A stretch of 64,000 nt of DNA from Gemmatimonadota bacterium (lineage in GTDB: Bacteria > JBHIER01 > G020348925): contig CP070758.1 in assembly GCA_020348925.1 (NCBI GenBank), forward strand, positions 62,001 to 126,000. Direction: 5' to 3'. The notes beneath the pieces are model-generated. The model had not been told where the DNA came from. It did no database searches and saw only the letters and a program-made list of their open reading frames with translations. Positions 1-64,000 of the stretch are shown here, piece by piece. The number at the start of each line of letters is the position of its first letter. The stretch's first letter is position 1. Both the position numbers and the translations under genes were made by a program.

Positions 1-566
1 GGGCCGTCCTTGCATGGCCACCAGGTATGAGCCAGAAAAGGCGTGGACAGGGTTGCCACGATAGGGGCATTACTGTGCTGTCTGAAATTGAATGCCTTGA
101 CATCGTTTAAAAGCCTTGGTACGCCGTGATATGTGGTCGTAATTTCAAAAATCTCACCTGCGTTGTGCGGGCGATCGAGAGTAACTTCGAATTCTTCACC
201 ATAGAGTTGATAGGCGTTGACATTTCCCGTGACCGCATCAATCGTAAGCGTCTCGTCAAAGTCCAGTACGACGGTTTCCAAGCCATCGACCAGACTCTGG
301 AAGCGCCCGGTGACCGTAGCTTCAAGGTTGTTCGGATCGAGAAATACTCTCACGTGCAACTCGTAATAGAGGGCGTCGAAATTTTCTTGGGTTCGGATCT
401 GTCTCTCTCCCCTGAGGATCAGACTCCGCCAACTCTCCATTTCCTGTTCCTTGACCTTCTGGAGCAGTTCCATCGACTCAATCGTTATCTTTCTGTTTTG
501 AGCCAGGATTGAGGGTACGATTCCCGTCATTCCCACAATGAGAAGCAGGACGATGATTCGTTTCAT
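1..566 (-). CDS. M1-family aminopeptidase, secreted, N-terminal part (runs off window start)
   Basis: Not in the ORF track. Manual translation from ATG 566 (SD GAGGGGAG) gives MKRIIVLLLIVGMTGIVPSILAQ (signal peptide)...FDALYYELHVRV...TTTYHGVP...TLSTPFLAHTWWPCKDGP. The 'WWPCKD' context is typical of M1 peptidase N-domains; the HEXXH motif is outside the window. Confidence 0.75.
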   Translation of the reverse strand, partial: MKRIIVLLLIVGMTGIVPSILAQNRKITIESMELLQKVKEQEMESWRSLILRGERQIRTQENFDALYYELHVRVFLDPNNLEATVTGRFQSLVDGLETVVLDFDETLTIDAVTGNVNAYQLYGEEFEVTLDRPHNAGEIFEITTTYHGVPRLLNDVKAFNFRQHSNAPIVATLSTPFLAHTWWPCKDG

Positions 567-592
567 GTTCACACTCCCCTCTTCTACAGCGA

Positions 593-1789
593 TTATCCCT
601 CGGGATTGGTCTCCAGCACGTCGATGACCCTCTGCGGCCGAAGGCCGGTTTTAAAAAAGATCACCTCTCCGTCAAACTCCTCCTTCGAACAATTCAGTGT
701 CTCGTTGACGGCGATGATCATGTCAGGGCGGCTCGCTCTTTTCAATTTAGCCAGCTTCTTCTCGAGATACTCCGGCGTCCAAAATCCCACGATTTCCATG
801 TGGAGACGCCGTCCGTCCGGATGGGTGAATGTGAAATCCGGGATCAGGACGGTCTCTTTCAGGTCGATCACGTCGGCCTCTCGGTGAATGTGCCAATCGG
901 TCTTTGCCGCCTGGAAAGCAGTAAAGAATTTTTCTTCCAAGCTGCTGTCAAAGGGATGCTCTTTCCTGTAAAATGTATGCAAGCCGCAGGCAGCGTCCAG
1001 GGCAAAGGTCTTCAGGCCCTGCTCGGTCTCAACGAGCGCCGACATTCGCCATCCTTTGGCCAAAAGCAGACCCGGAAGAAAGCGAGCCATATGGATGCCA
1101 TACTTTTGCGTCCGCCGCAGAACCGAAGCCGGACCATCGAGCAGTATCTCATACCCGCCCGAAGCAACGGGACGAATCTCGTGAATGAGCTGAGCGAGTT
1201 TTATGTATTTGAAAACAGGCTTAAAGTCCTGCTGTATCCATATTCTCATTCGTACTGCCCGATAAAGGATCCCCTGCGCCAGAGCCAGGTTGTATCTCCT
1301 GAGCAGCTCCCGTGGGCTCATTTCTCTTTCAGTCCCAGTGAGAATCAGGTTCTCAGACAGGTCACCATACAAGAGACCGTCAAGTCGCTCCGATGTTTCG
1401 CCAAACTCCTCACCAATCTCTTTCAGAACAAGGTGCTTTGTCGTTTGATGCAGGAGATCCGGCTGCAAAACAATGGGATAGGCCGTCTGCGCTTTTTCAA
1501 ACACTTTCTGTCTCAACTGCGAATAGTCGCCTTCCCAGATCGGGGCAAAATTGCAGTTGTCCAGGAGCAGCTTGGCCAAACCGCGATAGATCTTGAAATC
1601 GGTCGAGGTGGATTCGTACTGTTCGAGGGCATCGGAGAGCTCCTTCCGCCTTTTCCCTTCATGATCGGCGAAGATGTGAATAACCTCCCGGCAGATCCTC
1701 AGATACCGAGAGCTCTCCCGGCGTGAGATGAAAAGGGGGATGATGTGATCTCCATCAATATAATATCTGACCAAATCACTGGTAAGCAT
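593..1789 (-). CDS. DUF790 family protein (Bax1-like PD-(D/E)xK endonuclease)
   Basis: MLTSDLVRY start; 'LYGDL', 'RYNLALAQGILYRA', 'LDGPASV...KYG', and C-terminal 'IPDFTF...EIVGFWTPEYLEKK'. Overlaps the upstream helicase. Confidence 0.9.
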   Translation of the reverse strand: MLTSDLVRYYIDGDHIIPLFISRRESSRYLRICREVIHIFADHEGKRRKELSDALEQYESTSTDFKIYRGLAKLLLDNCNFAPIWEGDYSQLRQKVFEKAQTAYPIVLQPDLLHQTTKHLVLKEIGEEFGETSERLDGLLYGDLSENLILTGTEREMSPRELLRRYNLALAQGILYRAVRMRIWIQQDFKPVFKYIKLAQLIHEIRPVASGGYEILLDGPASVLRRTQKYGIHMARFLPGLLLAKGWRMSALVETEQGLKTFALDAACGLHTFYRKEHPFDSSLEEKFFTAFQAAKTDWHIHREADVIDLKETVLIPDFTFTHPDGRRLHMEIVGFWTPEYLEKKLAKLKRASRPDMIIAVNETLNCSKEEFDGEVIFFKTGLRPQRVIDVLETNPEG

Positions 1790-3143
1790 CGCTGGCTCTC
1801 CTCCTGTAGGAGACACCTGTTTCCTTGGTTCCCTTGGTGATCACTTCGTACAGTAACGCCTTCTTCCCACTCCGTTTTCTCAGGATCCGGCCCAGCCTCT
1901 GCAAATGTTCGCGAGGACTGGCTGAGCCGCTCAGAATGACGGCCACATTCGCCTCGGGAATGTCGACACCTTCGTTCAGTACTTTGGAGGTGACAATGAG
2001 ATGATAGATCCCACTCCGAAATCGATCGAGGATCTCTTTTCTCTCTATGATCTTTGTCTGATGGGTGATTGCCGGAATGAGAAAATTTTTCGAAATATGA
2101 TAGACGAGGTCATTATTCTCAGTGAAGATGATGACCCGCTGAGAATGGTACTGTTTGATGAGCGAATCGAGGACCTCCATCTTTCGCCTGGCTCCCAGAG
2201 TAATTTTCAACGCCTCGCGCCTGGCCAGAAGTGCCCTCCTGGCCTTTTGATCGTAGCTGCTCTCTCTGATAAACTCCTCCCACGGGCGGGACTTCGATCC
2301 AAAATAGGCCACACCGTGCTCCCGTGCATAGGAGGCGTATACGTCGTGATGTTCATCATACCGAGTCTTTTCCTCAGGTTCCAGGGGAACACTGATGCGA
2401 ACGATCTCATAGTCGGAGAGGTGCTCGCCTTTGAAATCTTTAATGGATCTCTGGTAGACCACCGGTCCAATAAGGCTGCGCAGCTTCAGATGCAGTCCGT
2501 CCAGGCGGCGATAGGTCGCCGTCAATCCAAGGTGGTTGGGTGCGATGCTCATCTGAGGGATGTGGGAGTTCTTCGGTGCCGGGAGGTGGTGCACCTCGTC
2601 AAAAACAAGCAGCCCAAAGCGATCCCCGTACTGATCGATATAGATGTAGGCACTGTCATACGTGGTAACAGTGATGTCCCTCAGTTCGTGGTACCCTCCA
2701 CCGACAATACCAACCTCCACATCGAAGGTACCGGACAAAAGATCGTACCACTGGTTCATGAGATCGATGGTCGGAGCAACGACGAGGGTACTCAAACCCG
2801 CGGATTCGATAGCCTTCAGTGCGACGATACTTTTCCCCGTTCCTGTCGGAAGAACGACACTGCCCCTGCGTCCGCTCTGCTCCCAGGCCAGCAAAGACTC
2901 CTTCTGGTAAGGTCGGAGATCGAAGTCCGACTTGGCGTGGAGATCGAGCGAATGAAAATGACACGCATCGTCTTTGACATCATAGTTTCTCTCATCAAGC
3001 CACTGGAGAATTTGGCTATAGGCCATGGCAAAGGCCCGCCACCGCTCTAATCGTCGATCCCACGTGAAGGAAGGCGGCGGTTTCGGATCCTCCCAATTTT
3101 CCAGAACCAGTGTTCCCGCCTCGAACTTCAAGCGAACTTCCAT
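1776..3143 (-). CDS. XPB/Ssl2/Rad25-like superfamily 2 DNA helicase
   Basis: LRPYQ, Walker A LPTGTGKS, DEVHH, GLTAT, NEGVDIP, QRLGRILR. Likely start MEVRLKFEAGTL at 3143. Confidence 0.9.
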   Translation of the reverse strand: MEVRLKFEAGTLVLENWEDPKPPPSFTWDRRLERWRAFAMAYSQILQWLDERNYDVKDDACHFHSLDLHAKSDFDLRPYQKESLLAWEQSGRRGSVVLPTGTGKSIVALKAIESAGLSTLVVAPTIDLMNQWYDLLSGTFDVEVGIVGGGYHELRDITVTTYDSAYIYIDQYGDRFGLLVFDEVHHLPAPKNSHIPQMSIAPNHLGLTATYRRLDGLHLKLRSLIGPVVYQRSIKDFKGEHLSDYEIVRISVPLEPEEKTRYDEHHDVYASYAREHGVAYFGSKSRPWEEFIRESSYDQKARRALLARREALKITLGARRKMEVLDSLIKQYHSQRVIIFTENNDLVYHISKNFLIPAITHQTKIIERKEILDRFRSGIYHLIVTSKVLNEGVDIPEANVAVILSGSASPREHLQRLGRILRKRSGKKALLYEVITKGTKETGVSYRRRASDAYQ

Positions 3144-3400
3144 TTGTATTTCCACTTTTTGATCACGCGATAGATAGTCGTCTGCAATTGCAGAAAGATC
3201 ACATCTAAAATACTGTAATATTTTGAGACGTACAACAAAGAAACAGAGAGCGCGATTTCGATCGCCCGGTATATGTTTGCCGGTCGTTAAGTGTACCAGG
3301 GATTTATATCCCTGATCCATTCTGTAATAATAGTTTCCAAAGAATATTCCTATACGATGAACTTACTATGGATCTTAATATTGAGGATCAGTTTTGATAT

Positions 3401-3445
3401 AAAGAAGCCACCCCCAGTTTTGAAACCGGAGGCGGCTCTTTTTCG
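3401..3445 (-). terminator. Intrinsic terminator after S8 protease 1
   Basis: Minus strand AGCCGCCTCCGGTT-loop-AACTGGGGGTGGCT (14 bp with G-U pairs) followed by TCTTT. Confidence 0.7.
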
Positions 3446-3460
3446 TAAAAATGCAGGAAC

Positions 3461-6025
3461 CTACTTCAACAGGAGCATTCTTTTGGTGTCTGTGAACTCA
3501 CCCGCCTTCAATGTGTAAAAATAGACGCCGCTAGTAACCTCTTTACCGGATTCATCCCTACCACTCCAGGTTATTGTGTAGTGACCCGCTTCTTTATGTG
3601 CGTCGACTAAAGTTTTGACTTCTTGCCCAAGGATGTTAAAGACCTTAAGAGAAGTGTAGGTCGCAGATGGTATCTGAAAACTGATTTCAGTTTCCGGATT
3701 GAAGGGATTCGGGTAATTCTGGCTGAGGGTATATGTCTCTGGCAATGCGGTATTCTGCTCAGCTTCCGCCCTTGTTTTCAGTGGGATGATGCCAGCGTTG
3801 GTATTGGCAAGGAGGATATCACCGAATTCAAGACCGAAATTAGGATCCTGAGGGATATTCGTAATATCATCGATGTCAAAAACGATCTCGACAGCAGTCC
3901 CGGAGCCTGGGCCGAAGGCCTCGCCGTGTTCGCCGTACATCACCAAAATGAGCCTATCCGATTTCATCGAATATCTCAATTTCATATCTTTGGTGAAGGA
4001 CGACGTTTTAAGTTCGTAAGGTACCAATGCGTTCGGTCCTAACTTGAAAACCATTTGTATACCGGCAATGGGGATTTTGGTACGGATATTAATGGGCAAG
4101 ACGCATCGAGAGCCTTTGGCCAATGTCAATCCAGTGTTCTGTCCAAACCACACTTCTGCTGGCACTACATCGCTATTCCAGGCAATGCTTTTTCCTCCAC
4201 TTTGATTAATGATGTTAATTATGCATACAACGTCCAATACATTTATTTCTTCATCGTCGTTGCAGTCAGCGGTCCAGAACTGATAGGGAGTGGGATCAAC
4301 ATACCCAAGTATAATATTTACAACAAGAGTAACATCGAGTGCATCAATATCACAATCAGCATTCACATCTCCTTTTTGCCATGCACCGGCCTCAATGATA
4401 GCTCTACAAGCATCTATTCGTCCAGCACCATACTCATTGTCCTTCCCCGGATCTCCTAACTCAACTGACGTCATTTGTAAATACTGAGATAACTGAGCGG
4501 GAGTTAAGTTGGGATTGTAGGATAGTAGAAGAGCCATCGCGCCTCCCACGTGCGGAGTAGCGGCTGAGGTTCCACTAAATGATCCATATCCTCCTCCCAG
4601 TTGAGTTGATTGAACACCAGCAGGAGCAGTCACGTCAGGCTTTAAGAGTCCTATTAACTCTCCTTCGATTCCTCCAATCCCCCAGGGATAATCTTGGTAT
4701 TCCGGTGGTATATCGTATGGATAACCTGAGTAAATTATTTGCATCCATGCTGCAGGTCCTCTTGATGAAGAGGAATACAGATTATCGTTGAGATCAGTGG
4801 CGCCCACCGCTGTAACCGCACCCAACCCCCCTATTAGAGTCTGATCAGGATGCAGCCAGGGTGGGGGACAGTTGGCTGGAGCACTGATATTGTAAGGCAG
4901 AGGATATTTAATAGGATTATTCCCTGAGCAATCCAGCTTTTCCCCGTCATTACCTGCAGCGCAGGCAAGAGATATCTCGGCAATTAACAGGTCCGAAGTT
5001 ACATTTCTCCATCTGGCATAGTCGGGAGTTTCAGTATACTCACCAGACTGACAACTAATCCCGAATGCTGTACCCCACGACATGCTGATAACATCTGCCC
5101 CAAAGTCAGCCGCAAATTCCAGACCTTTAATAAGGATATCCTCCGTCCAATCCAAATTGTCATCAGAAATTTTTACTGCCATTATGGTGGCATCTGGTGC
5201 AACTCCTGTATGGGTTCCACTTATACCATCACCGGCCGCAATCCCTGCTGCCTTCGTTCCGTGTCCGTTTTAGTCCATCGGATCATTGTCAGCAATGGGA
5301 TTGTTCGTGTCTATGCCAACAAAATCGAATCCATGGTGAATGAGTTCAAACCAGTTGCCAGATTCTGGAGGATATTCGTAATATTGGCCACTGCCGTCCC
5401 ACATGTGATCGCTCAGGTCGGGGTGGGTGTAATCAACTCCACTATCAATGATAGCAATCAACACACCCTGACCCGTATAGCCCTTATCCCAGACACCCGG
5501 TGCATTTATTTTGAGGACGCCTTCGGCAATATCAGAGCTACTTTTTATTGAAAGGCCACTCCGATCCTTTGTTAAATTTTCCTCAAATGGTGGTAACACT
5601 CTATCCCAACTTATCCTTTCAACTTCTTCAAAATCAGCAACTACTTCTATTACCTTCCTTGTGAGATTCGCACTTATACCATTACTTAACCAGTGACTTC
5701 CAACATGGGCAGCCTGTCCTGCACGTTCATGTCCTCTCAAAAAATCAAGAAGTTCGGCTTGAGACCTTTGGGCAAAGCTTTTCAGTTCCGAAATTACCGC
5801 CGCGCGTTTTTCCCTCTTTGCCATACCAGCAGTTATGGTTTGCAGGTAGATTTGAGAAATCTGAGGCTTCATTCTAATGCTTACGGGTATTAGTTTCTCA
5901 GGGCTGGAGGTTTCCATTACATTCCTCAATGCAGGTGTTATTTTCTCAATGGCGTCAGAACTCACTGAAAACACTATAGTAAATACCGCTATAAACACAA
6001 CCTTCACAAAATATTTGTTAGACAT
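3461..6025 (-). pseudogene. S8 subtilisin-like protease + dockerin + cohesin + FlgD-Ig/T9SS-type CTD, interrupted by in-frame TAA at 5270-5272
   Basis: ORFs 5270-6025 and 3461-5182 are in the same frame: ...IIDSGVD...DNDPMD*NGHGTKAAGIAAG...GTSAATPHVGG. Then dockerin GDVNADCDIDALDV/ADCNDDEEINVLDV, cohesin 'LPINIRTKIPIAGIQMVF', and tail QNYPNPFNP...KRMLLLK. Signal peptide MSNKYFVKVVFIAVF. Confidence 0.85.
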
Positions 6026-6256
6026 TTTTAAACCTCCGAGAAGAAAAACGAAAGAGACATAAACTGTACTCCCCACGAAAAACTGAACGCACTACCCAAC
6101 CCCAATGCAATCTTCATCATTTCGTTTTTGTCTTTAATCACCTCCTTTCAAAGCCTTAACAATTGGAGTAAGTTGAAAATTTCGCCGTCATTTCATCTGT
6201 GGATTTAGTAGAAAACGTATTCAAGAATACGGTCACCGCTGTCATGAGTCGCAATA

Positions 6257-8428
6257 TTAGGAATTGTCACTGAGAATTTGTCTTATCATTCCCACGATGT
6301 CCAATGCGTTGATTTCTCCGTCGCTATTAAAGTCCGCGGCCCACAGCTCGTACTCTCTCCATGTAATGGCAGGCCAGATAATGATGTGCACCACTATCAT
6401 CACATCAGCGACAGCAATTGTTCCATCTCTATTCACATCCCCCTTAGCCGGAGGTGGGGGTGTAAATTTTAGAACATGTAGTCCACCCAAATCAGAGGCC
6501 AGATATATGGTATCCCCTGAAACATATATTCCTCTTTCGTGGTATCCCTCGCCCATCATACCATAATGTCCAATCAAAAAAGGGCTTTCTGGATTTGAGA
6601 CGTCAAAAACTCGCAATCCCCCAATTTCGCTGGTAACATATAAAAATCCATCACTGGCGAAGATTTCTTCAGCAGTCCCACTAATTCCTGCGAAACCCAC
6701 CTCTTCAGGGATCTGAAGGTTTGAAATGTCTATAGCCATTATGCCGTTCTTACGATGGGCCACAGAAAAGCATCCGACAAAAGCATAGTCATCGTTTGCA
6801 GCTACAACATAGGAATGCCCATTAATTCCGAAACTACCAACCACCTTCGGTTCTCGCGGATTTGTAACATCAAGGATCGACAAACCCTCTTCAAACATAC
6901 TTAGATAAGCATATTTATCTGAGGCATAAATGTCTGTAACCCATCCCTCAACAGTGTATTGACAGATCTCATTCGGATGTTCGGGAGTTGAAATATCATA
7001 GATTCGAATCCCGGGGGGATTAGCAACGACAAAGGCCAAACTGTCCTGTATAAAGAATGATCCCACGTACATACTGGTGGTATCAGGAAATCCAACCTCT
7101 TTTGGAGTTTGAGAGTCCGATACATCCACAACGCGAAGTCCGTCACTTCCGGAGGCCAAATACGCAAAATGATTCGCAACCTCTATGTCATAACCTCGAG
7201 TCTCACAGTACCCTAACTCCTGCGTTGCCTCCGGGTTTGAGACATCAACCACTCTCAGCCAGGGATCAGTAACATAAGCATAACCGTCAGCGACAGAGAC
7301 ATCGTTCGCCCAACCCCCCGTAATATACTCGGCCACAAGTTGTTGATTCTCAATATCCGAAATATCGATGACCCTCAGCCCAGCGTATCCTACAGAAAGA
7401 TAAGCGTAATTGTCCTGTACATGAACTGTCCCACCGGAATGCTCCCCCCTTCCTATCAATTGTGGTATCAAGGGATTTGAGATATTCAGCACAAAGAACT
7501 CACAGCCCGCAACATAAGCGGTGTCATTCAATATGAATATGTCAAACCCACCAAAGGGTTCCTCACTGGCCACATACGGATTTTCTGGATCGGATACATC
7601 TATAATCGTCATCTGCCAGGAGACGATATAGACATAGTTTCCCAATAGTGCCACACTGGCAACAGGGGTATTATAACCTGGATCACAGAATCCAACTCCT
7701 TTAGGGTGCGCTGGATCGGAAATATCTGCAACCCAAAACCCCCAATTTGCATCAGGAGTAGGCCCATCGGAACAGGCGATGTAGGCATACTCTCCAGAAA
7801 TTACAACATCCTCAGCATAATCGCCCCTGAAACCCCACTCGGGCCCATAAAAACTGCCAAGTTCTCTGGGATTTTCAGGGTTTGATATATCGAGTATTTC
7901 CAAATTTCCCGAAATAAGATAGACGTAATTGTCGTATATATGAATCCGACGGCCACCCTTGTAAATGTACCCAACCAATCGGGGATTCTTGGGATCAGAA
8001 ATGTCGAAAACCCATAATCCATTATACCTTGTAACAACGAAAGCATAGTCGCCTAAAAGTGCAAGGTCTTCGACAACCCCGGATGTATAAATTCTACTGA
8101 CAAGAGTGGGATGTTCAGGATCGCTGATATCAAAGATCACGAGGGCTCCGCCTGCTCCAACGTAAGCGTAATTGCCCTTGGTGGTGGCACAAGTTGCAGG
8201 ACCCAAAAGGGCTCGACCCAATAAAGTGATGTTCTTGTCCTCTGTAATGGTTCCAGCGCTTAATTGAGACAGGTTTTCATTATGGCCATATAGAAAACTC
8301 TCTCTTGTCGGATGAGTTAGATCATGGATACCGTAAACTGACTGGGCATAGTTTACGGATACGGGTAAAATCAAAAGAGCTAAACAGATCGGAATTCTTG
8401 ATTGAATACATTTAACACTACGATTCAT
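6257..8428 (-). CDS. Exported LVIVD-repeat beta-propeller protein with C-terminal dockerin
   Basis: Signal peptide, many 'YAYV...GLxVxDISDPxxP' repeats, Pro linker, then GDVNRDGTIAVADV...AADFNSDGEINALDI. No CTD. Confidence 0.85.
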   Translation of the reverse strand: MNRSVKCIQSRIPICLALLILPVSVNYAQSVYGIHDLTHPTRESFLYGHNENLSQLSAGTITEDKNITLLGRALLGPATCATTKGNYAYVGAGGALVIFDISDPEHPTLVSRIYTSGVVEDLALLGDYAFVVTRYNGLWVFDISDPKNPRLVGYIYKGGRRIHIYDNYVYLISGNLEILDISNPENPRELGSFYGPEWGFRGDYAEDVVISGEYAYIACSDGPTPDANWGFWVADISDPAHPKGVGFCDPGYNTPVASVALLGNYVYIVSWQMTIIDVSDPENPYVASEEPFGGFDIFILNDTAYVAGCEFFVLNISNPLIPQLIGRGEHSGGTVHVQDNYAYLSVGYAGLRVIDISDIENQQLVAEYITGGWANDVSVADGYAYVTDPWLRVVDVSNPEATQELGYCETRGYDIEVANHFAYLASGSDGLRVVDVSDSQTPKEVGFPDTTSMYVGSFFIQDSLAFVVANPPGIRIYDISTPEHPNEICQYTVEGWVTDIYASDKYAYLSMFEEGLSILDVTNPREPKVVGSFGINGHSYVVAANDDYAFVGCFSVAHRKNGIMAIDISNLQIPEEVGFAGISGTAEEIFASDGFLYVTSEIGGLRVFDVSNPESPFLIGHYGMMGEGYHERGIYVSGDTIYLASDLGGLHVLKFTPPPPAKGDVNRDGTIAVADVMIVVHIIIWPAITWREYELWAADFNSDGEINALDIVGMIRQILSDNS

Positions 8429-8555
8429 GACCAGGACCTCAAATACGCATAGATTTAATCACAGGCTATAAAATTCGGGCTTCATGCTATAATCAATTTA
8501 GAATTTGTTACACCATTAATCACCTCCTTTATATAAAATGAAGAACGAATCTTAT

Positions 8556-8630
8556 AACCATCTCACGCTGTCAAGATAATCTTCAGATCATTTTAACAAG
8601 TCCTTTCTGTGTAAAAAGGTGTCAGGAAAC
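8556..8630. repeat. ~75 bp upstream element, copy 1 (shared with 10917-10995)
   Basis: AACCATCTCACGCTGTCAAGATA...TGTGTAAAAAGGTGTCAGGAA occurs upstream of both LVIVD-dockerin genes. Confidence 0.8.
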
Positions 8631-8645
8631 TCTATTTTTCAACCA

Positions 8646-10874
8646 TCATTGTACCATAACATTTCCTATAGTGTTTTCTCTAATTACGGGTCGGCCGAGA
8701 ATTGAGTTGATTATTCCCATCACATCCAATACGTTGACCTTGCCATCGCCATTATAGTCTGCGGCCCAGACTTCGTATGCTGTAGGTGCAGGAGAAGACC
8801 TTACGATAATATTCACGATTCCGATGACATCCCGAACATCAACGGTATCATCCCTGTTGATGTCACCTTTCCCTCCAAGGGGCAGGTCGCTGTTTAATAT
8901 GAGTAAACCTTGATTACCAGCGGTCACGTAAATTGTCTGATCCACGACGGCCAGCCCATCAGGCTGGTCCCAGGTTCCATACTGCCCCACACTCTCAGGG
9001 TTTGTCGGATCGGCCACATCGATAATGCGGATGCCGGAGGTGTAATTCATGTAGACATAAAAGTTTGAGACATTAAGATCTATCGACCAGTTTATGCCTT
9101 TTACCCAAACGTATCCTATCGGGGTGGGGTTCATCGGGTCAGACACATTCAGAATGTTCAGCCCACTGTTGGCCGTCACGTAAGCCAGGGTATCCTGTAC
9201 GGAGACTCCCTTGGTGAAGTCTGCCATCCACAGGACAACCTGGACTGGGTTTTGAGGATCGGTCACATCGATGACTTTGAGTCCGTTGTGTGAATTGGCC
9301 AAATAGGCGTATCCGTCGGAGACGTCCACGTGGTACAACTCCTGGCAGGGGAAGAATCCGACCTCTTGAGGAAAGATAGGATCAGAGACGTCAATGATGC
9401 TCAAACCCGTATCTCGTCGGGCCGCAAAGAGGAATCCCTTCGAAATGACCATATCGTCCACACCTGCAGGCCACTGGGAGATCTCCCGGGGTTTAGTCGG
9501 ATCGGAGATGTCAATCACCAGCAGAGCGTTGTGCGTGGCCAGATACACCTTCGAACCCTCTACAAGCACATCGGTGGCTCCCTTCTCCGTCCCCAGATGA
9601 CCTGCTCCATGGGGGCGAAAGGGATCGGAGATGTCTATGACCCACAGGCCGGCGTATCCACCGGCAACGTAAGCGTATTCCCCTGAGACAGCGACATCGA
9701 GAGCAAGATGCCCCGTGGCGTAAAAGGCCCTATCTAAAGGTTCATCGGGTATTGAAATATCGACGACCCACATCCCACTCCGGGCAGCCATATAAGCGTA
9801 ATCACCACTAATGATGAAATCCATAGGCAAGATGTACCAGGGAGGCTTACTGAGCTGGGTCACCACTGTTGGGTCTGTCGCCTCGGAGATGTCCACCACC
9901 AACAGATCCTCTCCCTCCACACCCAAATAGGCATAGGTCCCCTTTACGGCTATCTCACGAACGTCCCCGGCTACATCGAGGCTGCCCGCCTCCTGGGGCC
10001 ATGCGGGCTTGGAGAGATCCAAAACCCGGAACTCAGGATCCGTCCAGACACCAGCCAAAAGATGCCAATCGGCATCGACGAGATCATACGTCAAACATTG
10101 AGAGTACCACAGGCCCGCCCAGTCAGGATGTATTGGATCGGTGAGATCAAACACATCGACAAATAAGGCTCCGGTAGCTAAATAGAGATATTGGCCGATC
10201 ATCTCCATGGCGCTTGGGTACTCATCACTTGCTGCAAAATAATTAGCTCTGCTCGGACTCTCAGGGATCGATATATCAATAATGTGTACAAATCCCCAAA
10301 CATCCACAAGGTATGCATAATCACCTGACACCATCAAGATTCTGGGGTTCCCCAGATCAATTATTTCAATCGATATTGCGTGTTGAGGGTCAGAGATATC
10401 AAAAATCTCCAGGCCGAGGCCACAGGCAACATGGGCATATGTCCCGACAATTTCGATGTCGTGGACAAATCCCCTCGTCCTTATCTCTCCCACCAGGAGA
10501 GGTTGAGAAGGATCAGAGATGTCCAGCGTCTGAAGGAAGCTCCCGCAGCCGATGAAGGCATAGGGGACCACAACACTGACGCAATGGCATGCTCCCCAGG
10601 CCCACTCACCGAGGAAGGTTATGTTACTGTATTGGAATCCAGAATCATGGTAGAGTGGATATTCGTATTCAGGATCAGGAAAAGGGAAATAAGATGAAAA
10701 TTCTGCTCGGACACTCCGGTTATCCCGGTGAAGAGTATCAGGTTTCTGCAAAGCTTGCGCCTGAGTTAGCCCTGCTGCAATGAACAGGAGCAATAGTCCG
10801 ATCTTTATATTTGTAAGGTGATAGACTTGTGGTAAAATGAGAAGTTTTTTACAGGAGTGAAGTATATGGGACAT
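8646..10874 (-). CDS. Exported LVIVD-repeat beta-propeller protein with C-terminal dockerin (paralog of 6257-8428)
   Basis: SD AAGGAGG, hydrophobic signal, LVIVD repeats, then GDINRDDTVDVRDV...AADYNGDGKVNVLDV. Confidence 0.85.
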   Translation of the reverse strand: MSHILHSCKKLLILPQVYHLTNIKIGLLLLFIAAGLTQAQALQKPDTLHRDNRSVRAEFSSYFPFPDPEYEYPLYHDSGFQYSNITFLGEWAWGACHCVSVVVPYAFIGCGSFLQTLDISDPSQPLLVGEIRTRGFVHDIEIVGTYAHVACGLGLEIFDISDPQHAISIEIIDLGNPRILMVSGDYAYLVDVWGFVHIIDISIPESPSRANYFAASDEYPSAMEMIGQYLYLATGALFVDVFDLTDPIHPDWAGLWYSQCLTYDLVDADWHLLAGVWTDPEFRVLDLSKPAWPQEAGSLDVAGDVREIAVKGTYAYLGVEGEDLLVVDISEATDPTVVTQLSKPPWYILPMDFIISGDYAYMAARSGMWVVDISIPDEPLDRAFYATGHLALDVAVSGEYAYVAGGYAGLWVIDISDPFRPHGAGHLGTEKGATDVLVEGSKVYLATHNALLVIDISDPTKPREISQWPAGVDDMVISKGFLFAARRDTGLSIIDVSDPIFPQEVGFFPCQELYHVDVSDGYAYLANSHNGLKVIDVTDPQNPVQVVLWMADFTKGVSVQDTLAYVTANSGLNILNVSDPMNPTPIGYVWVKGINWSIDLNVSNFYVYMNYTSGIRIIDVADPTNPESVGQYGTWDQPDGLAVVDQTIYVTAGNQGLLILNSDLPLGGKGDINRDDTVDVRDVIGIVNIIVRSSPAPTAYEVWAADYNGDGKVNVLDVMGIINSILGRPVIRENTIGNVMVQ

Positions 10875-10916
10875 TGAATCTTCCTCCTTTTCGGCTTACT
10901 GACGAACGAGCCTCAC

Positions 10917-10995
10917 AACCATCTCACGCTGTCAAGATACCCTTCAAACCCCTTTGGGTCAAGCCCCTTTTTGTGTAAAAAGGTGTCAGGAACCT
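10917..10995. repeat. ~75 bp upstream element, copy 2
   Basis: Matches 8556-8630 and ends in the imperfect palindrome AAGGTGTCAGGAACCTT. Confidence 0.8.
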
Positions 10996-11095
10996 TAATC
11001 TTCCATTTTCATATGTTTCTCACTCCCAGTTCCCACGTCCGTGTATGGTAGATTACGGTTCGTGAGGAGTCTGAGAGAAAGCTAAAAACGAAAAA

Positions 11096-12568
11096 TCAAT
11101 CACTTAAAATTCGATGGATCAAACATACAACATCGAGTACATTCACCAGTTCATCTTTGTTGCAATCAGCGAGTAAGAGTTCGTCTGAGTTAGGCTGATG
11201 ATGGCCTATGATGATTTCGACGGTGAGCCACACATCTTGAACGTTTACCTTGCCATCAATGTTCACATCTCCTCTGACAAGAAGTTTCAATATCCCGTTC
11301 TCCGATGAGACGGGTATGATATTGATCCAGGGATCACCAAGTTCAACTCGGGAAAATACGAATTCATACTCTCCCAATGGGGCGTCTTCAACGATATCTA
11401 ATTGAATAGCACAGATCGATCCGAGACCAGGTTCAATGTATCCAAGAGTGGAGCTCGTGTTTCTTCTTTCTACCGGACCACCACAATCAACAAAAGCTAT
11501 ACGAATTCCTCTCTCAACAGAACTCCAAGAAGAGATAATACAATCTTTAGTCCTTTCAGTTCTAAGTACATCTTTCACAATTAAATTTTCAGTGTTAAAG
11601 AAAAGGTCAAGAACAAAAACTATAAGAGAAACATCATTCTCTAATTCAACTGAAATATTAACTTCTGAGGTATCGATAAACACTCTTCCACTCTCTACCC
11701 AAAGAATGGCAGGACTTATAGTGAGAATACCGTCAATGCTTGCAGAAGCAATTGGACCACTTGTAGAATCTCTCAGAGCTAAATTTTCAATATTTATATC
11801 GTAATCATTGTACGGGGTTTCTTCAATCACTTGAAAGACAATTTGAGCAATTGGTTGACTGATGGGCGACAGATAATGTGCTCCTCCAATTTTTCTGACT
11901 CGTATTCCACTCACTGCTGACTCCCACTCGTAATCCCACTGAGAAACTGATGTACTTCGTACGTCAGTCACAGTCAATACATCAGTGTCAAAATGAAGTT
12001 CGAACTCACATCCAAGAACACTTATATTATTCATTAATTCGAGGCTCATTCTTCTCTCTGAACTCCCAGGGAGACTAACGATCCACTCGGCCGCCAGAAT
12101 GGCGTTGCGAACAGAGAATACGCCGTTCTCTTTGGACATACTGAGAGTTGTGGGATACACAACAACATTACTCAAAATAAGGGGATACGTATCGAGAAGG
12201 GAGGAATCATTCACATCAAAGACTACGTTTGCCAAAATCCCTGATCCCGGAAAGATTTTTGAACGAACAGCCACTCTTACACCATTATCGACAATGGACC
12301 ATTCTAAAGCGTGAATCCTACTACTGTGTGTCAGCATGACATCACGTATGACTATTTCATCAGTATCGAATACCAGATCAAAATCACACCCATTCATAGG
12401 TTTCTCGTTTCGAAGATAGATCGGCACGATGTTACCCGTGCTTCCGGGAAATCCACCACCCCCGATAACCTTCAAGAGCACATTTTCGGACTGGACAGAC
12501 GTGAAGACAGTGGTAAGAGTGACGAATACTATTACAGGAATACATTTTTTTCGAATATCTGTCACCAT
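11096..12568 (-). CDS. Scaffoldin-like protein: three cohesin-like domains + C-terminal dockerin
   Basis: Signal peptide, then three ~130 aa beta-sandwich repeats (PGS...VPIYLRN...GCDFDLVFDT...PGSGILANVVFDV...ENG; PGS...LELMNN...GCEFELHFDT...IAQIVFQV...IDG; ...VELEND...LDLFFNT...PGLGSICAIQLDI...ENG). Ends in RGDVNIDGKVNVQDV...ADCNKDELVNVLDV. Start codon uncertain (12568-12613). Confidence 0.8.
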   Translation of the reverse strand: MVTDIRKKCIPVIVFVTLTTVFTSVQSENVLLKVIGGGGFPGSTGNIVPIYLRNEKPMNGCDFDLVFDTDEIVIRDVMLTHSSRIHALEWSIVDNGVRVAVRSKIFPGSGILANVVFDVNDSSLLDTYPLILSNVVVYPTTLSMSKENGVFSVRNAILAAEWIVSLPGSSERRMSLELMNNISVLGCEFELHFDTDVLTVTDVRSTSVSQWDYEWESAVSGIRVRKIGGAHYLSPISQPIAQIVFQVIEETPYNDYDINIENLALRDSTSGPIASASIDGILTISPAILWVESGRVFIDTSEVNISVELENDVSLIVFVLDLFFNTENLIVKDVLRTERTKDCIISSWSSVERGIRIAFVDCGGPVERRNTSSTLGYIEPGLGSICAIQLDIVEDAPLGEYEFVFSRVELGDPWINIIPVSSENGILKLLVRGDVNIDGKVNVQDVWLTVEIIIGHHQPNSDELLLADCNKDELVNVLDVVCLIHRILSD

Positions 12569-12723
12569 ATTCATCCCCATTATTTCAAAGTATTCCGAAG
12601 ATTTGAAATACAACCCTGAATTCGTGTCCCAGAATAAAAACGGACGTATTCACAAAGACCACTAACACAAAAGTGTTAACGATAAAATTCAAACTTTCAG
12701 ATTTTCAGAGACATTGATTAATC

Positions 12724-12930
12724 GACATTTCAGATCTCTCATCACCTCCAGTAAAAGATAAGAGTGATGATTGCCACCCTCCAACTCTCGAAAGTTCAAT
12801 GTATCAAACTCACACATTCATGTCAAGCAAATTCGTGACAAAATATGTTGCAAGTCAATTATTTTTCATATGTTACACTTTTTTGCATTGAGCACGAGAA
12901 TATTAACACAAGAATTAACAATTTTTTTAT
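12724..12930 (-). promoter_or_regulatory. Duplicated promoter + 5' leader, copy 1 (sigma70-type TTGACA-17-TACATT)
   Basis: -35 at 12821-12826 and -10 at 12798-12803. The whole block is homologous to 21066-21270. Confidence 0.75.
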
Positions 12931-13153
12931 CGATTTCAGATAACTTCTCCTGATCTTTTTTCGAAATAAATCCACCCTATCTAACTCGCTTGGCTTCAGG
13001 AAACTAGTGATGTTTCCCCTGATTTCATGATCCAGAATCCAAAACCACCTTATCAAATCCAGCCTTCACATCCTTCCTGATATCTCGAACAGCGGCAGAT
13101 TTTCCGGTCTCAATCGTACGGCCTCATTTTCCATGCCAACAACTCAAAACTGT

Positions 13154-13195
13154 AAAAAAACCGCCCACGGCCTTGAAACCGGAGGCGGTTTTCTT
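13154..13195 (-). terminator. Intrinsic terminator after S8 protease 2
   Basis: Minus strand AAAACCGCCTCCGGTTTCAAGGCCGTGGGCGGTTTTTTT; homologous to the terminator at 3401-3445. Confidence 0.8.
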
Positions 13196-13217
13196 GTCTG
13201 AAAAAGAGAGTACAAAC

Positions 13218-15724
13218 TTACTTCAGCAGCAGCATGCGCTTGGTGGCTGTGAACCGGTCGGCTTTCAACGTGTAGAAATAGATACTGCTGGAAACTTCTC
13301 TACCGAATTCATCCCTACCGCTCCAGGTAACTGTATAGTGCCCCACTTCCCTATGTTCGTCTACCAGAGTTTTGACTTCTTGCCCAAGGATGTTAAAGAT
13401 CTTGAGAGAAGTGTATGTCGCAGATGGTATCTGAAAACTGATTTCAGTTTCAGGATTGAAGGGATTGGGATAATTCTGGGAGAGCATAAAGGTGTTGGGC
13501 AACGACTGATCCGCCAATTTAGGTGATCCCGTCCTCCTTATGACCACTGGAATCTCCGTGCCTGTGGCGGTGCATAAAATTGCTCGGGTTATGTGAAGAC
13601 TACCCCCCGACTTCTGGGGAGACATATGAACAATGGGTCCGGTTCCTGGAACCATTTCATCACCCGTGGGGTTGGCCAGCATGACCATCAGTTCACCATC
13701 CTCATTTCTGTAATTCAAGTCCAACATGGCACTGCGATCTGTAGTCTTAGGCTCTCCTGGAGTCCACGCCTGTGGGTTATAGGATATCCAGAGCTGAACA
13801 CCTGCAACTCCTACACTGTTTTCCAACATGACACTATAAGCACCCGTCGGTCCCGGAACCTTCGACAGGTAAACTATAGCTGGCTCTGATGGAATTTCAG
13901 GAATACTGCGTCTATCCTCTCCGTACAAGACCTTATCCCATAGCAGCATATAGTCAAGAAGATCTATCTCTCCATCGTAGTTCATATCACCCGCCCACTG
14001 TTGGTAATCGTCAGGATCGTCATATCCTAAGATAATGTCGAGCATAACAGGAGGATCTAAAAGATCGACAGACATATCTCTATTCATGTCACCTTTTTCC
14101 CCGGCACCTGCTTCTAAAAGCGCCCAGTAGGCATTGACCCTCCCATACCCGAGCTCATCACATCGTCCATCGATGTAGTCATACAGGTCCTGACGGACTT
14201 TTTCTGCAGACTTCTGGAGGATTTCTTGCACTTCATCGGAATTGAGATCGGGATACATGCTGAGGACGAGAGCCGCTGTGCCGGCCACGTGAGGACAAGC
14301 CGCTGAAGTACCCCGGAACAACCTATAATGTTCGAATCCTGATGAGCTAAAGTTGCCGGCGCTTATCATAATGCTTGTGGTCCATATATGGACACCAGGA
14401 GCAGCCACATCCAGATTCGGGCCGTAGCTGCTGCCCCACCCTTCACCGTCGCAGCTTGAGGGGTTTTTTCTTTCATCACATTCACTGGTAGCACCCACAG
14501 CAATGACTTCTGAATACCTGGCAGGGTATCTAATCGGCTTGGTGTTCTTATTTCCTGCACCACAAATGATTACGCACCCCAAGGAGTCTCTGCCAGCATT
14601 TTTTGCCCTCTGAATGGCGTAGTGAACAGCATCGTAGTCGGAAGGCATAGCCCAACTGTTGCTCAAAACATGAGCACCCCAAGACCAGGCCGTATCGAAA
14701 CCAGCAGCCACTGAATTGGGTGTCGTCACCAACTGGCATAAGGTCTCGCACTCAATTTCGCCTATTCGGATAGGCATCATTTTACAATTGTATCCAATGC
14801 TGGCAACCCCCGTGTCATTGTTCGTTGAAGAAGCAGCGATCCCGGCACAACACGTTCCGTGATCGTCTTCTTCTTCCATGTCCGGATTCGTAAAGTTATC
14901 ATCATCCCAGGTATCGTAGCCGCCCACGAGCTTCCATTTGAGATCTCCGTGATCATCCCACACTCCACAATCGATGATAGCAATAACGATGTCTGGACTG
15001 CCTGTACAGATGTCCCATGCCTCCGGGGCGTCAATGTCCGCGTCCGGAATACCTACCTCAGCCGGGCTGTTGCTTCCGGTATTGCTCAACCCCCACTGTT
15101 CAGGGTAATATTCGTCATTGACCGCACCCAGTGGCTCCGTTTGCAGTATGAAATTGGGATGGGCGAAATCTGTAAGAGGACTTTCGTAATACAGGTTGGC
15201 CATCTCGAGGGCATGCTGAGGGATACCGCTTTTTACGGTAACAGGTCACTGTACGTTCCTTTTCTGACGATTTCAACACCGTGTTGCTCGTTGAAAGACT
15301 CAATCTCTGGCTCAGACACCCAAGACTTGAATTGAACAACAAATTCGTCTGTCAGGAACATCCTGCCATCGTGGGAGTCGTAGACCGGGTTCAGTCGTAG
15401 GATCCTTGGCGCCGACTTGAGGACCTCTATAGTCTGCTTCACCTGAGCTAAAGTGACATCTTTTTTAATCTTTAGCACGTTTATTCTGCCTTTTCCAACA
15501 GTACTCTGGGGATCGAAGGTGTCAAGATAGAGAACACTGGAGACAACGATCTCCATCTCTGATAACGTTACGCCCTCATTGAAAGTGACGGCTACCACTT
15601 CAGTGGAGAGTTCCAGAGATATTTTCCTGCCACCGGAGTAATAGAAGTCGTCTGTGTGGCCAGCGTGAACCACAACTGCCACTAAAATGAAAGTGGCCAC
15701 TGCAAGTAGTGTATTCCTTTTCAT
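13218..15724 (-). pseudogene. S8 subtilisin-like protease + dockerin + cohesin + CTD, frameshifted near 15240
   Basis: 15233-15724 encodes signal peptide and prodomain, ending SDLLP*. The other frame continues VTVKSGIPQHALEMANLYYES into 13218-15203 with triad motifs IIDCGV, HGTCCAG, GTSAACPHVAG, then dockerin GDMNRD.../GDMNYDG, cohesin and QNYPNPFNP tail. Confidence 0.8.
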
Positions 15725-15919
15725 TCTTCTTCACCTCCAGGTTTTTCCAAATGTTTCTTTCAATTGAGGTTTTTCCCCTTTTTGGTAGCAGCTATAAGCG
15801 ATCACCTCCCTTCCAAGTAAGTTGGTGAAAATCCTGTCCCCTGAGAGCTGATCTTCATATTATCACATCATAACCACCCCCTCCAAGATTGAAGTTGTCT
15901 GTTTAATGTGTCTTTCCCC

Positions 15920-15948
15920 TTGACAAATGGGGAGCAATTGGCTATTTT
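15920..15948 (+). promoter_or_regulatory. sigma70-type promoter facing opposite to the flanking genes
   Basis: TTGACA (15920-25), 17 nt spacer, TATTTT (15943-48). Confidence 0.6.
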
Positions 15949-15954
15949 GGGATT

Positions 15955-16075
15955 GAGACCCAAAAAGGGAAGGCCCTTGTGAATCCAATAGGATTCGGGC
16001 GTATCACCTTTCTGGTCTCACACGGGCTGTCGGCCTTGGTCTTTAGCCGGTCCGGGCTGACAGCCTTCTCTTTTG
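15955..16075 (+). ncRNA. Candidate small RNA (rod-like hairpin + terminator hairpin)
   Basis: Begins 7 nt after the -10 box. GAGACC...GGTCTC encloses AAAGG/CCTTT, GCCC/GGGC and GAATCC/GGATTC. Then an 11 bp stem GGCTGTCGGCC/GGCTGACAGCC and TTCTCTTTT. Confidence 0.5.
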
Positions 16076-16081
16076 TCGTGA

Positions 16082-18442
16082 CTATTTCAAAAGTATCATT
16101 TTGCGCGACTCCGAGAATAGCCCTGTTTGCAGCCAATAGAAATAGACTCCGCTGCCCACCTCTCTCCCCGAAGTGTCCCGTCCATCCCAGCTCACGGTGC
16201 AGTGTCCGGCATCCTGAACCTCATCGACCAGCGTCCGCACTTCCTGCCCGAGAATGTTATAGATCTTCAGGGTGGTGCGGAGAGGATATCTACTATCTGG
16301 TATCTGGTATCTAATATCTGTAGATTCATTGAACGGATTGGGATAGTTTTGCGCCAGCGAGAATGTCAGCGGAGTCAATCCTTCTTCTCCATCGTCATTA
16401 ACCGAGGTGCCTTCACACACCAATACGTTGACACCACCGTATACTGTCCCACACCAGATATTCCCTGCACTATCAATGGCCACTTCCCCTATGATATTGT
16501 CCGATATGGGGCTATTCTCTATGGTGTACACTACCCACGTTGCGCCATCAAACTTCACCAGGCCATAGCTTGTCCCAAACCACATGTTGTCATCTCTGTC
16601 CACTGCTATTGACCAAATTCTGTCACTCTTCAATCCACTGTTCGAGGTGTCATACGTCACCCAGATTGAGCCATCAAATTTGCTCACACCGGTCAATGTC
16701 CCAAACCACATGCTCCCCTTACCGTCTGGAGCGATGGATACCACCCTGTTACTTGCCAGACCGCTATTGAATGTGGTGTAGGTCGTCCACGTAAAACCGT
16801 CAAATTTGTTCACTCCATCTGCCGTCCCGAACCAGACATTTCCCTTTTCGTCAACAACCACCGAATACACGTGATCATTTGCCAATTCACTGTTCTGAGG
16901 GGTGTATACGGTGCAGGTTGTATCATAAAGCCTGACGGCTCCTCCACCAACGGCAATCCATTTGTTATTCTCATTATCTACTGCAATAGAACGTACAGTG
17001 AGATAGGCCAACCCGAAGTCTGGAAGATGATAGTTTGTCCAATCAACCCCGTCAAACTTGGTTACCCACTTTATTATTGTGGAGTTTATGGCTCCAGAGC
17101 CTCCAAACCAGATATTCCCATCATGATCTTCTGCAATCGCATCAACCATTTCAAATTGTACCCCACTGTTGTCCGGATTGAAGACTGTCCAATCCGATCC
17201 ATCCAACACACAGGCTGCACCCAGATTATAATATCCGGAGACTCCAAACCACTTCCGGTTCGCGTGATCAATTAGAATAGTGCGTATGTAATTATCTGGT
17301 AATCCGCTGTTGGAGGACTCGTAATGGGACCAGTTTTCACCGTCAAATATACACAAACTGGCCCATCCTTTCCTGAAAGGCCTGGTCCCGAACCATTTCT
17401 TGCCCTCGGGATCAATGGCCACCGATAACACTCCGTTGCTGGTTAATCCGCTGTTTTCCATCGTGTAATTGACCCAGTTGTGCCCGTCGTAAGAGTACAC
17501 CCCGGTCATCATGCTCACACACCAGACCGTACCCGCACTATCTATGGCGATGTCATGTATGTTATTGTCTCTCAAATCGCTATTAAACATGTCAAAACTT
17601 ATCCAGGATTGGCCGTCAAAAAAGCTGATGCCACCGTCCCCAACACTCCACAACGTACCCATGCAAGCTATCCAAATGTTGCCCTTGTTGTCCTCGGTGA
17701 TGGCCGAAATGTTGTTGGAAGCGATATCTGCATTCTCTGTGTCATACGTCGTCCAGACCGACCCGTCAAATCGACAAATGCCACTTCCATCGACCAATTC
17801 GTCACCCGCTGTACCGAACCAGCAGGTCCCCGATCTGTCCACATAGACTGACCACACCAGGTTGCTGACAAGACCGCTGTTTGAGGTGGTGTAACTTGTC
17901 CATTCGGTCCTGTCGAACATGCTCACACCTCTTGTTGTTCCAAACCACAGACGATCCCAGTGATCCAGGAAAATCGAACTAACAGAATCGCAGATCAGCC
18001 CACTGTTCATGCTGTTATAATAGGTCCAGTTCTGCCCGTCAAATTTGGCCACCCCCCGAATTGTAGAAATCCACTTGTTTCCCAGACTGTCTATCACTAT
18101 ATAACCGACACGATTATACGGAAGCCCTTCAGCCCTGGTGTAGTAAGTGACGTCCTCGTGAGAGTCGGTGAGGCTTCGTTTGATCAACCCGCCCCGGGTG
18201 CCCTCCCAGACGTAATCACCTTCGAAAGCCACATCCGCAACGATGGAGGCATTGGTGTAATTTCGCCAGGTTTCTGAACTCCCACTCTGGGCCCATAATG
18301 TGCTAAAGAGAAAGAACAGAGTCAAAACTATGCTTGCCCGGATTTTCCAACACGTAAAAACAGACCATAAGTATTTGTCTTCTCCTTCTTGTCTCATATT
18401 GAGAAAGAAACTCATCTTCTTGGCCTCTCTTTGCCTTTTCAC
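16082..18442 (-). CDS. Two-component-regulator-propeller (Reg_prop) repeat protein with FlgD-Ig/T9SS-type CTD
   Basis: Repeats 'WFGT..GVSxFDGxxWTxYxTxNSGLxSNxVxSIAxD'; tail QNYPNPFNES...RKMILLK. ATGA overlap with the upstream gene. Confidence 0.85.
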   Translation of the reverse strand: MKRQREAKKMSFFLNMRQEGEDKYLWSVFTCWKIRASIVLTLFFLFSTLWAQSGSSETWRNYTNASIVADVAFEGDYVWEGTRGGLIKRSLTDSHEDVTYYTRAEGLPYNRVGYIVIDSLGNKWISTIRGVAKFDGQNWTYYNSMNSGLICDSVSSIFLDHWDRLWFGTTRGVSMFDRTEWTSYTTSNSGLVSNLVWSVYVDRSGTCWFGTAGDELVDGSGICRFDGSVWTTYDTENADIASNNISAITEDNKGNIWIACMGTLWSVGDGGISFFDGQSWISFDMFNSDLRDNNIHDIAIDSAGTVWCVSMMTGVYSYDGHNWVNYTMENSGLTSNGVLSVAIDPEGKKWFGTRPFRKGWASLCIFDGENWSHYESSNSGLPDNYIRTILIDHANRKWFGVSGYYNLGAACVLDGSDWTVFNPDNSGVQFEMVDAIAEDHDGNIWFGGSGAINSTIIKWVTKFDGVDWTNYHLPDFGLAYLTVRSIAVDNENNKWIAVGGGAVRLYDTTCTVYTPQNSELANDHVYSVVVDEKGNVWFGTADGVNKFDGFTWTTYTTFNSGLASNRVVSIAPDGKGSMWFGTLTGVSKFDGSIWVTYDTSNSGLKSDRIWSIAVDRDDNMWFGTSYGLVKFDGATWVVYTIENSPISDNIIGEVAIDSAGNIWCGTVYGGVNVLVCEGTSVNDDGEEGLTPLTFSLAQNYPNPFNESTDIRYQIPDSRYPLRTTLKIYNILGQEVRTLVDEVQDAGHCTVSWDGRDTSGREVGSGVYFYWLQTGLFSESRKMILLK

Positions 18443-20661
18443 TTTTCTCCCAGGATATGGTTGGTAGAGAAGGCAGGATTCAGGATCTTATTTACTATAC
18501 CAACCACGTCCAAGATATTAACCTCCCCGTCACTGTTGAAGTCTGATGCCCATAGCTCATATTCTGTCGGAGAGGGTGGAAGCTTTAAAATAATATGTAC
18601 TACTCTGAGGACATCGAGCACGTCCACATTGTCGTCTCTGTTGACATCACCTTTTGCACCGGGCGGAAGGGTCAAACTCCATACCCCTGCCTGGGTGCCC
18701 GCATGAAGAAGATAATTACCCTCCCGAACCAGCACCATGGTATGATCAAGTTGATACGAATGGTCAGCTTGTTTAAAAGGCAATTGTGGGTCCATCTCAG
18801 TCCACTTTGCGCCACCATTGGTGCTCTTAAAAATACCTTGCCGGCCCGTCTGGGTATAAAGGATATCAGGATTTGATGGATCAATACGTATCGATAGAAT
18901 GCCATCGGTGAGGGATGGAAGTCCCTCATTTATAGAAGACCATGTGGATCCTGCATTATCACTCTTAAGAATATGCTTAGCCGAACCCGTGGATCCTACG
19001 TACAATATGCTACTATTCGCAGGGTTGATAGTAAGGGTGGTTATAAGCTCGGGAAGTATGCATCCCCAATTCAAGCCAGAATCATAAGTCTTGGCCAAAC
19101 CGGGGGTGAACGTATGTGGTTGGATGTAAGCATAAATTACGGCTGTATTCGTAGAATCTACAGTGATCCAGGTAACTAATCCCCGCAGCAATTCGTCCCA
19201 GGATTCACCACCGTTGGTGCTTTTATACAAAGCACCTCCTTCCGTACCACCAGTCCCTAAGTAAAGCACATTTGTCGAATCAGGATTTATCGCTATTGAA
19301 TAGGGAGCCTCCCAAGCCAAACTCAGGCCGCTATCGATTTCTGTCCAGGAGTGACCATGATCGATGCTCTTTTGCACGCCGGATCCGGTCATATATATAA
19401 TATTGGTACGTAGCGGATCAATCTCAATAGATGATATCCATCCCCTCTTGAGTCCCGTCTCCAGCCAGATTTCACCACCATCCAAACTTCGAAAGAGACC
19501 TTCGCGTTTGCTACCGGCATAAAGGATGGTCTCATCCTGAGGGTCTTTGGTTAAAGCCGTAATCATGGGATACCCCATCTCAACTTTGGACCAGGTGAAC
19601 CCTCCGTCCACACTTTTTAATAATCCCCCTGTGTGCAATCCTGCATATACAGTACTCGGATTCAGTGGATCAATGCAGAGAGAATTTACGTCATTGGTGT
19701 ATTCTAAATCTTCGCTATTGACGTACACCTCCTCCCAAGTCCACCCGGTATCGGAACTCCTCAGAATTTCTCTGCCCGTACCGGCAAACAATATGTCGCT
19801 ATCGGAAGGATCGATACATATGGATTCAATCGAAGAGTTCAAAATCTGTGAGCTGTAAATCGTAGCCCAGGAAACTCCGCCATCGGTACTTCTAACTATC
19901 AAACCCTCAGCCATTCCAACGCAGCCACCGACATAAAGAGTGCCAGTGTGATTGAGATCTATAGTCTTAGGCCAATATAATTGAGGAATATAAATCGCAT
20001 CTGACCACGTAGAGCCAGCGTCTATCGTCTTAAAAATCGGTCCCCCTTCTATCAACACATAGACTACATCTGGACCAGTGGGATCCATTGCCATATCCCT
20101 AATGAGACCGAATAGCCCTATGGAGTCAGTAGCCGCTTCCCAGCTCTGTCCGCCATTTATCGTCTTGTAAACTACATCGTTGCTACCGGCAACGTAAATA
20201 ATATCAGGATCCAGCGGATTTATGATTATGGAATTTCCAACCTTGTCGTTGATCTTTGTCCAGGTCTCACCATAATCCGAAGACTTATATAACTCCTGCC
20301 AGTTGCCCGCATACACATTCCGGGGCTCCAGAGGATCGACCGCAACTGAAGTCACGCACTCAATCTGGCCAATCGTTACAGGGATACCTCTCAATCCACC
20401 CTCAATACTCTTGAACACGCCGCCATAAGCAGTTCCTGCATAGACTCTATCGCTTGACACCGGATCGACGGCCACAGACAGCACCTCCCCCCCATAAGGT
20501 CCGTGGCTTATCCACTGTTGATCTTGACTGGCTAAGGATGAAGATTCCAAGTTAGAATAAGTAATTATCGTAGCGATTGATAAAAATATATTCATAGAAA
20601 CCATGGTAAATTTAACTTTGATGTTAATTCTTATTTTTTTCTCTTTTGGTATCATGACCAT
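18439..20661 (-). CDS. BNR/Asp-box (Ycf48/VPS10-like) beta-propeller protein with C-terminal dockerin
   Basis: Repeats 'DPxxPxxVYAG...KSxDGGxTW'; 'WISHGPYGG' start of the mature domain; GDVNRDDNVDVLDV...SDFNSDGEVNILDV. Start codon uncertain. Confidence 0.85.
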   Translation of the reverse strand: MVMIPKEKKIRINIKVKFTMVSMNIFLSIATIITYSNLESSSLASQDQQWISHGPYGGEVLSVAVDPVSSDRVYAGTAYGGVFKSIEGGLRGIPVTIGQIECVTSVAVDPLEPRNVYAGNWQELYKSSDYGETWTKINDKVGNSIIINPLDPDIIYVAGSNDVVYKTINGGQSWEAATDSIGLFGLIRDMAMDPTGPDVVYVLIEGGPIFKTIDAGSTWSDAIYIPQLYWPKTIDLNHTGTLYVGGCVGMAEGLIVRSTDGGVSWATIYSSQILNSSIESICIDPSDSDILFAGTGREILRSSDTGWTWEEVYVNSEDLEYTNDVNSLCIDPLNPSTVYAGLHTGGLLKSVDGGFTWSKVEMGYPMITALTKDPQDETILYAGSKREGLFRSLDGGEIWLETGLKRGWISSIEIDPLRTNIIYMTGSGVQKSIDHGHSWTEIDSGLSLAWEAPYSIAINPDSTNVLYLGTGGTEGGALYKSTNGGESWDELLRGLVTWITVDSTNTAVIYAYIQPHTFTPGLAKTYDSGLNWGCILPELITTLTINPANSSILYVGSTGSAKHILKSDNAGSTWSSINEGLPSLTDGILSIRIDPSNPDILYTQTGRQGIFKSTNGGAKWTEMDPQLPFKQADHSYQLDHTMVLVREGNYLLHAGTQAGVWSLTLPPGAKGDVNRDDNVDVLDVLRVVHIILKLPPSPTEYELWASDFNSDGEVNILDVVGIVNKILNPAFSTNHILGEK

Positions 20662-20835
20662 GGCCTGCCATTGGATGAGGTTCGATTTGAGTCTGAACAA
20701 ACACAACTGTAGAAAAGAGCATTAATAGAACAAGACTCCGACCATATATGTGATTTCGAGTTAGATCTGAAAGCGCTGAAACTCATATTAGGAGCAAATT
20801 AGATGAAACATCAATCTATCCGAAGAGTCTTGATT

Positions 20836-21025
20836 AGAACATAGCTCGCCTCGCTCGCAACGTTCCCAAGGGGCTTTCGCCCCTATGGCGAATTTCGATG
20901 CTCCGCCAGCTCACATCGAAATTCTGTACCCGTTGAGGTAAAGCACATCCTTTCCCCCAAAACCCCTGATACATCTCGAAAATCGTAGAATTTCCGAGAT
21001 GTTGAGTTACACTACATGTTAAAAA
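20836..21025. other. Multi-hairpin element inside the leader of 18439-20661 (possible degenerate attC or structured RNA)
   Basis: AGGGGC-TTTC-GCCCCT, GAATTTCGATG...CATCGAAATTC, ACATCTCG...CGAGATGT, bounded by AACAT...ATGTT(AAAA). Confidence 0.35.
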
Positions 21026-21065
21026 GTAAAATCAATAGGTAGATTTAAATGAGAAATAGTAAATT

Positions 21066-21270
21066 GACATTTCAGATCGCTCATCACCTCCAGTAAAAAG
21101 AAAAAGTGATGATTGCCACCCTCCAACTTTCGAAAGTTCAATATATCATACTTGTTCATTCTTGTCAAGCAAAATCATAACAAAAAATCTTGCAAGTCTA
21201 ATTTTTTTCATGTCCTTACAATTTTTGCATCGAACACGAAAATATTAAAAAGAATTGACAATTTTTTCGA
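21066..21270 (-). promoter_or_regulatory. Duplicated promoter + 5' leader, copy 2 (TTGACA-17-TATATT)
   Basis: -35 at 21163-21168 and -10 at 21140-21145; aligns with 12724-12930. Confidence 0.75.
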
Positions 21271-21510
21271 CGAAAGTTTTAATCGGAGAACGTTATTGAG
21301 AAAAGCTGTTTCTGATTGAAAAAACTCAGTTCGGAAATTTCGTTTTTGGTAATTTTTATATCTTTTGTGACTTGATGTTTTCGTGGCAAAATTGTATGAA
21401 TAATTCAGACTGGAAATGATAAAACGATTCTGCTGAACGTCAGAATCAGGAGGATATTCGTAAAAGTGCGGCACCCTGCGGTATTCAGAATTGAGTAGCC
21501 ATATTCCTCA

Positions 21511-22548
21511 CTACTCTTTCGCAATGATAACCAATCCCAGGTCTCGATCGACAAGGTAGACATAGTTGTCAGTGGCGAAGATACCTTGAGCATAGGGAGT
21601 TTCAACCCAGCCGGCGAGAGTCGGTTGACTTGGATTTGAAATGTCAAGAGCGACCATGCCTTCGTCCCGGTCCGCCATATACGCAATAGTATTGAAGACA
21701 CATACGTCAACTACTCTATCCACATCCTCATAACTTCCTACTATTTCCGCTTCTTCTGGGATTGATACATCAATAATCTGAATTCCTCTCTGATAGGCTG
21801 CCAGATATATATGATTGTCCCACAGCGAGAGGGCCCGCGCACCCCCCGGTGTGTCGACGGTTTTTATATGAGCGGCACTATCCGGCAGCGACAGATCAAT
21901 GATCTCCAGTCCGATGTGATCATTGGCCACATACGCAAATTCCTCGGAAGCAACCACGTCCAACGCATCGCCATAGGCAAAAGGAATCCTTTTGTAAAAA
22001 TTATAGAAGAACCAGTTCCAGTCACCGCCATCTCTCTCGTATCGATTGACCTTGAATCCCTCGTGCCTATCCGCCCCAAAAATAAAAAGAGTGTCTCCCT
22101 TATCAATTCCGAAGGTACCCTCAATATCACGATCAAAGGCAATATTCAGCAACTGCGGCTCATCAACAGTACTCACATCATAAATCAGTAATCCAATGTC
22201 ATAATCCGCGACCAGAGCAATGTTGTTCTCCTCTAAGATATGAACCGCCTCGACGTTCGTGGCTGACTGGTCATGACCTATGGTCGTCACAAAGGATGGA
22301 TCCTCGGGATCTGAAACGTCGAGCACCCATACACCAGCTTGGTCGTCAACAACGTAAGCATACGTATCGACGACATACACCTCGAGAGCATACCCCGGAG
22401 TCGCGAAGGTGCTGACAACGCGGTATGGATTCTCAGGTTGAAAAGGATCCTTCTGTTTCCCGCAGTTCGAAACAAGAATCAAAACAAGAGAGATCGTCGC
22501 AACGACGAAACGCGGCGCAATGTTTTTCATGGGCTGCTTGTTTTTCAT
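21511..22548 (-). CDS. LVIVD-repeat lipoprotein
   Basis: Lipobox-like LILVSNC followed by LVIVD repeats (TPGYALEVYV..., TPGGARAL...); no dockerin or CTD. Confidence 0.8.
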   Translation of the reverse strand: MKNKQPMKNIAPRFVVATISLVLILVSNCGKQKDPFQPENPYRVVSTFATPGYALEVYVVDTYAYVVDDQAGVWVLDVSDPEDPSFVTTIGHDQSATNVEAVHILEENNIALVADYDIGLLIYDVSTVDEPQLLNIAFDRDIEGTFGIDKGDTLFIFGADRHEGFKVNRYERDGGDWNWFFYNFYKRIPFAYGDALDVVASEEFAYVANDHIGLEIIDLSLPDSAAHIKTVDTPGGARALSLWDNHIYLAAYQRGIQIIDVSIPEEAEIVGSYEDVDRVVDVCVFNTIAYMADRDEGMVALDISNPSQPTLAGWVETPYAQGIFATDNYVYLVDRDLGLVIIAKE

Positions 22549-22582
22549 AGTGTCCTCAGTACATTCATTTCTCGAATATATT

Positions 22583-24049
22583 TCAATACGTCAATTCAAA
22601 CCCTACGGAAATGCGATTGCGATTATAGTTCTTCACCTCTGTGATTCGTTCTTTCTCTTTTGAGGAGACGTCCCTCCTCTGATATTCATATGTCCCGATG
22701 ATCGAAAGGCTGCGGAAGATCTCAACTTCTGTCATCAAGGAAAATCGGTGTATTGTATCTCGCCTTCCGGCATGAAACGGATCCTGTTCCAAGGATTTTT
22801 CGGTTGTGAAGTATCTTTTGTTCAGCCGGTATTGTAGCGTGACATTCGCAGGGAGTGAAACATAGTTTGAGATGCTGAACTCTATTCCTCCACGAAACTG
22901 ATCCTCGTCATACGATATGTCTGAATCGTCCGAGAGGTCTTTCGTTTCTCCCGGTTCATCATATCCCTTTGCCTCAGCCATTTTAAAGGCATACTCAAAA
23001 GTCGTCCGAACAATCGGATTGAACGTATGAACAATTTCAAAGCCAAAAGTGTTCGCTTTCGTATCGTATTCGGTAAAATATTGATTGTAATAGAGTATAT
23101 CACGTTCATAGTGTACGGACACCCGGGTGGCGTGGAACACTTCACGCCCAAGCTTTATTGAAAAAAGGTTTCTGGCAAAATCACACTCTCTATACTTCTC
23201 ACCGTCATCCGAACTCAGGGGGGAAACATCCTGATCCCAATACGGACGAATATGAAACTCTGGAATATGAAAGTAACCCAATTGCAGATAATTTTTCTTG
23301 AATGCTGTTGTTTTCAGAAAGGTAGAGAACGTCTGATAATTTCTATCGCCATTCTTTGTGAAAAGGTTGCACCTATAACTCAGACGAAGTCTCGATTGTA
23401 TATTCTGGGAAAACCGTCTTGTCACAAACACAGTCAGGGAAGGGGAAACAATCAGATCGTCATAGGTCTCCATGGAGAAACGCTCATCCTCTCTGTGATA
23501 GACAAAATTATCGATATCTCCCGGTGAGTAACGGTAAACGTTATCATCGTATGTATTGGTCAAGGATGTTTTCCAGTTCCAGCTCCACGGCTTGGTCAGA
23601 GTAATATGGGCCAGAACTCCCCTCCCTTCAGGCCTCTCCAGAAAAAAAGTATACGTGTGGATTCCCTTTGGCACGTCAAATGTTATTTTTTTCGGAAGAC
23701 CGGGTTGGAGCTCGGGAGATTTTTCTAATATTGCTTTCGACGATGGCCTGGCACTAAACAGAAAAACATCCTCTCGAGCGTTGTTTGTTACGACAGTAAT
23801 ATTATACGCCTCCGGCCCATCAAAGTCCTGGGGAAAGAGCCAACGTGTTATTACGGTCAATTCTCCAGGACCACTCACTTCCAATTCAAGGGGCGCTCTG
23901 TCGGAAAAAGAATAATAGTCGTATGGTTTCCCATGAATACTCACCTCAACCCGATCAAGATACATCTTCGGTATCAGGCTACCCCCCTGTGCCTTGGCAG
24001 CTAAGAATGTCATTACAATGATTGAAAAAAATATGTTCTTTTGAAACAC
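22583..24049 (-). CDS. Hypothetical outer-membrane beta-barrel protein with N-terminal beta-sandwich domain
   Basis: Signal peptide; N-domain YYSFSDRAPLELEVSGPGELTVITR; then 'TYDDNVYRY' and alternating amphipathic strands; ends RISVGFELTY (beta-signal-like). Confidence 0.7.
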   Translation of the reverse strand: MFQKNIFFSIIVMTFLAAKAQGGSLIPKMYLDRVEVSIHGKPYDYYSFSDRAPLELEVSGPGELTVITRWLFPQDFDGPEAYNITVVTNNAREDVFLFSARPSSKAILEKSPELQPGLPKKITFDVPKGIHTYTFFLERPEGRGVLAHITLTKPWSWNWKTSLTNTYDDNVYRYSPGDIDNFVYHREDERFSMETYDDLIVSPSLTVFVTRRFSQNIQSRLRLSYRCNLFTKNGDRNYQTFSTFLKTTAFKKNYLQLGYFHIPEFHIRPYWDQDVSPLSSDDGEKYRECDFARNLFSIKLGREVFHATRVSVHYERDILYYNQYFTEYDTKANTFGFEIVHTFNPIVRTTFEYAFKMAEAKGYDEPGETKDLSDDSDISYDEDQFRGGIEFSISNYVSLPANVTLQYRLNKRYFTTEKSLEQDPFHAGRRDTIHRFSLMTEVEIFRSLSIIGTYEYQRRDVSSKEKERITEVKNYNRNRISVGFELTY

Positions 24050-24097
24050 AAGAAATATTCCCTGAAAAGCTGGATCAGTAAGAACTCATCCCATGAA

Positions 24098-25009
24098 TCA
24101 TCTGACGTCTTCGGTAGGGATCTGAAACCGAAGACAAACACCCTGATACTGAGAATTCGGTAATTGAAACTCATACGTGTGCGAACCTTCCGGCACTTCG
24201 ATCTCAAATCTCTTTGCCGCACCAGGTATGATCGCCGACCTGTCCTCATAGGTCACCGTTGTTGACCGGACACTTTCAATATGTAGGGATTTCAATGGGT
24301 GGCCATCCTCCGCGACATTCAGGACGTACATTTGCTTTCCAACCATGCCGGGATCGTAATCCAGACGAGCCTGAACTTTCAATTGGGTCGGTCCGTTGAC
24401 CCACACACGAACTGCTTGTTCACGGGTCAGGAGATAATAGGTCCTCTCTCGGCTTTCGGACAGAAAGGCTGTCACAGTCTCCGCATATTCGTGCGGAGTG
24501 ATTTCAACCACATCGTCCAATTCATATATCCTGGCCTCGACCCGGTGTTTGGAATTCGCACCCAACCGCACCTGGAAAGTGTGGCGACCGGTATCGCTGA
24601 TTGTATGATCGAGTTTCAGTGCCTTTCCCAACGTGACATCCTTCAATTCTATATATGCTGCCTTTTTCGTTTTTGTCGCCCTGTGAAGAATTTTTTCCTT
24701 TTCCACGCCGTTCTCTGAGAGTATGACCTCGTATGATTGTTCGCCCTCCATCCCTGGAGTAAAACGCAAGCGGGAAAGCACTCTCACCTGAGTCGGCCCC
24801 GTGACCGTAAAGACGAGGGGCGTATCCGCATCGAAACCATAATAGACGAGCTCCGAGCCAAAAACCCTGAGTATAACACGCTCGATAAATCCCTCCGGAA
24901 CGAGCGCATCCCAATCAGGCACCTGTCCTTGACTGCTGCCGGAGCAGAAGACAACGCACACGGTTGTTATCGCAAGAAGTGAAATGAAACTTCGGCGTAT
25001 TGTATTCAT
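24098..25009 (-). CDS. Hypothetical exported protein with two tandem copies of an unknown domain
   Basis: Signal peptide; YYGFDADTPLVFTVTGPTQVRVLSR and YYLLTREQAVRVWVNGPTQLKVQAR. ATGA-coupled to pgsW. Confidence 0.75.
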   Translation of the reverse strand: MNTIRRSFISLLAITTVCVVFCSGSSQGQVPDWDALVPEGFIERVILRVFGSELVYYGFDADTPLVFTVTGPTQVRVLSRLRFTPGMEGEQSYEVILSENGVEKEKILHRATKTKKAAYIELKDVTLGKALKLDHTISDTGRHTFQVRLGANSKHRVEARIYELDDVVEITPHEYAETVTAFLSESRERTYYLLTREQAVRVWVNGPTQLKVQARLDYDPGMVGKQMYVLNVAEDGHPLKSLHIESVRSTTVTYEDRSAIIPGAAKRFEIEVPEGSHTYEFQLPNSQYQGVCLRFQIPTEDVR

Positions 25010-26121
25010 GGGGAAATCTCCTTACCCTCGGGTCGAATGAGGTAGTGTTTCATATCGAAGCGTATCGTGCAGAACATAATAATCGAATACAAAACAAGAA
25101 AAGCAATGGTTATCGGTACGCTGTAGACGGATTCGGAGAAGATCTTCCCCTCTCCAATTTCGGGGAGAGGTACCGGTTCAAGGGGCAGATCGAATCTCTC
25201 GGCGATCCGATCGATCTCGAGGAGGTGAATGATTGGCACACCCTGTTCGGCCATAAGAATCGTAACACCTTTTCGGGGGAACGCTCTCGTCCCCAAACGT
25301 CTCGTCAGTCCCGGCGGAATGAGCCTGGCATTCTGACTGCTCCCGAGACTGGCCAAACCGCCGCCGACATTGATAAAGACACCCATATGTCGATCAGCTC
25401 TGAGACTGTCATAGATGGCCATTCGTTGAAGGATGTTCTCCTCAAGCGAAGAACCCTCGATCAATCGTTGACCGTTTCTTTCCACTGCTTCGCGGATCAA
25501 CCCTCTTCCTCTCGGACTCAATCCGTTTCCCAGATCGGCCCCACCGCCCAAAGAGGCTGCCACGGATACGTGCTCGAAGACTCCCTTTCGATGCAACTCC
25601 GATTCCATGTCGAGCCAGGTGTACGTGGGATCTGTCGCACCCCATGAGGAAGCACCAACGGAAGTAATAACGATAGACTGCAGACCCAATGTTTCAATGG
25701 CGGCCAGAACAGCGATGTTCAATCCCGGTGAAGCCCCGGTGAGTGCCACACCGACGACACCACCTCTGCCGGTCTTGGCCTTTTTAAGAAGCTGAACGAC
25801 AACGGCCGCAAGATTTGGATTGGTTGCGGTCAACTTCATCCCCAAAGCAGCTCTGTCGGTGGTGATGAGGGTGTATTGCGGTCCGATCAGCCCTGTGTTA
25901 TTGGGATCATTGACCGGATCAATGGGCAGTCCTCTTGCAAGTCGGTTCTCCCTGATGACACCCTGTGCCCTCTGAGCCAATTCGGATGCTTCCATTTTGG
26001 CTGAAAAATAACGGGCCTTTCTCTCCACCTTGAAACGCTCAACACCAAGCGTACAAAGCAGTGCAAGAAGCCCTAATACGATCAATACCCGATTTGAGAC
26101 TCTACCAGAGCGCCACCTCAA
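25006..26121 (-). CDS. pgsW: Poly-gamma-glutamate system protein (PgsW-like)
   Basis: DPVNDPNNTGLIG...ITT, K.TATNPN, GASPGLNIAV, GASSWGATDP, INVGGG; follows pgsC. Confidence 0.8.
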   Translation of the reverse strand: MRWRSGRVSNRVLIVLGLLALLCTLGVERFKVERKARYFSAKMEASELAQRAQGVIRENRLARGLPIDPVNDPNNTGLIGPQYTLITTDRAALGMKLTATNPNLAAVVVQLLKKAKTGRGGVVGVALTGASPGLNIAVLAAIETLGLQSIVITSVGASSWGATDPTYTWLDMESELHRKGVFEHVSVAASLGGGADLGNGLSPRGRGLIREAVERNGQRLIEGSSLEENILQRMAIYDSLRADRHMGVFINVGGGLASLGSSQNARLIPPGLTRRLGTRAFPRKGVTILMAEQGVPIIHLLEIDRIAERFDLPLEPVPLPEIGEGKIFSESVYSVPITIAFLVLYSIIMFCTIRFDMKHYLIRPEGKEISP

Positions 26122-26563
26122 TCAATCCACCTCCGTGAATAAGAATCACCAGCAGCCGGACCAAAAAACCGGCCATAAACATTGTCGTAATTGTTTCGAG
26201 CACCCCCTGTCTCTCCATCCAGTTGGCAATAAGGCCGGGTATTATGTAGCCGATGGCTTGAAGAGCGTAAGCTTCCTCATTCATCCTGAGAAAGGGAAGC
26301 TGTCGGGAAACATATCCCAAAAGAAAACCGAAAAGGATGACCATCACGAGACGGCGTCGGCCGTAAATGATCATAAAATTCGACAGGAATCTTACAACGA
26401 GGAAAGCGCCGAGAGCGGCCAGGAGTGTCCCCAAAATACGCAAGGGTTGGTCCAAATAGAGAGCGATATATCCCGGGACGACCATCCCCCCGGCAGCCAG
26501 ACCGAGAATCTCAGAAAACACGAGGCTGATAACCAATCCAATGCCAATCGCTTCAGCAATCAT
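26102..26563 (-). CDS. pgsC: Poly-gamma-glutamate biosynthesis protein PgsC/CapC
   Basis: Small membrane protein with GLAAGGMVVPGYIAL, IYGRRR and IGYIIPGLIA. Confidence 0.92.
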   Translation of the reverse strand: MIAEAIGIGLVISLVFSEILGLAAGGMVVPGYIALYLDQPLRILGTLLAALGAFLVVRFLSNFMIIYGRRRLVMVILFGFLLGYVSRQLPFLRMNEEAYALQAIGYIIPGLIANWMERQGVLETITTMFMAGFLVRLLVILIHGGGLIEVALW

Positions 26564-27729
26564 GCCGCTGTCCCTTTGCTCTCAAAGAAAGAGGCGACCT
26601 GTTCACCCGCACCGACGATGTTGCCAATACCGACCACGAGGGATTTTTGTGGAGTGAGCTCCACAACCTTTTCGAAGATCCGTTCGGGAGACATCCCTGC
26701 CATATTTACAATTGTTCTCTTGTCGAGTCCCTCTTTTACAGCAATATGTTCGACAACAGGAGTCGCCGTCCCGATCAAAATACAATGATCGGCTTTAAGC
26801 TCATGGGCCACGAGCTTGCCAAATTCTTCGGTTCTGTCGAGCCGATCCTCTCGGTTATAAAAAATCGTGATAAGAGGTCTGTCTGCGTGCGACGAGATCC
26901 GCAACTGCTTCCAGATACTCACGGTCGACTCCGGATCGTTCGCCGCAAAAGCATTGATAAACTCGATCTCTTTGTTCGAAGAGCGTATTGTAAGTCGACG
27001 CAAGGCTCCGGGATCCGGTACGGCCTTCACCATACCCTGCAGGGCCGTCTCCCTGTCTATGCCGACAAATTCACAGACAGCCGATGCCAGGGCGACATTC
27101 TCCCTGTGTTCAATGTAGGTGAAACGGCTCATCACCTCTTCCGGAATACCGTCTCCACCGACAGCATGGACTTTCGCCTTCAGATCTTTGGCCTGTCTCA
27201 CAATGATCGGAAGCAGCTCTCTCTCGGCAGTGAAGACGATGCCCTTGCGAGGTATGGTAAGACTGAGGGCGAGGGCAACGTTCTCCAAGGTTGGCCCCAT
27301 CTCATCGAGATGATCTCCCCTCACATTCGTAATCACTCCCAGCGTGGCATGCACCATCATGCGCTCCGAAACGGATTGAAGTTCAGGCCGTATGGCCATG
27401 CACTCCAGAACAAGAGCCTGAGCATCATGCCTGTTCGCGATCCGAAAGATCTTGAGCTGTTCAATGACATTGGGTTTCCCGTGACGCACGACCGGCTCTT
27501 CCCCTCCGTCTTCATAGATGAGCCTTGCTCTTGTGCCGGTCGTCTTGGCCACCGTGCGTATGCCGCCCTCTCTCAGACCGGCGGCAATAAGACGCGTGAC
27601 GGACGATTTCCCACGTGTGCCGTTGACGTGTATCCGCATGGGTATAGATCTCACCTGGGTCACGTGACGGCGATACTCGACGAGACCGTAAACGATCAAA
27701 CAAAACACCAATAAAAGGATCATACGCAT
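26560..27729 (-). CDS. pgsB: Poly-gamma-glutamate synthase PgsB/CapB (Mur-ligase-like)
   Basis: N-terminal TM, HVNGTRGKSSVTRLIAAGL, KTTGT, ECMA, TNVRGDHLD, NAFAANDPEST. Confidence 0.93.
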   Translation of the reverse strand: MRMILLLVFCLIVYGLVEYRRHVTQVRSIPMRIHVNGTRGKSSVTRLIAAGLREGGIRTVAKTTGTRARLIYEDGGEEPVVRHGKPNVIEQLKIFRIANRHDAQALVLECMAIRPELQSVSERMMVHATLGVITNVRGDHLDEMGPTLENVALALSLTIPRKGIVFTAERELLPIIVRQAKDLKAKVHAVGGDGIPEEVMSRFTYIEHRENVALASAVCEFVGIDRETALQGMVKAVPDPGALRRLTIRSSNKEIEFINAFAANDPESTVSIWKQLRISSHADRPLITIFYNREDRLDRTEEFGKLVAHELKADHCILIGTATPVVEHIAVKEGLDKRTIVNMAGMSPERIFEKVVELTPQKSLVVGIGNIVGAGEQVASFFESKGTAA

Positions 27730-27797
27730 CGACTCTTCGGGCCCCTCGCACCGCTTTTGACAGAGAAATACATTTACAGAGGATGATTTGAAACCGC

Positions 27798-30700
27798 TTA
27801 TTTCAGCAGCAACATCTTCTTCGTCTGCCTCACATCGCCCGCTACAAGGCTGTAAAAATAGATACCGCTGGGAACAGGATTTCCAGACGTGTCGCAACCA
27901 TCCCAAGTGACGATGTAATGACCTGACACTCTGGGCATATCCACAAGCGTTCGCACCACTTGTCCGAGGATATTGTACACTTTCACGGTGGTCTGGACGG
28001 GACATCCACTCTCTCCTATCCGGTATCTGATATCCGTTTCAGGATTAAAGGGATTGGGATGGTTCTGAAAGAGCGCAAATCCTTCGGGAACGCCCTGAGA
28101 CAATTCGAGTTCGACATCGGTCGCAAAGGTATCGGGAGGGTCCGTAGTAAATTTAATGGCCATGCCCGAGATCAGGTGGGCAGCCGCTGGGGGATATCTG
28201 TTGGCAAACGTATACTCAAGACCGTCCCCTTGAGTGGGCGATTCGATACCCACTGTGGCGAAATTGCCCGTGGCATCGACGTTGTTCACCGTATGATACT
28301 GAAAGAGGATCTCTCCGTCGCCGGTGTGCGTGGGCCAATATTCGGGATCGTACAGAACGGCTTCCAGTATCTCCATGGAGCTGTCGTAATGGTTCAGAAC
28401 CCGACTCCACTCCACGACAAAGCGATGCTCGTCGGGTTCATAGAGCGAACAGACGTGGATCTCATCGTGCGCCGATCCCGAAACCAATGTGGAATCGAGA
28501 TCGTCCCAGAAAACGGCGATCATACCGTAGGGCCCCAGGGCTGCCGGGATGCCCCAGTTCCGAAAGTCATTCATCCAGCTCTCACCCGGAGCCAGCCAGC
28601 CGTTGGAGCTGACGGTCACCTCATCGTACGCACGGCCGTAGTACCGGAAAGGAAAGGGCAGATCGAGCACGATTTTGTCGTCGTCTCCCAAAATCATCTT
28701 TATCCCCTCCCCCCCGTAATCGGGATCGACCTCGATCCAATCGTAAAAGGGCGCCTCATCATATGCGACATCAGTATGATCGTAAGCGTAATACCCGTAC
28801 GTATCCGGACCCAAAGGATCCGTGGATGCCACCGTTCCTATGGTCAGGGAAAATGATGTCGTGTCCGAAAAAGCATCACGTCCGCTGAGACAGAGCCTCA
28901 GGGTAACAACCCGACCGACGGTCGCCGAAGAGGCGACGCGTAGGGTGAAAGGATCCGACGCGTTCTCCACTGCTTGGCCGACCTGAAGATCGTGGAATGT
29001 CCCGTTCGAATCAATCACAGTTACGGCCGCATTTCCACTTTTCAGAAGACCGGTCACATCGGCCACTGCCAGGAGACCGTCATTCTCAATCATCACAACC
29101 ACATCTGCGCTCTCTCCGGGATCGAGGAGACCGTTTCCGCCACCGTCATCTATGGTATGGCCTGCATATGCGATATTGGCACCGACCACGTCCAGACCGA
29201 ATTCGGAAGAATAACTGTCAAGGTCATCCTTGGTACCCAAGGTAAAACGGATAGTACGACCGTCAGGACAGGAAGGATTCACAACAAATTCAAAACTCTC
29301 GGTACCGGTGCTGGTATACCCCGGACCTACGTTCCCAAAACTCACCACAGCATTCGTAATCGTAACGAGCGGATCCGACGTTTTCAGAGTGCCTGTGACG
29401 GCAATGGCAATATGTGCGGTGCCGTAATTTTTCACTGTGAGGGGTAAGAGAATCGCCTCTCCCGGATTCACCATCCCATTGTCGTTTCCAGCACTGTCGT
29501 CGATATCATGATCATAGTACCCGATGTAGCTGCGGTTTTCGGTGACCAGTGCATATCCCACATAGGGGATGCAATTATGGGCCGTTACCGTCACAAACAT
29601 GGTATCCTCGGTCGTCGGCATGATGGCAAAATCTATTCCTCCGCCAGCATCCGTGTAGCCGTGAACGTACACTTCCTCTCCCTTGTGAAGGCAGACGCTT
29701 GCGCCTTCCAGGGGCTCAGCCCCCTCCCCCATCACCGTCACTTCAAAGGTGTTTTCACCCAGGGAGATCTCGGCGGCATGAGAAACTGATAAGTGCTGCG
29801 GCACATCAGTCCACAGGTCAAGACTGGGATCGCCCAGAATGTTGTACACGTGGAAATAGAACTCCACCCAGCCGTCCGGTTCGGCCAGATTGGGAAAGCC
29901 GAGATACAGTTCGAGTTTACCCCGCGCAGCGGCAGCACCCAAGCGGGACAATTGCTCGTCGAACAATCCCCAGTACAAGCCGGCATCGATGGCATTGTTG
30001 TACTTCGTACTCGTGTACAGGTCGCTGGGGCCGAAGAAGGCCACGCCGCCCTTGGGCTGCATGGGTGTGCCGGCCCGGAGCCAGACTTCGCCGAAACAGG
30101 GATCGACCGTCTGATTCCCGAAATCACCGGAGTTACAGACAATGGACGTCATGACCGGCAGCATGAATCCGTTGTTCAGGATGAGAATATCATCCGTCTT
30201 GAAATTCGGATAGTGCCAGCCGTTGGCGTCGCCCCAGCCGCGGTAGTTGACGATTCCTACCCCCCGGTTGATGGACGCCGAGATGAGTTGCGGGCCGGTC
30301 GTGGGGGGATAGAAGACCGTATCCACCTCCGTGTAGCCGTAGTTCAGCATCTTCTCCCGGAGCCACAGGGACGTCAACCTCGGCGTGGTCGGTATGGGCG
30401 GGGTTTCACTGTAGTTGCCGGCAATAACCAGAGCCCTCTTGAACCAGGCGGTCTGGGTCAGGTACGGTTCCCGTTCGTAGCTCAGGATTTTATTGACCGT
30501 GACGACGAGATCATAGGCCGAGTCCACCGATAAACGCCCCACCAGAAGATCCGAAAAGTAGTCATCACCCTCCAACAGGCTGTAGGGATGATCGGTGACG
30601 TCCGCATCTCCCCCGCCTGGAGGTTGTTTGTAGAAGGTGCGAAACTCCCCGACGCCCTGCATGTGCGTGTCGCCCACGAGCAGAACGTACTCAGGGGGGA

Positions 30701-31556
30701 TCTCCCAGTTGAGGTAGGCATCAAGAACGAACGCCCGTATGTCATTGCCGGTTGGATCCGATCCGATGTCCGACAACCTGACGACCAGGGTGGGCCAACC
30801 GTTGCGGTGCTTCCAGTCGGCCAGAGGCTGGATGTGTTCGGCAAAGGCATCGTGGGTGATGATGAGAAAACTCCCTCGGTGGTACTCCGCAACACCTCGA
30901 CAGACATTACTGTAATTCAAGATCACATTTTCATATATCCCTCGAAAAGCCTCCGAGAGCCGGCGCGATGTCTCAGCTGCTGCTTCGGTCACGGGTGCCG
31001 AATACGTCAGCTCAATCACGATTCTTTTATAGACGAGTAACTCATCTCTTTCATTATGATATCGCATCGGATATATCATGACCGGCGCCACGCGAAAATC
31101 CCTCATCGCACCCGCGGCTCCAACCGCCGCAATCTCCTCCGGCCAGAACCCGTCCCGGCTGCGAACTTCCGATTCGACGATACCTGTTTTGAGTTTGATG
31201 TTTGAGACGATGTCGTATTCATATCCCAGGATCCTCAGGCCGACGTCTCCATCATCAGGAACGGCCACCAGCTTTGCAATAAACGGTAGTCCTGGCCTCC
31301 CCTCTACGCCGGTCAAGGTACAATCGGGCATTCGGATCGTCTGATACATTTCCCCTTGCGCGGTCTCTTCACGGATCTCGAAGCCCGGAATCTCCACCTC
31401 CAGGATCGTCCCGACGTTGTCCGAACGCTGAACAGTTATGAGGGGGGCATTCCCTTCGCTATGAGTATTCAGCTCGTACCATTCCGCTTGTGTGATCGAA
31501 CAGAATAATAGAAGTAGACAAATAATAACGAAAAGATTTCTTGTCGCAGGAATCAT
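27798..31556 (-). CDS. C25 (gingipain-like) peptidase family protein with propeptide, Ig-like domains and CTD
   Basis: Signal peptide, propeptide (GRPGLP), LADWKHRNG, EYVLLVGD, VGRLSVDS, VNYRGWG, SIVCNSGDF, CFGEVWLR, YNILGDPSL; tail QNHPNPFNP...KKMLLLK. Confidence 0.9.
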   Translation of the reverse strand: MIPATRNLFVIICLLLLFCSITQAEWYELNTHSEGNAPLITVQRSDNVGTILEVEIPGFEIREETAQGEMYQTIRMPDCTLTGVEGRPGLPFIAKLVAVPDDGDVGLRILGYEYDIVSNIKLKTGIVESEVRSRDGFWPEEIAAVGAAGAMRDFRVAPVMIYPMRYHNERDELLVYKRIVIELTYSAPVTEAAAETSRRLSEAFRGIYENVILNYSNVCRGVAEYHRGSFLIITHDAFAEHIQPLADWKHRNGWPTLVVRLSDIGSDPTGNDIRAFVLDAYLNWEIPPEYVLLVGDTHMQGVGEFRTFYKQPPGGGDADVTDHPYSLLEGDDYFSDLLVGRLSVDSAYDLVVTVNKILSYEREPYLTQTAWFKRALVIAGNYSETPPIPTTPRLTSLWLREKMLNYGYTEVDTVFYPPTTGPQLISASINRGVGIVNYRGWGDANGWHYPNFKTDDILILNNGFMLPVMTSIVCNSGDFGNQTVDPCFGEVWLRAGTPMQPKGGVAFFGPSDLYTSTKYNNAIDAGLYWGLFDEQLSRLGAAAARGKLELYLGFPNLAEPDGWVEFYFHVYNILGDPSLDLWTDVPQHLSVSHAAEISLGENTFEVTVMGEGAEPLEGASVCLHKGEEVYVHGYTDAGGGIDFAIMPTTEDTMFVTVTAHNCIPYVGYALVTENRSYIGYYDHDIDDSAGNDNGMVNPGEAILLPLTVKNYGTAHIAIAVTGTLKTSDPLVTITNAVVSFGNVGPGYTSTGTESFEFVVNPSCPDGRTIRFTLGTKDDLDSYSSEFGLDVVGANIAYAGHTIDDGGGNGLLDPGESADVVVMIENDGLLAVADVTGLLKSGNAAVTVIDSNGTFHDLQVGQAVENASDPFTLRVASSATVGRVVTLRLCLSGRDAFSDTTSFSLTIGTVASTDPLGPDTYGYYAYDHTDVAYDEAPFYDWIEVDPDYGGEGIKMILGDDDKIVLDLPFPFRYYGRAYDEVTVSSNGWLAPGESWMNDFRNWGIPAALGPYGMIAVFWDDLDSTLVSGSAHDEIHVCSLYEPDEHRFVVEWSRVLNHYDSSMEILEAVLYDPEYWPTHTGDGEILFQYHTVNNVDATGNFATVGIESPTQGDGLEYTFANRYPPAAAHLISGMAIKFTTDPPDTFATDVELELSQGVPEGFALFQNHPNPFNPETDIRYRIGESGCPVQTTVKVYNILGQVVRTLVDMPRVSGHYIVTWDGCDTSGNPVPSGIYFYSLVAGDVRQTKKMLLLK

Positions 31557-31591
31557 AAAAACGGCTCTCCTCTCCCTGATTGGTATCGAAG

Positions 31592-31947
31592 TTAGTACAT
31601 CGGGTCATATCCGTGAAACTCAAGGGCCTCGGGTCCAAGCTTCGCATGGCGCGTCCCCGGTGCACATTCACCCGTACCAAGAATCACGTCCACGATGCCC
31701 ATCACGTCGTAAACGTCAATCCGCCCGTCGTCATTACAATCGGCCAGACACAATCCATCGTCTTCGAGATGTTCAATCCCTAATATGTGTCTCACCGCCA
31801 ATAAAACATCCAGGATATTGAAAGTTCCATCGCCGTTCACATCCCCCCTGTCTCCCCCCCCGCCACCGGATACTCCCCCGCCACAGATACGATCATCAGC
31901 CACGCACCACCCGTCATCGTTCACGGAGCCGTCGGTCAGCCGCCGAC
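31592..31947 (-). CDS. C-terminal fragment of a dockerin-containing protein (5' end lost in gap)
   Basis: ...TDGSVNDDGW...GGGGGDRGDVNGDGTFNILDV...ADCNDDGRIDVYDV. Confidence 0.65.
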
Positions 31948-32047
31948 NNNNNNNNNNNNNNNNNNNNNNNNNNNNNNNNNNNNNNNNNNNNNNNNNNNNN
32001 NNNNNNNNNNNNNNNNNNNNNNNNNNNNNNNNNNNNNNNNNNNNNNN
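31948..32047. other. Assembly gap (100 N)
   Basis: Joins a dockerin gene end to a truncated atpD. Confidence 0.99.
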
Positions 32048-32477
32048 ACGGTGGGGGCCTGTGAATGGGATAGAACTTTTCCGTCTCAACCGGACCAATC
32101 TTATCAATAGGCTCCCCTAACAGATTGAACAATCGTCCCAGAGTTGCAGGACCCACGGGCATCTGGATTGGCGCGCCCGTATCCACCGCCCGAATACCCC
32201 GAACGAGCGTGTCCGTCGAGGACATGGCGATGCAACGGACGACGTTCTGTCCCAAGTACTGAGATACCTCGACAACGAGATCGACATTCCGCTCCTTATC
32301 TTCGATCGTAATGGCATTGTAAATGGGCGGCAGCTCGTCGCACAAAAACTCCACATCCACCACCGGTCCCATCACCTGGACCACTTTTCCCACCTTCTCC
32401 TCATCCCGATCCACGCACTCGGGTACGTCCCACCCTTTGGGTTTTTTTTCATCAAAAGACATGGCACTCATATTCAT
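32048..32477 (-). CDS. atpD: F1 ATP synthase beta subunit, N-terminal part
   Basis: [15 protein letters not shown]...[10 protein letters not shown]...[19 protein letters not shown]...PIHRPPP; truncated by gap. Confidence 0.95.
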
Positions 32478-33346
32478 CTCACCTCTTTTAATGCCTCAGC
32501 CCCTGAGACGATTTCCAATATTTCTTTCGTAATGGCCGCCTGTCTAGCCTTATTGTATGTCAATGTCAGCTCCGATATCATCTCCTCGGCATTCTCCGTG
32601 GCACCCTTCATGGCCACCATCCTCGCCCCCTGCTCACTGGCCGCCGATTCCAAGAGCGCACCATAGACCTGGGCCTCGAGATAGCGCGGCAGAAGCGACA
32701 GAACGATCTCCTCGGCGGTGGGCTCGAAGATGGGCTCGCCGGTTGTGACTGCAGCACCTTCTTCGCCCTTCGGGCTCTCCATGGGAAGAAGCTTGAGCCT
32801 TGTTGGGGTGGATGACATGGCCGTCTTGAACTGGGTGAAGAAGAGATGGACCTCGTCGTACAGCTCCTCGGTATACCACTTCGTCAACCCATCCACAACG
32901 CGCTGCGTCACGTCAAAGGCCTCCTGCAGTGAGGGTTGAGGATAATATTCATGTATATCGTACTCTCTTCTGGAGTAATAGTTGTAACCTTTCTTTCCGA
33001 TGAGAATGAGCCGGATCTTTTTTTCAGAAACGGAAGGGACAAATTGGTTGAACTCGCGAAGGATGTTCGTATTATACGCCCCGCACAAGCCCCGGTCCGA
33101 TGTGATGAGCACGAGGCCGATATTCCTCGGCTCCCTTTTCACAAGAAGCGGATGTGTCAGGTTGGGCACCGCCGCCACGAGCTCCTGAAGCAACTCCCGA
33201 ATCAGGGTTCGGTACGGTCTGGCCTTGAACACGCGCCCCTCAACCCGTTTGAACCGTGAAGCGGCCACCATCTGCATGGCCCGGGTGATCTGCTGGATGC
33301 TCTTCACCGTCCTGATTCTGCGCCGTATTTCCCGGGTACCCTGCAT
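32474..33346 (-). CDS. atpG: F1 ATP synthase gamma subunit
   Basis: [44 protein letters not shown]. Confidence 0.97.
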
Positions 33347-33351
33347 CAGTA

Positions 33352-33540
33352 GAAATCCAAAATCCTAAATTCAAAAGTTAAAAAAGATAATGTGTCATTC
33401 CGGCCGTAGTACCGGAATCTCTTTAACATTGATGATATCCAGCAAATTGAGGAGATTCCCGCATACGCAGGAATGACATAAGGTGTTTTATCCTCAGTAT
33501 AGAAAAAAGTTCGAATTTCGATATTCGAAATTCGGATTTA
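33352..33540. repeat. Nested inverted repeat element: heptamer arms enclosing a REP-like pair
   Basis: AAATCCAAAATCCTAAATTCAAA ... TGTCATTCCGGC-CCGGAATCTC / GAGATTCCCGC-GCAGGAATGACA ... TTCGAATTTCGATATTCGAAATTCGGATTT. Confidence 0.7.
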
Positions 33541-35067
33541 TTCTGCTGCAACTTCCCCCACCGCGATCTTCTTATATTCCTCCACCGCCCCCTTGAGCTT
33601 GGTTTTGAGTTCGTCAGTCAACTCTCGCTTAGTTTTGATCTCCTCACCGATCTGAGGGTACCGATCCTTCATGAAGACATGAAACTCACGCTCGATATCT
33701 TTCACTTTTCCCAGAGGGACATCGTCGAGATATGCGTTCTCCGCAGCCCAGATGATCATCACTTGTTCCTCCACCGGCATGGGCTCGTACTGGGGCTGTT
33801 TTAAAATCTCCACCAGCCGCTCACCCCTGTTCAACTGGGCCTGGGTCACTTTGTCTAATTCCGAGCCGAACCTGGCGAAAGCCGCCAACTCATGATACTG
33901 GGCCATTTCCAGCCGAAGTTGTCCTGCCACCCCCTTCATGGCCTTGCTCTGGGCCTTTCCTCCGACGCGGGAGACGGACAGGCCGACGCTCACGGCCGGG
34001 CGGACGCCGGCGAAAAAGAGGTCGCTTTCCAGATAGATCTGACCGTCTGTGATAGAGATGACGTTCGTGGGAATATATGCCGAATAGTCGCCGGCTTGAG
34101 TCTCGACAATCGGCAAAGCGGTCAGCGATCCCCCTCCCAACTCGTCGCTCAGTTTGGCAGCCCGTTCCAGGAGGCGTGAGTGCAGGTTAAAGATGTCACC
34201 GGGGAACGCCTCACGGCCAGGCGGACGACGGAGGAGAAGGGAGACCTGGCGATAGGCCACGGCATGCTTATAGAGATCATCGTAGACGACGAGGACGTGT
34301 CCGCCCTTGTCCCGAATCTCCTCACCCATGGCACATCCGGCGTAGGGAGCGATGTAAGATAAGGGCGCCGGCTCGCTGGCGTTGGCGGAGACGACGGTGG
34401 TATACTCCATGGCCCCGTATCGCTGAAAGGTATCGATAACATTGGCCACGGTCGATTGCTTCTGACCGATGGCCACATAGATGCAATAAACATCGGTGTC
34501 CCTCTGATTCAGAACGGTATCAATGACGATAGCCGTCTTGCCTGTCTGGCGGTCGCCGATGATGAGCTCCCTCTGGCCGCGCCCGATGGGGATCATGGAG
34601 TCGATACACTTTAACCCTGTCTGAAGCGGCTCGTTCACCGGTTGCCGTTCGACGACGTTCGGCGCCATACCCTCGACAGGACGAAATGTCGTGGTGGTTA
34701 TGGGTCCCTTTCCGTCCAGAGGCTGACCCAGGGAGTTCACCACCCTGCCTATGAGAGCGTCGCCTACAGGAACCTGGAGCACGTTGCCCGTGCGCTTCAC
34801 CCTCTGACCCTGATCGATGTGGGCAAACTCACCCAGGATCATGGCTCCGACCTCATCCCTCTCGAGGTTCAGCACCATGCCGTAGATTCCCCTGTCGAAC
34901 TGGAGCATCTCCGAGGCCATGGCATTAGGCAAGCCCTTGATTCTGGCGATGCCGTCCCCCGCCTCGATCACCTCACCAATCTCGTCTACGGAGACCTCAA
35001 TCCTGTACTTTTCGATATGTTTTTTCAATACGGCCGATATCTCTTCCGGTGCTATTTTCAATTCCAT
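33538..35067 (-). CDS. atpA: F1 ATP synthase alpha subunit
   Basis: [47 protein letters not shown]. Confidence 0.98.
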
Positions 35068-35126
35068 CTCAAATATCCCTTTTGGGCTAAAATCCGATTA
35101 TAGCGTTCATTATTTACATTCTTTTT

Positions 35127-35360
35127 ACAACCCCCTAAATCCCCCTTTCATAAGGGGGACTTTTAAGGGTGTGCCCTTCTATAAGGGGACTTTTAAGGGT
35201 GTGGCCCTTTGATACGTGGAATTTTCAATGTGTGCCCTTTCATAAGAGGAACTCTAAAGTATAGAGATTTTTTATTAAGAGATTTCTATGTAATACTCCT
35301 GAGCTATAAAGAAATCTGTACTTATTCCCCCCTATTAAGGGGGGATACAGGGGGGTGTTA
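35127..35360. repeat. REPIN-like element with decaying ~30 bp tandem repeats
   Basis: CCCCCTAAATCCCCCTTTCATAAGGGGGAC and inverted partner CCCCCCTATTAAGGGGGGATACAGGGGGG; internal unit CCCTTTCATAAGGGGGACTTTTAAGGGTGTG repeated ~4 times. Confidence 0.7.
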
Positions 35361-35437
35361 CTTTTTACTTCTCTCTCAGTAATAATTTTATCCTCGCCAT
35401 AAAAAGTGCTCACGGAATGCTCTCTTTCTTCAAGGGC

Positions 35438-35980
35438 TCACAATCTCTTAATCATTGCTGAGCGAAGTCCCTGAAGTTTTTTAGACACGCACCCATCAAT
35501 AATCTTGTCCCCGATTCGAACGATGGCTCCTCCAAGAATAGATCCGTCCACCATCTGTTTCAGATAGACCTTCTTGTTGACCCGTTTGGACAAAACACCT
35601 CTGAGTTTATCGGCCATCTCCTCCGTCAAAGGTACGGCCGTTATTACTTCAGCCGTTACCTGTCCCCTGAAGGCGCTGGCTAAATCGGCAAAGACCTCGA
35701 CGATACCGGGCAGGAGACGATGCCTTCCTTGTTCGACGGCCGTATACACGAGGTTCAAGGTCAATGGCGATACCTTGCCGGCAAACAACTCTGCCACAGC
35801 ACTCCTCTTACCCCCAACGGTCACTGAGGGATCGTCGAGAAATTCCCTCAGTTCGTACTCTTTGTTGAGGATCTTCTGGAGCTCGTACAATTCACTCTCG
35901 ACCCTGTCCACAGCATCCTCAGCCTCGGCAATCCGAAAGAGGGCCTCGGCGTATGCCTGGGCGATGGGATCACTGGGCAT
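35438..35980 (-). CDS. atpH: ATP synthase delta subunit
   Basis: AQAYAEALF, VITAVPL, SILGGAIVRIGDKIIDG. Confidence 0.95.
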   Translation of the reverse strand: MPSDPIAQAYAEALFRIAEAEDAVDRVESELYELQKILNKEYELREFLDDPSVTVGGKRSAVAELFAGKVSPLTLNLVYTAVEQGRHRLLPGIVEVFADLASAFRGQVTAEVITAVPLTEEMADKLRGVLSKRVNKKVYLKQMVDGSILGGAIVRIGDKIIDGCVSKKLQGLRSAMIKRL

Positions 35981-36464
35981 CGACTTCCCCTATGCTCGAA
36001 ATGTACTCTTCCAAAAGTTTCTCATGGTCCTTTAAACTGAGGGATCTGTCGATCACTTTCGACGCCGCCATAATGGACAGGTCGGCGATCTGCTCGCGAA
36101 GTTCGGACAAAGCGCGTTCCTTTTCGAAAGCGATCTGTTCCTGGGCCCGTTTTACAACCTGAGCCGATTCATCATTGGCCTTAGTGACCATCTCCTTCCT
36201 CGCCTGCTCCCCGAGGGTCTTTCCCTCGTCAATAATCTTCTTCGCCTCATCCCGCGCTTTATCGATAAGCTTTTTATATTGCTCGTAAAGCTCTTCGGCC
36301 GATTCGCGGGTCCGCTTCGCCTCCTCGATGGACTCCTTTATGGTTTCCTCACGCCGGTGCATCATACCGACGAGGGGCTTGTAGGCAAACTTCCGCAATA
36401 AAACGAGCAGTATAACGAAGGAGATGACAGTCCAAATCATCAGACCGGGTTCCGCTTCAAACAC
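35970..36464 (-). CDS. atpF: ATP synthase Fo subunit b
   Basis: PGLMIWTVISFVILLVLLRKFAYKP followed by coiled coil. Confidence 0.95.
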   Translation of the reverse strand: MFEAEPGLMIWTVISFVILLVLLRKFAYKPLVGMMHRREETIKESIEEAKRTRESAEELYEQYKKLIDKARDEAKKIIDEGKTLGEQARKEMVTKANDESAQVVKRAQEQIAFEKERALSELREQIADLSIMAASKVIDRSLSLKDHEKLLEEYISSIGEVDAQ

Positions 36465-36525
36465 CTTTTTTCCCTCCTATTAGACCGTACCGTGTCCTCC
36501 GAATCCTCAGCACGGTTGTCCCGTA

Positions 36526-36753
<228 letters not shown>

Positions 36754-36764
36754 TTAATCCTCCT

Positions 36765-37499
36765 TTAATGTTCGATATGGATAGCGGCGCTGATGTACAT
36801 GGCCGCCAGAATAGTAAAAATGTATGCTTGAATGCCAGCCACAAAAATCTCAAAGGCGCTCATAACCACCACTCCAGTCAGGGGCAGTATCGCGAAAATG
36901 AAACTCTTCAGAGAAAGAATAAGGAACAGAAAGACGAGAATCACCCCGTGACCTGCCAGCATGTTGGCAAAAAGACGAATGGCCAGGGAAAACGGCTTAG
37001 CAAATTGGCTAATGATCTCTATGGGAATCATGATGGGCAGAATCCAGAGGGGGATACCCGAGGGGATGAACCCCTTCAGATACTTAATGGGACCGTGTTT
37101 ATAGACACCGACCCCTTGAACGGCAAGGAAGACCATGATCGCCAGTGCCGCTGTCACGTTGATGTTGGACGTGGCCGTGAAAGAGCCGGGAATGAGGCCC
37201 AGAAGATTGCAGATCAAAATGAAGAGAAAGAGGGTGGCAATAAAGGGAAACCAGGGTAATCCCTCCTTGCCCATCGTCTCCAGAACGAGGCTGTTTCTCA
37301 AAAAGTTTATGATGACCTCCATGATGTTCTGGAGACCGGAAGGTATGAGCCGGCTCCGCCTCGTTGCAATAATCGAGAGAATAAAAAGAAGGGCACAGGC
37401 GACCCACATCATGATGACGGCTTTTGTGATTGACATATCGATCCCAAAGAGATGCAGTTCCACGATGGGGTGAAGCTCAAAATGTTCTAATAAGTGCAC
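36765..37499 (-). CDS. atpB: ATP synthase Fo subunit a
   Basis: NLLGLIP, SLAIRLFANMLAGH, IQAYIFTIL. GTG start 7 nt after GGAGG. Confidence 0.95.
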   Translation of the reverse strand: MHLLEHFELHPIVELHLFGIDMSITKAVIMMWVACALLFILSIIATRRSRLIPSGLQNIMEVIINFLRNSLVLETMGKEGLPWFPFIATLFLFILICNLLGLIPGSFTATSNINVTAALAIMVFLAVQGVGVYKHGPIKYLKGFIPSGIPLWILPIMIPIEIISQFAKPFSLAIRLFANMLAGHGVILVFLFLILSLKSFIFAILPLTGVVVMSAFEIFVAGIQAYIFTILAAMYISAAIHIEH

Positions 37500-37524
37500 T
37501 ACACATCCTCCCATGTCCACACAT

Positions 37525-37563
37525 GAGCAGAGGAGCAGAGGTGCTGGGGTGCTGGGGTGCTGA
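37525..37563. repeat. Octamer tandem repeats downstream of the four-helix-bundle gene
   Basis: GAGCAGAG GAGCAGAG GTGCTGGG GTGCTGGG GTGCTG; inverted counterpart at 38003-38041. Confidence 0.75.
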
Positions 37564-37604
37564 TGAGTATGTACGATAATTTTCTATTATTTCCGTTCTG
37601 CATC

Positions 37605-38006
37605 TCAAGCCCTCTTCATAAGCCAAGGTTGTGGATTCGTAATCATGTTCACCCGTTTTCCTATGATCCAATCATACGTCTGGTAAAGTTCATTCGCAAT
37701 GTCCTTTTTCAAATAACCACATTTTTCGGAAAATTCCAACCACGTTTGCGTTTCAGCTGCCTCAGCTTCTGATTCATTCAACTTATTAACAAACGCAGCT
37801 TCATATCGCCTTCTGCGCCAGGCTTCGGCGATGTTTGCGCAAACCGATCTTGATGACTTGCGAATTTGATCTGTTAATGAATATTGTTCTTCCTTTGGGA
37901 AATCCGTGGTTACCTTAAAAATTTTCATTGCTGCTTTGAAAGCCAATTTGTAAACCTCCAATTCACGATGAGTTTGAATAGCTTTCTTCCGCTCCAATAC
38001 TGTCAC
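37605..38006 (-). CDS. Four helix bundle protein (23S rRNA intervening-sequence protein family)
   Basis: LEVYK, FPKEEQYSLTDQIRKSSRSVCANIAEAW, EAAETQTWL. Confidence 0.92.
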   Translation of the reverse strand: MTVLERKKAIQTHRELEVYKLAFKAAMKIFKVTTDFPKEEQYSLTDQIRKSSRSVCANIAEAWRRRRYEAAFVNKLNESEAEAAETQTWLEFSEKCGYLKKDIANELYQTYDWIIGKRVNMITNPQPWLMKRA

Positions 38007-38409
38007 CTCCTCTGCTCCTCTGTACCCCAGCTCCTCTGCTCAAAACACGAATTTCCCAGATAAGAAAGAGAGTAAATCCAATTAGAAAGGTAACCAGTGT
38101 TACAATAATATTAAGAGCAGAGACTCTTGATAATCCGTAAAAGATAAAGCCCAAGACCGTCAGGCGAAATAAAAATCCGAATAAAATAATAATTTCACTT
38201 TTTACAAGGGACGTCGTCAGTGCTTTCGACGAGAGGGTCAGGGAGAGGTAAAAGTTGGCCAGAGCCAAAAGGAGGCCGACCCCCGCTCCTAGCAAGAATG
38301 GATGATGGAATCCAAAAAAGATCGTAAGCAGACCAACACAACCGGCTAGTATTATTACAACAAGGAGATCTTTACCTTCTACACCTTTCGGACGAAAAAG
38401 TGTTCCCAA
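37963..38409 (-). CDS. atpI: ATP synthase subunit I-like membrane protein
   Basis: Four hydrophobic helices, GLLLALANF and FLFRL motifs; upstream of atpB. Confidence 0.7.
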   Translation of the reverse strand: MGTLFRPKGVEGKDLLVVIILAGCVGLLTIFFGFHHPFLLGAGVGLLLALANFYLSLTLSSKALTTSLVKSEIIILFGFLFRLTVLGFIFYGLSRVSALNIIVTLVTFLIGFTLFLIWEIRVLSRGAGVQRSRGGDSIGAEESYSNSS

Positions 38410-38420
38410 GCTTCGAGTTC

Positions 38421-38654
38421 CTATGTCTCCTTCTCCTTTTTCTCCTCAGATGTCATCAATCGAAAAACATTTCTGAACCCGGCTGCCGATCCCAGGACAA
38501 AACCCACAATCATGAGCCAGGGGCGGGTATGCAGCCAGCGATCCAAAAGATATCCGCCAAAAGTGCCCATGAGCACGGCGACAAGCATCTCGACGCCGAG
38601 GTTCCCGTAGGTGAACAACTGATCCCTCAGACCTTTTTTTCTATTTTCAGTCAT
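38421..38654 (-). CDS. AtpZ/AtpI family small membrane protein
   Basis: GGYLLDRWLHTRPWLMIVGFVLGSAAGFRNV. Confidence 0.85.
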   Translation of the reverse strand: MTENRKKGLRDQLFTYGNLGVEMLVAVLMGTFGGYLLDRWLHTRPWLMIVGFVLGSAAGFRNVFRLMTSEEKKEKET

Positions 38655-38751
38655 CCGGGAATTTTCACAGCCCAACTCCCTCTTGTGCAGGGGCGCCGAA
38701 AAAATTTCCTCTGAGCGGCCTTGCGTCTGACAATTCTTCAAACCGACAGCT

Positions 38752-39003
38752 TTATCCTCGGCCCCGCGGTGTCTTCGAAGAGAACGGCTCTCTCATTATT
38801 CTGAGGAATTCGATAAATCCAAAAGCAACACTGAGCAGGAGACTGAGGATCATCAGCCAGGGGAAGTTGCCAAATCGCAAAACCAAAAAGTGGCCCACAT
38901 GATACCCGAGAAGCAGGAAAGCGGCCACAAGAAAGCCGCATCCACCGACGACCTCAAGGACACGGACTATGTCTTTTCCACCCTTTTTTCTGAATTGGCC
39001 CAC
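38752..39003 (-). CDS. Second AtpZ-like small membrane protein
   Basis: Two TM helices, GYHVGHFL..RFGNFPWLMILSLLLSVAFGF. Start codon uncertain. Confidence 0.55.
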   Translation of the reverse strand: MGQFRKKGGKDIVRVLEVVGGCGFLVAAFLLLGYHVGHFLVLRFGNFPWLMILSLLLSVAFGFIEFLRIMREPFSSKTPRGRG

Positions 39004-39014
39004 AATACAAACAC

Positions 39015-39043
39015 TTGACACAATTTAAATATAGGGCTATATT
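39015..39043 (+). promoter_or_regulatory. sigma70-type promoter for the antiporter
   Basis: TTGACA-17-TATATT. Confidence 0.65.
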
Positions 39044-39176
39044 TGTCACTCCTGGTGGCGCCAAAAAATGTGCCTTAAATTATATAACCGGAACGTGCGG
39101 GTCAAGGGAAAAGTCCTGACCGTATCGAAAAACCGGGGGCATGAGTATTCAAGGGTGTACGTGAGCGAATGTGAAA

Positions 39177-40264
39177 ATGAACGTTTTTAGAAAATTTGTT
39201 CTTAACCTCACTGTTCTCGCAATACACTTGGGTTTTGCGCAGCAAGGTATTGCTACACCCCAAAGCAATGAGGTGGGTGGTATTCCCCTGGATCATCTTC
39301 TCCTGAAGCTCATCATCATCTTAGCAGCGGCGAAGCTGATGGGCGAACTCTTCAAGCGGTTGCATCAGCCCGAGGTCCTGGGAGAGCTTGTGGCGGGTAT
39401 ACTTATAGGCCCCAGTCTCTTGGGTTGGGTTCAAACGGACCACTACATCGAATTTCTGGCCGAAATCGGAGTTATCGTCCTCATCTTCGAAGTCGGGCTC
39501 GAATCGGAATTGAAAGACCTTCTGAAATCCGGCCTCTCTTCATTTTTCGTAGCTGCTCTCGGCGTTCTCTTTCCCTTCGGATTCGGCTATTTCGCCGTCA
39601 AGATGTTCGGTATAGCAGGAGGCTCAACAGAGGTGGCCATCTTCATCGGCGCCACGCTCACAGCCACGAGTGTCGGGCTGACGGCCAGGGTGCTCTCCGA
39701 TTCTGGAAAACTCGAAAGTGTTGAATCGAAGGTGATTCTGGGTGCAGCCGTTATTGACGATGTTCTGGGACTCATCATTCTGGCAACAGTGATCGGTCTC
39801 ATTCAGCGACACGTGATCGAGACGGGCTCTCTCCTATTGACGGTCGGATCGGCGGTGGGCTTCCTGGTCGGCGCACTCCTGATCGGTGTTTACGTGACGC
39901 CTCATCTCATGAAACTCATAGCGCGTATGCAGGTGAGAGGGGTTATCTTCGTCACATCGTTTCTGTGGTGTCTCTTCCTGGCATTCATCGCCCGTAAGAT
40001 CGGGCTGGCCACTATAGTCGGAGCCTTTGCAGCCGGCCTGGTGGTGGAGAAGGCCACGCCGAACGTGTGCATCGGCGATCGGATCAAACCTGTCGCCAAC
40101 ATATTCGTCCCCATCTTCTTCGTCACCATGGGCATGATGGTCGATTTCAGAGCACTCTTCAATCCAAACACCCTTCTCCTTTCGGGAATCCTCACGGCCA
40201 TAGCCATCGTCAGTAAGATTCTGTGTGGATGGGGAGCCGTGGGTTCAAAGGTAAATCGGCTGGC
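39177..40264 (+). CDS. CPA2-family cation:proton antiporter (3' truncated by gap)
   Basis: QPEVLGELVAGILIGPS, LFEVGLES-like motif, ATSVGLTARVL, ILGAAVIDDVLG, GAFAAGL. Confidence 0.92.
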
Positions 40265-40364
40265 NNNNNNNNNNNNNNNNNNNNNNNNNNNNNNNNNNNN
40301 NNNNNNNNNNNNNNNNNNNNNNNNNNNNNNNNNNNNNNNNNNNNNNNNNNNNNNNNNNNNNNNN
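40265..40364. other. Assembly gap (~100 N)
   Basis: Joins the antiporter to an unrelated surface-protein fragment. Confidence 0.99.
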
Positions 40365-42282
40365 GCGGAACATCGTCATCGACTATCCTGTGATCCGTCG
40401 ACATTGTCCTGATCCTGATTTTGAGAGTTGGTGGACGGCCGAGGATTCGACGACGGAGTATTTGCGTGATTGCGAGCGGTGGTTGTGGCCGAAGCATCGC
40501 TGGGTGGGAGCGGAGCATCCGTGGGCGTCGGTGGTTTTTCCGATCCCGGTGTACAACGGGGAGCCGTATCCTGATAACATCGACCTGTGGATCGATGAGG
40601 GTGCTTTTCCGCCGCACATACCGCCGGGCTGGGGCTACTCTTTTGATGTGGATGCGTTTAACTTGCTGCCGGGGGAGGAGGCTGTGGCCAATTTGACCAT
40701 CGTGCCGAAAGGGTCAGGACCTCCGCTCGATTTACCGGCCCACGTGGTGGTGCAGGCGGCCAAGGGGTTCTGCAAGCGGGACACCGACTATGTGGACATC
40801 AAGTTCATGCCGTATACGGGGATGTGTATTCGGGACACCTCCGGGATCAAGGTCATGTACAAGTATTCGGAGAGCTGTGGGGGTCGTGATCCGTCGTTGG
40901 TGCCTGGCGACAGAGTCAATGTCGGGTTGATGCTGGACAACGAGTATCCGGTCTCGGCCGTGCAGATCGATCTGGGATATGATGCTGAGTATTTGAGGGT
41001 TGTGGATGTCCAGACGACAGCGAGGACGACCGGATTTGAGTTGGTGCACCGCGAGTTGGCGCCTGGAACCCATGAGATCGCCCTGTATTCGACGCCGTCA
41101 CATCCTGATATCGATATTTCACCGCAGAGGGTGCATTGTGAGTTGCCGCCGGGGTATGAGCACGTCGGATTGTTGTCGATCGTTTCGGTGACCTTCGAAG
41201 TGTTGCCTGGAGCGCCAGCCGGCACATGTGCGGACATCTGGTACGGGACGGTGATCCTGGACGGGCTGCCGGACTGGGGGGGACATCCCAAGGAGCCGCT
41301 GTGTTTGAAGTACGAGGACAAGGGTCAGATCTGTTTTGGCGGGTATCTGGTGCCGGTAAAGTGCGATGTAACGGGGAGAGGGGGACTCCCTGATACCATG
41401 GTGACATTGACGGATCTCTATGCAATCCTCAATCATATGCTGGGTAATGAGCCTCAATTGAGTGGCTCTGTGACACAGCCCGGGACGCAACGCTGGGCGG
41501 CCGATGCCAGTGGAGATCAATTGATCAATATTATCGATTTGATGAAGTGCATCAACCGTGCTGTGGGTGTGTGCGATCCGAAAGTGATCGTGGCCGATGT
41601 GGAGGTCGAGGAGGTGGTGGGTCTGACCGGCCGGACAGTGGCTCTGCCGGTGCGTGTCTCATCTGAAGTGGACGTGGCCGGAATGCTCCTGCGACTCAGC
41701 TACGATCGCGGCGCATTGCTTGCCGGTGAGCCGATGTTGATGGACCGTGCATCCGGGATGGACCTTGTTTACGGGCATGTGGGAGGTGAACTTGTCCTGT
41801 TGATCTCCGATCTCACTGGAGAGGTGATTGAGGCCGGTGGCGGCCCCATTCTGCGGATTCCCTTCGAGGTCTCGGAGAGAGTGGCTCAGGAAACTTTGAT
41901 AGAGATGGCCGAGCCGATTGTTTTTACGACTGATGAGAGGATCGTATTTGGGGCAAGTTCTATTTTTGCGGTCAGGGTGGAGGCGCTCGTTCCTGCCGAA
42001 TACAGTCTGGCTCAGAATTATCCGAATCCGTTCAATCCCACGACGGATATTCAATTTCAGATAGCAGATAATGGATCGCCCGTTCAGACTACGCTCAAGA
42101 TTTACAATATCCTCGGTCAGGAAGTGCGGACACTGGTGAATGAGGAGAAGGAACCCGGATATTACACCCTGACGTGGGATGGTCGAAATGAAGAGGGGAA
42201 TGAGGTTCCCAGTGGAGTCTACTTTTACAGCATGGAAGCGGGTGATTTTCAAGCCACGAAGCGGATGGTACTGATGAAGTAA
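40365..42282 (+). CDS. Surface protein, C-terminal part: Ig-like + cohesin + dockerin + cohesin + CTD
   Basis: Cohesin 'PGDRVNVGLMLDNEYPVSAVQIDLGYD', dockerin 'CDVTG...DTMVTLTDL...AADASGDQLINIIDL', cohesin 'TVALPVRVSSEVDVAGMLLRLSYD...GGGPILRIPF', tail QNYPNPFNP...KRMVLMK. Confidence 0.8.
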
Positions 42283-42392
42283 TCGCTGATATTTGGAGAA
42301 ATTCTCGAGAAACATCGATGCGAGGGAGGTGTAAGGTTCCAGACAGGCAAAGAACAGCAAAATAAAAGAAGAAAAAGTTAAAAAAAAATTAC

Positions 42393-42421
42393 TTGACAAC
42401 AAATTTTTTTGGTCCTATATT
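42393..42421 (+). promoter_or_regulatory. sigma70-type promoter with ~290 nt leader
   Basis: TTGACA-17-TATATT preceded by A-tracts. Confidence 0.7.
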
Positions 42422-42717
42422 GGCTTAAAATTGTCAGAAGTCTTGCAGCTATTAGCATTACATCGTTTTGAATCTGGGACATTGGCAGTGTGCGCGAACG
42501 AGGGGAGAGAGAATCCTTTTTCATGAAAATAATTTGATAAGAGATATAGGAACGTTCATTTTTGAAAGGAGGTGAAGAGGGCGGCATAATCTTCTACTGG
42601 AGTGATCAGGTAGAGTACTTGAGACCTACCTCCCTATTTTCGTTCCTTTCTCACACGGCGTGAGAAGGGGGAAGAAGAATTCAACCTATTTCACTTTTTT
42701 CACAAGGAGGAAGAACC

Positions 42718-45060
42718 ATGGTTAAAAAAGTGAGTATTCTTCTTGCAGCAGTGTTGCTGGTAGCCGGCTCGGCCGTGGCCCAGTATGATTACCGGGCGCA
42801 GTGCTATCCGACCTGTTGGGACACCTGTTGCATAAATCACGATCTGGACGGTGATCCTGAGGATTTTCTGGTTCCCAGTCCGACACCTCAGAACGATTGG
42901 TACGCGGTCGGATTTTACAATCCCTGTGGTCGGGCCCGACTGACGTCGGTCTCCTTTCAGTTTTACGATCCGGGTGCCATTGAGATGAGGATTTATCTGG
43001 GCTACGATGGTTTCGGAGGGACACCGGGGATGCCCTGTCCACCGTGCGAAAAGCTGGATCCGGGCCCTCTTCCCAGCGGGCCCATGTCGCCACCGCTGTT
43101 CGCTGCAATTGGAACCGGTGAGTTTATCGGCAACTGGGAGTGGGAGACGGTGGACGTGGATGAGTATTGTGTCATCATCCCGGCCAAGACCTGCTTCTAC
43201 GTCGTCTGGGCGATGAGGTCTTTTAACGGGCTCAAACCGAGGATCCTGGCCGATGCCGGTCACGAGGAATCCAATTCCTGGATCTACGATGGCGGAGTTG
43301 GAGGGCCGGGCCAGTGGAAGTGTTACCCCGGATACGAGTACATGGTTGAGGTCTGCCTGGACTACGTGCCGGACTGCGTCGAGATTCACGAGCCGGACAT
43401 CACCTGGAGCCACAAGTACCGGGGTATCTACCCCTGCATCAGCGACGATTACGAGGTCCAGGCGATCTTTCATCACATGCACGATTGCGACGAGAGCCTG
43501 GGTTTTGAAGTCACATTCTCCGAGGCCCCGTGGGGTTTGTTCACCCTGCCGGAGGGCTGGCCTTTGACTTTTCCTCATTGCTCGAAAATGGCTTCGGTCC
43601 CCGCCGGTGGAGCCGACACCCTCATCTGCGAATGTTCCTATCATCACAACGTCGACATGCACAACTGGTGGGCGCGCAATATCTTCATCGCCTGGGGGGC
43701 GAAGACGTGGAGTTCGGAGCCGATTGCAGGCGAATGTCTCGCCGATACGATGCGGTATGCCCGCCGCTGCCGAATGACGATCTGGCCGGACGGACCCTGG
43801 AGCAAACAGCCGGTGCGCTGGGGGCTTGCCCCCATCACCATCCCGGTGTGGAACGATCATCCGGTTCCCATGGAGGTTGAACTGCAGGTCGAGATGCCTG
43901 AGGAGTTGATCTACCAGGGTTGGCGTGCCGATCTGAGTGAGACGAGAATCGGTCTGGGACCTGGTCCTGCTCCCGGACCTCCGGGTTCTACCAGGGACGT
44001 CTATCTGACGGTCTGGCCGGACGGTGCTGAGCCCACGATGCCGGTCGTCATCAAGGTCAAGGCCTTCAAGTGCACGGGCGAGTGGGGCGAGGTGGAGATC
44101 GAGTTCATGCCCTACCCGAAGCATTTCTATGTGGGCCCGGACGGGCGTCCGATACAGCCGGTGGACGTGCGGAACATCCAGTGGAGCCCGCGCTATCCGT
44201 GTGAGAACATGCCCTACGATGTCTGGGTGACGGTGGTCAACATGGGGCCCAACAGCGCCTATCCCAAGATCAGTTTCGGTCTGGCGCCGTGGGGCTTCTT
44301 CTTCCCGGTCTTCGAGGAATGGGGAGATACGTACCAGCCGGCGGTCTTCGACACGGTGCTGTGGGGCGGCATCGGAGGCTTTGCCCTACAGAAGGTGGCT
44401 CCGTATCATTACCAGACGCCGTGGTTTCAGTACGAGGATCTGGGCTGCAACTACTATCAGCAGTACGAGCGGAACATCGTCATCGATTACCCTGTGATCC
44501 GTTATCATTGTCCGGATCCGGATTTTCCGGAGAACTGGACGGTTGCGGATTCGACCACAGAGTATCTGCGGGATTGCGAGCGGTGGTTGTGGCCTAAGCA
44601 CCGATGGTTGGATGAGGAGCATCCGTGGGCGCCGGTGGTTTTTCCCATCCCGGTCTATAATGAGGAGCCCTATTACGATTGTATCACCTTGTCGATAGAT
44701 CCCCTCTTTGGCTATCCTCCAGGTTGGGATGTGTCCCTGGACGAGACGCATTTCTGCCTGCCTCCCGGGGGGTCGGCGGTGGCGAATCTGTCCGTCGTAC
44801 CGAGAGGACCAGTACCTCCACCCGGTTTACCGGCCCACGTCTACGTGGGTGCCAAGAAGGCCTTTTACTCTCCTGATGCAGAATGTGAGCGGGATTATGA
44901 AGAGGTGGATATTAAGTTCATGCCCTTTACAGGCATGTGTATCCGGGACACCAGCGGGATCAAGGTCGGCTACAAGTATTCGGAGACGTGCAGTGGCGAT
45001 GATACAATCTATCCGACCCTGCTGCCCGGCGATCAGGTGAGTATCGGCCTGATGCTGGAC
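42718..45060 (+). CDS. Cys/Trp/Pro-rich exported protein, N-terminal part; tandem paralog of 40365-42282
   Basis: SD AAGGAGG and signal peptide MVKKVSILLAAVLLVAGSAVA. Region ERNIVIDYPVIR...GLMLD closely matches the start of the preceding fragment; truncated by gap at the start of the cohesin. Confidence 0.85.
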
Positions 45061-45160
45061 NNNNNNNNNNNNNNNNNNNNNNNNNNNNNNNNNNNNNNNN
45101 NNNNNNNNNNNNNNNNNNNNNNNNNNNNNNNNNNNNNNNNNNNNNNNNNNNNNNNNNNNN
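45061..45160. other. Assembly gap (100 N)
   Basis: Run of N between unrelated truncated genes. Confidence 0.99.
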
Positions 45161-45994
45161 ATAGGGGACACGAGACTTCGAAGTTTTAATTTCCCTTTCT
45201 GGCAGAGGATCCCCTTTCGAATCTATTTGGGCATTCTAAGGCCCAGAAGAATCATCTTGGGGATGGAGTTGGCCGGAGAAGTTGAAGCCGTAGGCAAAGC
45301 CGTGAAGCGATTCAAGATAGGGGACCAGGTCTTTGCATCAGCCGGTTTTGTTTTCGGCGCCTATGCCGAGTATATATGTCTACCGGAGGACGCGCCGAAC
45401 GTGAATAAAGGTTTGGTGGCAATGAAGCCGACCAATATGACCTATGAGGAAGCTGCCGCCGGCGCCGCTTCCGGGGGACTTACTGCATTGGATGTTCTTA
45501 GAAAGGTGAATATCCAGAGCGGCCACAAGGTCCTTATTTATGGAGCTTCCGGAAGTGTCGGTTTGTTCGCGGTGCAGCTTGCCAAATACTTTGGGGCGGA
45601 AGTTACCGGGGTATGCAGTACCACGAATATAGAAATGGTGAGATCTCTTGGTGCCGATAAGGTCATTGATTACACGAAGGAGGATTTTGCAGATAGCGGC
45701 GAGAGGTACGATGTTGTTTTCGACGCGGTAGACAAGATATCTTCTTTGCGAGGCAAGAAGGCTCTGAAGAAGAAAGGAACCTATCTTAACGTTATCAAGC
45801 ATTCCGGTTCCGGCAACGGCATAAACACTGGAGACTTAATCTTCCTGAAAGAGCTTATTGAGGCGGGAACGATAAGAACCGTCATAGATAGACGCTATCC
45901 GCTGGAGCAAATTGTAGACGCTCACAGGTATGTCGAAAAAGGTCACAAAAAGGGACATGTAGTCATAACGGTGGAGCATGTCAACAAGACCTAA
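45161..45994 (+). CDS. NAD(P)-dependent MDR-family oxidoreductase (5' truncated); integron cassette gene
   Basis: Open from the gap; [44 protein letters not shown]. Stop codon lies in attC R''. Confidence 0.9.
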
Positions 45995-46055
45995 CAAGAG
46001 CTTCCAGCGGACATTCGTCGCTTGCTCCTCGTGCCGCTGAAGCAAAGCGTTAGCC
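45989..46055 (+). mobile_element. Integron attC site 1
   Basis: R'' ACCTAAC, arms GCTTCCAGCGGAC / GTGCCGCTGAAGC, R' GTTAGCC. Confidence 0.85.
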
Positions 46056-46242
46056 TCCCTCGATAGGATTTCATTGAATATGGGTCGAGGATTTGGTTCA
46101 CGATATGAATGAGGCCAGGCGATTTATGAATGAATTAGACAAGTTCGAAGTTTAACGATAAAAGGTCTTTGATTGAAAATCAGGTCCCCGAAAAGGTTGA
46201 TTAGTAAAACGGGAATAGGTTAACTCAAACAAGGAGTAAGAA

Positions 46243-47397
46243 ATGAAAAATAAGCTACTTTTTGCATCTATCGTTCTCACTTTTTTGGTTGCCATGTGTT
46301 TTAAAGCGACCGTCCCTAAAAAACTCCCATTTTCTAAGGAACTCCAAGATGTATTGGACAGTGGGTTAAAAAAAACTGGTGGTACTGGGGTTTCAGCAGC
46401 TGTAATCGTTACCGGGAAGGGAGAATGGGTAGGTGTTGGGGGTATGTCTGATCTCAAGACGGCAGAGGCCATTAAACCAAATATGTTATTCGATATTGCA
46501 AGTGTTGGAAAGACGTTCATAGCCGCCCTCGTGCTTCAACTTGCTGAGGAAGATCGGCTTATACTAGATGATCCGCTACAAAAGTGGCTTCCCGATTTTT
46601 CAAACATTGATAACACCGTTACCATTCGACAACTGCTCAACCACACAAGTGGCATTTCCCATTTCACGGAGAATACCGCGTATTGGAAGACAGTTTTTGG
46701 TGATTTAGACAGCCTTTGGACGCCCGAAGATATATTGGCGTTTGTGTCAGAATCCCACTTTCCTCCGGGAGGAGGGTGGCATTACTCGAGTACAAACTAT
46801 GTCTTATTGGGAATGATCATCGAAAAAGTAACAGAATCGACATTGACCACCCAACTCCGAAATCGTTTTTTTATCCCTTTGAAGCTTAACAACACATTCA
46901 CACCTCTGGATATAGAGGAAACGTTGTCTGTTGAGTTCGCTCATGCTCATTTCGATCTCGATGGAGATGGTGAACTTGATGATATGGGCTATCTACCAAG
47001 AAAATCCATTTTCAGCTCAGTATGGGCAGCTGGCCAAGTCGTCTCCACAGCAGAGGATTTAGTAAAGTGGGCGGAAGTTCTCTATAGCAGTCGAGTTCTT
47101 AAAAAAGAGACACTCGACCAGATGATAGATTTTCATCGTCCAACTCCAGGCGAACCCCTTTATTCCGGATATGGATTGGGAACGGGTGAGTTTCCGGGCG
47201 AGTTTTTTGCAGGGGATCGGGCGTGGGGGCATCTCGGTTGGCAACCTGGATATATGACAGCTATGTTGTATTTTCCCAACCATTCTGTGAGTTTAGCAGT
47301 GATGATAAATGATAATAACGAAGATTGTATAACATATATTGCTGTTGATCTCTGGAGTATTATTAAAAATCATCTTGAAGTGACTGAGCAGCATTAG
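46243..47397 (+). CDS. Serine hydrolase (beta-lactamase/S12 D-peptidase family); cassette gene
   Basis: SxxK (ASVGKTF), LLNHTSG, YSSTNY, WGHLG; signal peptide. Confidence 0.9.
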   Translation: MKNKLLFASIVLTFLVAMCFKATVPKKLPFSKELQDVLDSGLKKTGGTGVSAAVIVTGKGEWVGVGGMSDLKTAEAIKPNMLFDIASVGKTFIAALVLQLAEEDRLILDDPLQKWLPDFSNIDNTVTIRQLLNHTSGISHFTENTAYWKTVFGDLDSLWTPEDILAFVSESHFPPGGGWHYSSTNYVLLGMIIEKVTESTLTTQLRNRFFIPLKLNNTFTPLDIEETLSVEFAHAHFDLDGDGELDDMGYLPRKSIFSSVWAAGQVVSTAEDLVKWAEVLYSSRVLKKETLDQMIDFHRPTPGEPLYSGYGLGTGEFPGEFFAGDRAWGHLGWQPGYMTAMLYFPNHSVSLAVMINDNNEDCITYIAVDLWSIIKNHLEVTEQH

Positions 47398-47554
47398 CGG
47401 CTGATACTGAACAGAAACAAACTACCATGTTTACTGATGCAGTATACTCATAAACTTAAACACTTGCGTAAGCATATAAAAGGATGTTTTGTGGATAACG
47501 CATAAAAATTGACAAGCGCAATGGTAGCCTGATTATGCCCAGATAAAAGCTTAT

Positions 47555-47684
47555 GGCTAACAATGCATCCAGTTGACCGAAACCGACCTATGTGAAGTTT
47601 TTGGAGTGGATGTGCGCATTAAGTTAATCAAACAATCAACGTTCAGCGTGCGGTATGTTTCGGTAACTGATGCTCACGTTATGC
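47555..47684 (+). mobile_element. Integron attC site 2
   Basis: R'' GGCTAAC (exact complement of previous R'), arms GCATCcAGTTgACCGAAAC / GTTTCGGTAACTGATGC with two unpaired bases, R' GTTATGC. Confidence 0.9.
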
Positions 47685-47733
47685 CGCACATGAACATCGG
47701 TTGTAACATTGGATATATGAAGGGGATGGAATT

Positions 47734-48105
47734 ATGGAAATAATAAACCGTAACAGTTGTAAAGAATTTGTGGCACAAGACGAAGCAGTTGTACGTGAGC
47801 TGGTTTCACCTCGGAATTCCTCACTCAAGAATCAGAGTATAGCAGAAGTTACAATTCCTGTTGGAACAACTGTTCGAGAACATTATCATAAAAAAACTGA
47901 AGAGGTGTATTATCTCATTTCAGGAAAGGGTGAAATGTCTCTCGATGGTGAAACAAAAATTGTAGGTGAAGGGGATTCCATTGTCATATTGCCAGAGCAA
48001 AAACATAAAATGAAATGTATTGGTGATGAGGATCTTGTCATGGTTGTCACATGTTCGCCAAGTTATACTGATGAAGATCAAATTATCACAGATGATACAG
48101 TATAA
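47734..48105 (+). CDS. Cupin domain protein; cassette gene
   Basis: EHYHKKTEEVYYLISGKG...GDSIVILPEQKH. Stop lies in attC R''. Confidence 0.9.
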   Translation: MEIINRNSCKEFVAQDEAVVRELVSPRNSSLKNQSIAEVTIPVGTTVREHYHKKTEEVYYLISGKGEMSLDGETKIVGEGDSIVILPEQKHKMKCIGDEDLVMVVTCSPSYTDEDQIITDDTV

Positions 48106-48164
48106 CCATTGAGGGCAACGGGATTCCGCCTTGCCTCGGAATCCGCTAACCCGTGCCGTTGGCC
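48100..48164 (+). mobile_element. Integron attC site 3
   Basis: R'' GTATAAC, inner stem GGATTCCG/CGGAATCC, R' GTTGGCC. Confidence 0.8.
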
Positions 48165-48188
48165 AGAAGGTATGGATTTAAAATCTTC

Positions 48189-48216
48189 TTGACATGATTC
48201 GAAATCTGGCTATATT
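48189..48216 (+). promoter_or_regulatory. Internal promoter of the TA cassette
   Basis: TTGACA-16-TATATT, 9 nt before the toxin ATG. Confidence 0.7.
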
Positions 48217-48225
48217 CTTCCTAGA

Positions 48226-48525
48226 ATGCGATACGTCGTTGTCATTGCACGAAGTGCCCAAGAGCATTTCAAGGGGTTGGACGCGCGCTGGCGGTCTTCG
48301 CTGAAGAAGGCAATGCGTAAGCACCTTGAGACCGCACCTACGCGGCGAAGCAAGAGAAAAATCAAGCGACTGCGTGGGCTGCGGCAGCCGCAGTACCGGT
48401 TGCGTGTTGGTGAGATGCGTGTCTACTACGATGTGAACGATGAAGAGAAGCGAGTTGAAGTCTTGGGCTTTGTGTTGAAGCCACAGACAACAGATTGGCT
48501 TAACGAACATGGGGTACCGGAATGA
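48226..48525 (+). CDS. RelE/ParE-family toxin
   Basis: IKRLRG...YRLRVGEMRVYYDV; basic, 99 aa. Confidence 0.88.
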   Translation: MRYVVVIARSAQEHFKGLDARWRSSLKKAMRKHLETAPTRRSKRKIKRLRGLRQPQYRLRVGEMRVYYDVNDEEKRVEVLGFVLKPQTTDWLNEHGVPE

Positions 48526-48767
48526 AGACGCACACAATGACCGAAGCAAAGAATGACATTTGCAGCATCATCCGGGAAGCCGAGAGGGATGAGGTCGTAA
48601 TTACTCGGCATGGCAAGCCTGCCGCCATCGTGATCGGTTTCCATGATGAGGATGATTGGCTTGACTATCGGCTGGAACACGACGAAGCGTTTCTGGAAAA
48701 GATCGCAAAAGCACGGAAAGAGATAAGGGACGGCCATTTCATCACATTGGACGAGTTACCAGACTGA
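48522..48767 (+). CDS. Phd/YefM-family antitoxin
   Basis: MTEAKND...EVVITRHGKPAAIVIG; ATGA-coupled to the toxin. Confidence 0.9.
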   Translation: MKTHTMTEAKNDICSIIREAERDEVVITRHGKPAAIVIGFHDEDDWLDYRLEHDEAFLEKIAKARKEIRDGHFITLDELPD

Positions 48768-48772
48768 ATTAT

Positions 48773-48832
48773 GGCCAACAAGACCTTCCTGGGGACACGG
48801 ACAAGCCGCGGCGCTAAAGGTTGCCGTTTGCC
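48773..48832 (+). mobile_element. Integron attC site 4 (degenerate)
   Basis: R'' GGCCAAC (exact complement of previous R' GTTGGCC), ACCTT...AAGGT arms, R' GTTTGCC. Confidence 0.7.
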
Positions 48833-48947
48833 ATCATAATAAGGGAAGGTATTTTTCCTGGCTGTTATCGTGTCAGAAAATACTCGTAACGAAAGAACAC
48901 AGAATTACAAATAACGACCACCCAAACTTTCACGAACAAGCGTATGA

Positions 48948-48968
48948 AAAAGGGGACTGTCCCCTTTT
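48948..48968. repeat. Perfect palindrome, REP-like
   Basis: AAAAGGGGAC-T-GTCCCCTTTT. Confidence 0.6.
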
Positions 48969-48981
48969 AGGGTGTGATACC

Positions 48982-50214
48982 ATGAGACTCCACTTTTATG
49001 TCGTGCTTTTTATCATAATCCTCCCAATTCTGCCATCAATCCTATTGGCAGAGATTCATAAAGAATACGTGGATTCAGCAGACAATTTACAGGCTCTCCT
49101 GACAGAGAAAGTCGATTCTCTGGAAATATACCTCCAATCCGGCGATTATTTTCTTTCCTCCACAGATATTATCGACTCGACCTGCGGCAACTGCGAGGAG
49201 CCGGATCAATTTGTGCCGGCGACGGCTGGTTTGCAGATTGCGGGTGCCTACGTCAAGATCTCCGGCCCTGAAGACCGTTCGGCGGTGATCCATACGAATG
49301 CCGGATACGGGATCTTTTTCAATCATTGCCAAAGGGGTCTCATCGAGAATCTTTCAATCACAGATGGGGTGAGGGATACAAGCGGCTTCGCAACAGACGC
49401 GGCCGTTGTCGTTAAAAACAGTACTATCACCGTTCGCCGTAATCGTATTTACGAGAATATCGGTGATTCGTCGATTGTGGTAAAAAATATCGTCGGCATC
49501 ATGGGGATCTGCGGGCGCGAAAACTCTGATGTGACGATTGCGGACAACGAAATAGTTCGAAATTCCTGGGACGGGATTGCCCTTTACAGGGATGCCAGAG
49601 CAACGATTGCAAATAACCTGATCGACGGTGTGGACAAAGCATCTTCGAAAATTGCAGGAGGTGGGCGAGGCGTGGCCATCGGTGTGACCTGGAATGGGCA
49701 AGCGACTATTGAAAAAAATCTGGTCAAACGGTACTGGAAAGGTATCGGTATTTTCGTCGATGCGAATGTGGCTGCTCGAAACAATGTCATTGAGGATGTA
49801 TTGACATGGGGTATTGCTTACTGGGATGCGGATAAAGGAAGGCCTGTCGGCGTTATCGAAGAGAATATCATCTACTCAACCGGTGCTTGCGGGATCACGA
49901 TCACTCGATCACAGCCTGGGCCAAACCCAGGGATTCTTGTCGGAAATGTTGTTGTTCAAACGGCCCAAAATCCCAAATACGACGATCCGGATTACTATTG
50001 TCATCAATGTGCACTTTCAATATTTTCAAAACCGGATAATTTTGAAATCAGGGACAACCAGTTTTTCAATAATCGCGAGGCGACGGAGGACCTGCCTGAC
50101 TATGATATCACCGAAACCGAATTTATCGAATCGATAGATGATATACGGCGTCGATTGTTGATAACTCCCCTGCTGCAAAAGTCTGATTTTTCAAAATTCC
50201 TTTCTGAATTATAG
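48982..50214 (+). CDS. Exported right-handed parallel beta-helix repeat protein
   Basis: Signal peptide; repeats IxxNxIxxNxxxGIxL. Confidence 0.8.
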   Translation: MRLHFYVVLFIIILPILPSILLAEIHKEYVDSADNLQALLTEKVDSLEIYLQSGDYFLSSTDIIDSTCGNCEEPDQFVPATAGLQIAGAYVKISGPEDRSAVIHTNAGYGIFFNHCQRGLIENLSITDGVRDTSGFATDAAVVVKNSTITVRRNRIYENIGDSSIVVKNIVGIMGICGRENSDVTIADNEIVRNSWDGIALYRDARATIANNLIDGVDKASSKIAGGGRGVAIGVTWNGQATIEKNLVKRYWKGIGIFVDANVAARNNVIEDVLTWGIAYWDADKGRPVGVIEENIIYSTGACGITITRSQPGPNPGILVGNVVVQTAQNPKYDDPDYYCHQCALSIFSKPDNFEIRDNQFFNNREATEDLPDYDITETEFIESIDDIRRRLLITPLLQKSDFSKFLSEL

Positions 50215-50236
50215 GGGGAAAAGTACGTTGATTTTT

Positions 50237-50277
50237 TCAATCCCCCTCTATCCCCCTAGCAAAAGGGGGATTTGAAT
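50237..50277. repeat. REP-like hairpin related to 35127-35160
   Basis: AATCCCCCTCTATCCCCCTAGCAAAAGGGGGATTTG. Confidence 0.5.
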
Positions 50278-50458
50278 TTGACCCTTTTTATGGGGAGTGT
50301 ATGGACCGGGAAATGGGTGACTGGTTCTCGGAGACTGAGGGGCCACTCGGCCTGAATTCCCACCTCTCCACAGAAGGTGAAACATAGATGCGTCTTAACG
50401 TGTCGAAATTTGTTACGAAACTGTGTCCAAGCATGCAAAGGTGACAAGGGACCGTGAC

Positions 50459-50992
50459 ATGGCTGTAAGAGAAGTGCTTCTGCTCGGCAATCCTCAGCTC
50501 TCTGAGGTCAGTGAGATCGTAGAAAGAAAGGAACTTGATTCCATGCGAGATGTCGTTGACGACCTGCAGGACACTTTAGTGGATTTCAGGAGTAAGTATG
50601 GTGCCGGAAGAGCCATAGCTGCGCCCCAGATTGGCGTGCTGAAGCGACTCGTGTATGTGTGTGTCGATTTTCCGATTGTTCTTATCAATCCGAAACTGGA
50701 TCGGAGAAGCGAGGACATGATCGAGGTGTGGGACGATTGTCTGTGTTTTCCGGATCTGCTGGTCAAAGTCCGGAGACACAGGTCGTGCCGGATTACGTAC
50801 AAGAATATGGATTGGGAAAAGCGCGAAATGCTCCTGGAGGGCGAACTTTCGGAGCTGCTTCAACATGAATGCGATCACCTCGACGGCGTTCTCGCCATAT
50901 CGCGAGCCATCGATTCGAAGTCATTTTGCCTGAGGAACCAGAAGCACCTCTTGGAGGATACCCATGTTCAAAAAGTATCTCCTCAGGAATAA
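50459..50992 (+). CDS. def: Peptide deformylase (variant motif type)
   Basis: GRAIAAPQIG, WDDCLCF, LQHECDHLDG. Confidence 0.9.
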   Translation: MAVREVLLLGNPQLSEVSEIVERKELDSMRDVVDDLQDTLVDFRSKYGAGRAIAAPQIGVLKRLVYVCVDFPIVLINPKLDRRSEDMIEVWDDCLCFPDLLVKVRRHRSCRITYKNMDWEKREMLLEGELSELLQHECDHLDGVLAISRAIDSKSFCLRNQKHLLEDTHVQKVSPQE

Positions 50993-51021
50993 AGCGGTCT
51001 CTAGAGACTGGGGGCAGCATC

Positions 51022-51657
51022 ATGCCTGAGCTATCGACAGTACTCTTATTTATCAGTGCCTCATTTGTGCTTTTGATGACACCGGGACCTGCAGTACTCT
51101 ATATCATTGCCCGGAGTATTGAGCATGGGCGCAAGGCAGGTGTTATCTCAAGTTTTGGATTATTATTGGGAAGTGTCCTGCAAGTCATCGCAGCCGCCTT
51201 CGGAATTTCTGTCATTCTCGTATCATCGGAAATAGCGTTTCTTCTTGTACAATATTTGGGTGCGGCTTACTTGATTTTTCTCGGAGTTCGAACAGTTCTC
51301 AACAACGAGAATCTCCGGCGGGATGTGCCCATGGTTACCGAAGGACTGAGACGAATTTTTTATCAGGGTGTTCTCATTAATATTCTCAATCCAAAAACGG
51401 CGCTTTTCTTCTTTGCTTTCTTCCCTCAATTTCTGAATGCCTCCAAGGGCTCTGTTCCGTTTCAGATGCTCCTCCTGGGCGCAGTATTTCATGTGATGGG
51501 GATTTGCATCGGTGTGCTGTATGCCCTCCTGGCCGGGACCATCGGGGATTGGCTGAAGACCCATGTGCGTTTTCTGCGGGCTCAGCGCTATGTGACAGGT
51601 GGTATTCTCATCACATTGGGTGTTGCCGCCGCGTTGTCAGGTTCAGGCAGGAAATAG
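51022..51657 (+). CDS. LysE/RhtB family translocator
   Basis: TPGPAVLY, GAAYLIFLG, NILNPKTALFF. Confidence 0.92.
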   Translation: MPELSTVLLFISASFVLLMTPGPAVLYIIARSIEHGRKAGVISSFGLLLGSVLQVIAAAFGISVILVSSEIAFLLVQYLGAAYLIFLGVRTVLNNENLRRDVPMVTEGLRRIFYQGVLINILNPKTALFFFAFFPQFLNASKGSVPFQMLLLGAVFHVMGICIGVLYALLAGTIGDWLKTHVRFLRAQRYVTGGILITLGVAAALSGSGRK

Positions 51658-51663
51658 GAGTAT

Positions 51664-52917
51664 ATGATGTGTCCTTTTAAGAAGGTGCCTTGGCTGATAG
51701 CTCTTGCCTTTTTGCTTGTCATTCTCTCGTGTGTGCGGAAACATGAACAGGACAACGTATTCTCGGAGGAGGTCTCTTGGAGAGAGACGGTTGTGGCAGG
51801 ATCGGGCGATGCGTACATGGAGGTCAGGCATATTGTACTCAAAGGATCAAATTACGCCATTGGGAAAAAGATTGCAGAGAGAGCCCTCGAGCACAACATA
51901 CGGTTGAATCCCAGCGGCGATCCGGTCAGGAACAAAGTTCAGCGTGCCTATATGGAGAAAAATTATCCGATGTACTACGAACGGATGAGAGGTGTTGCTG
52001 ATGGCTTTGGGATTTCTTTCGATAACAACGAATATGATCTCTCTTTCTTGTCTCAGTATCAACTGTCGCGACCCGGTTGTTCCGTCGTCTTCTATCCAGG
52101 GACCTTTACTTTGAACGGACACGGCATCCTCAGCCGGAATTACGATTTCACAACCGGCACCTTCCAGGGAAGACGACCTCAGGAGGATGAGATGGCCGTC
52201 ATGTCTCGTCCTTACATTTTCGAGATGTATCCGGACCAGGGGTATGCCTCTCTGTCTCTCTGTGCTTTTGACCTGTTGGGCGGCGTCCTGGATGGGATCA
52301 ATGCCGAGGGATTGGCAGTGGCCATTTTGGCCGATGATGAGACCCTGTTACATTACGAGCGGGAACCTTTCGCTGGAGTCGGGATGCATGAACTCATGTG
52401 TATGCGATATATTTTGGATACGTGTAAAGATGTGGACGAAGCCAAGGAGGCTTTATTCTACGCGAAACATTATTATTCATTCGTTCCGTGTCATTATATC
52501 ATAGCGGATAGAAACGGTGATTCATTCGTGTTCGAATTCTCATCGATCCGAAATGCCGCGCATTGTGTCGAAGGCCAGGGGCCTCAATGGGTCACAAATC
52601 ACCTTCTCTCCAAGTACCCGTCAATGGATCATTTCCCGGAGAAGAGCATGATCGACAGTTTTGAGCGTTACAGAACGCTGCATGATTCCATTCACGGTAA
52701 AAACAGATTCAGCATCGAAAATATGAAAACGATCAATGCTGCGGTTGCCAGCACTGATATGGATTTTCATAGTCCTGAATATGCCCCTCACAGAACGTTG
52801 TGGCATTCACTCTACGATCTTCAGGAGAGACGGTTGCAGGTGAAGTTCTATTTAGGGGAAAGCGCGGAAGGGATTCAGTACTCGGACTACATAAACTTTC
52901 AACTCGAATCCGAGTAA
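51664..52917 (+). CDS. C45-family Ntn-hydrolase/acyltransferase, probable lipoprotein
   Basis: GCSVV nucleophile, SRNYDF, DGINAEGLAV, VTNH; lipobox-like ILSC. Confidence 0.85.
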   Translation: MMCPFKKVPWLIALAFLLVILSCVRKHEQDNVFSEEVSWRETVVAGSGDAYMEVRHIVLKGSNYAIGKKIAERALEHNIRLNPSGDPVRNKVQRAYMEKNYPMYYERMRGVADGFGISFDNNEYDLSFLSQYQLSRPGCSVVFYPGTFTLNGHGILSRNYDFTTGTFQGRRPQEDEMAVMSRPYIFEMYPDQGYASLSLCAFDLLGGVLDGINAEGLAVAILADDETLLHYEREPFAGVGMHELMCMRYILDTCKDVDEAKEALFYAKHYYSFVPCHYIIADRNGDSFVFEFSSIRNAAHCVEGQGPQWVTNHLLSKYPSMDHFPEKSMIDSFERYRTLHDSIHGKNRFSIENMKTINAAVASTDMDFHSPEYAPHRTLWHSLYDLQERRLQVKFYLGESAEGIQYSDYINFQLESE

Positions 52918-52941
52918 AAGTTTCAAAAGATTCTCGATAAC

Positions 52942-53733
52942 ATGCATCGTATACGTTTCGTTCATTGGAATAAGGCTGAGGCTGAGGCGAAAGCTGAGGA
53001 GATTGAGGCATCCGGATATGAAGTGGACGGCAGCTCTTTTGATGGTCCACCGGCCTTGCGCAGGTTGAGGGAGCATCCTCCGGCGGCCGTGGTCATTGAT
53101 CTGTCACGGTCACCTTCCATGGGCCGCGACGTGGGCGTTGCCCTTCGACACTACGCATCGACCCGTCATGTACCTCTGGTCTTCGTTGAGGGCGATTCGG
53201 AAAAGATGGTGCGCATCAAAGAGCTTCTACCGTATGCGATCTATACTCCATGGAGCAGGATTCAGAGCTCGCTGAAGCGGGCCATAGCCAATCCGCCCAG
53301 GAATCCGGTTGCACCGAAATCGCTCCTCGAAGGCTATGCCGGAACACCTTTGCCGAGGAAGCTCGGGATCAAAGCCAACTCTGTTGTTGCCCTTGTCGAT
53401 GCACCCAAAGATTTTAAGAAGACCCTTGGTCCATTGCCAGAAGGTACGACCCTCCAAAAAAAGGGGAGGGGACAGAATAACCTCACCGTTTGGTTTACGA
53501 CCTCCCGAGCGGACCTTGAGGCGCGAATACAAGGGATTGTGAAGGGCGTCAAAGAGAGAGGTGGGTTGTGGATCGCCTGGCCGAAGAAAACCTCAGGAGT
53601 AGCCTCAGATCTGACCCAGAACCATGTCCGGAAGGTCGGGCTCGCCTCAGGCCTGGTCGACTATAAAGTCTGCGCGATTGATGCGACGTGGTCAGGGCTT
53701 CTGTTCACCCGCCGAAAAACGAGTGAGAGGTGA
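52942..53733 (+). CDS. Hypothetical protein: receiver-like N-domain + DUF3052-like C-domain
   Basis: AVVIDLSRSPSMG; GYAGTPLPRKLGIK...LWIAWPKK...GLVDYKVCAIDATWSGL. Confidence 0.7.
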   Translation: MHRIRFVHWNKAEAEAKAEEIEASGYEVDGSSFDGPPALRRLREHPPAAVVIDLSRSPSMGRDVGVALRHYASTRHVPLVFVEGDSEKMVRIKELLPYAIYTPWSRIQSSLKRAIANPPRNPVAPKSLLEGYAGTPLPRKLGIKANSVVALVDAPKDFKKTLGPLPEGTTLQKKGRGQNNLTVWFTTSRADLEARIQGIVKGVKERGGLWIAWPKKTSGVASDLTQNHVRKVGLASGLVDYKVCAIDATWSGLLFTRRKTSER

Positions 53734-53752
53734 CTGGGAGCTGTTGGGGGAG

Positions 53753-54517
53753 TTACTGCGACTCCTTTTTCTCCTTCTCTATTTCGCCGACCAGGGGGAC
53801 GAAGAGGACGCCCGTGATATCGCGTGAGAAGAGTTCCCCATCCTTTTTTTCGATGAGTACGAGCTTCTGGTAGCTGTACGGATTGCCGACAGGTATGACC
53901 ATGCGCCCTCCCTCTTTGAGCTGTTTGATGAGGGGAGGGGGGACGTGATTGGCTGCCGCGGTGACGATGATGCCGTCGAAGGGGGCGTACTCCTCCCAAC
54001 CGTAATATCCATCGGAAGCCCTCACTTCAATATTCTCGTATCCCAGTTGGTGCAGCAGTGTATCCGCCCTGGCGGCCAGTGTTTCCCGTATTTCAACAGA
54101 ATAGACCCTGTCGGCGATCTCGGCCAGGACAGCAGCCTGGTATCCGGAACCCGTACCGACCTCAAGGACCGTATCCCCTTCACCGATCATGAGCCATTGG
54201 GTCATGAGGGCGACAATATAAGGCTGAGATATCGTTTGCCCCTCCCCGATGGGGAGCGGATGATCGGCATAAGCCTGATCCAAATATCTTTCCAGTACGA
54301 ACTTGTGTCGCGGAACCGTGCCCATGACTTGAAGGACCGTCGTATCGGTAATATCCCGACTTTTCAAATCCTGGTCGACCATCTGCCGGCGAGCCCGATC
54401 GAAGGTTTGTTCCTTGTTGGATGGGGTGGCATCGGTCCGGTCTGAGGGCTCGGAATTGCAGGAAACCGAACACACCGCACTCGCCAGTATGAGTATGAGA
54501 ACAAGACGTTTCGTCAT
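53753..54517 (-). CDS. pcm: Protein-L-isoaspartate O-methyltransferase
   Basis: AYADHPLPIGEGQTISQPY, LEVGTGSGYQAA, APFDGIIVTAA, FVPLV. Confidence 0.95.
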   Translation of the reverse strand: MTKRLVLILILASAVCSVSCNSEPSDRTDATPSNKEQTFDRARRQMVDQDLKSRDITDTTVLQVMGTVPRHKFVLERYLDQAYADHPLPIGEGQTISQPYIVALMTQWLMIGEGDTVLEVGTGSGYQAAVLAEIADRVYSVEIRETLAARADTLLHQLGYENIEVRASDGYYGWEEYAPFDGIIVTAAANHVPPPLIKQLKEGGRMVIPVGNPYSYQKLVLIEKKDGELFSRDITGVLFVPLVGEIEKEKKESQ

Positions 54518-54740
54518 GAGAGACCCCTTTCGGAAGAGAGTACGTATTTGTCATTGCTCAGGACGCATATAGAATGATGCAACGGGCCGGAAAAGTCAAG
54601 GGAAAAGTGGATGCCTGAAACGACGCGACGATGGGTGGGGAAAGTTGCGGGGGCAACAGGTGAAAAAGGGACTCACGGCTGGGATGATAAGCAAACAGGT
54701 GTTTTTTTGTATCATTTTTTGAGGTTCTTCAAAAAAATGG

Positions 54741-54769
54741 TTGCCTTAGCGAATGAAAAATAGTATAAT
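54741..54769 (+). promoter_or_regulatory. sigma70-type promoter of the pur operon
   Basis: TTGCCT-17-TATAAT. Confidence 0.65.
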
Positions 54770-54815
54770 CGTATGTTGCGTTCATTTTTTCCACTTACAC
54801 GATGGAGGGTGTGCG

Positions 54816-55439
54816 ATGCGTAAAATAAACCTTGGAGTTTTAGCCTCCGGTCGGGGATCGAATCTTCAGTCCATTATTGATGCAACGGAGAGGGGTGAAG
54901 TCGACGCCGAAGTGCGAATCGTCATCTCCAACAACAGCAAAGCGTACGCCTTGGAACGAGCCAGAAACCACAATATTGCGGCCGTTCATCTCAGTCACAA
55001 ACAGTTCGAGAGTGGGGACGCATTCGACGATGCGCTCATCGAGATGCTGAAAAAGCACGGGGTGGAGCTGGTCGTGCTGGCCGGATACATGAAGCTCATC
55101 AGCCCGAAGGTATGTGAGGCCTATCGTCATAGAATTCTCAATATTCATCCGGCCCTGTTGCCCTCCTTCGGTGGAAAAGGGATGTACGGGATGCATGTTC
55201 ACGAGGCCGTGATCGAATCCGGTGCCAAGATTTCGGGTCTGACGGTCCATATTGTGGATGAGCAATACGACCATGGCCCCATCGTCCTGCAAAAGACGGT
55301 CCCGGTGCGGGATGACGACGATCCCGACTCACTGGCCGCACGAATTCTGCCCGAGGAACACAAAATGTATCCGGAGGCGATCCAGCTTTTTGCTGAGGGG
55401 AAAATCAGGGTCGAAGGAAGGAGAGTGTACACGACATAG
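54816..55439 (+). CDS. purN: Phosphoribosylglycinamide formyltransferase
   Basis: ASGRGSNLQS, LAGYMK, NIHPALLP, YDHGPI. Confidence 0.97.
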   Translation: MRKINLGVLASGRGSNLQSIIDATERGEVDAEVRIVISNNSKAYALERARNHNIAAVHLSHKQFESGDAFDDALIEMLKKHGVELVVLAGYMKLISPKVCEAYRHRILNIHPALLPSFGGKGMYGMHVHEAVIESGAKISGLTVHIVDEQYDHGPIVLQKTVPVRDDDDPDSLAARILPEEHKMYPEAIQLFAEGKIRVEGRRVYTT

Positions 55440-55504
55440 CCTACGTTATATAAGTTCGGAAGTACAGGATTCGATTGTCAGCGGAAAAACAGAATCGAGG
55501 TACC

Positions 55505-56392
55505 ATGGAAAAGGCACTTTTGAAAACAGACTTGACCGGAGTTGGATCACCCTACCGGGGTAAGGTTCGGGATGTCTACGACCTGGATGATGCATTGCTC
55601 ATCGTCGCGACGGATCGTATCTCAGCCTATGACTGCGTCATGCCCAACGGCATTCCAGACAAGGGGAAAATTTTAACGGCCATGTCCCTTTTCTGGTTCC
55701 GGTTTCTGAGCGATCTCGTTGAGCACCATGTGGTCACCTCAGACGTGGAGGAATTTCCTGATGTTCTGAGATCTCATGCTGAGGTACTCAAAGGGCGTTC
55801 GATGCTGGTCAGAAAAGCCCGGAGGCTTGACGTGGAATGCATCGTTCGCGGCTACTTGGCCGGTTCCGGCTGGAAGGACTATCAAAAGACGGGAGCCATC
55901 AGCGGTGTAAAGCTTCCTGAGGGTCTGCGGGAATCGGAGCGGCTGCCGGAGGTGATTTTCACCCCTTCGACAAAAGCCGAAGTGGGACATGATGAGAACA
56001 TCTCCTTCGATTCGATGAGGGATCTTGTCGGTGCCGAGCGGGCTGATTTCATGAGGGCGAAAAGCGTCGAGCTGTATCGGGTGGCCGAGGCGTACGCCAG
56101 CCAACGGGGGATCATTATTGCCGATACAAAATTCGAATTCGGGCTGCTCAACGACTCTATCATCCTCATCGATGAGATCCTGTCACCCGATTCCTCGCGG
56201 TTCTGGCCCAGGGAGGAGTATGAGCCCGGACGGTCTCAGCACAGTTTCGACAAACAGTTTGTGCGGGACTATCTGGAGACACTGGAGTGGAACAAGCAAC
56301 CTCCTGCTCCGGAACTGCCGGAGGAGATCGTGTCGAAAACAAGAGAACGGTACATTGAAGCGCATAAACGGTTAGGCATAGGAGATTTCTGA
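55505..56392 (+). CDS. purC: SAICAR synthetase
   Basis: GKVRDVY, TDRISAYD, ECIVRGYLAGS, ADTKFEFG, DKQFVRD. Confidence 0.97.
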   Translation: MEKALLKTDLTGVGSPYRGKVRDVYDLDDALLIVATDRISAYDCVMPNGIPDKGKILTAMSLFWFRFLSDLVEHHVVTSDVEEFPDVLRSHAEVLKGRSMLVRKARRLDVECIVRGYLAGSGWKDYQKTGAISGVKLPEGLRESERLPEVIFTPSTKAEVGHDENISFDSMRDLVGAERADFMRAKSVELYRVAEAYASQRGIIIADTKFEFGLLNDSIILIDEILSPDSSRFWPREEYEPGRSQHSFDKQFVRDYLETLEWNKQPPAPELPEEIVSKTRERYIEAHKRLGIGDF

Positions 56393-57964
56393 ATGGTTAC
56401 AATCAAAAGGGCTCTGATCAGTGTGTATGATAAAACGGGTATTGTCGATTTTGGCCGCGGTCTCAATGACCTCGGTATTGAAATGATCTCATCCGGGGGA
56501 ACGGCCCGGGCGCTGAAAGAGGCGGACATACCGGTCCGATTGGTGTCCGACTACACGGGGTTTCCCGAAATCCTCAACGGCCGTGTGAAGACCCTCCATC
56601 CGAAAATTCACGCCGGTATTCTGGCCAGACGGGAGGATGAGGGACACATGAGTCAACTCACGGAACAGGACATAGGGCCGATCGATATGGTTGTTGTGAA
56701 CCTTTATCCTTTTGAGGCCTGGGCTCAAAAAAAAGATGCCTCGAGGCGGGATGTCGTCGAGATGATTGATATCGGCGGACCGTCCATGATCCGGGCGGCG
56801 GCGAAAAATTATCCGTCCGTGGCCGTGGTTACGGATGCCCGCAAGTACAATGATATCATTGAAGAACTCAGGAACAATAAGGGATCACTGTCCGAGGAAA
56901 CGTGCCGGGCTCTCGCCGGTGAGGCCTTCCGGCAGACGGCTCACTATGATGCCGCCATTGCCGGCTATTTTGCCGCCCGTCCGGACGAGGATCTCTTTCC
57001 TCTGTTTCTCGAGGAGCGTTTCGAGAAAGTGGGTGATCTCAGGTACGGAGAGAACCCCCATCAACGGGCCGCGGTCTACCGTAACCTGAGCGTCGAGAGC
57101 GTTCCTTTTATTGGGGCGCAACAGCTGTGGGGCAAGGAACTGTCCTTCAACAACTATCTGGATATGAATGCCGCTGTGGAACTTGTTGGAGAATTCGACC
57201 GACCGGCGGCCGTTATCCTCAAGCATACGAATCCCTGCGGGGCTGCTCTGGGAACCTCTCTGGCGGAGGCCTATGAAAAGGCCTATGCCGGCGATCCCCT
57301 GTCCGCCTTCGGGTCCATCGTTGGCTTCAATCGGTCGGTGGATGTGGGTACGGCGGAAAAGATGGCCGTACCCAATACATTCCTGGAGGTGATTGTCGCT
57401 CCCGGGTACGAGGAGGGGGCCATCGCTCTCTTGACCGAAAAACGGTGGTGGGGGAAGACGGTCAGGATTCTGACATACGATTCGGCCGGAGCCCGTCGTG
57501 CCAATGAGACCGTCTCAAAACAGATCCTCGGCGGACTCCTTGTCCAGAGCAAGGATTCCGTCCTGTTTGACGAGAGTGCACTCCGGGTGGTCACCGAACG
57601 GACACCAACTGAGGCGGAAATGGAGGCGCTGCGATTCGCCTGGACCGTCGTGAAGCACGTCAAGTCCAATGCCATCCTTCTGGCCCAGGGGGATATGGTC
57701 GTTGGGGTTGGTGCGGGTCAGATGAGCCGCGTCGATTCCAGTATGATCGCCGTGCGCAAGGCGGGCGAACGAGCCCAAGGCGCTGTGCTGGCCTCGGACG
57801 CCTTTTTCCCCTTCAGAGATGCCATCGATGTGGCTGCAGAGGCAGGTGTCACGGCCGCTATTCAGCCGGGAGGTTCCAAAGGTGATGACAAAGTTATTGA
57901 GGCTGCAAACGATCATGACCTGGCCATGGTGTTTACCGGCATGAGGCACTTTCGACATTTGTAG
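56393..57964 (+). CDS. purH: Bifunctional AICAR transformylase/IMP cyclohydrolase
   Basis: ALISVYDKTG, GRVKTLHP, LRYGENPHQ, KHTNPCG, ASDAFFPF, RHFRH. Confidence 0.98.
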   Translation: MVTIKRALISVYDKTGIVDFGRGLNDLGIEMISSGGTARALKEADIPVRLVSDYTGFPEILNGRVKTLHPKIHAGILARREDEGHMSQLTEQDIGPIDMVVVNLYPFEAWAQKKDASRRDVVEMIDIGGPSMIRAAAKNYPSVAVVTDARKYNDIIEELRNNKGSLSEETCRALAGEAFRQTAHYDAAIAGYFAARPDEDLFPLFLEERFEKVGDLRYGENPHQRAAVYRNLSVESVPFIGAQQLWGKELSFNNYLDMNAAVELVGEFDRPAAVILKHTNPCGAALGTSLAEAYEKAYAGDPLSAFGSIVGFNRSVDVGTAEKMAVPNTFLEVIVAPGYEEGAIALLTEKRWWGKTVRILTYDSAGARRANETVSKQILGGLLVQSKDSVLFDESALRVVTERTPTEAEMEALRFAWTVVKHVKSNAILLAQGDMVVGVGAGQMSRVDSSMIAVRKAGERAQGAVLASDAFFPFRDAIDVAAEAGVTAAIQPGGSKGDDKVIEAANDHDLAMVFTGMRHFRHL

Positions 57965-58006
57965 TATGTCGCGAATATCATAGGGTAACAAAAGGATACC
58001 GTATCT

Positions 58007-59044
58007 ATGAGATTCAATTTTTTTCACTATTTTTCGAGTGACATCGGCATTGATCTGGGGACGGCCAACACCCTCATCTACGTGCGAGGCCGGGGCATTG
58101 TTGTGAACGAGCCCTCCATTGTGGCTGTCACGAAGCACGACCGGAAGGTGGAGGCCATTGGCAATACGGCCAAAGAGATGCTGGGCAGAACCCCGGACGA
58201 GATTGAAACGATCCGACCCATGAAGGACGGGGTTATTGCCGATTTTGAGTTTACCGAGGAGATGCTCCGGGAATTTATTAAGATGGTTCAAAAAAGCTGG
58301 TATCTGGTCCATCCCCGGATCATTATCAGTGTCCCCTCAGGCATCACCGATGTCGAAAAACGGGCGGTTATGGATTCTGCCAGACATGCGGGGGCCCGTG
58401 AGGTCTATCTCATTGCCGAGCCAATCGCTGCGGCCATCGGCGCGGCCCTGCCCGTTGAGGAGCCGATTGGCAATATGGTCATCGATATCGGAGGCGGGAC
58501 GTCCGAGATAGCCGTCATCTCTCTCTCCGGTGTGGTCAATGTGACCTCCGTTCGGGTGGCCGGGGATGAGATGGACGAGGCCATCGTCACCTTTCTGAAG
58601 AAAAATTACAACCTTCTGGTGGGCGACCGGACCGCCGAGATGATCAAGTGTCAGATCGGCTCCGCCTACCCCCTGGAAAAGGAACTGGAGATGCAGGTCA
58701 AGGGACGCGACCTCGTGGCAGGGATCCCCAAGACGATTGTCATAAATTCGGCGGAGATCAGAGACGCCATGGCCGAGCCCATTAGTGCCATTGTTGATGC
58801 CGTGAAACTGTCACTGGAGCGGACGCCTCCGGAACTGTCCGCCGATATTTTGGATCGGGGGATCATTATGGCCGGCGGCGGAGCGCTGCTCCGGGGTCTC
58901 GATCAACGACTGCGCGAAGAGAGCAGTCTGCCCATTAATATTGTCGAGGATCCCATGACGTGCGTGGTGCGAGGGACGGGAAAAGTGCTCGAAGAGGTCG
59001 AACGCTACTCAAAAATGTTGATGAAGAGCGTCAGACGACCATAA
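58007..59044 (+). CDS. mreB: Rod shape-determining protein MreB
   Basis: GIDLGTANT, DIGGGTSE, GGGALL. Confidence 0.98.
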   Translation: MRFNFFHYFSSDIGIDLGTANTLIYVRGRGIVVNEPSIVAVTKHDRKVEAIGNTAKEMLGRTPDEIETIRPMKDGVIADFEFTEEMLREFIKMVQKSWYLVHPRIIISVPSGITDVEKRAVMDSARHAGAREVYLIAEPIAAAIGAALPVEEPIGNMVIDIGGGTSEIAVISLSGVVNVTSVRVAGDEMDEAIVTFLKKNYNLLVGDRTAEMIKCQIGSAYPLEKELEMQVKGRDLVAGIPKTIVINSAEIRDAMAEPISAIVDAVKLSLERTPPELSADILDRGIIMAGGGALLRGLDQRLREESSLPINIVEDPMTCVVRGTGKVLEEVERYSKMLMKSVRRP

Positions 59045-59112
59045 GGGTGTGACTCGGTGCGGCGGGCCTCTCTGCGGGAAGGTCGGGTCACCACGGGAAG
59101 GTTCTCAAAGGG

Positions 59113-59955
59113 ATGTTGCGTTTCTTCTCTTTTCTCGGACGTCATAAAAAAGTTGTCGTCCTCGCAGGAGCCATCAGCCTTTCCAGCTGGATGCTTTCTC
59201 TGGGGGAACACGAGAAGTTCAAGATGGCGACAGCCGTTTCGACGTCGATTCTCCAGGTGGGACAACGGGGATTTTCGTGGTCCATCCGTCTCGTGCATCT
59301 TCAGCGGGAGCATGAGGAACTGCGGCGAAAGGCGGCGGAATTATCCCTGGAAATCAGTCAGCTGCGGGAAGCGAAAGAGGAGAACGAGCGACTGCGGGAA
59401 CTCCTGGAATTTGAGGAGAGAAGTCACTTTGAACTTCTTCCCGCCAAAGTGATCGGATGGGGCACGGACCGTACGGTCAATTCTATCGTAATAAACGTTG
59501 GACAACGAAAGGGCGTCGAAAAAAATATGCCGGTCATTACACCCGCGGGGCTGGTCGGAAAAGTGTATCGGGCGATGCCGTTCGTGTCGGTCGTTCAGCT
59601 TCTGCTGGATCCCAACTGCCGCGTCAGCGCCCTCGTTCAGCGGAGCAGGACGTCCGGTATTTTGGGGTGGGAGCGCGGTGACCGATGCTTTCTGAACAAT
59701 GTCCCGATCCGAGGTGATGTGCGGGAGGGTGATGTGCTCGTGACCTCAGGTATGGGCGGAGTCTTTCCCAAAGGACTTCTGCTCGGGCATGTCTCACAGA
59801 TATCCGGCGATGAATGGCGTCTGTTTAAGGAGATTCGGGTCATCCCGGCGGTCGATTTTGCACGTCTGGAGGAGGTATTCGTACTAATTTATGAGGATCT
59901 TGAGAAATCTTCTGCTGATGGTCGCGGCGCTGTTGATACAATCGACGCTCGCTGA
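59113..59955 (+). CDS. mreC: Rod shape-determining protein MreC
   Basis: ENERLRELL, GLVGKV, TSGMGGVFPKG. Confidence 0.95.
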   Translation: MLRFFSFLGRHKKVVVLAGAISLSSWMLSLGEHEKFKMATAVSTSILQVGQRGFSWSIRLVHLQREHEELRRKAAELSLEISQLREAKEENERLRELLEFEERSHFELLPAKVIGWGTDRTVNSIVINVGQRKGVEKNMPVITPAGLVGKVYRAMPFVSVVQLLLDPNCRVSALVQRSRTSGILGWERGDRCFLNNVPIRGDVREGDVLVTSGMGGVFPKGLLLGHVSQISGDEWRLFKEIRVIPAVDFARLEEVFVLIYEDLEKSSADGRGAVDTIDAR

Positions 59956-60397
59956 GCTCATCTCTGTTCAGCAGATCAAACCGGACTTTGTCCTCATCGT
60001 ACTGGTTTTCATGAGCCTTTCGGACGGTCACATTATGGGTACGACATTCGGCTTTCTCAGCGGTTGGATTCAAGATGTGTATGCACCTCAATATCTGGGA
60101 TTGAACGCCTTGTGCAAATCTATCGTGGGCTTCTTTGTCGGGTACGGCTCCGGCGGAGTCATCGAGAGCAATCTGGTGGTGCAGGGGATCATTCTCTTTG
60201 TGGCCACGCTCTTTCATGATGCGCTCTATTTTCTCATCTATTCGTGGAACACTGCGGATGGATACGGGTGGTATCTGCTGCGCTATGGTCTGCCCACCGC
60301 TCTGTATACGACAATCGCAGGTGTCCTGGTCTTTTCTCTCCTGTCACTTCGAAGAAGGAGAACGCTTCGCTATGCGGACAGGTTCGTATCAAGGTAG
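59891..60397 (+). CDS. mreD: Rod shape-determining protein MreD
   Basis: IKPDFVLI, GWIQD, GLNAL; position between mreC and mrdA. Confidence 0.9.
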   Translation: MRILRNLLLMVAALLIQSTLAELISVQQIKPDFVLIVLVFMSLSDGHIMGTTFGFLSGWIQDVYAPQYLGLNALCKSIVGFFVGYGSGGVIESNLVVQGIILFVATLFHDALYFLIYSWNTADGYGWYLLRYGLPTALYTTIAGVLVFSLLSLRRRRTLRYADRFVSR

Positions 60398-62204
60398 GCG
60401 ATTTTATGTCGAAGGGAAAGATCGAACGGTCTTGTGGGGCATCATTGTTCTGTTCCTTCTGTTGGGAATGCGACTCTTTTCCCTCCAGGTGATCAAAGGC
60501 GAGCACTATCTTCAGATCTCCGAAGAAAATCGCATCCGCCTGGTACCGATTGAAGCCCCGAGAGGTCTCATTTTCGACAGAAACGGGACGCTTCTGGTAG
60601 AGAATTTTCCCTCGTATACGGTCTCCATCCTGCCGCAGGAAGTATCGAATATCGATGCCACTCTGGAGCGGCTTGGATCCGTGATCGATCTCCAGCGTCC
60701 TCAACCCGTGCCACTTCACGATCGTCGCAGTTTCAATTTCGCCCCGATTAAGCTGAAACGGGACGTCTCTTTTGATATTGTCTCCTATGTCGAAGAGCAC
60801 CGGTTGGAATTGCCTGGTGTTCTGTGTCAAGTGGAACCGAAGAGACGCTACAACTGCGGTCCGGCAGGTGCCCATGTCTTGGGTTACACCGGGGAGATAT
60901 CCGAAAGGGAGCTCAAGAGATACTACGCCCGCGGATATCTCAGTGGTTGGGCCATAGGCAAGGAGGGCGTGGAACGTTCGTACGAGGGTGATCTCAAGGG
61001 GAGCAACGGATTGCGGTATCTGGAGGTGGACGCCAGAGGTCGTGAGGTGGGACTGTTGGCCGGAAAGGATCCCATTTCACCTGTACCTGGCAAGAATCTG
61101 CATCTGACCATCGATATTCGGCTTCAACGTGTTGCCGAGGAGGTTTTCGAGGAGGGCTGGATTGGGGCCCTGGTGGCTCTCGATCCTCAGACAGGCGAGA
61201 TCCTGGCCATGGTGAGCAAGCCTGCGTTTGATCCGAACCAATTTTCAGCGGTCATGACCGCTGAAAATTGGGAGAAGATCTATACGGATCCGTGTCATCC
61301 TCTCCTCAACAGAGCCGTCTCGTCATCATATCCACCAGGATCGACGCTCAAAATCCTCACAGCTGCTGCAGGCCTCGAGGTGGGACTCATTTCCACGAAG
61401 ACGAGATTTCAACCGTGTACCGGTGAAATGAAATTTGGGAATCGTGTCTTTCACTGTTGGGTTCCGGAGGGACACGGGGCGATGACTGTCCGGGGAGCCC
61501 TGATTCAATCCTGCGACGTCTTTTTTTACCAGCTCGGACAGAGACTTGGGGTGGATACCTGGTCTCAGTATGCGGCCTTTTTCGGTCTGGGAAACACTAT
61601 GGGGATCGATTTGGGAGGGGAGGAGGGTGGTCTTGTGCCGGATTCCGATTATTACAACAGATTGTTGGGTAAACGAAAGTGGAGTCCGAACGTCATTCTG
61701 AACCTGGCCGTGGGACAGGGTGAGTTGCTGGTGACCCCCCTTCAATTGGCAGTTTTTGCGGGTATCATCGGGACGGAGGGCACATGGTGTCAACCTCACG
61801 TCCTCAAGGGCATTGAATTATCCCAGTCGAATGCCATGATTGAGAAGAACGTTCTTGTGAAACACGTCCCTGAGGTTTCGAAGGAGACGTTGAAAACGAT
61901 GAAAAAAGCGATGGTCGATGTGGTCAACAGCACCTGGGGGACGGGCAAAGCGGCGGCGATTGAGGGTGTGGCTGTGGGCGGGAAAACGGGGACATCGCAG
62001 AATCCTCATGGTGACGATCACGCTCTGTTCATGTGCTTTGCCCCGGCCGATGATCCTGTTATTGCCCTGGCCGTCATCGTTGAGAACGGCGGGAAAGGGG
62101 GGCGTGTCGCCGCGCCCTTGGCGAAAAGGGTCATTGAGGCCTATCTGTTTGACAGGTACGAGGAGAAGTACGTCTATGGCCAACCGACGACTGAGAAATT
62201 TTGA
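60372..62204 (+). CDS. mrdA: Penicillin-binding protein 2
   Basis: APRGLIFDRNG, YPPGSTLK (SxxK), QSCD, GKTGT. Confidence 0.96.
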   Translation: MRTGSYQGRRFYVEGKDRTVLWGIIVLFLLLGMRLFSLQVIKGEHYLQISEENRIRLVPIEAPRGLIFDRNGTLLVENFPSYTVSILPQEVSNIDATLERLGSVIDLQRPQPVPLHDRRSFNFAPIKLKRDVSFDIVSYVEEHRLELPGVLCQVEPKRRYNCGPAGAHVLGYTGEISERELKRYYARGYLSGWAIGKEGVERSYEGDLKGSNGLRYLEVDARGREVGLLAGKDPISPVPGKNLHLTIDIRLQRVAEEVFEEGWIGALVALDPQTGEILAMVSKPAFDPNQFSAVMTAENWEKIYTDPCHPLLNRAVSSSYPPGSTLKILTAAAGLEVGLISTKTRFQPCTGEMKFGNRVFHCWVPEGHGAMTVRGALIQSCDVFFYQLGQRLGVDTWSQYAAFFGLGNTMGIDLGGEEGGLVPDSDYYNRLLGKRKWSPNVILNLAVGQGELLVTPLQLAVFAGIIGTEGTWCQPHVLKGIELSQSNAMIEKNVLVKHVPEVSKETLKTMKKAMVDVVNSTWGTGKAAAIEGVAVGGKTGTSQNPHGDDHALFMCFAPADDPVIALAVIVENGGKGGRVAAPLAKRVIEAYLFDRYEEKYVYGQPTTEKF

Positions 62205-63402
62205 TTTCGTTCTTTCGGTGTCCGTCATCATCCTGGCATGCTTCGGTGTCCTGATTATTTTCAGCGCGACCCATACGAACTCCTCGCCGGCGGAACGGTC
62301 ACTCTATCAGAAGCAGATTGTGTGGCTGGTTATCGGCTTTGCGGGATTGGCCCTGATGAGTGCGATTCCCCATAAAATTTTCTACCTCTTGTCGTACATC
62401 ATGTATCTCGCCGCGCTGCTGTCGCTGGCCGGTCTGTTTTTCGTTCCGGCATCGTTTTCCGAAGCGTTTCGGTGGTACCGTATTGGTCCGCTGAGCTTTC
62501 AACCCTCTGAGCTGGCCAAAATTGCAACGATCTTTGCGGTAGCGCGGTATCTCTCGACGAGAGAAATTGAAAAGGGGAAACTGGGCGACCTCTTTGTCCC
62601 TCTTTTTCTCGTGGCCGTTCCGGCCTTACTCGTCCTTCGCCAGCCCGATCTTGGGACGGCGCTCGTGTTCGTTGCCATCCTCTTTCCGATGCTCTACTGG
62701 AGCGGACTCGGTGTGGCCCGCCTCTTCTTTCTCGTTTCACCGGGGGTCAATGTTCTGCTCTCCTTTAATTGGATCGCCTGGACGTGTTTTATGTTCGTTC
62801 TCTTCGGATCGCTGTATGTCGTAAAGCCGAAGGTGAGCATCATCTTCGCCGTCGTTCTGGTCAATGTCTCCGTTGGTCTCGCCACGCCGTATTTATGGAA
62901 CAACGTCCTGCATGAGTACCAACGAAAGCGCGTCATCGCCTTCGTGAACCCGGAGAAGGATCCCCTGGGTATGGGGTATCAGGTTATCCAATCGAAGGTT
63001 GCCGTCGGATCGGGCAGTTTTACGGGAAAAGGATTTTTACAGGGGACGCAGACAAAACTCGACTTCCTTCCGAAACAGCATACCGATTTCATCTTCGCCG
63101 TTGTGGCTGAGGAGTTTGGTTTTCTGGGCTCGGTGTTGATCCTGTCGATCTTCGGATTGATGGTCTATCGCGGGTTGAGGATCGCAGCTCAGGTGCGCAA
63201 CAGTTACGCCAGCCTGGTCGCGATCGGCGTGGTCACTGTCTTCGTGTTCCATATTGTCGTGAACATCGGCATGACCCTGGGGATCATGCCTGTGGTCGGA
63301 TTGCCCTTACCGTTTTTAAGCTACGGCGGATCGTCCCTCCTGGCCAATATGTGTATGGTGGGATTATTGCTGAACATCGGTGTCAGACGATACGCCTACT
63401 GA
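62176..63402 (+). CDS. rodA: Rod shape-determining protein RodA (SEDS)
   Basis: FQPSELAK, QPDLGT, HTDFIF, SYGGSS. Confidence 0.96.
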   Translation: MANRRLRNFDFVLSVSVIILACFGVLIIFSATHTNSSPAERSLYQKQIVWLVIGFAGLALMSAIPHKIFYLLSYIMYLAALLSLAGLFFVPASFSEAFRWYRIGPLSFQPSELAKIATIFAVARYLSTREIEKGKLGDLFVPLFLVAVPALLVLRQPDLGTALVFVAILFPMLYWSGLGVARLFFLVSPGVNVLLSFNWIAWTCFMFVLFGSLYVVKPKVSIIFAVVLVNVSVGLATPYLWNNVLHEYQRKRVIAFVNPEKDPLGMGYQVIQSKVAVGSGSFTGKGFLQGTQTKLDFLPKQHTDFIFAVVAEEFGFLGSVLILSIFGLMVYRGLRIAAQVRNSYASLVAIGVVTVFVFHIVVNIGMTLGIMPVVGLPLPFLSYGGSSLLANMCMVGLLLNIGVRRYAY

Positions 63403-63433
63403 CCTTTGATCGGAAATAATCACGAGGAGTTGT

Positions 63434-64000
63434 ATGCATACGACGTTGTTTCAACTGGGTCCATTCGCGATTCGGAGTTACGGTCTGATGCTGGCCCTCT
63501 CTTTTCTGTGCGGCATTCTTCTGGCCAGACGACGGGTGACAAGGATGGGGATTGACGCTCAACGGATAATGGACCTGGCCGTTGTGGTTATTGTCTCCTC
63601 GATTGTAGGCTCGCGAGCGTTGTACGTCCTCTTTCATCTTGAGGAATTTTCCGCAAATCCTCTGGACATCATTAATCCTTTTCAGAGCTCAGGGGAGGTT
63701 GGTATCCAGGGATTGACCATGTACGGCGGGGTGCTTCTCTCCATCATCGCCAGCCTCTGGTTTCTGCGGCGCCATGGCCTGCCGATCTGGAAGATAGCGG
63801 ATGCGATTGCTCCCTCCATTGCCCTGGGCGTCTTTCTGACGCGAATTGGCTGCTTTTTAAACGGGTGTTGCTTCGGCAAGCCTGGGGACTACCCGTGGTG
63901 CGTCGTGTTTCCCCCTGAAAGTGCCGCCGGTTACTTTTTCCCCCACCAACATATTCACCCGACGCAATTATACGCCTCCCTGTACGGACTTCTTATTTTC
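63434..64000 (+). CDS. lgt: Prolipoprotein diacylglyceryl transferase (runs off window end)
   Basis: Manual translation MHTTLFQLGPFAIRSYGLM...GSRALY...MYGG...RIGCFLNGCCFG...HPTQLY; SD GAGGAG. Confidence 0.93.
   Translation, partial: MHTTLFQLGPFAIRSYGLMLALSFLCGILLARRRVTRMGIDAQRIMDLAVVVIVSSIVGSRALYVLFHLEEFSANPLDIINPFQSSGEVGIQGLTMYGGVLLSIIASLWFLRRHGLPIWKIADAIAPSIALGVFLTRIGCFLNGCCFGKPGDYPWCVVFPPESAAGYFFPHQHIHPTQLYASLYGLLIF

Follow-up and report, generated by a model that had tools for sequence, protein, structure and literature searches.

Porphyromonas gingivalis displays gingipains and PPAD on its surface via PorU and PorV, with the cargo attached directly, and we know of no cohesin-dockerin layer in this organism. 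The hosts of clostridial cellulosomes are monoderm, and anchoring is by SLH or sortase. In hosts such as (Pseudo)Bacteroides cellulosolvens, adaptor scaffoldins (cohesins plus a dockerin) and anchoring scaffoldins are assembled hierarchically, as described in the part of the literature drawn on here (PMC5590126). A cellulosome-like complex has also been predicted, from MAGs only, in the FCB-type diderm Ca. Stygibacter of the Cloacimonadota (Williams et al., 2021; PMC8542988). In the sections of that report used here, enzymes with signal peptides and C-terminal dockerins are described, including an S8/S53 serine peptidase and a C25 gingipain-like peptidase. The cohesin scaffold ends in a T9SS C-terminal domain, for which fixation to the cell's own surface was proposed. 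The dockerin enzymes are few (GH18 and GH57 are among them), and there is one scaffoldin, of 3,755 aa, with CBM2/CBM3. That an FCB-type diderm might anchor a cohesin scaffold by the T9SS and load it with dockerin peptidases is not a new idea (PMC8542988, same sections).

The window analyzed here is a stretch of 64,000 nucleotides from a MAG of about 206 contigs linked by N-runs. All positions are given in window coordinates, and features lie on the minus strand unless stated otherwise. The host is an uncultured, diderm sediment bacterium, and its lineage is a phylum-level group with two species genomes. We lean towards reading seven consecutive genes of the window, referred to as the island, as one local section of a non-cellulosomal cohesin-dockerin assembly system that spans the genome of this diderm, and for which binding, wiring, location and substrate are what we infer. 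The interpretation in the initial annotation is, as a whole, partly supported.

The modules of the island are real dockerins and cohesins. Six of the seven genes had been described as carrying a dockerin, and Pfam agrees: when nine ORFs representing the seven genes were scanned, six of the nine scored above the Dockerin_1 cut-off of 22.9 bits. Two LVIVD propellers are tail-less and have a C-terminal dockerin. The first spans 6257-8428 (LVIVD 264.8 bits), with its dockerin at 6260-6457 (40.7 bits) separated from the stop by 4 aa, and the second spans 8646-10874 (LVIVD 235.7 bits; dockerin 8685-8882, 35.6 bits). The same arrangement is found in a BNR/sortilin-type propeller at 18439-20706 (Sortilin-Vps10 111.3 bits; dockerin 18469-18666, 37.9 bits). 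Pfam and the profiles thereby uphold the assignment of these three propellers as dockerin-only, tail-less cargo. The remaining propeller, of the Reg_prop type (16082-18442), has no dockerin by Pfam Dockerin_1 and ends in a T9SS tail (16085-16345; E 3.9e-36). FlgD_ig is above its cut-off in this protein and in the S8 protease S8a and slightly below it in the second protease, S8b. Por_Secre_tail is slightly below cut-off in all three, and their tails match a tail profile built from the same genome at E 1e-36 to 1e-38. The LVIVD, BNR/Sortilin-Vps10 and Peptidase_S8 domains are all supported by Pfam. The island had been drawn as far as 21270; its last ORF stops at 20706. Upstream of it, the best sigma-70-like promoter match (21140-21168, 11/12 with TG) is weak, from a scan with 35 sites against 32.2 ± 4.8 in shuffles. 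A terminator-like hairpin of 15 pairs directly follows the S8a stop (3405-3438), by a consensus scan only that gave 21 sites in the region against 15.7 ± 4.8 in shuffles.

The cohesins are harder to recognize. Among the island genes, Pfam Cohesin matches the adaptor only, and weakly (29.0 bits against a cut-off of 24.1), with no match to the S8a module. A profile seeded on Pfam-positive cohesins from the same genome detected three modules in the adaptor (E 3e-22, 9e-22 and 1e-24) and one each in S8a (3764-4132; 1.8e-17) and S8b (2.5e-20). The adaptor (11096-12613) consists of a signal peptide, cohesins at 12113-12481, 11717-12106 and 11282-11713, and a dockerin at 11099-11287 (31.0 bits); it is tail-less, and no CBM was seen in it. 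Its proposed three-cohesin architecture is confirmed by the profile and by an AF2 model with three beta-sandwiches (pLDDT 70-88), to which the Archaeoglobus fulgidus cohesin 2xdh was the sole low-rmsd match (TMt 0.82). Four members of the adaptor family were found. The initial annotation had allowed that the repeats might lack a cohesin fold. The S8a module was modeled by AF2 at pLDDT 90.3, and its best Foldseek matches are all cohesins (TMq 0.72-0.75), as are 33 of the 33 matches examined at E<=0.001; PDB 2xdh is the best of them (E 2.3e-6). With E<=0.01 as the limit, a profile of 118 cohesin modules from this genome matched 37 solved sequences; the lowest E-value was 3.1e-16, and all of these sequences except one are cohesin modules by title. 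In 117 aligned dockerins, the calcium-loop residues G6, D7, D18, D42, D46 and D53 are almost invariant.

Both S8 proteases had been described as combining a dockerin, a cohesin and a sorting tail. The domains were found for both, but both genes are interrupted in the assembly. S8a (3461-6076) comprises a signal peptide, a pro-region, an S8 subtilase domain, a dockerin (4196-4387; Pfam 36.5 bits, profile 4.4e-23), its cohesin and a T9SS C-terminal sorting domain (3464-3715; FlgD_ig 36.7 bits, above cut-off, Por_Secre_tail 26.8 bits, just below, profile E 2.5e-38). Its single reading frame is interrupted by an in-frame TAA (5270-5272) directly ahead of the catalytic His motif. Contigs of runs X2 and X4 have GAA here, and X3 shares the TAA of the window; one other run (depth ~5) has an additional 1-nt insertion. 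The D/H/S motifs are present, judged by reading the sequence. In S8b, the catalytic part, a divergent dockerin (13914-14108, 25.5 bits), a cohesin (13530-13871) and a T9SS tail (13221-13472) lie in the ORF at 13218-15203. A signal peptide and a weak fervidolysin-type pro-domain lie in an ORF at 15233-15724 (ORF list, Pfam), which probably represents the N-terminal part of S8b, separated from the rest and in a different frame. The same split is found, gap-free, in contigs of runs X1 and X2. S8a and S8b share 36% identity overall and about 85% in their tails, as counted from the alignment.

The system extends far beyond the island. Own-genome profiles, to which reversed decoys gave 0 matches, detected about 291 ORFs with dockerins, 176 cohesin modules spread over 105 ORFs, and about 256 tail ORFs. 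These high counts rest partly on the profiles, since 7/55 dockerin ORFs and 5/11 cohesin ORFs in a first sample were without a Pfam match at E<=1e-5. By Pfam there are at least 148 dockerin ORFs (148 above cut-off of the 150 scored, from 527 candidates overall) and at least 73 cohesins above cut-off (of 96 matches). A genome-wide extent had been proposed from further modules in the window, and it is borne out by the counts. Joins of 100 N at 31948-32047, 40265-40364 and 45061-45160 make 31592-31947 a contig end and 40365-45060 a separate short contig. The former holds a truncated dockerin-protein fragment (31595-31947; dockerin 31667-31861, own-genome profile). The latter holds, on the plus strand at 40390-42282, a cohesin, a degenerate internal dockerin, a second cohesin and a T9SS tail (Pfam Cohesin 38.7, FlgD_ig 46.3; profiles). 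Contig edges touch 85/456 module ORFs of the MAG.

Several observations speak against framing the locus as an island. Its six dockerin/cohesin ORFs in 20 kb make it one of the genome's denser stretches, and other 20-kb stretches hold seven or eight. Dockerin-only genes are not nearer to cohesin genes than random genes are (29/174 against 28.3 ± 4.6), which means that the island genes do not necessarily function as a unit. The sister genome G001 also has the cohesin-dockerin trait, and no neighborhood matching the island was found on the one contig of it that was examined. Both protease anchors of the island are broken in the assembly. The cohesins, dockerins and adaptors resemble those of clostridial cellulosomes, and the predicted S8a fold resembles the type I cohesins of solved complexes. 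Clostridial cellulosomes carry CAZyme cargo and CBMs, whereas here the anchoring is T9SS-type, the cargo is mostly proteases and propellers, and the modules run from at least 73 (Pfam) to 176 cohesins and from at least 148 to 291 dockerin ORFs. Compared with Ca. Stygibacter as described in the sections used here (PMC8542988), this genome encodes about 105 cohesin proteins, 150-290 dockerin proteins and hardly any glycoside hydrolases, the adaptors are small, with three cohesins and with no CBM seen in that of the island, and dockerin-cohesin-tail cassettes occur on enzymes. Poly-gamma-glutamate genes are reported in the same sections, and capB/capC are present in the window. At phylum level, the two lineages fall in different groups.

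It could be argued that the modules do not pair at all, the dockerin-like repeats being calcium-binding stabilizing or ligand-binding modules, the cohesin-like ones Ig-like spacers, and the island a cluster of exported surface proteins. Peer et al. are said to have described, in 2009, a wide occurrence of cohesin-like and dockerin-like modules outside cellulosomes, with partners unknown. Those systems, such as Archaeoglobus fulgidus 2xdh, likewise combine both modules in a single polypeptide and have them on proteins other than CAZymes, but they are isolated genes or small sets, whereas here the modules are proteome-scale and tied to a secretion tail. The high divergence of the cohesins (18% mean column identity) and the grouping of 218/279 dockerins in one broad cluster, in which one-to-one specificity is not evident, would fit an absence of pairing. 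We nevertheless consider this reading unlikely. In a tally of 371 module ORFs clear of contig edges, 58 of the 75 complete cohesin ORFs have a tail, 15 of the others have a dockerin, and the last 2 lack both. This agrees with the complementary classes proposed initially, in which tails are the rule on cohesin proteins and the exception on dockerin proteins, and such complementarity is hard to explain otherwise. Adaptors consisting solely of cohesins and one dockerin are also kept in the sister genome, and the predicted S8a fold agrees with that of cohesins solved in complex with a dockerin.

The tails had been identified as T9SS-type, and this stands, given Pfam FlgD_ig/Por_Secre_tail, the own-genome profile and the presence of SprA (153 bits), a PorU sortase (738 bits, above its curated cut-off) and an adjoining PorV-like barrel gene (190 bits) in the genome. 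As for the rest of the T9SS core, GldK, GldL, GldM and GldN were not found in the genome; these models were also blank in controls, so this absence is weak evidence. The system thus resembles that of P. gingivalis in its C-terminal sorting domains, PorU beside a PorV-like gene, C25 peptidases and PAD_porph deiminase (the last two among the module-bearing proteins), and differs in that GldKLMN/PorKLMN homologues were not found with models equally blank in controls. A C25 (gingipain-family) peptidase with a propeptide and a T9SS tail lies on the island's contig (27798-31556; Pfam). The true PorU is located elsewhere.

How tail-less proteins leave the cell allows a second alternative, in which they bind cohesin-tail proteins in the periplasm and cross the T9SS translocon with them as a folded complex, the dockerin serving as an export tag in trans. 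There are 150 complete ORFs with a C-terminal dockerin and neither tail nor cohesin, and in 133 of these no more than 30 aa separate the dockerin from the C-terminus. The N-terminus resembles a signal peptide in 113 of the 150 (391/1090 in control ORFs), and just one of these 113 carries a lipobox-like motif. These genes are not 3'-truncated tail genes, a possibility raised at the outset, as a downstream tail remnant was found in 1/147. The nearest LVIVD-1 homologue among the matches listed (75% identity) is also 723 aa, dockerin-bearing and tail-less, and distant homologues elsewhere bear a tail where this lineage bears a dockerin: tails occur in about 41 of the 120 listed, dockerins in 5 and the two together in none. 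The secretin search returned a single ORF, of 384 aa, which favors such export in trans; a secretin being present nonetheless makes a type II route possible. The export of tail-less cargo is not addressed in the sections of PMC8542988 used here. The same gene content would be expected if the proteins were released by vesicles or lysis and then bound again, literature searches gave no precedent, and 81/246 complete dockerin ORFs have their own tail, so the dockerin is not simply a tail substitute. Export in trans appears improbable to us.

Cargo was described initially as free of CAZymes, which is nearly so genome-wide. Among 100 sampled module ORFs, 2 are glycoside hydrolases, 29 are propeller-type and 21 are peptidases, and Laminin_G_3 occurs on many. 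Adhesion to or contact with cells, prey or particles, with propellers and lectin-like modules doing the work and proteases as accessories, would suit these propellers and three of the four non-protease proteins of the island, which are propellers without a known catalytic role, but is the least probable of the alternatives as the peptidases span at least nine families, with six M28 genes in a tandem array, and indicate bulk proteolysis.

Returning to the preferred assembly system, all parts would reach the periplasm via Sec signal peptides, as judged by eye and by a crude heuristic. Proteins with sorting domains would cross the outer membrane via the SprA translocon, and the PorU sortase and PorV-type barrels would then attach them to the surface, a step modeled on the known T9SS of Bacteroidota. 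With most cohesin modules on tail-bearing proteins, the surface would be lined with sockets into which dockerin-tagged proteins, mainly peptidases and beta-propeller or lectin-like binders, may plug in a calcium-dependent manner. Tail-less multi-cohesin adaptors with their own dockerin would multiply the sockets, and proteins with dockerin, cohesin and tail, such as both S8 proteases, would hold and be held, giving rise to branching. In the simplest wiring of the island, the three similar cargo dockerins (two LVIVD, one BNR) would occupy the three adaptor cohesins, and the adaptor dockerin would bind the cohesin of a tail-bearing protein. The modules are mostly on proteases, propellers and T9SS cargo, and the host thus probably builds a protein-degrading surface complex, whose likely role would be to capture and degrade proteinaceous polymers in sediment. 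The novel aspects are the size of the system, its occurrence in a phylum of two species and the large number of cargo proteins without a tail.

The island occupies window positions 3461 to 20706, where nine minus-strand open reading frames (ORFs) represent seven genes, all on one strand and assigned with Pfam. First in transcription order is a BNR/sortilin-type propeller with a C-terminal dockerin (18439-20706), followed by a Reg_prop propeller that carries a type IX secretion system (T9SS)-type C-terminal domain and is without a dockerin (16082-18442). Downstream are S8b, an S8 subtilase (15233-15724 plus 13218-15203), a non-catalytic adaptor with a weak Cohesin match and a dockerin (11096-12613), and two LVIVD propellers with C-terminal dockerins, LVIVD-2 (8646-10874) and LVIVD-1 (6257-8428). 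The second S8 subtilase, S8a (5270-6076 plus 3461-5182), is transcribed last. N-termini resembling Sec signal peptides were recognized by eye in 7/7 genes. Dockerin_1 (PF00404) scored over its cut-off of 22.9 in 6/7 (25.5-40.7 bits), confirming the initial annotation of a dockerin in six of seven consecutive exported genes. A strong hairpin lies 3' of the last gene and the top promoter-like site lies upstream of the first; in promoter and terminator scans of the island region, site numbers were not above those of shuffled sequences.

The genome that holds the window (G000) is presented as a single contig of 5.04 Mb. It is a metagenome-assembled genome (MAG), 96.3% complete, in which 205 runs of 100 N link the pieces, so genes that neighbour each other across a join are not truly adjacent. 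Three joins fall in the window (31948-32047, 40265-40364 and 45061-45160), and the island lies on one 41-kb piece (1-31947). Extra modules had been proposed at 31592-31947 and 40365-45060. Both are present, but the former is the cut end of the island piece and the latter a separate short contig, encoding a protein with cohesin, degenerate dockerin, cohesin and sorting tail. A truncated ATP synthase beta subunit fused to a dockerin at ~31.9 kb was rejected as an artefact of the 100-N join, which sets a beta subunit cut at 187 amino acids (aa) beside a dockerin fragment. The ATP synthase operon itself lies on its own 8-kb piece (32048-40264), a different contig from the island. A gene of the 23S-rRNA-IVP family (37605-38006) is located within it. 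Thermodesulfobacteriota/Syntrophia-type MAGs encode alpha subunits with up to 77% identity to that of the operon, which may reflect mis-binning of the piece or transfer of the gene. Upstream of the island are a lipoprotein-like LVIVD protein with neither dockerin nor tail (21511-22548), a protein of 488 aa whose C-terminus resembles an outer-membrane barrel (22583-24049) and, in the stretch 21511-26121, two more ORFs (303 and 371 aa); the last three are without Pfam matches. Farther on, capC and a capB-like Mur-ligase gene for poly-gamma-glutamate (PGA) synthesis (26102-28005) adjoin the gene of a T9SS-tailed C25 peptidase (27798-31556). PGA genes are noted too in the article text of a Cloacimonadota study (PMC8542988).

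The dockerins are of a recognizable kind. Across 117 aligned sequences, two tandem Ca-binding segments were found in which G6, D7, D18, D42, D46 and D53 show no variation or a conservation of at least 90%. One broad cluster holds 218/279 dockerins, and the three island cargo dockerins are mutually 58-63% identical. The S8b dockerin is divergent (25.5 bits, with prolines in helix 1), and the adaptor family retains an 'ADC..D..VN.LD.VC' second segment. A separate, degenerate internal type without the first calcium loop occurs only in cohesin-dockerin-cohesin-tail proteins (11/11), namely 40390-42282 in the window and 10 other ORFs in the genome.

Cohesins were harder to see with public models. 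Among the island genes, Pfam Cohesin (PF00963) was detected in the adaptor alone, at 29.0 bits against a cut-off of 24.1 and with no single significant stretch. A cohesin profile built from the genome's own sequences, seeded with 31 Pfam Cohesin matches from elsewhere in G000, recovered three modules in the adaptor (E 3e-22, 9e-22 and 1e-24) and a single module in each of S8a (1.8e-17) and S8b (2.5e-20), with 0 matches to reversed-sequence decoys of 19,916 ORFs. An alignment of 118 cohesin modules, headed by that of S8a, has a mean column identity of 18%. As a profile it matched 37 solved sequences at E<=0.01 (best 3.1e-16), all but one of them cohesins by title. With this alignment, AlphaFold2 folded the S8a module at pLDDT 90.3 and pTM 0.81. 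A Foldseek search of the model against the PDB gave solely cohesins among the matches listed, led by 2xdh (E 2.3e-6), a non-cellulosomal cohesin from Archaeoglobus fulgidus; next came type I cohesins of solved cohesin-dockerin complexes (TMq 0.72-0.75). The possibility that the repeats do not adopt a cohesin fold, raised at the outset, thus finds no support in the predicted S8a fold; the cohesin identity of the S8b module comes from the profile only.

For the adaptor, AlphaFold2 gave three beta-sandwich domains (pLDDT 70-88, from an alignment of four homologues only). The top Foldseek ranks of the whole 490-aa chain were long multi-Ig chains superposed at rmsd 17-36 Å and TM <=0.22, which were judged meaningless; the single low-rmsd match was again 2xdh (rank 42, TMt 0.82, rmsd 3.0). 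A phmmer search of the whole adaptor against PDB sequences returned weak dockerin matches only (E 0.02-1), this single-sequence search being too insensitive. Prediction of a complex between adaptor residues 28-430 (three cohesins, 4-row alignment) and the LVIVD-1 dockerin (117-row alignment) scored 0.12 and 0.13 against a mark of 0.32, values that speak neither for nor against binding.

Sorting tails were likewise recovered more clearly by the genome's own profile than by Pfam. FlgD_ig passed its cut-off in S8a (36.7) and Reg_prop (34.5) but not in S8b (25.3), and Por_Secre_tail gave 19-27 bits in the island tail proteins, under its cut-off of 27; the own tail profile matched the island tails at E<=1e-36. 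Together, Pfam and own profiles bear out the dockerins, cohesins and tails that were expected from an HMM check. Among complete tail ORFs, 193/204 end within 10 aa of the domain.

A search for T9SS core genes had been suggested, and its outcome was divided. SprA, PorU and a PorV-like protein are present: SprA_N matched a 2000-aa ORF at 153 bits, PorU scored 738 bits against a cut-off of 420, and the best of 16 PorV-family matches in G000 (190 bits, under the cut-off of 250) lies directly after PorU. But the GldL, GldM and GldN TIGRFAMs and Pfam GldM_1st had no match in G000, nor in control genomes, which carry no such system, so the missing matches do not establish absence. A GldK candidate was rejected as a plain FGE-sulfatase protein among unrelated genes. 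Either the Gld motor is too divergent for the models used or the system works without it. A single secretin ORF (384 aa) was also found.

Both S8 proteases carry dockerin, cohesin and tail modules, as the initial annotation stated, but both genes are interrupted here. They matched Peptidase_S8 at 112.7 and 145 bits, with Asp/His/Ser triad motifs readable in each. In S8a, an in-frame TAA (5270-5272) lies between 'NDPMD' and the 'NGHGT' histidine motif. In S8b, the signal peptide and a weak pro-domain are in an ORF of another frame, and the frames overlap by only ~10 nt. Programmed frameshifting or stop read-through is unsupported as an explanation, since the S8a stop is polymorphic (TAA/GAA) and the S8b junction shows no slippery heptamer by eye. 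The breaks were compared with contigs of four public sediment metagenome runs (X1-X4) at depths of ~3-8, low enough that single-contig differences may be errors. The first base of the S8a stop is G, giving GAA (Glu), in two X2 contigs and one X4 contig, and the codon is as in the window in one X3 contig; X1, possibly the source run, does not cover this position. A further difference, a 1-nt insertion at 5130 in S8a, is present in X4. The S8b split is reproduced without gaps in X1 and X2 contigs. The two genes are paralogues, 36% identical overall, and their tails (3464-3715 in S8a, 13221-13472 in S8b) are ~85% identical as counted from the alignment. In X1 and X4, contigs connect position 3721 with 13447 across both tails, which together with this likeness suggests gene conversion or assembly cross-talk between the tails. 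Contigs with pieces of at least 99% identity come from sediment metagenomes of three studies.

The modules extend far beyond the island, as had been anticipated. With Pfam, 148/150 scored candidates (527 candidates were found) matched the dockerin model, all over cut-off, and 96 matched the cohesin model, 73 of them over cut-off. With own profiles at i-E<=1e-5, dockerins were assigned to 291 ORFs, tails to 256 and a total of 176 cohesin modules to 105. When 62 ORFs were rechecked with Pfam at E<=1e-5, 48/55 dockerin and 6/11 cohesin assignments were confirmed, so the true numbers lie between the Pfam and profile figures. After 85 of 456 module ORFs at contig edges were left out, the remaining 371 comprised 150 with a dockerin only, 90 with a tail only, 56 with dockerin and tail, 33 with cohesin and tail, 25 with all three modules, 15 with dockerin and cohesin and 2 with a cohesin only. 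Of the 75 cohesin ORFs, 58 are thus cargo of T9SS type and a further 15 are adaptors that could dock, which leaves 2 that are neither. Among dockerin ORFs, 165/246 are without a tail, and 133 of the 150 with a dockerin only have it within 30 aa of their end. A crude signal-peptide heuristic, the only measure of Sec export besides inspection by eye, was positive for 113/150 dockerin-only ORFs, 64-82% of the tail classes and 391/1090 controls; a lipobox-like motif was found in 1/113 of the signal-positive dockerin-only ORFs.

Dockerin-only genes could be decayed versions of tail-bearing ones, and this was one of the alternatives against which the initial annotation asked to be judged. Tail-like sequence was found within 600 nt downstream of 1/147 tail-less dockerin genes and 0/147 random controls, which argues against decay. 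Homologues of LVIVD-1 point the same way. The closest among the matches listed (75% identity, 723 aa) has a dockerin and is without a tail, and the 120 listed homologues, by reading, include 5 with a dockerin, ~41 with tail families and none with both. By this pattern the C-terminal module has been exchanged and not truncated. The dockerin-cohesin-tail cassette of S8a (312 aa) also recurs: ~49 of the 120 matches listed are full-length, behind heads as diverse as S8, sialidase-like, LVIVD, M6, VWA and beta-helix domains, some in records named KSB1 or Zixibacteria.

The island might be read as a self-contained unit, and it is plausible that its three cargo dockerins would pair with the three adaptor cohesins. 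Across the genome, cargo showed no co-localization with cohesin genes beyond random at a distance of 10 kb (29/174 dockerin-only genes, against 28.3 +/- 4.6). The adaptor family numbers four proteins in 5.8 billion clusters, namely the adaptor itself, a paralogue encoded in G000 and, from metagenomes, two proteins 38-39% identical to it; a search against genome contigs gave 79 pattern matches, none a relative. The phylum is represented in the genome set searched by G000 and a sister genome (G001) only. The latter, 87% complete, has 97 cohesin candidates, and at the same threshold it has 12 strong cohesin matches to 11 in G000. It encodes a four-cohesin adaptor with a dockerin on a 12.8-kb contig that holds no other module genes. 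Given the absence of co-localization, the rarity of the adaptor family and the isolation of this second adaptor, the island is best read as a patch of a dispersed system.

Cohesin-dockerin assembly serves cellulose breakdown in Gram-positive anaerobes. The island had been described as cellulosome-like but without CAZymes. This holds for the island, where 0/9 ORFs have a glycoside hydrolase domain and no CBM family was detected in the adaptor at E<=0.01; both the CAZyme cargo and the CBM scaffoldin of a cellulosome are therefore missing. System-wide it is nearly true, as glycoside hydrolases (GH31 and alpha-amylase) account for 2/100 ORFs in a cargo sample, which is biased, having been drawn as 100 of 281 module ORFs from the 19 densest 20-kb stretches. 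Peptidases make up 21/100 (M28 x7, C25 x4, S41 x3, C1 x2, M1 x2, and one each of M14, M23 and S8) and propeller-type proteins 29/100 (FG-GAP/ASPIC, LVIVD, SBBP, PD40, PQQ and Reg_prop). Laminin_G_3 occurs in many sampled ORFs, and an esterase, a nuclease-family protein, a PAD_porph deiminase and DUF3160 are among those found once.

Several stretches of the genome show arrangements of their own. In one (G000:C1:2581621-2601620), six tandem paralogues of ~1000 aa combine an M28 aminopeptidase with a C-terminal dockerin and are without a tail. The peptidyl-arginine deiminase of Porphyromonas gingivalis is T9SS cargo; a Porphyromonas-type PAD_porph protein in G000 (L096:17468-19186, G000:C1:3474485-3476203; E 3.9e-41) falls in the dockerin-only profile class. 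Two proteins with Fib_succ_major domains (L085:2807-3661 and L085:9015-10826) have the dockerin at the N-terminus (residues 32-71) and not at the C-terminus.

The idea of a cellulosome-like complex in a bacterium with T9SS tails is not new. According to the article text of Williams et al. (2021; PMC8542988), a similar complex was inferred for Ca. Stygibacter (Cloacimonadota), comprising dockerin-bearing GH18, GH57, S8/S53 and C25 enzymes and a single large cohesin/CBM scaffoldin with a T9SS C-terminal domain at its end. The initial proposal is, as far as that text goes, the same. In the literature searched, this was the only comparable system, and nothing was found on export of tail-less proteins by docking; the search likewise returned nothing on LVIVD-dockerin proteins or on dockerin and cohesin in Latescibacteria. 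The observation made at the outset is thus real. Its interpretation is reasonable and has partial support, although a paper on another phylum already contains the core idea. Three things are new: a scale that equals or exceeds the known maximum, how nearly CAZymes are absent and, in a phylum of two species, a clear division of tail-bearing sockets from tail-less plugs.

It is also conceivable, though improbable, that the dockerin would serve as a secretion tag in trans. The ~150 Sec-exported tail-less proteins would then dock in the periplasm on cohesins of tail-bearing proteins and cross SprA as folded complexes, with no other way of reaching the cell surface. The near-restriction of cohesins to proteins that are tail-bearing or dockable would thereby be accounted for, and such 'secretion by association' would be a new modular route.

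A 5-Mb diderm MAG from a phylum-level lineage with two species genomes in the set searched thus holds as many modules as the record cellulosome producer or more. Proteases and binding propellers bear these modules, which are linked with type IX secretion tails. Should the parts bind, a large natural collection of orthogonal pairs would be available to protein engineers, and the concrete question would arise of how tail-less cargo crosses the outer membrane. Plug-and-socket assembly would then be a general way for outer-membrane bacteria to organize surface enzymes, here for protein degradation in sediment.
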